DNA of 64,000 nt from Lepidodermella squamata (Eukaryota; Animalia; Gastrotricha). Position numbers and translations under genes: made by a program. The stretch is taken from contig JBLDXI010000019.1 in NCBI GenBank assembly GCA_047495785.1, positions 1,922,001 to 1,986,000 of the forward strand. The letters are read 5' to 3'. Shown here one piece after another: positions 1 through 64,000 of this stretch (positions within the stretch are counted from its first letter, which is position 1; every line of letters starts with the position of its first letter). Below the pieces are notes generated by a model. The model was not told the DNA's origin and did no database searches. It saw nothing but the letters and a program-made list of their open reading frames with translations.

Positions 1-287
1 GCCCTCTGCCATGTAAATATTTGATGAAACGAGTGAAGTAAAATTTTTGCTCCTGTTTCGTTTTTTATCTTCCCTTTTTAGCCCTAAAACGATATACATA
101 AGGGCTTTTGCCCAACTAGGTTCACGCATAGGTTGTTCTGCGATAACGTTGAATAGCATTCATGCTTGAACCTTTTGTTTGTTTAAGCGTGCGCAAGATT
201 AGCCAACTGCTTCATAAAAAATGCACTAGTATAGCCTTTTATATTATTATAGCCTGAATCTGTAAGACGGTCATTTTACAACGGAAA

Positions 288-2581
288 ATGAAGCGTTACC
301 GGTTGCTGGTTTTAGCGTTGTTAGTTTCACTGAGCAACGGACAGTTTAGCCATTTCAGAGCTAGACCATCACTGTCCGCATCCATTATTCAATTGTCTTT
401 CGAGGGTACATCAAATGTCAGAGATCCCGGAGAATGCTTGCGAGATATGGCTATCATCGAAGATGCGGCAAAAAATAAAACCGAATGGGCTATGAAATGT
501 ATGAAAAAATCCCCAAAAATCATAAAAAAAATTTTTAACTTCCTATTTAAGTCCTGGATTCAAATGGAGCAAAACCTAGTGGATTCCTGGAGGGAAGTGA
601 CAGATGGCTCGGAGCTTTCGATCAGTGTCAAGCTATTGGTACAGTTCAAACAAGCAAAGACATTGCCATCACGTCGCAATATTGCCGCCTTTTGCTGACT
701 AAACCTAACACAACCCTGGACAAGGAGAGCATTTTGATCAATTTACCTGGCCTGGTTCTTGGAGCCTGTGTATCAAACCGATGCTCAATCAGTGATATTG
801 CCATTTTCGTCAATCCTCAAGGTAAGATTTTCCAGAATTCAAGCTGAATTGTTGAATTTTTTTATCTATTTTCTAGTTGAGAGTATGGGCGTTGAAGTAG
901 ACACCTTACTTTCAGCTTGTATCGTTGATGAAGTCCCTTACGACGCCATTTCGATTGCCACAATGTATGCTTTAAGATTTTGGAAACTGCTAAATCTGAC
1001 TTTGCCTATTATGTTAGCGTTGTCTATTCTGTTGTTGGCTTTTTTCTACTAATTGGTTTGGCTTTGGACGTCTATCTTCGATTGAAGAAATGGTCTACGA
1101 CAAGAATTCATCATGAAGTTGAGGATAAATCCTCCTTAATTATACCGCCAGCTTTCGACACTGAATCCATGCAACAAAGTACTCAAGCCAACTCCGCTTC
1201 AATCAATGCACACGAGAGCCATCCAAAAAGCGGGGTCAAGCAAACCCTAGTCAAGTTGGCTCTATCATTCTCGCCATACACAAATTTCGTCAAAATGAAC
1301 TCAGTCCCGGTACATGAGCATAAATTCCCGAATTTGAGCAGCATCAACGGAATTCGGACACTCAGTTTGTTCTGGGTAATTCTAGGCCATATCTACGCGT
1401 TTGTGCCCGGTTTTATCGACAATTTGGTCGCGGAAGCTAAAATTCAATCCAGGGTGTCTTTCATGTTTGTACCAGCTGGTTTCTACGCAGTCGATTCTTT
1501 CCTGTTCCTAGCAGGATTCCTGGCTTTCTGGTCGCTTAGCAAGCAATTGAAACCTGACTCATCGACTTCTCTGTGGAAGAAAGTCCCATTCCTCTATTTC
1601 CACCGCTACATCCGCTTGACGCCGCCAGTTATTGCATTAGTCCTACTTGATCTTGGAATTTGGCCACGCTTATCAAAAGGACCATTGTGGCTTCAAAAGC
1701 CTGATGATTACTGCGTGGAAAACTGGTGGAGTACCGTTTTCTACGTCAATAACTTCTTCCACCCCAATGGAGAATGCATCGGATGGTCATGGTATCTATG
1801 CTTGGACATGCAGCTCTTCCTTTTAGCTCCTTTCATCATTTACCTTTACAATCGAAAACAATGGCTAGGCCATCTTAGCTGCGGCATACTTTTGTTAATT
1901 CAAGTTGTTTCTACAATGGGCGTCACATTTGCTTACAACCTACCTTCGTCTGCCGTTAGCCCTGTTAACAAGACATTTGCTGATGATAGAGATTATCAGG
2001 GTTTCTATTCCTATGTTTATGTCAAACCTTACTGCCGGCTCGGGCCTTACGTCATTGGAATCATGACTGCAGCTCTGATTTCATTCAACGGCATCCAAAT
2101 TCGACGGAAAATCTTTGCGAAGCCGATGGTAACAGCAGCGCTGTGGGTTTCAATGACTATTCTGTTTCTAGTATTGATTTACGGCCAATACGGAGTTTAT
2201 GCCGGGAAATACTTGGATCCCCTAATTATGGATGCTTTATACAACGCTTTTGCTCGAATCGCATGGGGCATTGCAATGGGATGGCTTTTAATGGCCTGCA
2301 TCTTCAACAAAGCCGGTCCCATAGGTGGTTTCTTGTCCTGGCCAGTCTGGGCGATCCCTGCTAGAATTTCCTACTGTGCCTATCTTGTCCATTTACTTGT
2401 GATGGAGTTCTTTTGGCAAACAGGTGCGACTCCGATACATCTGAGCGATGTGACAATGACTTATTTATATTCAAGTGTTGTAATTTTAACGCTGCTTGTT
2501 GCAACAATTTTCAGTCTTGCCTTCGAGTCACCGGTTATTGGCATTCAGCGCCTGCTTATTCCTAGCAAAGCTAAAAAGTGA
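288..2581 (+). CDS. NRF-6/OACYL-like O-acyltransferase (NRF domain + acyltransferase-3), ~710 aa; exons 288-498, 552-821, 877-964, 1018-2581
   Basis: Signal peptide; after splicing, NRF motifs WAMKFLDS..KPSG.LEG..RWLG.FDQC; Acyl_transf_3 motifs INGIRTLSLFWVILGH, AVDSFLFLAG, HRYIRLTP, WYLCLDMQLF, YVKPYCR, AFESP. Three GT-AG introns of 53-55 bp; exon total 2133 nt is in frame. Confidence 0.92.
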
Positions 2582-2749
2582 TGGCAATAAAACGCAGTAT
2601 TATCTTATTGAAAGTGAATTAAGTGTGTCCTCAGTAATCAGGTTGATATCCGGCCAGAAGTCTGCATTGCTACTTCCAGATAAGATAATCCCGGTAGGAC
2701 ATTTTCATTTTAGTAATCATGAGAACATTATCAGGAACAGACAAGCATA

Positions 2750-5069
2750 ATGAATGTTTCGATTTTCCTTGTTTTGATCCTTGCGGTGTTAGTGAACACC
2801 CATGATTACTTGGGCCGCCCAAGATCCGAGAACTTCGAGAGCATATCCTCACCTGAACTCATCTATAATTCCCTATTGGAAGGGAATGGAGCTAACCTCC
2901 AGGATACGGCTGAATGTGTAAGAGATATGTTGACGATTCAAGCTGCTAGCAAGAGTAATGCCGATTGGGCAATGAAATGTAAGACAGAAAATCAAATTTC
3001 TCACAAATTCGCTCAGAGTTTGATGTATTTTCAGATCTTGATTCAATGGCTGCCAAGCCGAGTGGGAATATGGAGGGTAGGTTTTTTCACGCCTCTGACA
3101 ATAGCTGTTCATGTTGATCCTCTAGGCAACTTTCGATGGCTTGGAGACTTTGATCAATGTTTCGGGATCGATCATGTGAATACGAGTGAATCAATCATTA
3201 TCTCGCCGAGGTATTGCCGGATCGGACTGTCACCAATTAACAAAACTTCAATCGCAGACACGATTTTGATCCAGTTCGGCACTCAATTGATTGGGGTTTG
3301 CGTTTCCAGCAGATGCTCGGTGGAAGATGTTGCAACGCTTATAAATCCTCAAGGTTAAAAGCAAACTATTGTATTTTCAACCTATCGTTGAGCTTTGATA
3401 TTAGTTGCAAGCAAGGGTATAGCCGTTGATATGGTGCTGTCGTGGTGCATCGAGGATGAAGTTCCTTATGATGCAGCAGCAATCGCAACAATGTAAGCTT
3501 CAACAACTAAAACTCGAAAAATGTAAGATTTTTAATTGCAGCTTAATTTATTCCATTGTTGGGGTATTCTTACTCATCGGACTGGCGTACGACCTCAAGA
3601 TCCGCAATGAAGACTGGTACTCAAATCGATGTAATCAGGCTGGCGAAAGTCTTATTGCGAATTCGGGGCTAGAATCGAGCGCGTCTGAACTTTCGATCAA
3701 AACCGACACAAATAAGGGAACCGAAAAGACAGGAATCGCAAAAGTGGTGCTGGCCTTTTCGCCCTACACTAACTTTATAAAGATGGTTACAGTAAGCTCG
3801 AATGATAGCGAATTCCCCAACCTATCTGCGATTAATGGCATAAGAGCCCTCAGCTTATTATGGGTCATTTTAGGTCATACTTACATCTTCACTGTCAATA
3901 ATTCCGACAATCTGCTAACGATTGAAGGTTATGTGAACCGTTTCACTTTCATGGTAGTGCCTGGTGGGTTTTATGCGGTGGATTCTTTCTTGTTCCTATC
4001 TGGATTCCTAGCCTACTGGTCATTAGCAAAGCAGTTGAAGCCAGATTCGACAACTTCGTTTTTGAAGAAAGTTCCTTTTCTCTACTTTCACCGGTACATA
4101 CGGCTGACACCTCCCCTTATTGCTATTGTGCTGTTTGATCTCGGAATCTGGCCTCGTTTAACACGGGGGCCACTTTGGCTACAAGCTCCAGATTACACCT
4201 GCGTGCAAAATTGGTGGACAAACTTTCTGTACCTGAATAACTTCGTCAACACCGAAAATTTATGTGTCGCCTGGACCTGGTACCTTGCAATCGACATGCA
4301 GCTGTTCTTATTAGCTCCTTTTGTTATATACCTCTTCAACTTGAGGCCGAAATTCGGCTGGTTAGCTTGCTCTGCTCTTCTGTTTATTCAAACTGTAGCA
4401 TCTTTTGGAATTACCATGGGATATAATTTACCCTCTTCAGCAATTAATCCTGATAACGCAAACTTCACTATGGCGAGGGATTATGCTCATTATTACCAAT
4501 ATTATTATGAAAAGCCATATTGCAGATTAGGCCCTTACGTAATTGGAATCATGACTGCTGCTCTTGTAGCTATCCATGGCCAGTATTTGACGCGGAAAAT
4601 TCTGTCAAAATTATGGCTTAGTGCTCTAATGTGGGTGGCAATGGGGTCATTCTTTCTTGTTCTAATTTACGGACAATTCGGCGTATATGCTGGGGAGTAT
4701 TTAGACCCTCTAATTCTCGACGCTTTATTCAACGCTTTTGCGAGAACTGTTTGGGGTATAGCATTAGGTTGGCTCTTAATCGCATGTATTTTCAACAGCG
4801 CTGGTCCTATAGGTAGTATTTTAAGCTGGAATGTGTGGTCTATACCGGCAAGACTGTCTTACTGCACCTATATGGTCCATCTTTTCGTGATTGAGTATTT
4901 TATTCAATCTTCGAGCAGGCCTGTTCATTTGATGGATGTAACAGCTGCCTATCTTTATTCTGGCTACGTTGTCTTAGCTTTTCTAACCGCAATTATCTTT
5001 TCGCTTACTTTTGAGTCACCGATAATTGGCTTACAACGCATTCTGATAGCTAGCAAGTCAAGGAAATGA
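2750..5069 (+). CDS. Second NRF-6/OACYL-like O-acyltransferase, tandem paralog, ~704 aa; exons 2750-2978, 3035-3076, 3126-3353, 3405-3492, 3542-5069
   Basis: Same motifs (RWLGDFDQC, INGIRALSLLWVILGH, HRYIRLTP, WYLAIDMQLF); four short GT-AG introns; 2115 nt in frame; AATAAA at the stop. Confidence 0.92.
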
Positions 5070-5114
5070 ATAAAGGACCGAGTGGTTTATTCATTACTTC
5101 AATCATTTATAATT

Positions 5115-7231
5115 TCACTGGTAGAAAAGGATGCTTGGTGTAGGTGTGAAGGTTGCTACGGCGACGAGAGCCCTGTTTTGTGGGCCATTTATCGTAGCCA
5201 CAGTCCAGGGGGCACAAGTTATGCCAATGTCACATTTCGACCCTCCAGTCCATAGTAACTCGGTGGCACGGCCGAATATTCGGTTCACTACATAAGACTG
5301 GGGAGAATTCAAAGTAAAGTCAGAACCAGCTTAAAAGTAAACAAGTTACTGTAATATTTCCTGCTCCATTCTCTGCAATTAGTAAGCATCCATCATTTGA
5401 AAACGCCACACCTTGTGGTCTTTGCATCAAAGTGATTTGCGATTTGTAGTCGAATTTTCTGTCCCCGATGTGAATTAGCAGAACTCGGCCATTCGTCATA
5501 TCGCTCACAGCTAGGGTTCGCTTTCCCAACGGAAGTATAGACGGCCTGAGAGCAAGTCTTGTGGGTTGCATTGGAACATCTGGGAATTGGATCTCAGCAA
5601 CCATTGACGCCGAGGGTGCTAACCAAACCCCTATATTCATCTTGATCAACTCATCCGCGCAATAGACAACTGCGGAAATAGACGCGTCTATCACTCCAGC
5701 AGCGCCTTGGGTGTTGTCAACCGCCAGTCCTCCGAAATTTCGATCCCCAGTGCCACGATAGAAAAATTCGAGGAAAATCACGCTATCCTGAGCGCTGAGA
5801 AGAACACTTGATAGTGAAGTCATCATAATACCAGTTTTCCAAGGGAATACGGTAAAGTAAAGCCGATCGTTGACTTCATCGACAGCAGAGTGGAAGATAA
5901 AAGCAACCCCGGAGTTGACATAAGGAGGGACAGCTAATTTTCTTCTGGGCAAGCTTGTGAAATTTTTCAGACTTAGAGCTGTCATTGGGTTGATGATATA
6001 GACTTCGCCGGTTAAGCAGATCGCAAGCAGCTGATTGGTTTTTCGAATCGGAAGCAAGTCGCGGATCTCACATGGAGAAGTTGGTATAGTATTGAGAGAT
6101 TGCCTAGATAAACTGCTCCAGAAGTTTCTATCAACAAGTATGGGATCCTCGCCCTAATTTCAGAAAGGAAGCTATCAGAAGCTAATTTTGAGATAGTCAT
6201 AGGTAACTAACATCCGGCAGAGTAACTGCGCGAGTCGTTGCAGTTGTACTTGTAGCTGTAGTTGTAGTCACAGCTGCTGTTGGGTCAGTATTGAACCCTG
6301 GGTTGGTACTCATCTCATCTGATACAGGAACAACCGGTGGAGTATCTTGAACTGTAGTCTGTTGAGTGACCGCGCTTGTTACAGGCGTAGTAGACGTTCT
6401 GGCTTCGGGCTGGACTGGCGGAAATTGCTGCAACAAGACTTGTAAATTGTACAAATCAAGGCATAAAATTGACAAACAGCTTACCAGTGGAATATTATTT
6501 CCAGAGAAACCATTCAACAATTGCTGCTGGAGAAGCCTAACTGAATTCTCAAGGGTCTGGATACGTTTCCTATAAGCTTCTTCGCTTGTGTTGACATTTT
6601 GTTGTGGCTGAGACACCTGCAAAATTGGTGAAAAGGCTACTTTCGGATTATTCCCAAGTACTTACTGGTGAGCAAGGCACTGAGGCAACTGGCTGATTCG
6701 AGCTTGGTAAACCCACCCCGCCAAGCTGAGCCTGCAGAATGTTAACGGTCCTTTCGAGGGTCTGCATCCTTAGCTGAACTTCGGGCGGGAGATTTGAGTA
6801 ATCCATGTCAGTGGCACTACTCGGAGGTGCAACAGTTCTGGTGGGTGGATTCTGTCAGGCAAATTTATAGCTAATAAAAATATTGGACTAAGGCTTACTA
6901 CCTGGGTAGCTATACCAGCAACAGGCCGATCAGTAACAGAATTGTTAACCGGAATAGTAGGGCTTCTGATGAGGCCATTGCTTTGCAAGAGCCGGACTGA
7001 ACTCTCCAATTTATCGATTCGCATTTCATATTCGGCACTCGCAGTTCTAGCTCGGGACTGGCAAGTCGCCACGGCTAGCAATGCCTGCGTCAACTGAGCA
7101 TTAGTTTCAGTTTGTCTCCGTTGGCATGATGCCAAAGCAGCTGGACAGGCCGTGTCGCATTTACTAGCATCATCCTGGCTGTTAACAAGCAGGGTAAGAC
7201 TGCAAAGTAGAATTACTACTGTCAACTTCAT
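5115..7231 (-). CDS. Secreted protein, ~616 aa: three short coiled-coil repeats, Thr/Pro-rich linker, C-terminal NHL-like beta-propeller; exons 7231-6902, 6851-6666, 6616-6485, 6427-6212, 6153-5350, 5297-5115
   Basis: Signal peptide MKLTVVILLCSLTLLVNS; five phase-0 GT-AG introns join the track ORFs into one frame (1851 nt); NHL-like blades LAVSDMTNGRVLL and RPQGVAFSNDGCLLIAENGAGNI. Confidence 0.75.
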
Positions 7232-7379
7232 TGTTGTAGACTTGTTCTTAACAATAGCAATGAACTCGGGAGTATTGAGAGCAATACGAAACGCAGAACA
7301 AAAGAGCCCCGCATTATGTACGCTTGGACTCGCGAAAACAGGTGAATAATCTCGCCCACGTAGTACAGCCAACCATTTA

Positions 7380-8745
7380 TTACGGTTTGATCGACGGAAC
7401 AGTGGTCATTTTAACGTAGAAATAGGCATCCGTGCTTATTTCTATCAAAATAGCTAAAATTATGACAGTTATGTCAAGCAACCGGTATATTTTGATTTTC
7501 ATAAACTTTTCTAGTTTTCTAACGAACTTTGGCTTCCTTCCCTTTGAAGCAGTAGCTGCATTTGATTTTCCAGGCTTTCCTTCTTCTTTATGGGCAATAG
7601 CACACAGAGCCAGTTCATAGAAGGTAAGAATGACCCCAGTTAGAAATTTGCAGACGACCAACTGGACCAAATAGATCTGCTCAGAGGTTCGCGGTATTTC
7701 GCTGAAGACCATGTCCAAAGTTACGGAAAAGGCCAAGACTAAGGTTACGCCAAACGTAGGCCGCTCTGCAAGACTAGGCGGCATGAGGAGACCGACAATT
7801 TGCAGGAAATTCAGTCCCATTACGGGAATTATGATATGAGTTACAAAATACGATGTTTTCCGTCGAAAAATTAGCGGGAAATGCAGTCGATTGAATTCAA
7901 AGGCACCATTCAGTTGCGACGAGTTTTCCACAAAAGCCTTGTCCAGTTTTACAAGCTCCCAGGTCTCTGTATCGTCGATGAATAGTTTGCCTGCTGACTT
8001 ATCGATAGCGAACTCGTCGATAACATATCTTGCAACAAGATTGGGATCTGCGCTGTCGAAAATCATGGCGCATTCCAGGGTGTCGAACGGAAATCGACTG
8101 AATGAGAAAGAATCGCATGCGGTATCAAACCGCCCGGTTGAAATTAGTTCGGCTTGTCTTGGGCTTAAAGGAGTCACATAGATCAAACCATTCGATTGTC
8201 TGTCAAGAAAATTACAAGCTATACATAAATAAATAAATAAATTAGTCCTTACTGATTGATAGCCTTTGCTTCTCGATTAGCGTTCAATTGCGGGAGATTC
8301 GGTATCCATTTGTTGCTTGAGTTCAGTTGAAAATACAACAGCAGCTCAACATTTGGATCTGTATTACAGAGCGACTTTTGTTCAATTAGGTCTTCACATG
8401 TGATATTGAAGCATGGATGGGGCCAGTCGATTATAAACGAGCCATAAAGTGATAATCTATCATGACGTGATTGAATAATAGTAAGAAATTCCTAATGAGA
8501 AGTTACCTTTTATCTACATCGTCTATTTCGATGAATCGAATTAGATACAGTTTGATGGCGACCTCTATGGGCACTTTGAAGCCAGACTTCAGCAGCCATT
8601 CGGTGGGTAGGCTATCAGAGTAAACTTCAGGGCACAGCTGAGCATATCGGCTCTTCAGATTGGCACTCAACGTCTGTGGTATAACATCATTCGAGGCATA
8701 AGCAAAGCTGAGGAGGTTGTACAAAATCCCAAAAGCAGTAATCAT
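7380..8745 (-). CDS. Divergent pentameric ligand-gated ion channel subunit A, ~420 aa; exons 8745-8507, 8456-8253, 8199-7380
   Basis: RFIEIDD, WIPN, Cys-loop CDSFSFSRFPFDTLEC, pre-M1 FRRK, M1 Pro (IIP), M2 AERPTFGVTLVLAF, four hydrophobic segments. Confidence 0.88.
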
Positions 8746-8931
8746 CGAGCTGCGAAAATCGTGCAATGCAGAAATAAGCTTTATAAGCGGTGTATCTGAG
8801 GTAATCGATTTCCTTATTATTTGATACAAGACGCACTTGTATGTTTTATACCAATTAAATATGCGCGGTAGACAGTGTTTGAAAGTAAACTTTCGGAATG
8901 ATTTATTGCTTCAACAAACTTCCGCTGGATT

Positions 8932-10198
8932 TTAAACTACAACATTGGTCATTCGCTTGAAATAATACACATCCGTTATGATCTCTGTGACGATGAGAAT
9001 CGCTGCGATGAGAATGTCCAGATATCGCAGATTCTTCGAACGAAAAAATGGCAATTCCGCCAATGTACAGGAACACAGCTCATAGCCTGTCAGCAGCGCC
9101 CCAGTGAGAAATTTCGCCAATAGAAGTTGTATGATGTAAATTTCCTCCGTGGTTTGAGGCACCTCGTCAAATACCATGTTGAATACCACAGCAAACGCAA
9201 GAACCAGGGTGACTCCAAAAGAAGATCGTTCACCTAGCTCGGGTGGGATGAGTAGCCCAGCAATTTGCAGAAAATTCAAGGACAATACTGGGATTATTAT
9301 CCGAGTCACGTAATAAGAAGATTTCCGTCGAAAAACCATGGGCAGAAAAATTCGGCTGAATCCCAAGCTATTTGAAAGCTCGTTCTTTGGTTGTGTGTCA
9401 ACCTTAGCCTCTCGGAGTAGGACAAGCTCCCATATTTCATTTTCATTAACGAATCCACCTGCTGAGGAATCTAATCCAAAATCTGAAACAGTGTAATTGA
9501 CAACAGCAGAAGGCTCATTCGCGTCGAAGATCAGCGCGCATTCTAGGGTGTCGAAAGGGAACGATTCGAATGAAAACGAGTCGCAGGCTGTGTCGAACCG
9601 CCCACCGGACCACAGTAAAGCTTGCCGATCGAACATTGGAAAAACTTGAATGATCTGGCTAGCTTGCCTGTAAAACATTATTAGAGAACATGTTGACTAG
9701 TAAACGAGTGAAAAATTGCTTTCTAATCGATCCTGGTTCACTGACAGCATTGATATGAGCCAGATCTGGCTTCCATTTATTTGTCGCATTTAGCGAAAAG
9801 AACAGCAGGTCTCTCATGTTAAAATCAGCAGCACAAAGAGTCTTGTCCCCCAACAGAAGCTCGCAAGATAAATTGCGACAGGGATACTTCCATTCGAATA
9901 GAAAAGTCCCGTAAACGGATAGTCTGTATCAAAAAAGGTAAACGCGTCGGCTCATAATGCCAAATACCGACCTCTTTTCAATCTCATCTATCTCGATAAA
10001 ACGATCAAGATAAATGTGAATGAACACTGGTACAGCCGATGTGAAGTTGGATTTCAGTAGCCAATCCGTTGGTAGGCTTTCTGACAAAACTTCCGGGCAA
10101 TGAAGAATGAATCGGTTTTTTAACCCAGCAACAAGCGTTTCATTTTGAGTCGCTGCGACGAATCTTAGCACATTGAAGAAAACAACCGAGCGAAACAT
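8932..10198 (-). CDS. Divergent pentameric ligand-gated ion channel subunit B, ~388 aa; exons 10198-9972, 9923-9720, 9667-8932 (second intron GC-AG)
   Basis: RFIEIDE, WKPD, CDSFSFESFPFDTLEC, GERSSFGVTLVLAF; exon 2 is 204 nt as in subunit A; frame kept only with the GC donor at 9719. Confidence 0.85.
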
Positions 10199-10367
10199 AT
10201 CAAGGCAATAAACTGTCAGAAAATACAACACCAAAAGTGTATCCACTCGTAAAAACGGTGCGGCAAATGATTTGTTTATTTTTCTTTACGGCGAAAAATA
10301 ATAGGAATTATTGATCGCAGCATCGAGCAGTGTCTCTAGAAGACAGTTTAACTTGTTATGAAAAGCT

Positions 10368-11690
10368 TCATGGAGCCGATGTCATTTTAACAAAAAAGTA
10401 AATATCCGTGGCTATTTCCACGAAAATTGCCAAAATGCCAACTACAATGTCTGAAAAACGGCACGGCGCAAGTTTTGTCATCGCTTTTGACCATATTTCG
10501 GTGATTAGATACTTGTCGGCGCTGCCCTGCTGTGCAGACTGTGTCAAATTGTGTTTCTTTTCAATCCGACTTGCTGCACACGAGATAAGCTCATAGAGTG
10601 TTTGCGCGATTCCCGTCGAAAATTTGGTTACAACCATATGCACCAGATAGATTTGCTCAGAAGTTCTAGGAATTCTGTCGAAGACCATGTCGAGAATGAC
10701 TGAAAATGCTAGGACTAAAGTAACGCCAAACGTCGGTCGTTCAGCTTTATCCGGTGGCATTATCAGCCCTGAAATTTGAAGGAAATTCAGAAAAATAACC
10801 GGGATAAAAGTGTTCATGACAAAGTAGTAAGACTTCCGTTGAAACGATATCGGAAAAATTAATCTGCTATACGCCTGCTTTCCATCCATTTGCGTGGAAT
10901 TAATGACGTATCCTTCACCTAGCTCGTTTAGTTTCCATATCTCTGTCTCACTCATGAACGTTTCCTCGGCAGAAGGATCGATTTTCGAATAGATGACTTG
11001 ATACGTGACTGATGCAACTGGGTCATCGGAGTCGAAAATCATTTGACAGTAGAGTTCGTCGAATGGGAAACGTTCGAATTTGAACGAATCACACGCGATA
11101 TCATAACGACCTGTCGCAGTGAAGACTGCTTGGTTGTCTTGGAATGGAAACACGTAGATTAATCCATTGGATTGTCTGCGAAAAGAGGGTGCTCACAGCA
11201 CTTTTTCCTTATAAAAAACTTACTTAGTGATAGTGCGGGAATACTTGTAGCCATTAACGTGGGACACATTAGGAATCCACTTGCCAGTGATATTGTGCGC
11301 GAAATAAAAGTAATCAAGGCTTTCATTTCGATCGCAAAGTAATTCGCTTCTTATCAACTCGGCACAAGTCATTTTCTCACACGGGAGCCTCCAATGGAAC
11401 TCGATGATCCCATAGAGTGACAGCGTTTGCTCCAGATCATCGATTTCAATGAAGCGGAACAGGGACATAGCGACATCGACTGAAAGCGGCATTTTGTATT
11501 GACTTCGAAACAGCCAGTCTATAGCAAGGCTCTCGGACAGCGCCTCCGGGCAAATCTCGTAATACCGGGATCGAACCACAGTGCCCCAAGACCCTCCTGG
11601 TCTATCGATTGAGAAATCGAAATAAGTATCATTGCCACCAAGACCAGGTATAATGGTCATCGATTGTACAAAAAGGATGAGGAGCAGCAT
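10368..11690 (-). CDS. Divergent pentameric ligand-gated ion channel subunit C, ~424 aa; exons 11690-11224, 11175-10368
   Basis: RFIEIDD, WIPN, CDSFKFERFPFDELYC, AERPTFGVTLVLAF; single 48 bp GT-AG intron. Confidence 0.88.
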
Positions 11691-11930
11691 TTCTTTCCTT
11701 GAGTTTATCAAACACGCAATGATTTTTTTCTGAGAAGTGGTTATTATCGATCAACACCAACTCACTGCGAGCCGGAAGGCAATTTTCAGTAGTGGCAAAC
11801 GTCTTTGGACAATCGATTTTATTCAGGTCTACTATAGCTCTGAGCCGTATTGACTAAATAACAAGCTATAAATCATAAGTGCGCACAGAATTCTAAACTA
11901 AAGTCATTTCCACGTAGGTAAATTAAGTGG

Positions 11931-14900
11931 CTACATGTCGGTATTGAAGGCTGGCGTGGTTCTTTTTGAGATTGTAGACGTTTTAAGGCCTTCAAGGCTT
12001 TCCAAATATTTAATATCAATTATCTTCGGCATTAGCGTATGCCGAACAGGAAACATGAGGCAGAGTACGATAGGAAACAGCATTTCAACATAGAAGTTCT
12101 TGCCGTACAAACCCATGCCGCAGATAACAATGAGCTGAAAAATTTGAATCAGCGTAACCAAATGCAGTTGGCGTTGCGGGACCGTCCTGATGTAGTGATG
12201 AGGCGGATAAGCGTTTTGTTCAGTGAAAAGTAGCATAATTCGCTCCATTAATTGATTGTCATGAATTGACATAGCTGCCATGTATAGGAACAGACCGTTG
12301 AGCACAGGACGGGAGATGTAGGCCAGAGGGTAGGGAAGCATGAATAGCGATAGGCCTATCATCACACTAGTCACAATCGTGGTTAACCGAGTCTCTCGAA
12401 CTCGGACAACAGCTTGGTAGACATGACCAGCATCGACCCTTTCCTCAACATCAGCAAGGCCAAGTAGATGAAGTGGTGATTGAGGTGTTGTAGGGTAAAG
12501 CCATGGCAATGAGAATAGAGACAGCACTGAGTTAATCAAAGCCACCACCAGCAGATCGTAGTCGTACGTTGTTCCTTTTTTGAGCTTGTTCGTCGGCCGG
12601 CATACGACTGAATTTGTGATGGTTGTATCGAAGAAGAAGAGAAGGGATATGACGAATCCAACGCCTCCGCAAAAAAAGATACACCACAGCGGTAAGTCCT
12701 CGATGCGAGCTCGTGTTGGTTTGTAGTCGTAAATGGTAAATTGTTCAACTGCGATGAAAAAAAGCGGAAAGTGGTCAATTAACACAGAACACAGAATATC
12801 TAATTACTGCACTGGTTTTTACTGCACACATGAAGTTGCTAGCCATATTGTTTCTAGCTTCAATTGTTCTTTCCCCAACAAAAGGCTGCAACACTGGTTT
12901 TATCCCGGCAAGCAGTGCTCATCAAACCCAGTTATGGTGCCCACAAGCCACTTGCCCACTTGGTGAAAAATGGGTCCCTAAAGAATGTAGGTGTGTTTGG
13001 GAAGGTAAGTTTATTTTAAAACTAGCCAAAGGCAGTCATGTTCTGGTAAATCTTCAGGATGCTTCCCAAAAAGGTGCAGGCCAAACTATGATTGGAGCTA
13101 CGCTACGTGTGGTTGTATTCGGATGCAGCAGAAGGGATTCAGCACTTGGGATGGATTGCAACTGAAGTCAAAACAGACTGACGGGGAAACTCCTTCCATT
13201 CAACCAGCTGTACTGATTCTGCCTCCTGGTTATAAAGAGCAACTTTCCAAACCTATCGAAGTTTAAATCAGATTCACTCCAACATTGCATGTTCCTAAAA
13301 TGAAACTGGCGCTCCACCGGCATTTCCTAGCATATTTTTAAGATGGACCATAACAGACGATACAACTATAACGATTGACTCAATGCTTAATTTTTGTTTT
13401 TTTGCATACTCTTCGAATAAAAGGCACTTGTCAAAAGTGTATCTTTAACTTACGTTGTACATCGCCGAAAACTAGACGGCCAACCATTGAAACGCCGATG
13501 ATAGAGATCGGAAGAGAATAGTCGGCCAAAAATTCGCGAACCTTCTTATTCATATACGGCGTTTTCGCAAAGCCATGCAGCCTCAAACTTGACCACCACG
13601 TCGCAAGCATCAAAAGCAGGTACAACAACGCTCGGTCACGTCGACACTCCTCCTCAACTGGCTGAAATGGGGTGGTATTGGCCAGGACCTCAGTCGTAGC
13701 GTTCGTTATCAAATTAGCAGGCATAGTTACAGCCATAGTCCCCAGGGTACTAGCAGTAGTTGTCGCGTTATCGTTCAATAAATCCTGGATTAATTGAATA
13801 ACAGTCGTCCCGGTTTGGGTTATAGGAGTTGATGTCGCAAATGAGGTCAAATTTTGCATTAAGGTTCCATCGATCAAATTGCTGTAGACTGTAGTCGATT
13901 CATTCATGTAGTCACCCTCCCCACTGCCGACGATATCTACCGACCTTTTCGCAACTATTCCAGTCAAATAATTTAGAAATTCAAACACTTGAGCCGGGGT
14001 CGAGTTTAAATTCAACGAATCCGGGGTGGTTGATGATAATGGTGGCGAGGATGAGGTTGTTGTAGTCGCGTCCTCCTTACCACTCCACCGCCCTATGGCC
14101 GCCCAGACACCCTGCCGACCACCGCCCTTATTCGAACAGGCGTCGCTGAAGTAGTGCTGGCCGAAGTTGTTGCCCAGTTCGTTGAAGCCATCGACGACAA
14201 ACGCGAATAAGGCGAACATTTCGAAAATGTCCTGAATCGTTCTCGTGCATAGATTGGTCAGGCAAGACGTGTTCATGAATGAGTATATTGTTAGGAAGAA
14301 GCAGTTCCATAGTCCGATGCAGGAGTAAAAGGCGAAGAAATCGACATTTTTCTCGATAGCCTGCAAAAATTGAAAAAATTTGAAAATTAATTTGAAAAAC
14401 TCAATAATTTTAATTTCGAAATTTTGAAATTTAAAAAAAATCAATTCTCAAAAATTTTGAAATTTTCTAATTTCAAATTTCAATTTTTTTATTGAGATGC
14501 TTAATTTTCAAAAATTAAAACTAGTTAAATTAAAAGAAAGAGGAACTTACAATTTGATACAGGATTTTCATGTAAAGGCCCAGTGGTGCCGTAGTCATGA
14601 TTACCAGTAACGGCTGCCCACCGAAAATTCCAAACATCAACCCGCCAAAAACTTGAGCAATGATATGCTTCTCAACCCCAATCGCGCCCTTCGTGCTACC
14701 ATCATTTAAAACTCCGAAAGCTAAAGTCGGCAGCATGACAGCGAAATACAGAAAAACAATAGTCGACAGCAGTTTGTGAACAGTATTTTGCCCGCGAATG
14801 CCATCGACGTAGTCGCTCTTGTAGTGCGGCCAGCGGCGTTTGATGTCGAGGTAGATGCCTTGACCTGGATACCAGGACAAACAGCGCGATTTAAAATAGA

Positions 14901-17900
14901 CCCGAGACGCGCGTTTTTGCGTCAAACGCCGCACTAATTCAGGGTGTTCTTGAATGGCGTGGAGCCGGTTAGCGTGATCGCAGAGAATGTCGCGAAATTC
15001 CTGCTCGTCAATAGCACCGCTGAGTTGATTTCGGGTTTCGACGTCGAGAAACAGCGTTGAGAACGTTCGAGCAGTTTCAAGGGCTGTTTTTGTCGATTTT
15101 TCAACGGTTGGCGTCATTATGAGGGTGACAAATTTGAGCTCTTCGGAAATATGTCCCATATTTACGGGGCCATTTGTGCGGCAAAAAGCAACGTGACGCC
15201 CAATTACATCATGCAAAGACGCACTTTAGAAAAATTTAAAAAATTTTAAATTGAGATTGGAAATTAAAAATGTTTACAATGCGCAAATCCAGATTTGGTC
15301 ACAAGCCATTTGAATGTCTAACGTATCGTCCAACATCTCACTCAGACAGCCGCCTTGAATCGTTCGCGACATGACAGTGACAGATTTATCGACGAATAAT
15401 TTCCTAATTTAGGGTGACACAAAGTTTCGCGAATTTTTTTTTTAATTTTCAAAATTACTTGAGCGCTTCGTCCTTGCAGCGTGCCTTTCGCATGGCGTCA
15501 TTTCCGCGGCCCGTGTTTTCAAAGTCTTTGTCGACGATGTGCGAGACGAGGCGCTGGATTATGCGGTAAATGTGCGAGTCGTGCGAGTCCAATATTACGA
15601 CGGCGTCGCGCAACAGCCGCTCAGCGTCCATTTGAGCGCGAAAATCAACCGCAAAATCTTTCATGCCAACTTTCTGATAAAAAAATACAAGTTTGAAGAC
15701 TTGATCGAACTCAAATTAAGAACTTTCCAATTTTTAAATTCAAATTTAAAATTTTTTAAATTTTTTACAAAATTAAAAAAATAAACAATTTGATTATTTA
15801 ATATCAGTCAGAAAAAATTGAAATTTAATCTTTACACAAATTTAGAATTTTGAAATCTTTGAAAATTTCAAATCGGAATTTCAAAATTTTCGAAAATACA
15901 AACAAAACTTCAATCAAATTTTAGTTGCGAAAAATCTGAAGTTTAATTACTGTATGTTTTGTGTACAATAGGGTGTACACAGTTCGATCCGGGTTGTTGA
16001 TCAGCCACTCGCCGCCCTGATAGACCAGCGCCCTTTTGTGAGTCGGAATCAGCGAAGTCGCGCCATACTCGCCAAACTCACTGCGACTCATCGCTGACCC
16101 GGACCCAGACTCCGACCCAGACCTATTCGACCCCTCTAAATCATCATCCAACGTACGCCTCTCTTCCAAATCCGCTGAATGATCGGTGCCAGAGACGCAC
16201 AGTGACAACGAGCTAGTGCGGTCAATGTAGCGAAATGACACGGCTTCCGATGGTTTCAGTCGGCGAAATGTGTTGACGGAAACGGGCTGGAGTAAGTATA
16301 AGGCCGAGGCGTTTTCCTGGTAACGATCCGGGGTCGATGCGTCCAACTCGTAGCTACTCATCGACCCGCCTGTTCGAGTCGGAGTTGCGATGTGGGGGCT
16401 ATCAGGCCGCTCTACTACCGTAGCCGATGAGACTGGGGGTGAGCGGGTAGGAGGGGGCGGTAAGGCCTGGAGGACGAAACCAACCCCAGCCGAGGCTAAC
16501 GAGCCAGTTTGAATCCGTTTCACCTTGCTATTCAGCGATGAAATATCCGCGGTTGATTGGCGGCTCGCGAAACCGCTGAGAGGATGCTCGGTCGGCGGTG
16601 GTGTGTCTTGAGCGAAACTATCGTCACGCTCTAATTTAAGGCGGAGACGAGATGACGCAATGCCGATTGACGATGTCTCATGAGCGTGGGATATTAACGA
16701 GGTCAGTTCGGGGTGCGTGGTTGATGCTTCGCGTTGTGAGGCGTTCGTGCCGAGGCGAGAGCGCGGTTCGATTGATGATATGTTATGGGCGGAGCTTGAG
16801 CGTGACAGGATTTTACCCTCAGGCGGCGGAGTTACTTTTGACAGCGCCATTGGGTTGTGCACGACTACGACTTCAGGTAGATGCGTTAGACGTTCAGCCT
16901 CCTAAAAAATATAATTAAAATTGAAAAATTCAATTATATAGGTTCAAATAATAGGTATAGAAATTCTGCGCTATTAAATTCACCTTGATCGACTGAAATT
17001 CAAATAAATTGGATCAAATATTGTGGTCACCCTAAAATTCAAAGTTCCAGCGCTAAATTTGAAATTCTGGCAATTTAGATCGAATTCAATGTCTTCCCTA
17101 AAATTTTCAATTTTTTTAAAAAATCCTGCCATATTAGATAGGAAGGGTAATTTTCACAGTAGCGATAATTCGGCATGATGAGCCGATATTGATTACGAGT
17201 ATCGATTTTTCAAATCAGCGATTTTAGATATCATCAGTCAGATAACCAAGCAAAATTCGGAAAAATCGGAATAAAGTATGGGAATAAAGCTAAAATAAAG
17301 GGTCATGGCCGTGATGAAAAGTCGAAATTAAGAAATATGAGACAAATAATGCCTTGCAGCTTAAATTTAACGACAGAACCTCAACCTTGGGTTGAAATAT
17401 TAAGATCTATCAAAAATTAAAATTACTCAAAAGTCCAAATATTGTGAAAAAAAATCAAATTTTAAAATTTTAAAATTACACCAATTATTTTTAATTTCAG
17501 GATCGATCTGAAAAGAACAGCTGAAAACCAGCCTAATTTTTTGTTTAATTTCAAAAATTTTCAATTTTTAATTTTTTTTTTTAATTTTAATTTTAATTCT
17601 AATTTTTTTTGCAGTTTGGATTTTAGCCAAGATTCGTCAATAGTTATTTAGCTAGTTATTTTTCTTTAATTTGTTGAACGTGATTTCTTACCGATCGACT
17701 GCCATGGGTGATCACACCAGCTGTGCGGGCGAAAATTTTCGACAACATGCCAAGAATATTTCGCGTCGCTTTCTTCGGCGGCACGAGCAGTTCGTATTTT
17801 AGCGACAAATCAGTGCGGTAGATGCTGTTCAAAATGCGCGGATGCTTCTCGTGGATACACGTCATCGGCGTCTGGTCTTTCAACCGCGAGCCCAACTGCT

Positions 17901-18516
17901 CCGGCCTAATTTGCCCCGCCGGGTTTTGAACAACCACCTCGTGCACGTCATGCGGCTGGATGGCTAGAAACGCGACTTGTTTCGCGCCATTTGCCGCATT
18001 TCGAGCCGATGGATACGATTCGAATATGTTAGGAATCGAATGCCGGCTGGAGACTGATTTACTGCCGACACTGGTCGACCGGTCGCCGTGGGTTGACGCC
18101 GGTTCCAGGGTGATACTTTTAACCGCTGAGCTGCCGAAACTTCCACTGCGAACTTCGTGACGCTTCTGAGGCGCCGACCAATCGTCGGCTATTGAAACTT
18201 CATGCGGATGAACCACCTTGCCATGCGCGGCGATTGGCCCACTCGCGTAGTGGTGATGGCCGGAGTGGCTTGGCCCTAATGACGTGCCCATATGACCGCC
18301 GCCTAGGTGACTGGGCGCCGTTGAGGTGCGCCCATGCATGGGTGATTTCGCCTCGGGTGACGGCTCATCCTCTTCCTTAGTTGTCGCTAGCCCGTCGCTG
18401 TGGACGAGGATCAACGGACTCGTTGGTTTATGAATCGCAGAGCGGCTGGGTGACTGGCCAGGTGACCCAGCGCCGGGTGGCTGTAGGGTGCCGCTTGGTG
18501 GAGGTGTCGAACTCAT
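11931..18516 (-). CDS. SLC4A11: SLC4A11-like (BTR1 clade) SLC4 transporter, ~1504 aa; exons 18516-17692, 16901-15951, 15673-15459, 15403-15278, 15223-14551, 14360-13454, 12748-11931
   Basis: Motifs MKDF..DFRAQMD, TALETARTFSTLF, FLYFAVMLPTLAFG, FGGQPLLVIMTTAPL, PQSPLH, VRETRLT, EQNAYPPHHYIRTVPQR match the SLC4A11 subfamily; exons sum to 4515 nt in frame. The first two exons are low-complexity and less certain. Confidence 0.88.
12830..13266 (+). CDS. Small secreted Cys-rich protein (127 aa) with two CXCXC/VEGF-C-like repeats, nested antisense in the last SLC4A11 intron; exons 12830-13004, 13058-13266
   Basis: Signal peptide MKLLAILFLASIVLSPTKG; its own 53 bp GTAAGT...CAG intron; repeats CPLGEKWVPKECRC and CRPNYDWSYATCGC; AATAAA near 13416. 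Confidence 0.8.
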
Positions 18517-19593
18517 TTTAAAACTGATTTGTTTACAAATTTTTCTCTATAAACTGACCAGACGATTAAAATGTGAACGAGTCGATTTCGCGCTCGATGC
18601 GGCGCTCATTAAATTGATACGCGGCCATGTGCGAGTGAGCGTGCGCGACTATTTCTATTATTAGCCTCTGCGTTGTGTTGTTGTTTGCGCGCAGTTAGAT
18701 GCGCTTCATTTAACGGGTTGATGATATGCGCGCAATTTAATAACGCAATTTTAAGGGCGCGCTTAGCATTTCCGCGCGCGACACGATGACCGTCGGTTAC
18801 TGATAACACAATTTATCAGATACATATATGTCAACTGAGGCGAGGAGTTGGTATCCGCGCTTCGCATTGCATTTTCGAAAGAAAATTATTTTTCAAATTT
18901 GAGTTTACAGAGACCTGACTCTTTGGCTCTTTATCATCAACCGCTCTTACATTGGCTGAGGCGAAATGTACAATGTTTAAAACCAATCGTTATTGCCTAC
19001 AGTAATTATTGCTACAGCGCTTATTAACAGGAAGAAAAAATGGTCAAATTTTTCGAGCGAGTGCCTTTATCAATTTTCAGGCAGTCGATAGGTCAATTTT
19101 CCTGAAAGCCTCACTGAAATATAACCGAAAAGCGTGTTCAAACAATTTTTTTTGGGAATTTTAAATAATAACGAATAAAGAACATTTTAATTTTTTGAAA
19201 CATGATACAAAAATTCAATTTTTGTTTACACCATACAAAGTGAACGACACAAATGGAGGATAATCCTCCTCTTTCATTAAAAACGGAACGTGCCGGAAAT
19301 GCCTTGGAATTTCATTATTTTCCATAACGCAGCCAGGTACCAGGTATAAAAACGTGAAATTGGTCTAAATATGTACACCTCATCTACACATGAGGTTCCA
19401 GCTCTCATTCGTCTTATCGCTCTCGAAAACTCGAATAACCACGCATTTTAGGGGAACCTGAAACCTCAAACTGGCCTCACATTGGTAGAATAAATTCGTG
19501 AAAATTCGAAGTAATATGAATAATTTCTCAAAATTAATTCTAGTCTTATATTTTTAATTTCTCTGACCCAATGTACGAATTTTCATCCTAAAC

Positions 19594-19970
19594 GGGTCCC
19601 CTACAGAGCAGCAGGCTTCAAAGCAGGATAAACTCAAAAAGCGGTGCAAACGCCACGCAACAATAAATCGAATTAATTACGATAAAATTCGGCGTAGTTT
19701 TCTGAATATGGACTCATCATAACTTAAGTAGTCCGGCTTATGAATTTTGAAAAAAATTCGAAAAACGACTTTTTCGACCAAAGTGAGGTCTGAGTCACAT
19801 TACGGAGGTTTGATGACTTATGTTCCTCAATTTTTGGTGTGAAAAGCTAGAATAGCTGACCATCATGTTAGTCGATTGGTTGAAAATCAGAGGCTAAGCC
19901 TGAGCGCTTGCTGAGAGGACTGTTTAGTGCGTTTTCCCTGCTTTGAAGCCTGCTGCTCTGTGGGGGACCC
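19594..19970. mobile_element. 377 bp MITE with 8 bp target-site duplication (Merlin-like or hAT-like)
   Basis: ~34 bp terminal inverted repeats GGGTCCCC(T/C)ACAGAGCAGCAGGCTTCAAAGCAGG; flanked on both sides by TCCTAAAC. Confidence 0.85.
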
Positions 19971-20592
19971 TCCTAAACTGTTCCTAAAATGTTTATCGTA
20001 ATCTTTATTTGACTCAGAGCTTTAGAATCAACAGGGCGATTCAGTTAACTTGTGGGTTCCGCAGAAAATGCCTGGTTTTTGAATTGAACAGAGCTTCGGA
20101 TGAAATCAAAATATGAATTTTCAAGTTCCGGGGCTTGGCAATTGAGCAGAGATGATTGGCTAAGTTCGAATTAAGGCAAATTTCATGTTGTCGGTTATTC
20201 GATAAGTCCATTTCTGGATGTCAGATGAAAAAAGTGTTTCCCCTCGAATTTAGGAGTGGCAATTTTTTTATATCCATTTACAAAGCTCAACCATCAAGTT
20301 CAAATGTCCCGGCTCGATATGCTCATCAATATACCGCGGACCTTGTCGCTAGAAATTGTAAAATTTTGGCATGATAAAATTTTTATTCAGGCAAGACATT
20401 TCTCTCTTTTATTGAATTTCTTTGCACATTTTTCCAATCGATTTCCTTTCGAAATAGTAGGTTTTATACACGATCAATTACGATAAACTTTCTCAAGGCA
20501 TGCGAAATATCGATAATCCACTATCCATCAAAAGCATCGGAATATTATAATCATTAGGTATATTGAAGAAAATCTTAGCATAACAGATCATC

Positions 20593-23500
20593 TTAGTTTT
20601 TGATGGGCACAACGAAGTCGTCGAAAATGCACGTCGATTTAGCCGCCGAGCGGTCATGAGCTAACAAGCGAGTGGGAACGGCGCGAAAAAGGCTGGCAGA
20701 TCTCAAAAACCCGCTCTTACTGCCTATTATCATATCCATCTGCGTTAACGTGTACCAGTCCAACATCGTACGAAGCATAGCCTCATCGCCATTCGCATTT
20801 CCATCCAACCGATCTATGTGATACGTTGGCCCGTCAATCACGATCGAACGTAAGCCGCAAGTTTGCAGGAAAGTAGCGACTGCCTGTGATACTTTCCCAT
20901 CGCTGCTTGTTACATAGACCAGGAGTTTACTTGTATCGTTGTAGCCTTGCTCTTTGATTGTACGGAACAGCTCGTTGACGAAGCAGAGAATTTGCGATGG
21001 CAAAAGGCGGCCATCATTTTCAGACCATTTAGGCAGATCAAAGCGAAGTTGTAGGCCGATTTTCGTTGATCGACGCCATTCGTCCGCTTGGATATTCCAT
21101 TTCAGCAAAACTTTCTGGAATTCTGACTTCAACTGAGCAGTTGGTTCGGAGAGAAGCAGGCCAATAGCTGCTGCTTGTAGCGTGACCTGGTTGAGCTGCG
21201 AAAACCGTGGGAATTCGCGGAAATAGTGATCCATTTTCGGAGCGAAGTCCGCGTTGTCGAACAGGGAATTGACAGCGAATAGCGGGCGCGGTTCCAGGTT
21301 GGTTGCCAGTGTCAAGAAGCGTTCATTCGCGTGGGCTGCAGTAAAATCTCGCTTGGCGAAAAACCCGGCTGTATTATCGTCGATCAGCCAATGTCGTGAG
21401 GCTTTAGCCGCCATGTCGCCAATGATAGCCTACAACGGCAAATACAAACACGGACGATACATGCAATACGGTTAAACTGATTTTTTCATATACAGTCGCT
21501 TTGCTATTGTTCAAGTTAAGGTTCGAGATGTATCAAGCTTTCGAACCAAATAACTCGATGACACCGTAAAATTGACTGTAGCATTGAGTCGGAAAAAACG
21601 TGTTTTTCTGGCAAGGTGAATAAATTTTGAAAGGGTCCAAATATTTGCACCACTAAAAATAAAGGTTCCAGCTCTAAATTTAAGCGTCCTGGTACTAAAT
21701 TTTTCAGATTCTTTGCGATTTTGGCGTTTTCGTTTTTTGATCGACACTGATGCCTTCCCTGCACCTAGGATTGTTTTAGCTACCTGGCCCCCTAAGCTAC
21801 GTAGAAAAATGAAAAAGGATCAATGTTGGGTTCCCTGACGGCTGATATCGGAAAAATCGCTGATTTGTGAAATCGATACTTGGAATCGATATCGTCTCCA
21901 AAGGATGAAGTATTTACGCAAACTGAACTCTTCTAGCGAAAAATACGTCAATCGAAGACTAGAGACTCCAAAAACCATATTTAGGGGGAATTTAGTGCTG
22001 GAACCCTAAATTTAGGGTGCCCACTTGGCACAGCCATAATTAAGGTCAGGCCTCAAATAAAGGACGGTCTCATACAATCAGTCCTCCGATTTTTTTCGGG
22101 ACTCGACAGTGTCTGCCACTGGAAAAAAATTGCGAAAAAGTGTACGCCGATTTGGAATTTATTCATATTATGTTTTTCGTTTTTTTCGCTGAGCTGATGT
22201 ACATTGGTTCGAAGTTCGCCAAAATTCGCGAAACTAGTTAATAAGCCATTGAAAAATCACAGATTCTATTTCCTAAATCTTAAAGCCTGAATCTTAATCT
22301 AGGGGAATAAGGTCTTTTATATTGCCTTTTATAAAATCAAGAAAACAAAGAAATAGAAATATAATGCAAGCGAAGCGAGCCAATTTTTCGGCGATTCGCC
22401 TCTGAAAATGCGAAAAATGAGCATCTCGAAGCTGGTTTTTTCTCTAAAAAGGAAGAAATTTTAGGTCTCTCTCTAACTTCCTTCCGGACAGATTCCAGAT
22501 TCCAGATCATTGAAAATTGGGTCTGATGAGAATGGGAACTGTTGGCTTAAGAGAATGGAAAATAAAAGGAAAATGGATATCAGCGAGCGAAGCGAGCAAA
22601 ATTTGCGATATATAATCACGAAAATTGCGAATTTTAACTCGAGAAATCCCTAAACTTGGCTGGCTTCATAGGGTCTCAAAAGTGTACGTCGATTCACTAT
22701 ACCCCTACCCCTTTTCTCAACGGTTTTAATAAGGAATATTTTTTCGTGTCTGCCACTGAGCGTGGTCCAGTGGGCAAAAATCGGAACACTGCATACAATA
22801 TAAGACAGGGTTTCAACAAAAATAATGGACAGGCCCTAGATTGGGAATTTTTATAGTGGAACCAAATTTCGAAAGATGGCGCCAAACCGTTGAAGAGCGT
22901 CATTCTGAATAATTTTGGATCACGATCAAGTTCGTGTTATAAAAGTCTGAAAATCAGATTTTATGCTAACAATCGCGGATAATTTTCTTTTAATTTATTT
23001 TGATTTTTCTGAAAGAATTTCAGTAAATTCGGAAATTTTAAAATTAGTTTCTACCAACAAAAGTAAGACCTTAATTCATTTTAATATAGTATAATATTAA
23101 GAATTGTTTTCCTAAATCTTGGGGAAACCTTTTTTACCCGAACAACGTCTAATTTCATCCGACAATCAAAAGTGTGACTAAAACCTGCCGGCTTGCTTTT
23201 TCATACAAAAAATTACAGGAAAAAAGTGACTACTCGGATCGCCATAAATCTTTCACTAAAATTACGCCATAATTTCACCATAATTATGCCGGTTCAGGGG
23301 CCAAAACAGGGTGCATAAAAGGGGTATGCCCCTACGGAAAAATCGAACACAGGAAAATAGATATTTTCACGTCGGATGATTTTAGTCACATTTTTTGTGG
23401 TCGCATGAAAAAAGTCCCATCCCAATTCTTACGTTTTGAGTTTACCGAGTACAATATTACTATTTTCTTCTTATTTCTATGATATCCCTACCCCCTACCT

Positions 23501-24054
23501 CAAAAGTGGCGCTGAAAACCTGTGAAAAAGCAAACCTGAGGCATGACCGAATAATACGGCATGAAGTATCGCTCAATCGGGCTCGGCCTGGTATGCCGCA
23601 TCCAAAAAACACGATCGGTTAAAACCGCAAGGTAGAAAACGGCAACCATACCGCGAACCCTGTCGCCCCAGCCGCCGCACAAGCTTCCATCGCACACGTA
23701 AATTGCAAAGTTGGGTTGGCTGGCAGTCAGCTGCTTGCTCACAGACCCATTGATGTAGCGATCACGTAGCCACTGCTTGAACATCTCTAGTGTTTGCAGG
23801 TCAACATGTGGGTCTTCCGGGAACACGCTCTTCCGCAAAGGCTTTCCGGTTGTTACATTCACCATGTCATCGGCGATAACTGATGGCTGAGCTCGACCTA
23901 TCCGTTGGGCGGCGAGAGGTTGATAGGAGGGTTCAACACGGGATGATACGATGAAAATCAAGATGGCACCGCAGAATGCAAGAGCAAATAAAGCCAATGA
24001 GCTGCGAATTTCGATCAAACGAAATTTTGAAGCCACCTTAAAGGAATCTGTCAT
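20593..24054 (-). CDS. Type II fucosyltransferase-clan (alpha2/alpha6/O-FUT GT-B superfamily) protein, copy 1, ~451 aa; exons 24054-23536, 21429-20593
   Basis: N-terminal TM anchor; CGGWGDRVRG, KIGLQLR, YVTSSD, LDWYTLTQMDMIIGSKSGF correspond to the GDP-sugar binding motifs of this clan; 2.1 kb repeat-filled phase-0 intron. Confidence 0.8.
21690..21900. repeat. Dispersed repeat family; other copies near 29560-29740, 56110-56300 (inverted) and 61460-61670 (inverted)
   Basis: Shared core ATCGAxACTGATGCCxTCCxTGxACCT...TTTAGCTACxTGGxxCCxTAAGCTA seen by eye; boundaries approximate. Confidence 0.55.
23150..23412. mobile_element. Degenerate small inverted-repeat element in an intron
   Basis: TTTCATCCGACAATCAAAAGTGTGACTAAAA versus TTTTAGTCACATTTTTTGTGGTCGCATGAAA. 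Confidence 0.45.
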
Positions 24055-24516
24055 CGTTTCACGTCAAGATTTAAAACATGCTATTTTTCAGGAAATTCTA
24101 GGTGTTTTATTAAGTCAGCGTGGCGCGTGTGGGCTAGAATTCAAATACTTTTTTCATCAATGAATTGCACCGAAGAAAAAAAATCATCCTAATTGGGGTG
24201 AGTTTTTAGTTTGTGAAATCCCCTAAATTATAAAGCCCTGTGAGTATATGTACCTACCGATTTTCAAAATTAACCTATGAAATTCGGCTCAAAAATGACA
24301 CTAATTCATTTACCGAAAGCGTGAATTCAGTTTTGGTCTCTGAATTCATGCTTTCAGTAACGGAGTTAGGGTGATATTTTCGAATTTAGAACCTAAAATG
24401 AGGCTTTTGATCGAAACGAACCCCGCTTATTCCGCGTTATTCCTTATAGCTGACCCCAGGGTCCTAATTGACGCGGTATTCCACAAGCTAAAATTCAGAT
24501 TTTCAATCACTCTAAA

Positions 24517-25267
24517 TAAAGTACGGATGACAATTTGTTTGCCTCGCATTTTTTTAATAACTCCGTAACCATGAGGAATTTTTGGAGCGGGTTTCACCAG
24601 TCGATAGATCTAGTCTGTTGTAAACTTTCCTAAAATCCTCGTTAAATTGGGATAAAATTTGAGAAATTGGTGGCGAAAATGCTTCTTGTGAGTTTTGGTG
24701 AAAAAGTTCATTTTTGAAAAATGCTATTTTCCAGGTTTTAGCGTTTTTTGTCATTTTCCTGTAGTAAAGCTAAATTGGACCATATTCTTAGCAGGGAGTG
24801 ATGCCAATACCACCCCGTTAACCGATACTTTCACTTTGAACCGGGCAGAAACGTTTCTGAATAACGAAATGAGATCCAAATGGATTTTGACATTTTTGTT
24901 GGAATGCACCAATTTTGCAAAGCTGCAAGTTTCGGGTTGAGCAAGTGTTTATTTTTGTGAAAATCGGCAGCATTTATGAATAGTGGACCACCTCTCGACA
25001 AAATCTGAACCCTCTGACAAGAAAAATGATTGCCACAAGTCACATCGGATGCAAAATAGCATTTTTCAAAAATGAACTTTTTCACCAAAACTCACAAGAA
25101 GCATTTTCGCCATCAATTTCTCAAATTTTATCCAAATTTAACGAGGATTTTAGGAAATTTTACAACAGACTAAATCTATCGACTGGTGAAACCCGCTCCA
25201 AAAAGTTCCTCATGATTATGGATTTATTAAAAAAATGCGAGGCAAAAAAATTGTCATCCGTACTTTA
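24517..25267. mobile_element. Non-autonomous element with ~210 bp terminal inverted repeats and TA flanks (Tc1/mariner-like MITE)
   Basis: 24517-24730 is the near-perfect reverse complement of 25054-25267 (TAAAGTACGGATGACAA...TTGTCATCCGTACTTTA); it explains the mirrored MVKKFIFEKCYF ORFs. Confidence 0.85.
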
Positions 25268-25689
25268 TAAGGACCAATCTTTCTGGGGTCATTGACCCAT
25301 TGCAAATTGCAATTATGGTTGAATCTTTTCTAAAATACCTTTCTGTCCGAAATAGGACCAGTGGACTGAAGCGCCCTGAAGGCATCATATTCTGAAGGTC
25401 CCATGATAATTTGGATTGCACCATCTTGTCCGGTCGTATTGTTCTAAGAGACATATTCAAAAAAACATGCGAGACATTGAAAAATAAAAATAATTTTTAG
25501 TATTTAGTTTTTGGCGAGGCAATACAAATTATGGCTAATTTTTGCAGAAAATTGCTGCATTAACTTTCCTCTTCATAGTTAATCTGATCTCTATTCGGCA
25601 AATAGAAGAGTTTGCAATTTATTGAGGCATAACAAGATGAATAATATTTAGGATGTTTAGGATTTAGGAACTTCTTATAAATGGCGCCG

Positions 25690-26490
25690 GTCGAATGACA
25701 TTTCGGCCAACAACTTTTTGGCCGCGACTTCTCAGCCCCGATTTTTCAGTCCCGTCAATTGAGCCGGAAGAAAATTCAGCCCGCGACATAAGAGCCCATA
25801 TTTAAATAAAAAAGAGCGACATTTTAGCCGCGACAATTCAGCGAGCGACGTTTCAGCCCAAAATGTTTATTCCAAAGACGACAATTCCGCATTCGACATT
25901 TTAGCCAGTGGCAATTCAGCCCTAATTACTCTCAATACGGCTATTAAATGTTAACATAATTGAGCAAATATTACTTACAGAAATAAATGTTGCGATCTGG
26001 TTCAATCGAATTGGTTCCAATCGCTGAGGCGATATCACCAACCCCAACTATTGCTATGCTGTCTCTATACAGGGCGTTTATGTTTTCGATAAGATATTTT
26101 CCTATTCCCAGTCCCTTGTCCCTTTAGCCCTTTCCAATCTTCTTCTCGGCGAACAAAGTCGCAGGTTTTTTCCAAGTCCAGAGAGAAGAACGAATAACAA
26201 AGTTAAAACATAGGATAACATGATCCCTACAAATATCAGTAATCCTAAGCAATGCAGTTGAATGACTGTTTAGGTTGGGACTGAATTGAAGTTTGCTTTT
26301 CTGTCGCCTGCTGAAACGTGGTCATATTTTTATTTATTATGGGCTGAATTGTCGTCAGCTGAAATGTCGCCGAAATGTTCTGGAATTTTGGCTGAGTTGT
26401 CGCAGGCTGAATTGTCGTTCAGTTGTTTGGGATGAATTGTCATTTGGCTGAATAGTCTGGCCGGAATAGTCGCGGCTGAAATGTCTTGTG
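25690..26490. mobile_element. Element with inverted arrays of short GACAATTCAGCC-like subterminal repeats
   Basis: Many GACA(A/T)TTCAGCC copies at 25690-25925 and GGCTGAATTGTC copies at 26340-26490; a similar CGACAA(T)/TTGTCG design is at 48610-49305. Confidence 0.6.
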
Positions 26491-26988
26491 CTGTATTGAC
26501 GAAGAACATTGCGTCAATTTTCAACCTTGCAAAATATCTAACAAAAGGCGTGTAACGCAACTAACGTAAAACGCGATTTTCTTTTCATTTTCATCGACGT
26601 TTTCATCCGATCTCAGAATTCCTAGTTATAAATGCTCAATATCTCAGCGCCTAAATTGAACGAGTTGGTACTGACCTTCCTTGTCATTTAAAAAACGATT
26701 TTCGAATTCCGTAAAAAGGGAGTTGTAGCTCAGGTAGCCAGGAGTGTTCCACTGAAAATCGTTTTTCTGATGTGAAATCGACCAGAAGGCGACTTTTACG
26801 GCTAAGCTACCCAACGCCCAAATCATTGAAAATCATCGTATTCGTTTACTTAAATTTGTCCAAGACTTTCTTTATTCTATTTTTCTATCTGTCCATACAT
26901 ATTTCACTCACATACATTAAAGGTTATGAAGGTCGCAATTCAAAAATGTCAACGTTTATTTATGATTTCTCGCCATTCTATGGATAAT

Positions 26989-29332
26989 TCACCGCGGCAA
27001 ACAAGAACCAATTTTCTGCCGAACATCGCCGATAGTTGATTCAAAAGGAGGCGTTCCAGTTCTATTGGACCCCGAGTCTGATTCCCACAGTTTTCCGCAC
27101 AGAAGCCGCCAACCTGCGCGTTTCGTGTAGTACATGGCGTAACGATCAGGCGCAAATTTGCTGGCCCGTTCTGCCGCGGATGTGAACGGACTGGCGTAGC
27201 GCTGCCATCGCGAATAAAACGCAACCTGATCAGCCACATCGGCCGTAGTGACAGATTTTAGTCTCGAAAGTTCGATGAAAGCTGAGAAGAACTCGGGTTC
27301 GATTTCATAGCCGTGCTCGTAAGCTGGGTTGATTTCCTTCTGCCAATTGTAATAACTCAACAGCTCAGTAGAAGTTTCGTCCATTGTTGATAGGCGTTTC
27401 AATAACGCAGCTAGCTGTTCCATTTGCGTATCGAACTGCTTCATGTTGATGTAGCTTCCATCGGGGAAGAAATCGCTGTAGTTACCACCCCCGTAAACAA
27501 CAGGGATCGACCCAGCAATGAAGTTGGCGTAGAATGCACGGAAAGCTTTTTCCGATATGTAACCTTCGCATAGCGTGTTTTCGAGGCCGAAAGCGAACCG
27601 ATACTGTGAGAAGAAATCAGTTTGGCCTTTGGCTTCCCAAATTTTGTCAACGTCTCCAGAACCACCGCATTTGCCGAAAATGTCGACCGAGATACCGAGC
27701 CGGTTCAAGGTTTTCACGAGTTCCATTCGCTGAGATCTTGCCCTAAATAAAGTAAAAGGAAAGCCATCATTTGAATTGAGGGATTCAAATGAACCGCTCA
27801 CTTCCAGCTAAATGGGTTAACTTTTGGACCAAACCATGTTCTTTCGCTAAGGGTCGGATGAGCTACCGGAAGGTAAAAGTGAACTTGGTGCAAAACGCCG
27901 GCAAAACTGGGCAGGTCGAAAATCGTCAGAGGACTAGTTTTGAATATTTGGGCGGATTTTATACCAAAAATTAATTTAGACCATTCTCCATCGAATATAT
28001 ATTTATAATTTATAGTAGGGTTCTCGCGTGAAAAAATTAACTGGAGAAATGCTTTACGCGCATCTTACCTTCCGAGATACGAGTGCGCGCACTCTCAACT
28101 GGCGCGCAAAATTGAAAATGCGCGTAAAACGGTTTAATTTTAATTTTTTTTTCACCCCATATCAATTTGATAGAGAATTTTCTGAATTATTCTTTGGTAT
28201 AAAAACCGCCGCGATAATCGAAAGTAACCCTTTGACATCTTGGCGCGCGGCCTGAATTTTGTTAACATTTTCGACGTGGCGTCGACGACGTCACTATAGC
28301 GGTTCACTTTTACCCTTCAATTGCGTAATCGCTTGCGAACCTGAGGGAACTACGATGGACCCAGAATTGAGCTTTTTCTAATATTGAAAATCCATTGCTA
28401 ATTCAGAAATTTCCATTTTCGGAATCAAGATGGGAAATAGGTAAAACACCTATTGGAATCGATCGATTTCTATACCCTAACTCCAACATGGCTTGGAACG
28501 GAAAGTGTAAGGACTATCGGAAATCACTAATGGACTGTGAAATCTGGCACGCTTACGCTCAATTTCTCTATCAATTCAAGGCCAGAAACATATCCATTTT
28601 AACGTGCTGAAATATTTCTTACCCGCAATTGCTGACTATCCAGACAGCGTCCTTCGGTCGAGATTTGAAATTTCTCGCCCAATTCCTGATTTTCGCATTC
28701 CATTCATTCAGATCTAGAGGAGTTGTCGACCGCCGCAGATGGCCGTAGGGGTAGTAAATGTCATTGGTTTTCGCGAACGACATGGTCCAGTTGAACAGCG
28801 CCACGAATCGCGAATCAGGCGAAAAGTTCATCGGCGATTCGTGCGTGAAGTAAACCCATCGTTGAAAGCGATGCCTCACCTTCGGCAAATCTCCGTCAAT
28901 ATTAGGCCCATGAAAAATCAAAGCGCTAGCGTTGTCGACGTATTGCCGGTTTCGCGTGAATAAACACCGGCGCGCGTTGTTGTAAGCCTCCAGCTCGACG
29001 TATGGCCCTTGGTTAAAGGCGAAGTGATCGGCCCATCCCAAGTCGAAAAAGTCTGTCCATAATAGGACGGTTTTCGTCGGAATGTCAGCTTCATTATTGT
29101 CGTGGTACCGCGGCGTTGGTTCGTACTGCCAGTTGGGAAGAAAGACTGGCACTATCGCGGCATCATCGTCGTAGTAAGCACCCGCCAGCGATTTGATACG
29201 ATCGAATTTGTTAACTGAACTCGTAACAAAAAGCCATCCCAGGACGACAACCGAGGCGAATAGAGGTAAAATATAGCGAAGTTTTGGAAATGGGTATCTA
29301 TGATACCCGACTTTAATAGTTAGCAGCGTCAT
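26989..29332 (-). CDS. GT10 alpha-1,3/4-fucosyltransferase, ~487 aa; exons 29332-28623, 27742-26989
   Basis: TM anchor; WVYFTHESP, FNWTMSF, AVWIVSNC, VDIFGKCG, YRFAFGLENTLCEGYISEK, IPVVYG. Confidence 0.92.
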
Positions 29333-30588
29333 ACCGATAAAATTTTGAAGTTGAAACAAAACAGGGGAACGGAGAATGCAATAAAAAATCTATTATTTTG
29401 AAGTAGATCGTGACTGATTGATCGCGTGCGTATCGAATGGATTGACTGAAACACTTTTATCGTAAAGACAGATGAAGTAGGTGTTTTTTCTCGATTCGAA
29501 TCAAATTTTCAGTTATGAATATTTGCACAGCTAAAAATGAGGCTCCACCACTAGAATTTAGCGTCTGGGCACTAAAATTTTCTTTGCGACTTCGGCGTTT
29601 TCGTTCTATTATCGATACTGATGCCCTCCCTGAACCTGATATTATTTATTTTAGCTACATGGTGCCCTATAAGCTATGTAGTAAAATAATCGATAATAAA
29701 CCGATTGATATTATCGGAAAATGATTTATTTGTGAAATTGAAACGATCTTGTCCTAACTAAATCTGTCCTGCAATTATATAACGTGTCCCAGAAATGCGC
29801 GACTATTTTTTAATTTGGCAACTTTTCGTATTCAACTAATTTTTTTTCAAATTGAATTTGTCAAGAGAAATTCCAGATCTTTTATCGCAGCCGTTTAACC
29901 AAATAAATAAATAAATAAAAAAAATACGGAGAATACCCGAAAAGCCCCGATGGTAACTGGTTCGGTAATTGTCGGTATTTCACCCAACTCACCCAATTAG
30001 ACCAAATTTCTCCGGGGTTTTTAATCCCATTAACATGTGACATTCTTGATTACTATTATTGTTATTTTTTGAATTTTTCTAAATTTTTATTAGCCATGAG
30101 ATGTATGGCTTCGTCTCTTATTTTAGATTCACGCTGGTCTGCCGTTACTTATGGGACACGATGTAAGTTGTTTTCCCTAACAGCTTTAAAATAAATGAAT
30201 AAATCGATAATTGGAATCGATAGTGAAATCGGCTCTACAGGCTGAACTAGAAAAGCAAGTTCCCGATCCGATGCTAAGGCAGCGTTAGACTGAGTTTTCA
30301 AGTAAACAAAAAAACTAGAGCAGTCCAGAGCCAGAGCCAATCAAAAGGTTTTCTACCCATTTTCAAGCGTCATGTTGGTTACGACTGAATTCCCGCTTTT
30401 GAAGGCGGTGATACTGTTGATAGGTATGTCATTAAACGAAAAACGGCTGTATTGGCATCTAAGACCGCTGAGGCAATCTTTTCAAACAGGAACTGCGATA
30501 GCTCTCACCTATATGGCATCGACAAATCATGAGCAGATAAACTTCGACTTTATTGGAGGTAAATGTTGAGCAAAATAGATCGATCAGA

Positions 30589-33500
30589 TTAATCTTTCAC
30601 TTTCGGTACAACCTTGCTGAGAAAATATCTGTCAATTTCAAGGCGGTTAACGCGTTGCAGCCACTGATCCATAGCCCTGGGTATGACGGATGTAGTTGGT
30701 ATCTTTCCACCGCACGTCTCGTCAGATTGGATAGCCTGACCTGCAATCAAAATTGAAGTTTCATGAACTGAGGGAATTAAGAATTAGGAATTACGCAGCA
30801 ATCCCACGAAACCGGCCAGTCTTATAACCAGACAATGATTGTCGTTGAGCCCAGCAGTGAAAATCAAGCTGTCGACAGATTCCATGAACAAACCTGTGCT
30901 GAACAGAAGCGGCTTATTCGTTCGCCACTCGGCACTTGGCACGTTGATCATGGTATCTGGGTCGATGAATATCGGCGATGTCACTAGGGCAACTCGGTTG
31001 TACCTTGCATTAATCAATGTCAGCTGGGCTGCGTATTCTGCAATAGAAATTGCAACATGCAGTGTTTCAAATTGCGCCGCGAAAGCTGCGAAATCGAGAG
31101 TTCCCATATTCTTTCACCTGGTTGGATCACATTTCTTTGGATTTTTTTTAATCCCATTCACAAGAGACATACAGTGTGCCCCATAAGTAACGCAAGCAAA
31201 GAAAATACACGGAAAATATTTCCCACACAAAATAGCCATATTAATAAATAGTTGCGCGACTTCTGGGACACGCTGTACTTGATTACTACTATCACGGCAT
31301 TTTCGATTTTTTTTTCTAAGATTTTTCTCGCTATGGGTGTATTTTTTTATTCCCCGCCTCGCCCTGGGCAGCCCGCCGGATTTCCCGGGAAAACAATAAA
31401 AAAATCCGGGCTGGGCGGGCAATGAGCACATTTTTTTATTCGCCCGTGTTTTGGTGCGGATGAGCTAGGATTTTCTGGGATTCGCGGGAAAAAAGCAATA
31501 AAAAAATCCGGGAAACGCGGGCGCCCGAATGCATTCAGCAATACAGCCCAACTTTCCCGCGGGAAAGCGGGGAGACGCGGAATAATTATTGAATGTTAAC
31601 GGACATCGCCTGAGCGCGTTTTTAACAATGCGCGTGATTCATGCTAATCAGAAACTCTATATAGTAAATTCAAAAATAGGATGTTGTGATGCACATCGCT
31701 TCATTCTATCGACTTCTCCGAATTTTTCAAGTTTACACTAATTAGCTCTGTCAAATACGAATTCCGTTATTTGAAATCGCTTGTTTACGGCATCGATGAG
31801 GTTGTCATGGACTGGTTAATCTCCTTCGCGCTCTTCCAGGTCGTTCACCGCGTTATTGGCCCTTTTTCTTAACCCCAGGGAAATTCGAAAATCGCTTCCG
31901 TAATATGGCAATCGGTATAAAGCGATCACAGATAGGTTAGGCTGAGATGATTAAACGCGTATTCAAGTTATTCAAGTTAAATTAAGTAATTCTTATGATT
32001 TTTGTCAATTTTTTGCAGTGAAATCGCGTGCCTGAGCAATTTTTTGCTTCAACGCCCGGCTTCGCCCGGTCTCAAAAGGCCGGGCGTTACGGGCTGGGCG
32101 GGAAGTGCGGGAAACCAGAGAAAATTGCTGAATGCTCTGCGGACGACACGGGCGAGTCGGGCTGTGCGGGCAGAATAAAAAAATGTTCATGGGCAGTGCC
32201 CGGCTTTTTTGCGTTCGGGCAGGCCGGGCTGAATATAAAAATACACCCTATGAAAAGTTACTTCTCGTCTCATTTTAGTCTTTCTGATGCCATTTCCGTG
32301 CATTTCCTCTGTTTGCGTTACTTATGGGACACGCTGTATGAGTTATTCTTGAATTAATTAATGGATACTTACCAACTGAACCAATCAGGCGAGTGCTCGT
32401 ATGCGTTACAGCGAGATAGTAATCACCCTCGTAATGCACGAATGAAGAGCCACCGCGAAGAAACAAATGATCGGTGCCACCGTTTTCACTGCCTATAACA
32501 AAGCGGCAATGGACAATCCTTGCATCGTCGTCGCGGTAAGGCTTAAATTCGCATTCCATAACGCGGAATTTGGGAATGATTTCGTAGATTATCCGCAGCT
32601 TGCCGTTGTAGATCCAAGGTGCCCAATTTTTAGCCGCGCTGGGGAGTTTGAGCGTATCGCTTGCTTTGATAGAATACAGCACGTTGTCGTCCATTGACCA
32701 TAGGAAGACACGCCTTGGAAAATTATTCAAATGAATGTTCAGCATTAACAAAATACAGCATGCCCCATACTTAAGTAACGCAAGCAAAGAAAATACACGA
32801 AAAAGGGTTCAGAAGCTCTAAAATTAGAGACGAAGTCACATGTCATGGTCAGAATATTTTTAGAAAAAAATAAAAAGAATAACAGTCAACTGTGCGACGG
32901 GTTCACGAGATTTAAAAATTCCGGAGAAATTTGGTCCAACCGGGAAAAATACCGAAAATTACCGAGCAAGTTACCATCGGAATTTTCCAGATTGTCCCCG
33001 TAAATTGGCGATTACTTCGCTTAAATCGCGGATAAAAGATGAAATAATCTAGCGGTAGGGTTAATTCATATAAAATCAGTGGAATTTTCTTCAAAAATTT
33101 GCCAAACTAAATAATCGTAGCGCAGCTTCTGGGACACGCTAGAATTAGTAAAGCAAACCCATGTAACCCACTTCTCAAGAAAAATCTTGCCAAAATATAA
33201 AGTGTCACATGAGAACAGAATAGAAGTACGTTACTTGACGATGGAATTATAAAAATCTGGAGAAATTTGGCACAACGGGATAAAATACCGAAAATTACCG
33301 AACCAGTTACCATCGGGGTTTTCCGGGTTTTCTTATTTAATTTTTCATTTCCACATAAAACCGTGGATGGAAGATTTTCCCGTCTCATTTTAGTTTAATT
33401 TCTAACTAAAATTCTAAGGATGTGCCATGTAGACACCTTAAATTTGCTCCAGAATTAGATTTACCCAAATAATGATTTGTCGGGTTTACTATCTTTCCTA

Positions 33501-34258
33501 CAATATCAATAATATTATTTGTATAATATCAATTCATTTTTATTACGACGCTATTGATTTGATACCCGAATTTACCTCAAAAACTTGGTGCCGTAATAAT
33601 GAGCATTTGTGAACGCGATGAAAGCCGTGCCGTTGAGCTCGAACATCCGCGCATCTTCCGGCCCGGTATACACCGGCTGTTGAATGACACTCGGAATGCC
33701 AAGCAGATCACCTGAGCGCGGTACAACCTGCATATCACGATCTAGTTTCACGGTGTACATGAAGCTGTCCTGGTAACGATTGAATTTGATGTCTTTGCTT
33801 AGCCGGTTCCAGACTCGAATAGCACACAAAATTTCGCCGTTATGCGGCATGCATGGGCCTTGCATCGGATACGGCCCGTTGCCGTTGATTAGCCACTTTT
33901 CCGAAGCTCTCACGTGATCGGCGAACATGTTTCGCACGTGGTTGTTGACCGTAGGCGTAAAGTCGAACAGAATTGAGGTAGTGACGAATGATGGCGGAGA
34001 TTCCTTGATCTTGTTGCAAGTTTCTGGGTTGACATGCACGCCGCTGAGATTGAATTTGAAATGCCGATTGCCGACTGCCGCTACTAAGAAGTTGCCAGCT
34101 CCAGCTTCCCTCGGTGACCTGGAAAATGTGCTGTTTTGAGGAGATAATAGCACACTTAAGGAATCGCAACCCTTTCGCCATAGACAGAGCGACATCATAG
34201 CAGTTGAGACGATCATGAGCAAAGTTAGAGACAGTCTGGGGCATTTTGAAAATGCCAT
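30589..34258 (-). CDS. Type II five-bladed beta-propeller glycoenzyme, GT91/BMT beta-1,2-mannosyltransferase-like (GH130/GT108-related), ~472 aa; exons 34258-33576, 32713-32373, 31037-30795, 30740-30589
   Basis: N-terminal TM; GPEDARMF, KNWAPW and LRGGS in the order seen in fungal Bmt proteins (GPEDPR, KNWxPF, RGGT); 1419 nt in frame with GT-AG introns. Confidence 0.72.
31172..32336. mobile_element. Tc1/mariner-like MITE (TA duplication) in the intron of the BMT-like gene; related ends near 29782-30165, 32757-33140 and 43480
   Basis: TA|CAGTGTGCCCCATAAGTAACGCAA ... TTGCGTTACTTATGGGACACGCTG|TA. Confidence 0.75.
31335..32248. mobile_element. 914 bp non-autonomous element nested in the previous MITE; 3 bp TAT duplication (PIF/Harbinger-like)
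   Basis: TAT|GGGTGTATTTTT...AAAAATACACCC|TAT, with GC-rich CCCG/CGGG subterminal repeats. Confidence 0.7.
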
Positions 34259-34941
34259 AGTTGAGTATTTTAAAGATTCCTAAAGTCAATAGAGAGAATG
34301 GCGATATTAATTTGGGATCTGGATCTATATTTGAATCGCGTTAAGATTTTGGCGAATTTATAACATATTGAATATTGTATCATATGAAGTAATGACCTCT
34401 TTATTATTTCAAATCTATTATGATGCTTTGCCCTCAATTATTATTTCAAATCAATCGAATTTAAAAGTAGAAATGCCGTTTTTTACTATCGTTTTTTACT
34501 ATAACACCCTGTGCGAAAAACGATTCTTACCCATTCACAAAATTTACGAGCAATAAAAATCAGTCACCCTGTCATTTTTTTTATCAATGAAAAATTTCAA
34601 AAAATGTCGAAATTGATGTTATATGATTGTGTTTTTTAACCATAACCAATCGAATATTGAATTATTTGAACCAATTGAACCAATTAAATTATTTGCAATT
34701 TCGACCATGTAGGCATCTATTTCGGGATGGAATTTTACGCGGCCATTTCATATGCATAAAATGCCTATTTATTTAGCCATGAAAATTCTGCCCGATTTTC
34801 TTATTGATTCTGTTCTGATCATATTAACTTTGAAAATATGGCGTAGTCACGATTAAACAAATAACTAAAACATCTTCCGCTCAACTTTAGTTTTACTTTG
34901 AAAAAATCGTTAAAGCCTGAAGACAATCAAATCTGAACTGC

Positions 34942-36322
34942 TCAAATTTCAGCCAACTCTGTTAATATTTTACAGTAAGCGCAAATCTCGGGATGATTTT
35001 TCCTTGTCGATTCCGAATTTTTCTCAGGATATTGAGTCCGCAAAATTCTTGACAGCTTAAAAGGATGCAGTGATATCACCCGATCCAAGTCCACATTTTC
35101 AGCCGGCCGCGTCCCAACAGGCACGCCCTGGACGAAATTTCGAGAATTATCAATAATGCCGACTTCTGCCGTTGCGTTGAGGCACGCGAATGCTGTTGGA
35201 ATTGCAAGTTCTTGAAACAGGCGATTTTCAGCCATTATTTTGAAAATTGGCAGAATGAAGGGGAAATGGCGGCGTGAAATGTAGAAAAAATCAGCCATAC
35301 CAGACACAACTCTTCGCTGGCCGCCCGTAAATCGCGCAAGATTTTTCACACAATTATTTCCGATTTCATCACTCTGAAGTTTCTAAAGAAAAAGTGAATT
35401 AAAATTTCAAAATTTCGATTTCTAAAAATTAAAAATTCAATTTGTTAATTCAATTTTAAAATTTCAAAAAATTCCATTTCTAATATTGTAATTTGTAAAT
35501 TCAAAAATTTCAATTTCAATTAAATTTAAATCTAGCAAAAATTACTTTGAAAATCGATCTTGCTCGGCTATGGTAAGGATAAGCCCACCACCAATCAAGC
35601 GGAACGGTGCATTCGCCTGGAACATTACACGCTTTCATCCTATCAACATCATAAACACGGCTATGCGGCATTGCGTAGCTTTTTTCGAAGTCAAATGTCG
35701 AATTATTGGCCAGAAGATTCCAGAAACCAAATAAAACATCGTCATGGACTACGAATACTCCACTTATGGAATCCTTGGCAAGTTTTGACGTCTCCACAGC
35801 TTGATTAACGCATTCGTAAATTGTCTCGCCGATTCCTGGGTAGAGCGATCGTTTTGTATCGTAATTTAAATATCGATTTTCGTAATAATCGATAAAATCT
35901 TTCGATGCATTTTTGAAGTTCCGTTTCAAAGCTGAGCTGTATCTGGAGAAGTCAACCGATGGCCCGCAATAACGAATTTCGGCGAAAAATTTCGAGTATA
36001 AAGCATCGATTAGGACTGCTGATTCATAATGCTGATCCCAATTGAAGGCAACGACGAGAATTGTTGAATTTTTTAAACGGTTCAATCTGATTTTATCGAA
36101 GTTCAACGAGGAAATGTTTTGCCGTGAAAATGTGTACGTAATGTTATTGCCCCATTTTTCTGTAGCATTGCAGAATTCGATCGCAATATTATCAGCAGAT
36201 TTTGATATCGGCGATGCAATTATAGACGATTTAAACAAATTTTTCGGTCCTGTGATCGCAGTTAAGATAATAATGATCGGAGATGAGAAAATGAAAGCAA
36301 TCAACGAATAATTTGGTAGCAT
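34942..36322 (-). CDS. STELLO/DUF288-family-like putative glycosyltransferase (C-terminal domain only), type II, ~405 aa; exons 36322-35546, 35382-34942
   Basis: TM anchor; ILVVAFN...LYSKFFAEIRYCGP, YEC, GVFVVHDDVLFGFWN, DFFYI, FQELAIPT, HPFK resemble the second half of STELLO-type proteins. Confidence 0.72.
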
Positions 36323-36571
36323 TTGTTATTTTAAATTTGAAGATATCGGATGATGACTTTAAATTATCAGGTGAGATATGCAACGCCAAAAGGTCAAACG
36401 TCTGAGCGCACAGTTCAGATTCGTTAAAGCAACCAATCCTCGAGACAGCCGAAGTGAGACCGGACTTGTACGCTGTACAATAATATACGGTACAGAAATT
36501 TTGAATCTCACTGAGAATCACTTATACTAATTACATTTTGGTCTAAAAACCGGCACTCAATCCACCGTTGA

Positions 36572-37490
36572 TTACCCTGCCCTAATTTCTGTCTTTTTTA
36601 GGTTTTCCTACTTTACCAGCCAGCTGAAGTTTTAGAAACCAATCGGCAATAAAACATAATTCTAGAGGAGTTCTTGGGCTATCGAATGCCGATATGCTCT
36701 CAAGTCTGGAAATTTTACCTGGGTTTAAGACTAATTTTATATTCACCTTGTCTCCCAGCTGGAAATGCGGAGTCGGGCGCCCTCATTTTAATCGGGCGGC
36801 CAAATTTAGGATACTCTGCTTACGCGAGAATTTATAATTTATCTGAAAAAATTCTTATTGTTAGAGCAGAAATCCCTTATTCCGGCCGTTACCTAAATTC
36901 GGCCGCTGCGACCTAACTTCGGCCACAGGCCGAAATCTGGACCCCAAAGTAGAACACCCCGCCCTAATTTTGGCCGCTTGGTTTTTCCTACTTTGCCAGC
37001 CATCAGGTGAATTTTTAGAAAATGTTAGGCAGAATTAAAGACGAATTCTTAGGCTATCGAATGCAGTTTTCCGCTAGTCCGGACGATTTTACCTTGATTT
37101 ATGGCTAATTTTTTAGCCACCCAGACACCCGGAGCAGGGTGCCCTAATTTCGGCCACCTCATCCAGGTAAACTAATACCATAAGCTTGGTATCGTTAGAT
37201 TTTTCTCAAAAAGCTGAATTTAAAAACCGCCTTTGTTCCTTCACCTGTGAGCTTTTCCTTGACGACGTAAGGTATTAGCGTAACTGGGCGAGGTGGCCAA
37301 AATTAGGGCAACGGGTTCCCTAATTCCGGCCAGGAGTCCAAAAGTGAAGGTAAAACCGTCTGGACTTGCGGAAAACTGCATTCGATAGCCCAAGACCTCC
37401 TCTATAATTCTGTATTTACCAAATATTATCTAAAAATTCACCTGGCTGGTAAAATAGGAAACCCCCAAAAATGGCCGAATTTAAGGCTAT
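36572..37490. mobile_element. Foldback-like non-autonomous element with GCCCTAATTT(C)GGCC repeats
   Basis: Repeated GCCCTAATTTxGGCC and inverted GGCCAAAATTAGGGC; 36980-37085 mirrors 37355-37460; ends approximate. Confidence 0.55.
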
Positions 37491-37798
37491 TCAAATGGTG
37501 TCAATTTGAAAAGACAGAAACCAAAAGCATCGCGCTACATAATAATTTGAGGTGTCGCGTGGCGCTATTTTTTTAATTTGCGCGCACTTTTTTGTTTTGC
37601 ACGAAGTTTTAATTTTATTTGCGCGACGTTCGAATTATTTTTGCACGAGACCTTGAAAATGTTTGGCTTCAATAAAGTTGAATAACGTGTCAATAAATTA
37701 AGCCTCTGATGATTTTTAGGTGAAGAATCTTGGTCGTTTTTTATTCAGCAGTTCACACAGTTTCATCGCAAAAATATTAATTCAATACGAAATGTTGG

Positions 37799-40462
37799 TC
37801 ATAGCAAATCATATACGGGTCCAGTCGATGTTTGCGGCAATGGCCGACCGCTGTAGTCGTCAAAAGCGCAGCGTGCCGGTTTCGTCCAGGGTATCAATCG
37901 CCGTGTAGGTGCCAAGGAAAAATGCGAAGCCGACTCGCCAAATCCACTTCGAGTAATAATGAGAAAGTCCATTCTAGTCAGCAGCATCCAGTCGACGTAG
38001 GTTTTCGCCGCCTCGAACCAACTTGCATCGTCCATTGCCGCCGTTTCCGACATATGATCGATGTGGCGAGTAGTTAAATTGTAGCCTTTATCAGTGTTGA
38101 ACATTTTAACTCGGTGGGTGCCATTTGAGGTGCCGAGGGATAGCAAATTTCCTAATTCGGCCTGCAGATCTGTGTAGACTTTGTCCCAATCTGTTGTCAT
38201 GAAAATTGTGACATCTCGGCCGCTGAATTCAGGCAGTTCTATTATAAGGCGGCGAACTTCGTTCGCGTAGCACTTCAGCTCGTCGGGTTTGTAATAGTTC
38301 AAGTTGTCGAGACCTATCAATAAACAAATTTGAAAAAGGCACTGTTATATGAAAATCAAGTAAATAAGAAGAAAATTAAAAATTGCTGATTTTGGTATAG
38401 TGACTCCCCGTAGCCATCCTAACCCTAACGATCACCCGAGCTCAAACCTCAAACTTAAGCTCAATCCTAACCCCAAAGTCTACAATATATGTGATATCAG
38501 CCATCCGAATTTTCTGGAATTTTACGAGTACCTAAACATAAGGCCTGGTCTTTACTTTGAAAAAGCAACACAGTCATGATAAAAAATCCTCCATCTGGTT
38601 CTGCTAGTTTAGTACGTTCATGGCGTGAAATAGATGAATTTCCGAATTTTTAAAGGGCCTAAACTAATTTTTCGAAACTTCCAAGGATATCGTGATTGAT
38701 CAGCATCTGAAGTTACAACGAATCACGAATCATTTAGGCTCATTATTCACTGTAGAATAAACACGTTGCCCTCTATTTTGTGGCAGTATTCGAGAAGCGA
38801 CCTAAGACTTACCGTAAATTGGGACAAAATGGCCTCGGGATAAAATGACCCTCTGGTTTTTTCGCATTTTTACACGTTTCAGAGGGTCCCGAATTTAGGG
38901 TTTCGAATTTATAGGAAAAGCTCAATTTTCTCCAGGTTTGGGGCAAATTGCACAGGTGATTTGGGGTAAATTGGCCAAGCTTACCCTTATAATGGGTTTT
39001 TAATATTTACTGATTATGAGGGTTGAATGGGGTCGCCTGGGGTCGCGATTTTTTTGCTGTCATCTACGACGAAAATTGTAGAAGGAATGTCATCTGAACA
39101 TCAAACCTTATGATTGGCTGGAAATCCAATTTAAAGGAGTCATTTTTATCTCTCTAAACTCACCTTTATACAACAACATGCTGTGACCTCATTTTGGGAC
39201 ACACCTGGCTAGAAATTTGCAAGCTACATAGCGAAGGCTTGTTGATAATCGTTCCCGTGAATTTTTGTAAAGTTTGCCCAAATAGTTTTTGAGCCATCGA
39301 TAAAAATGTTAAAACTTCAAGTTTTGGCAAATCAACCCCAAAGATTCATTTTGCCCCTAACGACGGTATTAAAAATGAGTTTCCTCAGCAGGCGAATGAT
39401 AAATTTGAACTTACGATACGTTCTCAACTGAATGCCAAGTTTGACAGATCTGTCCCAATATTTGCGCCCAACACTTTCTTCGATAATTTCATCCAGCAAA
39501 GCCGCCAATTTTACATTCGGCCTCCCGAATAAAACTCGAAGTGCCGCTGAAATCGCAACATTCAAATCTTTCGTTGTCTCCACCAAACCAGGCGCGTTTC
39601 TGTTGAACGCCTCCTCAAAGCCCTTATTCTTCAGAAGAGCATCCAGACCTGCATGTCTATTCGTGATCAGCTTCAAATACTTGAATTTCGCATAATCATA
39701 GGTGAAATTCTGATTTTCAAACGTTTTCACGTACAGATCATTGCTCATATCGCCGCGATGAGCCAGCCATTTTGTGTTATTAGCATTCGACGGATCGTCA
39801 AATAACTGTTTATATAACTCACCATCGACGTTATACAAATGTTCGTTGACCTGGAAAAATTCCACGACATCAGTCGGCCGGCGCCAGTTGAAGTGGAAAA
39901 CGCGATCGGTGGCTAAGGCGAGGTAAAACGCGATGACTACGCCTCGCAACCTATCTCCGAACCCGGCGCACTTGAGTTCGCGAATCATGCCTGAACAGGG
40001 TCCAGTAGGGTCTCGGTTGCTCAAAGCCGGGTACATGAAATCGAGACATATCGAACTGTCGTAGGGGTCGAATTTGCATGTTGAAGTGACTGTTGCCACA
40101 GATTTCGACGATTCTAGCTGTAAATTCATTCGGATAAGGTAATTTCGCCGTATTGATTGAGCGAGCTCTTCAGCTTTCACTTGATTCGGCCGTAATGGGA
40201 CGGGTTTAACGGTTGTTGATTCGATGGCAACCTCCTCGTCGTATGATTGCGGCAAATCGTCATCGGTTCGATTTGACGAAGATGAAAAGAAATCGATGAT
40301 ATTTGATTTAAAATCAAAGTTGAGGATAACTTGAAGGGTAGGTGATTTGATGACAAAATTTCGGCTGATGTTAGGCGAAATTCCGTAGAGTGTGAATAAC
40401 AGTGAAATCAAGCTGAGTGATATAGTCAAGGTTACAAGGCATTTATTTGAACCTGGTGCCAT
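37799..40462 (-). CDS. Fucosyltransferase-clan protein, copy 2, ~520 aa; exons 40462-39415, 38313-37799
   Basis: TM anchor; CAGFGDRLRG, KLGIQLR, FMTTD, DWMLLTRMDFLIITRSGFGESA; phase-1 intron right after the QLR motif. Confidence 0.82.
38812..39366. mobile_element. Pogo/Tc1-like MITE in the intron of fucosyltransferase copy 2
   Basis: TA|CCGTAAATTGGGACAAAATG ... CATTTTGCCCCTAACGACGG|TA, with internal GGGGCAAA-type repeats. Confidence 0.65.
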
Positions 40463-41690
40463 TTCGGTATGCTGCGTATAGCGAAACGATTAAGACTTGA
40501 ATAATCACGTTTGCACACAAGTGCAATGGGATGAATTTTCATTAATTATTTAACCCGAGATGTGAGAGAAAGAAGATTGATCTATGTAATCTTTTTGTGC
40601 CTTCGGTGCAATAATCAGGTGAGATATTGATCTGAGCTTATTACAGGTCAGATTAATAAAAAATAGAACGAATATTGGCGTGTCCAATCAATAAAGCTAT
40701 TTTTTATAGTTGCCCTACTTCAGCCAGAGTAATTTCGGGGGTAGATATATAATTAACCGTGGTAGGTAATGGACACGGCGCCTTTCGAAATGCAGCAGTT
40801 TCTCCGCTAAAAGAAACGACCACCGATCGTGATAAACTCTTTAATTCGGTAAAATAAAATCTGTCGCCCCAAAATCAAGATCAATAAATGTTCGCCCTCA
40901 TTTTAAATAAGCGCGCCCTCAAAGTAAGCAAAGCCGCCCCGATTGCGCAACTGTCGCCCCTCAATGGCGAATGTTCGCCACAAGTGCGAGCCTCAGAATA
41001 AAACCATAGAATTTATTATTTACTACAAAATCTTTTACTCAGTTTTTTCATATTTTCCTCGCTCATAACTTCCAAAAATGGAAAGCGCGGTGCTGCGGCT
41101 CAACTAATTGCTGTTTGCGAGTAGTATAACTAATTGCATTCTTGTGAAGCCGTCCACCCACTTTTATCGCCCACGGCGAATTTTTTACGCCCATACGTAT
41201 TTAGATAGAACTCGATGTGCTGATCATTTTGGTGAAAACCGCATGACGATACGACACTCCTACGCTTGGGCGTAACGCTGGGCGCAGGCTTCACATTTTG
41301 CGCGCGTTGTGTGAAGCTGTCAACCCATCTCGCCACCCATTGTTATGATCAGCGTGCGCGCGCACGCAATAGCGAGAAAAGGAAGAGTTACTTCATTTGC
41401 GTCATAGCGCACTTTCCTTCTTTATTTTTCTCGAGCTTCATCATGACGATGACTTCCATACAATTTGAAATCATAAATTAGATTGATTGAAAGCAACAAA
41501 AATTTTCGCTGGAATCAGCAGCAGCAGTAAGAGTCAATAAAATATTGCCATGTTTTCAGAATTATCGTCTGGATTTTAACAAATATTGAAATATTGTAAT
41601 GTAACTAACGGCTTTAACAATCATCGATAAGATCTGAGATACATCAAGTAAGTATAAAATGAAGTATTTCAGACAATTAATAATTTTGAG

Positions 41691-42992
41691 TTATTGACGT
41701 TTAAGCGAAACAATGGGTTCAAAATGGCCGCTAAGGCCGAAGCCAGAGAATTTTAGGAAAATGGCGCCATTAGAATGGTCAAAAGCAATTGTATTATTTG
41801 CACTTGAAGTGTCATAATTTAAGGCAATCACATTCTCGTAAGTATAACGGTGCCAGCCGCTTCGAGTGGCGCCAGCGATGCTGGAGTGCTCGGCGCCGTA
41901 GATGAATATTGGTATTTGAAACAGGGCCGCGGCGGCGTGTACTTCTGGGCCATCGGTTGGCTGCCCGAGCTTGAAAGGCTTGTGGCTTTTCAGGAATTGG
42001 TTTATTGATTTGTGTTTCGTGTGGTCCAGGCATCCTTTGAAGAGTTCAGCATTCTCGGCCAGGTATGCGCTTATCGCCGCTCGTACCTGGTAATTGAAAT
42101 TTTATTCATTAGAATTCACACTTTTTTCAAGAACTAGAATCTTAGAATATTTCAAAATTCACGTTTTTCACGTTTTTCTCAAGTTTCTGAACTTTTAGTT
42201 CAGGTATTTTAATATTATTGAAGCCCTGAAATATTGTAAAATTCCCTTAATTTATTGTGACAATTCGAGACGTTTTCGAGCTATTTTTCTACTGCAAAAT
42301 TTCTTAATAATTTCCTAGCCCTAACTCTATTTTTTTTAATTATTACCTTCGGATGTTGTTCGGCATCGTTGAAAAGCCAGAACGCTATTGATCGAGGGAA
42401 GCAGTTGCCGTCGCCCTTAGTTGGCCAAGTTTGAAAGGGGATGCTGCGCTCCCACGAAATTTGAGGGCAGCTTTTAACGTTAGCCAAACGCTTAGGAACC
42501 AGCGAATGGTCGAGTCCGCAAAGAGTCGCAGCTCGAAGGCGGGATTCATAACTTGGCGGTAAGAACTTCGGGTGAGAGATTGAACGATTTCGTTGATTGT
42601 TACTCGGCTTGTATTTTTCATTCGCTAGATTCACTGTGGAGTTTGCCGAATCTGAAATATCCAAAAATGAATGAAAATGAAATGAAAATTTCAAATAAAT
42701 CTTACCATCTGAAATTACAGCAGGTTCCGAAGTTGGAAGTTCAGCTGGTTTCGGTTCCACATTGTTCGACTTTCTTCGTTTCGCCGGGATAGGCAGATTC
42801 TTCCGAGGGCTAGGCGATGGAATCGGCGGCAAGGAATCTGTAGAATAATTAAGGTGGAATAAATCAGTTGACATCACAGGAAATTCATACCTTGGCTGTG
42901 ATCAGCTTTCGATTCTGAAGCCGAGGACAAATCGATGAACACTTTCCTTTTCTTGGATCTTCGCGTTACCAAGACCGAATCATCGAAAACAT
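41691..42992 (-). CDS. OTU-family cysteine protease (deubiquitinase-like), 5' end unresolved; exons 42992-42891, 42837-42706, 42651-42347, 42086-41691
   Basis: KGDGNCFPRSIA...HPKVR...EVHAAAALFQIPIFIY...GHFEPI gives the OTU Cys and His boxes; four exons splice in frame; basic NLS-like KKRK and KRRK. The last exon's frame is absent from the ORF track. Confidence 0.8.
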
Positions 42993-43559
42993 CTGCAGGG
43001 CAAGAAACAGTTGAAAAATACGATTTAAATGAAAAATAGGATATTCAAACCTCACTCATCTATCAATAATGAATAATGACTCTGAACAAAACGTTATCTC
43101 TTAGTTAGTAAAGATATTAGTCGATTCTCTTAAAAATTTCCAAACTTTAAGTTACCTATTTTGCATTAGGGTTAGAGGATCTCGAAAATGAGATGTGAAC
43201 TCATGGCGAGAACAATGCGAAAAATTAAAAAAAAATCGAGATTTACTATCAAATAAGGCACTTGTTAATGGGATTAAAGATCTGGAGAAATTTTGTCCAA
43301 TCGGGTAAGATACCGAAAATTACAGAACTAATTACCATCAGGGTTTTCCGGATATTCTCCGGGAAAAATAAATCTCGGTTAAATCACGGCTAAAAGACGG
43401 AATTTCCTCTCAAATTAACAAAATTTGTGAAATTTCCTACAAAAAGCTGCCAAGTTAAAAAATAGTTGCCCTACTTCCGGGACACTTAGATTTACTTTCC
43501 TTCCCGAATAATATCTAACGGAAAATAATCTACTGGAAAATGGTAAATGGGATTGACTT

Positions 43560-44385
43560 GCGTCAAATTATTCTGGGTTTGTGACGGGGAACTCCCGTTG
43601 TCGTAGGTCGTGTTCCGTCTGTCCGTCTGTCCGTCGTCAAGGAGGATGTATTGTGAGCTTAAAAAATGTTCGTGTGTGTATGTGTGCGTGTGTGCGTGGA
43701 GGATTACTAAGTAATTACTAAAAATGCGCTGCCACTCGATGCTGCGTGCAGTTGTGCGCACGACGCCGGCGCAAACTTGAGACATGGCGTCATCGGTCGT
43801 CCTGTTTTCAATCCTCCTATGAAAAAGCTCCCGTGCACATGCAATTCATACTATTTTTAAGCATGCGACAGGGCAACATAGTCTGCGACTACCGGTGGTA
43901 GCACATTCACACCCGATTACGTTCTTTTGTAAAAACCCTTCTCTGCATGCGCTCTATTTTTACCGAATAAGCAAATGTGACTAACACGTAAATGTTCAAA
44001 TACTAGCACATTCGTAGTTTGTAGCTCATCTTGAATTGAAGCCCTTCTGAGCAACGACACATTGACTTGCAAGCCCATCTCGAATAATAGCCCGGGCTGT
44101 TACATAACTTGATAAGCTGCGTGATATGGACCCTAATGTCGAGTGGTGTAGGTGGCGGTTACCGAATGATTCTCAAATGAAGAATCAATTGCATCTGGCA
44201 ATTACGCCGTCGACGCGCGTGGGTAACACGTTACATGGCTATGCGCAATGCTGAGCAGCAAGTCAAGGATGTGTAAGAAAACTTCGTACGTAGGTTATGC
44301 ATGTGCAAGGTCACACGTGCCCAAGTACTTGGCACGGAGTTCCCCGTCAACTGTCAAAGGCCGCAGGCCGACAGTGGTAATCTGA
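43560..44385 (+). mobile_element. DINE-1/HINE-like non-autonomous Helentron
   Basis: Subterminal inverted repeats TGACGGGGAACTCC (43582) and GGAGTTCCCCGTCA (ending 44349), GTCY microsatellite at 43616-43636, 3' hairpin CTGTC-aaa-GGCC-gca-GGCC-GACAG. Confidence 0.6.
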
Positions 44386-44879
44386 TGCTTCGAAAATTGC
44401 GTCGGTCTGATAGAAATCAAAACTATAGTCGGCGCTAGCACTAAGCCTAAAACTAATAACATTTTTCAGATCAAAAAGCTATATATTTTGGTAAAATTAG
44501 AAACGCTCTCCTACATGTTTGTCATGTCTCGGAACTTAAATGGGCCGCATTAAAGCGTGGAATGAAAAAATGGTGTAAAATGTAGCGTATGGTATTAAAA
44601 GCCTAAAAATAAGTAAATGTCTAACCTTCGATAGTTTGCCGAGTCGATCGCGTATTTCGACCCATGGCCGTGCGTTCAGCTCTTAGTTTAATCAGATCAA
44701 TAACAAAAGTGATTAATAAACTAAAACAATAGGAAAATTTGTTATCTGTTTATTCGTTTGTGAGCTGATAGTAACGAAAATCGATGGAGCGTGGAGGACA
44801 ATAGGGAAAAGCTAGCTGCGGTAATCAACAAAAATGATTAGGGATGGGATGGGAACAGAGTCATAGGGTCTCGGATCTC

Positions 44880-44918
44880 AGGTATAGGATATAGGATATA
44901 GGACATAGGACATAGGAT
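44880..44918. repeat. 7-mer tandem repeat (ATAGGAY)n
   Basis: About five copies read directly. Confidence 0.8.
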
Positions 44919-45231
44919 TAAGAAATTCTACATGTCCGACAATCATTTCACCCGGTTTTTTCCTATTACGAGTCCATTTACGCTTTGCGTGATTATTTTT
45001 GAGGCGGCTTAGAAGCGCCGCCCGCCCAGCGAAGAGATAGGCGCGCGTGATCACCGTCGCCATCACGCTACAACAAGGTGCACAGGTGCGCCGGCACCGC
45101 TTTGATCACAGCGCTGCCGCTTCAACAATCAGCAAGCTCTGGAGCTGTATGGATCTTGATTTCTATCATTTTCAAGTTGATTATCATCTGCCACTGCCAT
45201 AATATCATGAAAAAAAAAATTCGAAAATTCC

Positions 45232-45535
45232 TTTTTTATTATTGAGACGTCCCATTCGTTGAATGGATGGGCCGAAGCCATGGGTCCCGAATGAGCGCTC
45301 TTAGGGTCGCTTGTTGGGGTCTCTTGAGGACAGCTCGGTAGCGATTAGTGCAGTCTCGCTGACACTCCTAATCTACCACTTTTCACTTTTGTAACACGAT
45401 GGAGTGGTCGGCCACCGTCGGGGTAGAGCGTCATTGATAAACCACGGTCGACCCGGGTGGGGATCGAACTCGTGCCCATCGATCTTGACGCTCAATACAC
45501 AGCAGACAGCTATCCACTGAACTACTGTGTGCCCC
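45232..45535 (-). mobile_element. tRNA-derived SINE
   Basis: Pol III A box TAGTTCAGTGG, B box GAGTTCGATCC, ~200 bp body and AATAATAAAAAA tail; no proper cloverleaf. Confidence 0.7.
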
Positions 45536-46945
45536 TGAATATCATGAATATTTCGTCAAAATAACCACTCGGAAACGCCTTCCAATTCATCACTTTATTC
45601 AGTTCAAATAACCGCGGCCTTGAAAAATATAATGACAGTATGGAATAAAATAATAACAAAATGTAATCCTGGTGCCGAAAAAAATAGTATTCATACGCGC
45701 CATTACACGAATCAAGCGCGTACACAATGACGCGAACAATGGGTGGCGAGATGGGTTGACAGCTTCACACAACGCGCGCAAAATGTGAAGCCTGCGCCCA
45801 GCGTTACGCCCAAGCGTAGGAGTGTCGTATCGTCATGCGGTTTTCACCAAAATGATCAGCACATCGAGTTCTATCTAAATACGTATGGGCGTGAAAAATT
45901 CGCCGTGGGCGTTAAAAGTGGGTGGACGGCTTCACAAGAATACAAATTGCGGGTATTCTCGGCCCTGCCAGATGAGCTGCTAGCTCATTTTTTATCCAAA
46001 CTGTTCGAATAGTACCTTGAAGATGGCAGTGCGATGGGCTATCGGTGGCGCGGTCTTTGAAGCATTTGATTTGAAACCAATCCCAAGGCCGAAATGGCGA
46101 CATTATTATCGATCATGTCGCCACACGTTACAGGTTAACGTTAACGGTTGAACCATCTAAACGCTGATCGCTGATCTAAACGCTATTTTTAGGGCGGCTG
46201 TGGCAGCCGGTCATTCTCTTTGCATAGCTCTTAGCTGTCTATAAGGTCATATCGCAGATTTTTTACAACAGAACTGGACAGCAAAGTTAGCTAGCTAATG
46301 AGTTACGCCCGCAACGAGTTGATTGTCACAGCGACCGAGTTTAACGACCGGACATAACCTCACACAACTTTATAGCTTTCCGGCGTGTAAACACTCGGAC
46401 GCCGATAATCCCTTGATCCCGCGACAGTAAAGCGCGGCGAGCTTGCAACACTTCGACTTCTTTCGGTTATTTCGGATTTAGGTATTTCGGTTCATATACC
46501 GGTTCGCCCGATGTACTGCTGATTCAAATAAAGAAATAGAGGTGCGACTAATAGGTATCATCATCAAATCAGCGCGAAATAGGTTTCTTTTTATTCAAAC
46601 GGGGCGAAGTTTTATATTCTAGGGCGGCTGATTTTCATGCAGGCGCGGCCTTTCGCTGTAAGGGGCGGATTAAGGTGGATTAGTGCGGTGATTACGCAAT
46701 GAATTTATTTATTTTTGGGCGACACAAATGGGGCGAACTTTTACATTTTTGGGCGACAGATTTACACGCACCCTTTTTAATTTGTTTGAATTTATTTCAT
46801 TTGATCGCAAGCAAGAATCAATAATTTTACCATTTATGGCAAAAGTAAAATAACATAACTTTATGCGGTAAAAAAACGAAAACAGCGAAGTTAAAATTTA
46901 CAATTAATTATTTCTTATTTCATAATTTTAAAGCATCGAATCTTT

Positions 46946-49900
46946 TTACATATCAATAGCATTCGAGAGAATTAGGATGATTTTTTGTTGTTCTTCAGAA
47001 TTGTTCATATACTTATCGCTAGGGTTTTTAGCCAAGTCAAGCGCAGTTTGGCCTTTCTTGTTCTTCATATTAGCACCAGCTTTGAATTTCCTGATTAGAA
47101 GACCAACAACAGCTGGTTCCAAATGAATAGCGGCTGTCATTAAAGGTGTATCGTCATTGTCGTTAGCCGCGTTCACATTGGCTTTGAATTTGCCAGCCAT
47201 AAGTTCCACTATTTCAACATTGCCTTTCTTCGCTGCTGCATGAAGTGCCGTGCCATTGCATTCCCAGTATCTGCCGTTAACATCAAGCCTCAATCGTTCG
47301 CTGTTTAGCAGTTGTTCCATTCTAACTGCATCATTTCGAAGTGCACATCGCACAAATTCCTGTCCAAATAGGAAAAATGTGATATAGGATAAGAAATGTC
47401 AAATGTCTAATTGCAGTGTGTAGTAAACTAAAAAAGCTCCCAAAATGTACAGAGGAAGAAACCTTCCATTGTTCCATTCCAGCGCTCAACAATGGGATTT
47501 ATGCTCAGTAGATAAATAAATAACCTTGATGGCATCCTCTTTGCTTTTTGGGACTGGCTTCTTTGCTTGGGTTTCGGCAGAAATATCGTTGCGCAAAAAC
47601 TTATGAGACAGAGCTTGATCAATGGTCGGTCGGCTGCTGCTCTCCTTCTCCAAAAATGACATAATGAACTCACGGCATCCGGCGGAATAGCCACGAGATT
47701 CGTCAAATGGCCGGGGCGGACTTCTGAAAGGCAACAGGATGATGGATAGTCGATTGTGGCAACATTTTTAGAAAGTGATAATGAGCTGTGATTTTACTGA
47801 AGTCGACTACGAGAGCTAGTTTCAATCGATCAAAGAAAGATCGGAGGAAAAACTGCCCGTAGGAGCAAAATACGGCTACATTCCGTGAGATGAAATAAGC
47901 TAGTGAGCTGGCTCCGTAACGCGGAACAGGGCCGGATCATTCATTAAGCAAATAAGTTGCCTTAGGGTCCGATAAAATTGTGACACCTCAGATAAAAACT
48001 ATCCAGTATGCGGCATGATCGCGCACTGGCACGGAATACACGATCCTTAAACGATCTACGAAGCTGCTCCGTAACATGAAACAAAATCCGAATTACGCCA
48101 TGCATTTCGTGCATACATTAAACGTTACACGCCAACAACGGTTTAGACGGTTCACACAACTTTCACTGTACGAAATGCTGTTCACTGTGAAAAATGCTGT
48201 TCATATTCGTATTAATTGCCGATTCCCCCTTCACTCTAAATGCGGGTCAATCTTACAAAGGAAGGCGTACGCGGCTATGACGCTTCTCATTCGTTCTTCA
48301 GATGCTCCTTCTTCCCGTTAAGGATTTAAAGCTGAAGGGAAAATGCGCTAAAATACAGTGAAAATGAACGTAGGTCCAGAAGGCGGATAGATTTCTTAGA
48401 TCCGACACCTCGATCCAGATTATCGATGCCTGACATCGGATTACGAAATTTTATTCGTATCTTGTTTCGTCAGACGGAACAGCTCATCCGTATTAACGGT
48501 TACGGATTACGTATTCTGTATTACGAAGCTAGCTTGCTTGTATATATTTTGTCATCTTACGGAATTTGGTCGTATATTGCTTTTACGGGTGTCAGAAAGG
48601 AGACATTTGGACGGCTCTACGACAATTTAGCAATAAAAAGATAAAATCCGACATTTTTTCTGCGACATTCAATCAAAACAACATAAAAAACGACATTATA
48701 TAAAACGTAAAACTAGGGCCGACAATTTGGCAATCTTAATTAAGCAAAGACATTTTTAAATAAATATTCATATGAATTTATTTATGTAGTAGCCTTCAAA
48801 GGTAGCACCGACTTCAACAAAAAAGTCACGTAGGGAACAAATTACAAAAAAACAAATCAGCAGCGACAAAATGTAGGTTTCTTTGATAATGAGTGAACCG
48901 ACAAATTAGCGATAGGGGTACGGTTAGGTATGGTGAAGGTAGGTATGATAGAGGTACATGGTGCTACCGTGGATCGGTATTGTAAGTTTTAGCATCGGCC
49001 ACTCTTGGTCAAAGTCGACAAATGACTGCCTAAACAGCGTAGTTACATTCGTTTGATCTCCTAATTTCATCACTTCTGCTCAATTTTTTCTCGTAAAGCT
49101 AGAATGTTTTCTTTGCGGAAATGGTGGTGAAATTAGTTACTTTTAAAAAGTCTGTGTCAGATTTGTCGTCGCTAGATTGTCGTTCTCATTATTTCGGTCA
49201 AAATATTATGTAATGTAAGCAAGGCGAATTTTAACATGTTGTCGGAATTATTTGTGCTTTGCCAAATTGTCGTTTTATAAATTATTTTGCTAGATTGTCG
49301 TAACGCGATTTGGACTTACTTGAGAATGTTCGCGCAAACTACCATCTCTGGCCATCCGTTGAACTGAAACACAATATAAGCTTTCTAAATGATTATCAAG
49401 TATCTCGTTTTTGATCACACTAACAGGCTTAACAAAATTTGCTGTTTCATAGAGAGTCACGCCAAACGACCACATGTCACAGGGCGGCAGATAATTATAG
49501 GAAGTGAGGTAATCCGGAGAAGCGTAATGCCAGGAAGCGACACCTATTGTCTTCTGAGTCGACGCAGCCCTGTTTACAAAAGCAGAAATTGAAAGTAAAA
49601 TGTTGTCACTTATCAGAACAACCGACTGAAAATAATATGCGAGAGAAGAGAAAATTAGATATATAACCATAATTGCTTATTCTCGCAGGACCGGCAAAAA
49701 TGTAACCGCTTAGTGGAAATACTCTCCCCACCTTCAGAATACTGTTATTTTATGAAATTAGTCCCAGTCCAAAAGAATCTTCATAAAGTGTCCCTCATTA
49801 TTCCCATCCGGATCTTACTCGTTCAGGTCTTTTGCGATGCCAAAATCGCCGAGTTTGACTGTCAATCCGTCTCGGCTCAGAAAGATATTTTTTGGCTTGA

Positions 49901-52900
49901 TATCTCTGTGAACAACGCCATTGTCGTGAAGACACTTCAAAGCAGAAGCTAGTTGTCTGGCCCAGGATTGCAGTTGGACCTCGCTGATTAATTCCAGATC
50001 TTTTCCGATTCGACTGTCCAAATCACCTCCCTCGCAGTGTTCCATTACCAGGTAGTACATCTGACAGCCCTGTTTGAAGCTATCCTCTCTACGGTATGGC
50101 TCTAAATTACAGCCTAATAATCATGTCTGGATAGCAACGAAAATCAGCCATACCCCGAAAGGCTCCAAATATCAATACTATGTTCGGGTGGCGCAGCTTT
50201 TCCAGCTTCGAGTGCTGGATTACGTTATGATCGAATTGGATTGCATTCCCCTTATTATTAGTAATTATTATCCTTATTATAAATACCTTACCTCGTCACA
50301 GGTCATTTTGACTAGCTTCTTAGCTTGGCTCTCATCCTTGCAACTTCGTTCCATGCCCGTAATGTTAACTTCTTTAACAACATAGTTCTCATAAGATGTC
50401 CCTTTTCGACACAAGTAGACCGAAGTGCCGAAGCCACCGTGCCCTAAGACTTTCCATGTATTGAACTCGATTGCAGATTTTATAGCAACTAGCGGCTCGG
50501 TCTGTTTCGGTCTATCGTCAGCCATTTCGCGGCGTAAAAACGTATGAGTCAGAGCTTGATCAATGGTCGGTCGGCTGCTACTCTTCTTCTCCAAAAGAGA
50601 CAAAATGAAGTCGCGGCATTCGGCGGAATAACCACGAGAATCGTCAAATGGCCAGGGTGCTTCGCTGGAAATGCCGTCAAAAAAGAATTTCAGAATTAAG
50701 ATTAAGGAAAATTGAGGATATTCAGCCGATTGCAAATTGATCTAGAAGCTTTTAAATACTTGCTTAAAAATGTTGTTCAAAATTGCACCCTTTGACTGAC
50801 CATTGAACTGAAATGAATACAGCAGGTAAGTTGGTTGAAAGGTGACGCTTTTGAAAGGCGCTTACAGGTTTCACAAAATTTGCCGTTTCATAGAGGGTGA
50901 CGCCAAACGACCACATGTCACAGGGTGGCTGATAATTATTGGTTTCAAAGTAGTCCGGGGCAGTGTATGCGACGTCATAGAAATACACTTCAGCTTCAGT
51001 ATGATCAACCCTGAACAGAAGGAAGCAACATTTTGAATATCATTAATATATAAGTACGGTATATACAGTGCAGAATCGTTATAAGAATGGGGTATATAAC
51101 GAACTTTTGTTGTAACCATAGATATAGTTCAGTATAGATCGCCCACTAGCGTGAAAAAGGGTGTACGCCATGGGCGCCAGATGGTCAGATGATTCATCAG
51201 AGGCTTGGAGGCCAAGTAAACAAAATATTCGATTCTTTTTTCTTGGATCCGATCAAAGTTTGAAAATTTCTTAAACATGATTCCAGATAGGTGACATCAC
51301 AACGAACACGCTTATTTTTTCATGATTTTCAACTCAATATGGACCACAAAAATCAAAGAGAAATGATTTTGCGATTGGAAATAAAATGAATTAACACCAC
51401 TTGCGGAATCGAAATTGAAGCAGTTTTTTAGTGGTCCGTGTAGCCCAGATCGAGCTCTACAATTCGATTCTTGGAGCGGACTTAGATGAATGTTTATCGA
51501 TTTTCTGCAATTTTTTGAAAATTGAGCATTGATTCATCCATTATGAAAATCTGGACTTGGAGGATTCAATTCAGAACCTTTGTTGACAGCACGTGCGCCG
51601 CATGCACATGTTGTGGTAGGACAGAGTCCAAACCTTAATTACAAAAGGGCAGCAAGTTATGTAAATTATGCTCTCGATTCCTTTAAAAAATTGCAGAAAA
51701 TCGATAAACATTCATCTTTATTGGAGTCCGCTCCAAGTATCGAATTGTAGAGCTCGATCTGGGCATAATTCATGATTCAAATAGCGACTTTTTTGTGCGC
51801 ATCTTGGCGTCGAGCGAAAAAAAGAAGTTGCCACCGAGCACAGAACCCAGGATGTTTGTTTAGCATGTTCTGAGCTAAACCACTATGCCACTAGCGAGCT
51901 TCGGTGGTTACAGGTATTTCTGTCATTATCTTCCAGTTTTGCTGCTGACTTGCGCCTAGCGCCATGAAAGTTCAATTTTCGATTATATTGCCCGCTGTAA
52001 ACATAGTTGAAAACTAGTCATTACATTGAATTTCAGATTCAAAACAATAGCCGATATTATCATAGCCAAAAATAAGCTAAATCGAATAGTTTAAAGCCCA
52101 AGGATTAATATTAATGTAATGAAACACAGGGAATCTCTAGACATCAAATTGCGAAATTGCGACATCAGGCCGTAATTTTGCGTGGCTAGTTACGTTGACC
52201 CCGTTGAATGAGCCTCCTACAGGTGAAACACCCTGTAAGTCTCATGCAAAATTCAATATTTTCAGCCAGGACCTAAATGTTTTATCTGATATAACTTAGG
52301 ATATTATGAAGAACATCGGCTATCGGCGTCGAAGACTATGGATGCAAATCCGTCTGTTTGTTATACCGCTTTACGCAAGGCTTCGGCAACTAGGAAAATT
52401 GTATTGTTTGATTAAACTTGGTACCCTATTCCATCGAAGAGATGAATATCAGTTTCAATTTGCGTTCATTCTTCAGTGGAAGTATATTTCCATAGAATAA
52501 CAGCATTCTGAATGTGGGGATAGTTCTTCCTACGGTAGAATAGTACTCTCCTCACCTTCAGACTGCTGTTATTCTATGGAAATAATATACTCAGCCCAAT
52601 TGAATGCTCATAAAATGTCCCTTCTATCCGTTATTTTCATCCATAACTTACTGATTCACGTGTGTGGCGATGCTAAAATCGCCGAGTTTGACTGTCAGTC
52701 CGTCTCGGCTCAAAAAAATGCGCCTTGGCTTGATATCTCGGTGAACAACGCCATTGTCGTGAAGACACTTCAAAGCAGAAGCTAGTTGTCTGGCCCAGGA
52801 TTGCAGTTGGACCTCGCTGATTTTTTCCAGATGTTTTTCGATTCGTCTGTCCAGACTTCCACCCTCGCAGTGTTCCATTACCAGGTAGTACATCTGACAG

Positions 52901-53279
52901 CCCTGTTTGAAGCTATCCTCTCCACAGTATGGCTCTAAATTACAGCCTAATAAACAGGTGTGAAAACCAACTGAAAGCATTTATACCTTGAAATGCCCCA
53001 AACATCCGGACAATGTTTGGATGGTGCAGTTTTTCCCACCTAGAGTGCTACACGTCGGGATAAGTTTTGAATTGCAATTCCTACAATTAGCAAATACCTT
53101 ACCCCACCGCATATCCATTTTTCAGCTTCAGGTTGATCGCGAAAATTCCGTCCGAATTTCGTAATGTTGACCTCCATGATAGCATAGTTTTCATAACTTG
53201 CCCTTCTTCGACACAAGTAGGTTGTGCCACCGCGTGCTATAGGTTTCCACGTATCGAACTCGCTAGCTGATCTGAACAT
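46946..53279 (-). CDS. Tandem NEK-like pseudokinase + kinase + ankyrin-repeat protein, ~742 aa, 12 exons (53279-53103, 53047-52987, 52934-52652, 51010-50866, 50807-50764, 50664-50292, 50214-50154, 50101-49819, 49569-49425, 49363-49320, 47723-47525, 47359-46946)
   Basis: Exon sizes 61/283/145/44 occur twice; exon 50664-50292 runs from the end of domain 1 into domain 2 with no stop; HRDIKPKNIFL and VKLGDFGIAK are NEK-like; ankyrin repeats GTALHAAA, DTPLMTAA, GQTALDLA; 2229 nt in frame using one GC donor at 50763. Confidence 0.85.
47850..49305. mobile_element. Two adjacent inverted-repeat elements filling a kinase intron (CCGTA/TACGG type ~47850-48592; CGACAA/TTGTCG type ~48610-49305)
   Basis: Short motifs repeated in one orientation at the left end and reversed at the right end of each; boundaries approximate. 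Confidence 0.45.
51443..51764. mobile_element. MITE with ~90 bp inverted arms in a kinase intron
   Basis: GCCCAGATCGAGCTCTACAATTCGA...TCGAATTGTAGAGCTCGATCTGGGC. Confidence 0.75.
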
Positions 53280-53569
53280 TTAATACAACTTTGCGTAATT
53301 GCCTGATAATTTGTATTTGCATAGACTGACAAGGTTGAAATTGGCTTCGTATTATGATAAGCTTCTTTATTGTGGGTATAGTTAACAGCAAATTGCCGAG
53401 AAAGTTGCATTGAGTAAGAGAGATATCACGAAGTGTTAAAGACTGCAGAATGAATGGGTTATTTTTATTTCATCCGACACAACATTGGTGTCCGTATGAT
53501 AACGTCTAGATAGCTGGCGGGGCGAACTAACTATTTACTAAATTTTTCTCAAAAATACAATTTCACGAA

Positions 53570-53885
53570 GGGTCCCCTGTTAGCGGAACCAAATTTAAGG
53601 TGAACGGAACCAAATTTGCTGTATCGGAACCAAATTGTAGACTTTTCTAGTGGCCTGAAATCGCTTTATTGCAGATTGCAGGTCAAGATTGGCCACAAAA
53701 AATTCACCAGAGAGTTCAGACGGAGTGTTCAATTCAGAATTCATGCTTAGCTTAAAATTCGTAGAAATAGTCAAAAAATGACTCTCAGCATATTTCGAAT
53801 TTGGTTTCGCAAAAAGCAAATTTGGTTCCGCTACAGCATATTTGGTTCCGCCACAGCAAATTAGGTTCCGCTAAAAGATATTCCG
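53570..53885. mobile_element. 316 bp Mutator-like MITE
   Basis: Perfect 9 bp duplication TTTCACGAA at 53561-53569 and 53886-53894; GGAACCAAATT repeats at left and inverted copies at right. Confidence 0.82.
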
Positions 53886-54986
53886 TTTCACGAATGAGAT
53901 GAGTGTGTTGACAGCGAGGCCAAAATCCGGAACTGAAAGTTGCGCCTCTCGTAACGTGTCTGGGTCAAGTCAAATTTTTTCCGCGAAGAAATCAGGCGTA
54001 ATATTACATTGAGGTTCCTTCATATAGCAGGCGTTTCCTCTTCGTCCATTACATGTTTGTGGGCGCGTGATAATCCGACAACGCTTCAACCCAGCGCAGA
54101 ATCGCTTCGAGAGCTTTTCTTGGCTTTTTAAGCCAGATAGTTTCAGTCGGTCTCAACTACTTTTTCGCGAAGATTTTATCTAGGGGGAAAGTAAACGGCT
54201 TTAGGCCGCAATAAGGCAATCCTTGCACCCGATTGTCTTGTCAAACATGCCCGTGACAGCGATGGAATTAGAATACCTTACTTATTTTGGGTATCGATGT
54301 TCGATTTCCGCCTATGAACAAATCAATTTTATATTGTTAGAATTCATTTTCAGTGTTTTTAATTGCGGTATTTTGACAAAAACCAAATTCCAAGATCAAA
54401 CTGAGAAGCAATCACCACAGAAAATTTGCGAAATTATAGGCAGATATGTGTCGTAGAAAGAAGAGCAAATTGCGTTTTTGCACAAAACACTGAATTTTAT
54501 AGAGCAATGCCTTAAAACCTATATTTGTATTCCCATATCTGAAAATCGAGCGTAATGCGCAATCACGCTAGATCGATGACAGGAAAATTTATCAGAGCTA
54601 CCTACCAGAGCTATCAGAGCTATATTAGAAGCGAATTCATCTTCGATCGTTCAAATCCCTCAACATTTGCAATCGGAATTTTTGAACATTGAACATTTTT
54701 GAACCGCAAAATATTATTTTTCGAGTTTGGCGTCTTCACTGATTCATAGTAAATTCGTAATCGCAAATTCGCACAGTGGTTGATTCATAACGTGATATTA
54801 TCGTACAGAGTAAGTTCGTATCAATACATTTTCATATTAAAAGTGGTGATCTTTTCGTAACCGGACCTAAATGAAAACACAAAATAGTGATCGTTTCGAA
54901 GCAAACGCGTGATATGATTTAATATTCTCGCCCTTGAAACCGTGGTTTCGCTGATTCGGCACCCATTCATCGTGATTTTGCGTAAG

Positions 54987-56006
54987 ATGCGTTGTACAAT
55001 TTGCAATCAAGTTTTTAAAAATGAGCGTGGCCTTAAGATACATGTTGGGCGTGTACACTCGGATAAGGCTAGGGTAGATGTAGCTGAAAATCATGCTGAT
55101 AACACGGCTTCATCCTCAGCGGCGAGCCTAACTCTTAATAATACAACTATCTCTGGCCTGCTCCCGAGAGAAGCATCAACTCCGAGACTTACCGACTTGG
55201 CTCTTCCTCAGCCGCCGTTGTCGACCAGCGTAGTAGTACCCACGCAGCTCCCTGTTTTACCGACTGCTCCTCCGCTACCGGCCGGGCATGAGGCTCCGTT
55301 TTACTATTGGCAGCAGCAGCAACAGCAACAGTGGCAACAGTTTCAGCAATGGCAACAACAGTTTTACCAAAATATTCAACAGCAACCATTTCCGTTGGCT
55401 CAACCACCTCCGTTTATTGGTCCAATTCCTCAAGTTCAAGTACAGTCCACTCATGTGCCCGGAGCTCAACAACCTGGCTCAGAAGTCTCAACCCAACCTG
55501 CCTTGGTTCAAATTCCAAGACCCAAACAGCCAAATGCCCTGCTGATTCCCGATCGTTTCTACACCACTACCAGGAACAACAAGGCTCTTGGTTGTAAGGG
55601 TAAGATTGCGAATTTCGTTTAAAATTCCGAGATACAGTATTCCACCTTAAAGGTTTTGCCTACTACTGGATTGAATCTCGCGGAAACTTTCGGTGCAAAG
55701 ACTGTTTCATCAGCCCGATTCTGAACGCTAACGGAACTGAGGTAGTTGGGCTGGTTGGTAACCATGACCATGCTCCTGATTTCTTCGAAATCGAGTCCGA
55801 CATCGCTGCTGCTAGGATGAGAGCACGAGTAAGGTCGGAGAATACTGGTTGGGAATTCCCGAAATCTATCGATCCGAGCTGAAAACCGATATTGATTTCG
55901 GCGAAAAAGTCGGCTTAGACCGCGAGGCATTGGCTGCAAAGATCCCCAACTTCGAGGACATGAAACGGTCACTGTATCGGATCCGTGGCAAACAGGAGCC
56001 TCGGTG
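54987..56006 (+). pseudogene. C2H2 zinc finger + Gln/Pro-rich + FLYWCH-type zinc finger, MULE-transposase N-terminus-like, frameshift near 55850; intron 55600-55652
   Basis: CTICNQVFKNERGLKIHVGRVH; after splicing, GFAYYW...FRCKDC...NHDH; a shifted frame gives IPNFEDMKRSLYRIR, typical of the helix after FLYWCH in MULE transposases; no DDE domain seen. Confidence 0.6.
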
Positions 56007-57210
56007 ACCTCGTCCCTACAAGGTTACTATTCACCTCTTCACTATAGCTTCACTCAATTTATTTGTTAATATATTTCCACCCTATAGATCTCTCAATTGC
56101 GCGTATTTTCCGCCATGGGCGATCAGTTTAAGAACTATACTTCAGCCTGCAGAGTCGAGGATCGATTTTACAAATCATTCTTTATTTTTCCGATAATCCC
56201 CGTCTTGAAACCTGACATCGATAATTTGTCCACGTAGCTTAGGACTCATGCGGCTAAATTGAAAAAATGCCAGGTTCAGGGAGGGCATCAGCACCGATAA
56301 ATTAAACAGAATGAATTCCGCCATCTGCTAAAAAAACTGGACCCAAAAATGACCGTTAAAAAGTGAAAAATGGGGTTTGGCGAAATTTCGGACATCGAGA
56401 AATTTTAATGGCATTTTCAAGATCAACTAACGAGGAGTCGAACGATATCAAAAATTGGTCGATAGTCATCGGGGTTGCAGAGGAAATGGGCTTCAGTTTG
56501 CGAGCGAAAAATCCTAATTTAAAACATCAGCCCATGCAATAAATACTGATGTTATTTTCGTATGTACAGTTGACATTTTACGGGAAATCTGGTGAGGAAT
56601 CTCGTTAGATATTCAAAAACTTTGTTGGGGTCAAGCTATAGTGCGTCTCACCTTCAAAACCGCATTGTGACGCCGAAATTGCGTCTCAAGAAAAATCTGA
56701 ATATCAGAGCTTGTCGTTCCTGCAGCAAAACCGGCTCATTTTTCTCCCACTGTCCTCATTTACCAAACGATCCTCGAATACGAAAATTCAGCCTGTAAGA
56801 CCTATTCCTTCAGGCTGCTCTATTGTTAGATTTTATCTGGCGACACAATTTCGGCGTCACTATGCGCCACAGCATGGCCGCCACAGCAACCCCGATGACT
56901 ATCAAAAATGAGAACCTGAATCAATAACACTTTAAGGGCAACTCTGGGGTTTTCTGTGTTTCAAGGAGGATGAGAGCATCCTAGAGTTCTGAAATTCGAA
57001 ATTTCCTCAAGAAAAACTGAGTAAGAACATCTTGGAATCTAAAAGTCGTCCGTCTTCAAATATAAAGTTTCTTGTTACTTTTCACTTGCTGTTAGCGGTC
57101 AATTTAATTTCACCGAGACCGTCGAACAAAAATTCCTCAGTCCATCTTAAATTTATTCATATTTCACATCGTCAGCATGCATCAAATTATTACAAATACA
57201 AAGTGTTCAT

Positions 57211-60199
57211 TCATCTTCGGAGCAAGTCATAAATAGGTCCAGACGATGTTTCAGGCAACGGCCTGCCGCTGTAGTCATCAAACGTGCATAGCTCCTTCGC
57301 CCCTGGCACCATCCTTCTAGTCGGCGCCAGCGAAAAGTGGGAGGCTGATTCGCCGTAGCCGCTGCGGCTTATCACCAATCGGTCCATAGCTGTCAATAAA
57401 TGCCAGTCGAGGTAGGTCTTCGCCTCGTCGAACCACGCTGCCTCGTCGAAAACAGCCTTCGAAGCCATTTTATCAAGGTGTCTAATCGTCAAGTTGTGCC
57501 TGCTGTCCGTGGTGAAGATTTTTATCGTGGCCGCCGTAAAATTGCTCATAATTTTGTTAAAATCGGCGAAAGCTGCGCCCCAGTCTGTTGTCATAAAGAT
57601 AGTGGCATCGCGGCCAGCAATTTCCGGCGAATTTAGGAACTTTTTGACCTCGTCCGCAAAGCAATGCATAATGTCGATCTTGTAGTTATTCGCGTTATCC
57701 AAATCTGAAATTATAGATAGTATTAGGAAATTCGCTCTGTAGAAGGAAAAACGCAACGGGGGGATCGGGTTTTTTTTCTTGTGAAATGTCCTCAATTAGG
57801 GCCCTAATTCACAAATTTTCAAAATTCACCTAAATACTAGCTAAAAAAACCGAAAAAATAGAATGCCCTAATTAATCTACCGAATGCATGAAATCAAATG
57901 AAGTTGACCTTTTTGTATGAATCATAGCTGGCAAAGAATAATTAGGTCATGGCTAATGAGGAGCAATTTGAAACTGGCGCCTGTGGTTTCGCAACATGAA
58001 CTTCGCTTTTTCCAATAGGTTTGACCTTTTAGCAAAGTTCAGACAAAAAACTAGAGCAATTTTGGGACTACTACACAATGCAAGGGATTAAAAATGTGCG
58101 CACGCAAAAAAACGTCAAAACATTTGTCAACAAGGAAAGGGCTCACAATGCATAAAAAAACAACGCGCGCACTAATTAATTTGTGTCATGTTGCTGCTCA
58201 TGCAACAAATAGAGCACGCCACGCCGTGTGCACTATTTATCGAAATGAGTGCACGCAAAAAACTCAATCATAGTTTTTGAGTTTTGGACATTTTTATGTA
58301 TCATGTTTGAAAATCATGGCTGGTACTCGCCCCGCGAATTTTGCCGCTGCCACTACGGAGGCTGTCGATGCTGAAACGCCCGGAATCAGCGCCGCCGCGA
58401 GGTCACACGAGAACGGCGTCTGCCAGAGGCGACTCCCCATCGCCGCTAATCGGGGTCGCGCCGGCATCGCCCCGCCAATTTACCTGCGCCAGCGCCGCCA
58501 GATCAAGACGCGATAACGGAACTGCAAATCGAAGATGAGCGCCACGCAATTTCGGCAAGTTCTCCCTGTTCAACTGTTCAAGCCTGAGCAGTCGGTTGCG
58601 TCACTCGGTTCATCAACACCTGTTTTCGAGCCTGTTTCTCAACTCCTTGCCCTGGACGAAGTTGAAGCCAAAATCACCGGCTTTCGCGCAGGGCAAAAAG
58701 TCGAAGAAACCTTGATGCAGAAGTGCGCGGTCATCAAGGCCGAGCTGGCCGATTTCGTCGCAAATTTTGCCAGCTTTAACATCTCATTTACTACTTGCAC
58801 AATAACTCATTTTTAGCCATTATTTTCAGCGCTGATAATATTGAATAAAATAATTTTCAATAAAATACCAAGGAGATGGCTCTACAGAGGAACGCAGTTC
58901 AGAATAAAAAAATTCAGTTCTTGAAAATAAATTTCCATGCGTGCGCGAAATTAAATTGCAATTTTGATACGTTTCGAGGCCTTTCCAGAAAAAATTATTT
59001 TAAACGTTTTAAGGCTTTGTTTTCAAGGCCTTGCGTTTCGATTGTTGCATTGTGTAGTAGTCCCGCAATTTTAATTCTTCGTCGGCTTTATAGGCGTGAC
59101 AAATAAGTAAACGAATTTCCTTAAATTGGCATGCGAGATAAGCTAAATTTGAGCTTCGAAAACTCAAATTTGGAAAATTTGGAAAAGCAGCAAGCTTACC
59201 AAAGCTTCGATACTGAACGCCGATTTTCACCGACCGGCGCCAAAATTCCAGGCCGACAGAGTCTGAAATGACTCGATCCCGCAACTTGCTCAATTTATCG
59301 CCCGGCTTGTCCAAAATAACGCGTAGAGCCACCGAAATTGCGATGTTAAGGTCGTCGCTATTCTCCGTCAATCCCGGCGCAAATTTGTCGAAATTGCCTC
59401 GAAATTCCTGTTTCCGCAATAAAGCATCCAAGCCGTTGTGCCTGTTGGACATCATCTTGAAATATCGGTACTGCTCATACTTCCCAGTAAAATTTTCTTT
59501 CGTCATAAATTCGTAGTAAGGCCCAAACGGGCCATCATTGTTCATGCCGCTGCTGAACGAAAACCATTTCGTATTCCCGTGGTCGTAATGCTGGCCAAAG
59601 GAGTCGCGAAACACCTCACTTCCGACGTTGTAGTACTTTTCGTTGACATCAAAATAATCGGCAACATCGCCCGGTCGGTGCCATTCGAAGGTGAAAGCGC
59701 GATCGGTGGCTAATGCCAGGTAAAACGCGATGACAGTTCCGCGCAATCTATCGCCGAATCCGGCACAGCTATAAGGCACCGAAAAACGGCAACCATAGGT
59801 CGAGCTGGTGAACGGTGGGTACATGAAGTCGAAGCATGTTATATTGCTTGGAATAACGGATCGCTTGCAGAATGATGATGAAAATTGTATTTCTTTCCGG
59901 GTTTCGGGCGACTGAAATTTGTCAGAGAACCGTTTGATATAGTTTCGTCTTATCGACTCAGCGATAGCGATGGCCTTGGCTTGTTTCGGTGAAACAGCGA
60001 CGGCATTTGGAGATGATCCATCGTCGAAATCAGAAGTTGTCGTATCGTCGATCGATGAGCTGTTGCCCAGAATGCTAAACCGATATCGAAATCGCTGCAA
60101 ATCAGGGGGATATAGCACTAGAACCGGCAGGATTACTAAAGACACTAGCCCTATCGTTATGTTCACGAAGTACTTCCTTTGCAGAGTTGTATTTAACAT
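57211..60199 (-). CDS. Fucosyltransferase-clan protein, copy 3, ~497 aa; exons 60199-59200, 57704-57211
   Basis: TM anchor; CAGFGDRLRG, KIGVQYR, FMTTD, DWHLLTAMDRLVISRSGYGESA; same intron site as copy 2. Confidence 0.85.
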
Positions 60200-60988
60200 T
60201 TTAAAATTCAGAAGATTTTTTTGAAAAAATGGTTTCAACACATCAACGCGCTGATATGCGTTGATAATCAATCAGCACGCGATCGGTCGAGAAAAGTAAC
60301 ATAAATGAATAAATGAATGGAAACACGCGAGTTAAACAGTGACAAGTATAAAATGAATTTCGCATATCAATTCTATCATCTTGCTGTGGCGTGGGGAACT
60401 TGCCAGTTAAAGACGCCTTCTGGTCGATTTTTCGACGACATTTTTAATACGAACATTTCATGCCACCTGAGCGCCAATTCTTTTTTACCGAAGTCGAAAA
60501 AACGTTTTTAAATGGCAAGAAAGGTCAGAACCAACTCATTCATTTTGTGCTATGAGATTTTAGGCATTAATATCAAGGAATTCTGGGATCGGAGGAAATC
60601 TCGGCACTCACAGAAAGATTCCTCTCAGTGATATTTTTCAAATGACACCTGGAACTCGGTAAGCTAATGTCGCAATCACGAATTTTGTGGGGTAACTTTG
60701 CCGATTTTTAAACGGAAAGAAATGTGACCAAGGCCTGAGATGGAGTGATGAATCATCATCGGCATAGTTTGTGTTAGATCGTTTATCGCCAAGCGAAAAA
60801 GCCATGCGACAAAGTTACCCTACTTGGTCAAGGTCACTTCAACCTCCCCAGAACCGATTGATTTTATCTGAAAGCGACCGGGCCAATCGATCGAGAACTG
60901 AACGGGGATTTTTTGGTATAAAATTCAAAGCAAACAAGTTAGCTGAGACATAGGAGGAGCATAATATTCCGGACCAAATTACCTCACA

Positions 60989-61070
60989 TCACGGTTTCTC
61001 AAACTGGGGGTTGCGAGCCCATTTTTCCCGTGGGTCGCCGAGTCAGCTAGGGGTCGTGGGGGTCGCCTGA
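60989..61070 (+). mobile_element. hAT-like terminal fragment
   Basis: CACGGTTTCTCAAACTGGGGGTTGCGA followed by GGGGTCGC repeats, resembling hAT/Charlie ends; no matching other end found. Confidence 0.4.
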
Positions 61071-61820
61071 TGATTTTCAAATTATATATAATTATAACTT
61101 GAAAATTTCCAAGATTTAGTTCATTTTTTAGTCACTCTTCCAAGAAAAACCTTCAAAAATAGCGTCAAAAATAGCGCATCCCATTTTATTCAATTGAAAA
61201 CCTGCTTAAAATGCGGTCGATAGCCGCGTTCGGAAAGGTTGAGGAAATTATGGGAAAGAGGATGTAAATTGGGTGTTGTTTTATAACTTGAACGCAGAAT
61301 CGTTTTGTATTTTGAGCATCCTTTTCACGCTGAAAATAAGCAAATAAGCTTCGGAAAGCAGTTGCGGGCGTTTGACGTTTTCACACTATGACATCTCAAT
61401 TTATTTGTTATCATGCCTACCCTAAAGATCACCCCATACCCCATTACAAGTATTTTGTGCTATGGGCGATCGGTTTACGAGCTATCCTTCAGCCTGTAGT
61501 GTCGATTTCGATTCCAAGAATCGATTTAACAAATCAGTGATTTTTCCGATAACAACCACCTTGGAACCCAACATCGAGTTTTATTCCAATTAGCTTATGG
61601 CCCCCTGTCACTAAAATAAAACAACAATCAAAGTTTAGGGTACAGAAAGGGCATCAGTTTCGATCAAATTTCGAGATTGGATCCCACGATGCCCACTAAA
61701 AACCAAAAATTAATCCCCACATAGAACAATCAACAACAATTCGGCACAGTCCCTCCTAAATTTATTCATATTACATAAACGTCAGCAGGCGTTAAATTAT
61801 TTGCTACTTATACGAAGTGT

Positions 61821-63860
61821 TCATCTTCGAAGCAAGTCATAAATAGGTCCAGACGATGTTTCAGGCAACGGCCTGCCGCTGTAGTCATCAAACGTGCAAA
61901 GCTCCTTCGCGCCTGGCACCATCCTTCTAGTCGGCGCCAGCGAAAAGTGGGAGGCAGATTCTCCGTAGCCACTGCGGCTTATCACCAGTCGGTCCATTGC
62001 TGTCAATAAATGCCAATCAAGGTAGGTCTTCGCCTCGTCGAACCAGGTTGCCTCGTCGAAAACAGCCTTCGAAGCCATTTTATCAAGGTGTCTAATGGTC
62101 AAGTTGTGCCGGCTGTCTGTTGTGAAGATTTTTATCGTGGCCAATGTAAAATTGCTCATAATTTTGGTAAAATCGGTGAAAGCTCCGGCCCAGTCTGTTG
62201 TCATGAAGATGGTGGCATCGCGGCCGGCGATTTCCGGCGAATTCAAGAACTTTATGACCTCATCCGCAAAGCAATGCATGATGTCGATCTTGTAGTTATT
62301 CGCGCTATCCAAATCTGAAATGATTATAATGATTAAGAAATTCGCTCTGTAGAAGGGAAGACGTAACTCTGCACCAGAAAAACCGGGGAAAACTTTTTTC
62401 ATTCCATCAATGTCTTTTTTTTAATAATTTGTGGGTGTGCCAAGTGCGCATCCTCAACATAACATAATGATCTGTTATCTTTATAAGTGCCCTCTCTTTC
62501 CACCAATACTTGGGGTTCTAGCACTAAATGTGAGACTCTAGCACTAGATTCCCCTAAATATGGTTTTTCGAGTTTCCACTCTTCGCTAGAATCTCACATT
62601 TTTTGTTATTGCCTAACCCCTAACCGCTTGACCTTCATATTACGCGCATTTCCCGCTATGAGCGATAACTTTACGAATTATACTGGTATGCTATAACATG
62701 AGTTAAGAATACATCTCTGAACGGAGCCGGCCGAGATTTACGAATCGAAACGAGTCGGAGACGAGTTGAAATGAGTAAATCGAGTACGGCGAGTTCAGAT
62801 ATAAACGATTTACGAAAATTGAAAATTTCGGGAAATTCGAAGAAGTAGCAAGCTTACCAAAGCTTCGATACTGAACGCCGATTTTAATCGACCGCCGCCA
62901 AAATTCTAGGCCGACAGAGTCTGAAATGACTCGATCCCGCAACTTGCTCAATTTATCGCCTGGCCTGTCCAAAATAACGCGTAGAGCCACCGAAATGGCG
63001 ATGTTAAGGTCGTCGACGTTTTCCATCAATCCCGGCGCAAATTTGTCGAAATTGCCTCGAAATTCCTGCTTCCGTAATAAAGCATCCAAGCCATTATGCC
63101 TATTGGACATCATCTTGAAATATCGGAACTTTTCATACTTGCCAGTAAAATTTTCTTTTAACATAAAATCGTGATAAGGCCCAAATGGCTTGTCCATGTT
63201 TAGCATGCTGTTGAAAGAAAACCATTTCGTACTCTCGTGGTTATATTGCTCGCCGAAAGTGCCGCGAAACGCCTCACTTCCGACGTTGTAGTACTTTTCG
63301 TTGACATCAAAATAATCGGCAACATCGCCCGGTCGGTGCCATTCGAAGGTGAAAGCGCGATCGGTGGCTAGTGCCAAGTAAAATGCGATAACAGTTCCGC
63401 GCAATCTATCGCCGAATCCGGCGCAACTAAAAACCGAGGAATACCGACAACTACCGCCGCCCGAGCTGGTGAACGGTGGATACATGAAGTCGAAACAGGT
63501 GATACTGCTAGGAATAACAGATCGCTTGCAGAATGACGACGAAAATTTAACATCTTTTCGGGTTTTGGGTGATTGAAATTTTTCAGTGATCCGTTTCATA
63601 TAGTTTCGTCTTATCGATCCAGCGATTGCGATGGCTTTAGCTTGTCTGGGTGAAATAGCGATGCCATTCGGCGGTAAGCCATCGTCGAAGTCAGAAGTTG
63701 TCGTATCGTCGATCGATGAGCTGTTGCCCAGAATGCTAAACCGATATCGAAATCGCTGCAAATCAGGAGGATATAGCACTAGAACCGGCAGAATAACTAA
63801 AGACACTAGCCCTATCGTTACTTTAACGAAGAAGGTGCGTGGTAGAGCAGTGTGTAACAT
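61821..63860 (-). CDS. Fucosyltransferase-clan protein, copy 4 (recent duplicate of copy 3), ~498 aa; exons 63860-62858, 62314-61821
   Basis: Exon 2 is 494 nt and nearly identical to copy 3; same motifs and intron phase; shared upstream sequence CAGCACGCGATCGGTCGAGAAAAGTA. Confidence 0.85.
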
Positions 63861-64000
63861 TCTAAAATTTGGAAGAAAAAATGATTTCAACGCATCAAAG
63901 CCCGGCTTCTATTACCAAACAGCACGCGATCGGTCGAGAAAAGTATAGCATCAATGAATAAATGAATGAAATCTCGCGATTTTTAGCAGCTATTGATAAA

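Follow-up and report, generated by a model that had tools for sequence, protein, structure and literature searches.

A gene cluster in the gastrotrich Lepidodermella squamata that combines four unrelated families of Golgi-type sugar-adding enzymes

Analysis of a 64,000-nucleotide stretch of the L. squamata genome (the window) revealed, between positions 20,593 and 63,860, seven intact and spliced genes (A to G) that are all located on the minus strand and, according to their open reading frames and splice models, encode sugar-adding enzymes of Golgi type that belong to four unrelated families. Five of these genes are consecutive (in the order E-D-C-B-A), are separated by intergenic gaps of 0.7-2.9 kb, and bring at least three families of chemically similar enzymes into direct adjacency, one of the features expected of a functional biosynthetic gene cluster. 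We regard the locus as a real cluster with a new mix of families, for which a joint function is plausible, if unproven. As a whole, it is best explained as a neighbourhood specific to this lineage, in which seven working genes encode type II enzymes that are predicted to reside in the Golgi and to decorate glycans, a reading to which we assign a probability of about 0.5. In animals, glycosyltransferase clusters of mixed families are rare and have received little study, the parasite-resistance complex of Daphnia being the main published case, and no characterised animal member is known to us for the GT37-like, BMT/GT91-like, or STELLO-like families.

The splice models of all seven genes combine consensus GTAAG-type donors with pyrimidine-rich AG acceptors, and an AATAAA signal is present 29-230 nt past each of the stop codons. 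Every gene codes for a hydrophobic stretch of 19 residues within the first ~35 residues of its product (Kyte-Doolittle mean 1.9-2.6). An initial annotation of this DNA had proposed seven co-oriented genes, five of them consecutive from 20.6 to 40.5 kb, and had taken the products of these five to be type II membrane proteins; all seven were indeed found in their predicted places on the minus strand with open frames, the five-gene run was recovered, and each product carries an N-terminal hydrophobic anchor. Its observation is thereby confirmed, with one correction: only five of the genes are contiguous, and genes F and G stand 16.7 kb from E (40463..57210), beyond unrelated genes. Within this interruption lie an OTU-like gene (42281-42877, minus strand), kinase-ankyrin sequences (ankyrin, 46946-47353; kinase exons, 49290-50735; both minus strand), and a C2H2 zinc-finger/Q-rich ORF (54942-55622, plus strand). 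An operon is ruled out by the 0.7-2.9 kb gaps and by the AATAAA signal that each gene possesses; every gene is probably transcribed separately.

Four of the genes form a family of fucosyltransferase-fold (GT37-like) proteins. Gene A (20593..24054; exons 24054..23536, or 23548, and 21429..20593) encodes a type II membrane protein of ~447-451 aa, gene E (37799..40462; exons 40462..39415 and 38313..37799) a protein of 520 aa, gene F (57211..60199; exons 60199..59200 and 57704..57211) one of ~497 aa, and gene G (61821..63860; exons 63860..62858 and 62314..61821) one of ~498 aa. Intron position and phase are identical in E, F, and G; E and G share 46% identity, and local identity between A and E amounts to 31-46%. 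Genes F and G are 82% identical across exon 1, and the DNA repeats between them are 88-95% identical. With a dS of 0.32 and a dN/dS of 0.20, sequence comparison identifies them as a duplicated pair on which purifying selection acts.

For database searches, the exons were used as separate queries. The Pfam profile XG_FTase (PF03254) scored 11.8-16.6 bits in A, E, F, and G, below its gathering threshold of 23.4, and covered the N-terminal motif only. A word-based protein search with exon 1 of gene E found no relatives, and when the PDB was searched by sequence or profile with the C-terminal fucosyltransferase-like exon, no meaningful match emerged. When a profile built from the four sequences was compared with the PDB, the top matches were exclusively AtFUT1 and 'probable fucosyltransferase 4', and the Atlas matches of these genes fell into XG_FTase, O-FucT, and FUT8 clusters (best match of gene E: an XG_FTase cluster, 0.92). 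We found 71 relatives of the fucosyltransferase-like genes; those with names are almost all from bdelloid rotifers, the remainder includes metagenome proteins, and none is from a plant. An HMM derived from the rotifer and metagenome homologues, with the window sequences left out, selected exactly the eight exons of A, E, F, and G among the 463 ORFs of the window (gene A, exon 1 2e-14 and exon 2 4e-12; gene E, exon 1 1e-12 and exon 2 6e-4; gene G, 4e-9 and 3e-6).

Structural comparison points in the same direction. Direct folding of exon 1 of gene E with the four-sequence alignment was unusable (pLDDT 33). The model of a rotifer homologue (P0019), the alignment of which included the window exons, reached a pLDDT of 89.8; its top 16 matches among solved structures were AtFUT1 (E 3e-13, TM ~0.53), followed by FUT8, NodZ, and POFUT1. 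Judged from this homologue model, A, E, F, and G share the GT-B fold of solved fucosyltransferases. The family motifs C-x-G-x-G-D-R-x-R-G, (H/Q)-x-R, H-(I/L)-D, and S-x-S-G-(F/Y) are present in all four genes, in gene A as CGGWGDRVRG, QLR, HID, and SKSGF; MAFFT misaligned the motif arginine column for E, F, and G, in whose sequences QLR/QYR is nevertheless visible. The best structural match of the family is Arabidopsis FUT1, a GT37 xyloglucan alpha-1,2-fucosyltransferase (PDB 5KOE, 5KWK, 5KOP, 5KOR, 5KX6), with which it has the N-terminal G-x-G-(D/N)-R motif in common, whereas identity is just 15-17% and no gene in the window reaches the Pfam XG_FTase threshold. To our knowledge, xyloglucan is absent from animals, and the acceptor of the A/E/F/G proteins must therefore differ from that of AtFUT1. 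These proteins would be inverting GT-B enzymes of the fucosyltransferase superfamily, with GDP-fucose as the putative donor and with a fold closest to that of plant GT37.

Gene B (26989..29332; exons 29332..28623 and 27742..26989) encodes a GT10 alpha-1,3/4-fucosyltransferase of ~487 aa. Both Pfam domains of this family were detected with strong scores: Glyco_tran_10_N (PF17039; 2e-21, 76.7 bits against a cut-off of 28.7) and Glyco_transf_10 (PF00852; 1e-25, 90.8 bits against a cut-off of 23.9). In the PDB, FUT9 (1e-10) and FucTA (4e-10) were matched. Like human FUT9 and FucTA, the gene B protein possesses the VSNC...R motif, which straddles the splice junction, and the E-N-...-E-K motif; it differs from them in its greater length and in the C-terminal motif, where the usual D-Y is replaced by G-Y. 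By these sequence features, gene B is a clear member of the GT10 alpha-1,3-fucosyltransferase family, the linkage that it forms being a prediction.

The product of gene C (30784..34258; exons 34258..33576, 32713..32373, and 31037..30784) is a BMT/GT91-like type II membrane protein of ~425 aa. Its three exons have no Pfam match of their own, and a sequence/profile search of the PDB found nothing meaningful; all three are collinear with homologues in six loci (L001-L006) that need no intron, which yields a full-length alignment. Both introns of gene C contain very high-copy repeats. In eight of ten homologues, BMT (PF12141) was the sole Pfam match, above the cut-off of 28.3 in two of them (P0001, 30.0 bits; P0015, 29.3 bits) and below it in six, and the best Atlas matches of gene C were likewise BMT clusters. 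The beta-propeller (GH130-like) fold that the initial annotation proposed for gene C is hinted at only by a weak GH130 match in one homologue (P0004) and by rank 13 of the Atlas search. Sequence comparison thus assigns gene C to an animal family with members that reach the Pfam BMT/GT91 threshold, and tandem copies of this family occur in two chromosome-scale animal assemblies. A literature search found no paper tying GT91 to animals. The likeness to the fungal beta-1,2-mannosyltransferases (Pfam BMT PF12141, CAZy GT91) lies in the profile matched by the homologues, the type II topology, and the Atlas BMT clusters; the differences are the missing Pfam match of gene C itself and an alanine ahead of its KNW motif. 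The GPED-R, LRGG, and YY-A-TH motifs are retained. Since the residue preceding KNW is acidic (E or D) in all ten homologues, the alanine at this position suggests that gene C may be non-catalytic. We take gene C to be a putative relative of the fungal GDP-mannose beta-mannosyltransferases, with GDP-mannose as its putative donor.

Gene D (34942..36322; exons 36322..35546 and 35382..34942) encodes a STELLO-like glycosyltransferase-like protein of 405 aa. Its assignment to this family just passes: it depends on a single Pfam match barely above threshold (STELLO, PF03385; E 8e-7, 28.6 bits against a cut-off of 27.8) that spans profile positions 168-318 of 387. A word search with exon 1 found no relatives, and nothing meaningful was obtained from the PDB. 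The gene D protein resembles STELLO proteins (PF03385, formerly DUF288) in its above-gathering score and its type II topology, and differs from them in matching just part of the profile and in having no relatives in the word search. We know of no STELLO enzyme activity defined in any organism. Read depth over its exons in the DNA source run was about twofold, and extra contigs that diverge by 4-10% were present at about single-copy depth; these data suggest a close paralogue elsewhere, which fits the divergent contigs better than an allele would. Taken together, comparisons with Pfam, the PDB, and homologues agree with the family calls of the initial annotation, its unusual BMT/GT91-like call included.

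As the initial annotation rightly argued, four unrelated families cannot have become neighbours through tandem duplication. Duplication and rearrangement of greatly expanded families in a compact genome could in principle have produced an adjacency that has no functional meaning and involves no coupling, an alternative that we consider doubtful. It would gain from the probable second copy of gene D, suggested by the doubled depth and the divergent contigs, and from the outcome of two comparisons. The synteny check put forward in the initial annotation was run on sequences related to the fucosyltransferase-like or BMT-like genes at 24-46% identity, which are distant homologues rather than orthologues, and did not reveal conserved linkage: among 18 loci totalling 208 kb, from bdelloids, metagenomes, and two further animal assemblies, none contained more than one of the four families. 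Because the homologues are so distant, this result is weak evidence against conserved linkage. In the 600 nt upstream of genes A to F, shared k-mers of 7-10 nt were not above random-segment controls, which reached the observed value in 33-94 of 300 trials. A single, doubtful RNA run contained reads that match almost only intron repeats. Against an adjacency devoid of meaning stands rough arithmetic with assumed gene numbers, by which five consecutive glycosyltransferase genes are expected by chance (5% level, ~25,000 genes) only if more than ~7% of all genes encode glycosyltransferases; on this estimate, randomly placed genes would be very unlikely to form a run of five from four families, whatever plausible density is assumed. 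That all five genes are located on one strand argues in the same sense.

Three of the four families use GDP-sugars. This established fact, the presence of four unrelated families within five consecutive genes of the same strand, the intactness of all genes, and the purifying selection on F and G would be in keeping with a dedicated biosynthetic cluster whose enzymes modify a shared acceptor in successive steps, yielding a single fucosylated and beta-mannosylated glycan, and whose linkage is maintained because selection favours co-inheritance or co-regulation. We nevertheless consider such a pathway unlikely. The four families were not linked in the 18 loci, no upstream motif is shared, gene C is devoid of the acidic residue conserved in its family, and the four paralogues among the seven genes probably carry out alternative rather than successive steps. 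The initial annotation had moved from neighbouring genes to one pathway, a step for which we see no support beyond adjacency. An island in which GT37 and STELLO genes of plant type and GT91 genes of fungal type were horizontally acquired together, as in the subtelomeres of bdelloid rotifers, is highly improbable: three of the four families are known chiefly from plants or fungi, and the closest named relatives of the fucosyltransferase-like genes occur in bdelloids, which carry many foreign genes, but every gene contains spliceosomal introns, the G+C content resembles that of the flanks, the neighbours are ordinary animal genes, the BMT-like family also occurs in tandem copies in the two chromosome-scale animal assemblies, and the fucosyltransferase-like matches stem from rotifers or metagenomes and not from plants.

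The preferred reading, a lineage-specific neighbourhood of glycan-decorating enzymes, has a parallel in the Pasteuria Resistance Complex of Daphnia, a glycosyltransferase cluster with multi-family 'FuT islands' that is linked to parasite resistance (PMC11500718). The existence of these published islands also weakens the statement of the initial annotation that animal glycosyltransferase families are normally scattered (PMC11500718). In both animals, duplicated fucosyltransferase genes (in Daphnia many alpha-1,3-fucosyltransferase genes) stand beside glycosyltransferases of other families, and the Daphnia islands are thought to shape surface glycans (PMC11500718). The partners differ: they are galactosyl- and GlcNAc-transferases in Daphnia, and GT37-like, BMT/GT91-like, and STELLO-like proteins here. 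For Daphnia, a resistance phenotype and hyper-divergent haplotypes are on record (PMC11500718). Local duplication would account for F and G, a recent pair, and for the far older E and A; the unrelated families would have come to be placed beside these fucosyltransferase-like duplicates. The arrangement most likely persists because its members are terminal decorating enzymes that evolve fast and are subject to shared regulation, or to shared selection on surface, mucus, or egg-coat glycans; it would be akin to the Daphnia islands and not to a strict step-by-step pathway.

The association of GT37-like, BMT/GT91-like, and STELLO-like genes with a GT10 gene provides a compact candidate set for expression studies and glycomics. 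If co-expression holds, the locus offers both a route to assigning functions to these orphan families and a test of the clustered organisation of surface-glycan diversity in micro-invertebrates. It seems rather improbable that this animal routinely arranges Golgi enzymes of unrelated families in co-regulated clusters, here for a multiply fucosylated and possibly beta-mannosylated surface glycan; if true, this locus would be one of several, and such an organisation would parallel, in an animal, the polysaccharide loci of bacteria and the metabolic clusters of plants. To the left of gene A, an extension of the cluster was rejected, as the ORFs at 15.9-18.5 kb are of low complexity and have no Pfam match; they are probably the N-terminal exons of a bicarbonate transporter gene.

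All seven genes A to G lie on the minus strand of the window, which has a G+C content of about 42% and belongs to a compact animal genome. Gene models were built by joining neighbouring ORFs through in-frame GT..AG introns, and each gene gave a single clear splice solution with GTAAG-type donors and pyrimidine-rich acceptors: A (exons 24054..23536/23548 and 21429..20593; about 450 aa), B (29332..28623 and 27742..26989; 487 aa), C (34258..33576, 32713..32373 and 31037..30784; 425 aa), D (36322..35546 and 35382..34942; 405 aa), E (40462..39415 and 38313..37799; 520 aa), F (60199..59200 and 57704..57211; 497 aa) and G (63860..62858 and 62314..61821; 498 aa). The position and phase of the intron are identical in E, F and G. 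In every predicted protein a short N-terminal tail leads into a stretch of 19 residues with strong hydrophobicity, and an AATAAA is found 29-230 nt past each stop codon. The seven co-oriented genes reported in the initial annotation were confirmed, and all are intact. Since the intergenic gaps measure 0.7-2.9 kb, the genes represent separate transcription units, and an operon was ruled out. Left of the cluster, the window carries a tandem plus-strand pair of NRF-6-like acyltransferase genes (Acyl_transf_3; 980-5069) that encloses an NRF domain ORF, and also Cys-loop channel exons and a bicarbonate transporter.

Genes E-D-C-B-A are truly adjacent, but F and G are 16.7 kb away, past OTU-like, kinase-ankyrin and zinc-finger genes. 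The first of these, a minus-strand ORF (42281-42877), has a weak otubain (Peptidase_C65) match around a GDGNC motif and is preceded by a long low-complexity region. Ankyrin and protein-kinase exons follow on the minus strand (46946-53279), and the only sizeable plus-strand ORF within 6-64 kb (54942-55622) encodes one C2H2 zinc finger and then a glutamine/proline-rich tail.

For sequence searches and folds of the window genes, the exons were taken singly rather than as joined proteins. A, E, F and G are paralogs (F and G share 82% identity, E and G 46%, A and E 31-46% locally), and their only Pfam matches were weak ones to XG_FTase (GT37), confined to one N-terminal motif. The sole top PDB matches of a four-gene profile were AtFUT1 and "probable fucosyltransferase 4", at non-significant E-values of 0.16-0.26; look-alikes in the Atlas fell into XG_FTase, O-FucT and FUT8 clusters. 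A profile search recovered 71 proteins of this family, nearly all of the named ones from bdelloid rotifers (Rotaria, Adineta, Didymodactylos), and a metagenome scan yielded seven loci with full-length relatives in uninterrupted ORFs of 380-450 aa. One relative, P0058, is filed in an Ignavibacteria (bacterial) metagenome bin and shares 54% identity with rotifer proteins; its source is probably mis-binned rotifer DNA. An HMM built from the rotifer and metagenome rows of the alignment A6, the window rows being left out, matched eight of 463 window ORFs, precisely the exons of A, E, F and G (E 2e-14 to 6e-4), with collinear profile coordinates. The conserved motifs of the family are present in all four genes. 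A model of the rotifer homologue P0019 (pLDDT 89.8; 47-row alignment including window exons) retrieved AtFUT1 first in Foldseek (16 chains, E down to 3e-13), followed by FUT8, NodZ and POFUT1. The HMM matches and these resemblances bear out the earlier "FUT-clan" label; the predicted fold is GT37-like, with Pfam scores below the GT37 threshold. Between F and G, dS is 0.32 and dN 0.066, a ratio of 0.20, so selection has kept both copies.

Gene B, which matched both GT10 Pfam domains and, in the PDB, FUT9 and FucTA, is by these matches an ordinary GT10 enzyme. Gene D lies just over the STELLO Pfam threshold (28.6 versus 27.8 bits), and neither a word search nor the PDB returned relatives of it. 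Over the D exons (34935-35990) the depth of the source run is about double, and extra short contigs that are 4-10% divergent lie there at roughly the depth of a single copy; a close paralog in another part of the genome would account for this better than a second allele.

The initial annotation proposed that the locus may be a pathway-like glycan-biosynthesis cluster, which is a reasonable hypothesis. Among four readings we consider shared regulation, or selection acting on the terminal decoration of glycans, the most likely, with a probability of roughly 0.5. A multi-family glycosyltransferase cluster has been published: the Daphnia "FuT islands" combine alpha-1,3-fucosyltransferases with galactosyl- and GlcNAc-transferases and are tied to parasite resistance (PMC11500718). 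Neutral adjacency ranks second and appears rather unlikely: a rough estimate from assumed numbers suggests that random placement yields five consecutive glycosyltransferase genes only if more than about 7% of all genes are of this kind. On the other side, all direct tests of coupling came out blank: the one RNA run compared, a doubtful one, matched almost solely intron repeats, the upstream regions of A-F had no common k-mer above controls, and 18 loci (208 kb) around homologues carried one of the four families apiece and never a second, which is evidence against conserved linkage, albeit weak because the homologues are distant. A strict pathway, in which all the enzymes would serve one biosynthetic route, is improbable and stands below neutral adjacency. 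A horizontal-transfer island comes last and is very improbable, the BMT-like family to which gene C is related occurring in two chromosome-scale animal assemblies (tandem copies in one, a single copy in the other) and therefore being an old animal family and no private import.

Pfam and PDB searches with gene C itself gave no match. Its exon 1, used as the query of a full HMMER search over 1.84 billion representatives, retrieved 18 relatives, of which the best shares 46% identity. In eight of ten homologues tested, PF12141 (BMT) was the sole match, twice above the gathering score, and a ninth had a weak GH130 match; the Atlas agrees with BMT. Homologues from other loci that need no intron align collinearly with all three C exons. 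Preceding the conserved KNW motif, C has an alanine where all ten homologues have an acidic residue (E or D), which suggests caution about C. Assembly GCA_910592395.2 (locus L017, 10001-21704) holds a 567-aa BMT-like gene three times in tandem, and the N-terminal part of the called protein P0007 contains an extended series of short repeats. In two unrelated loci, the metagenome contig L006 (2030-3820) and L018 from GCA_903813345.2 (13102-15090), a DUF229/sulfatase-like gene adjoins the BMT-like gene, and this may be a conserved pairing; no DUF229 gene was present among the window ORFs scanned. The introns of C contain interspersed repeats of very high copy number (at 31000-31600, 31980-32370 and 32768-33360), with a summed contig depth of up to about 46,700 in the source run versus about 57 for unique sequence.
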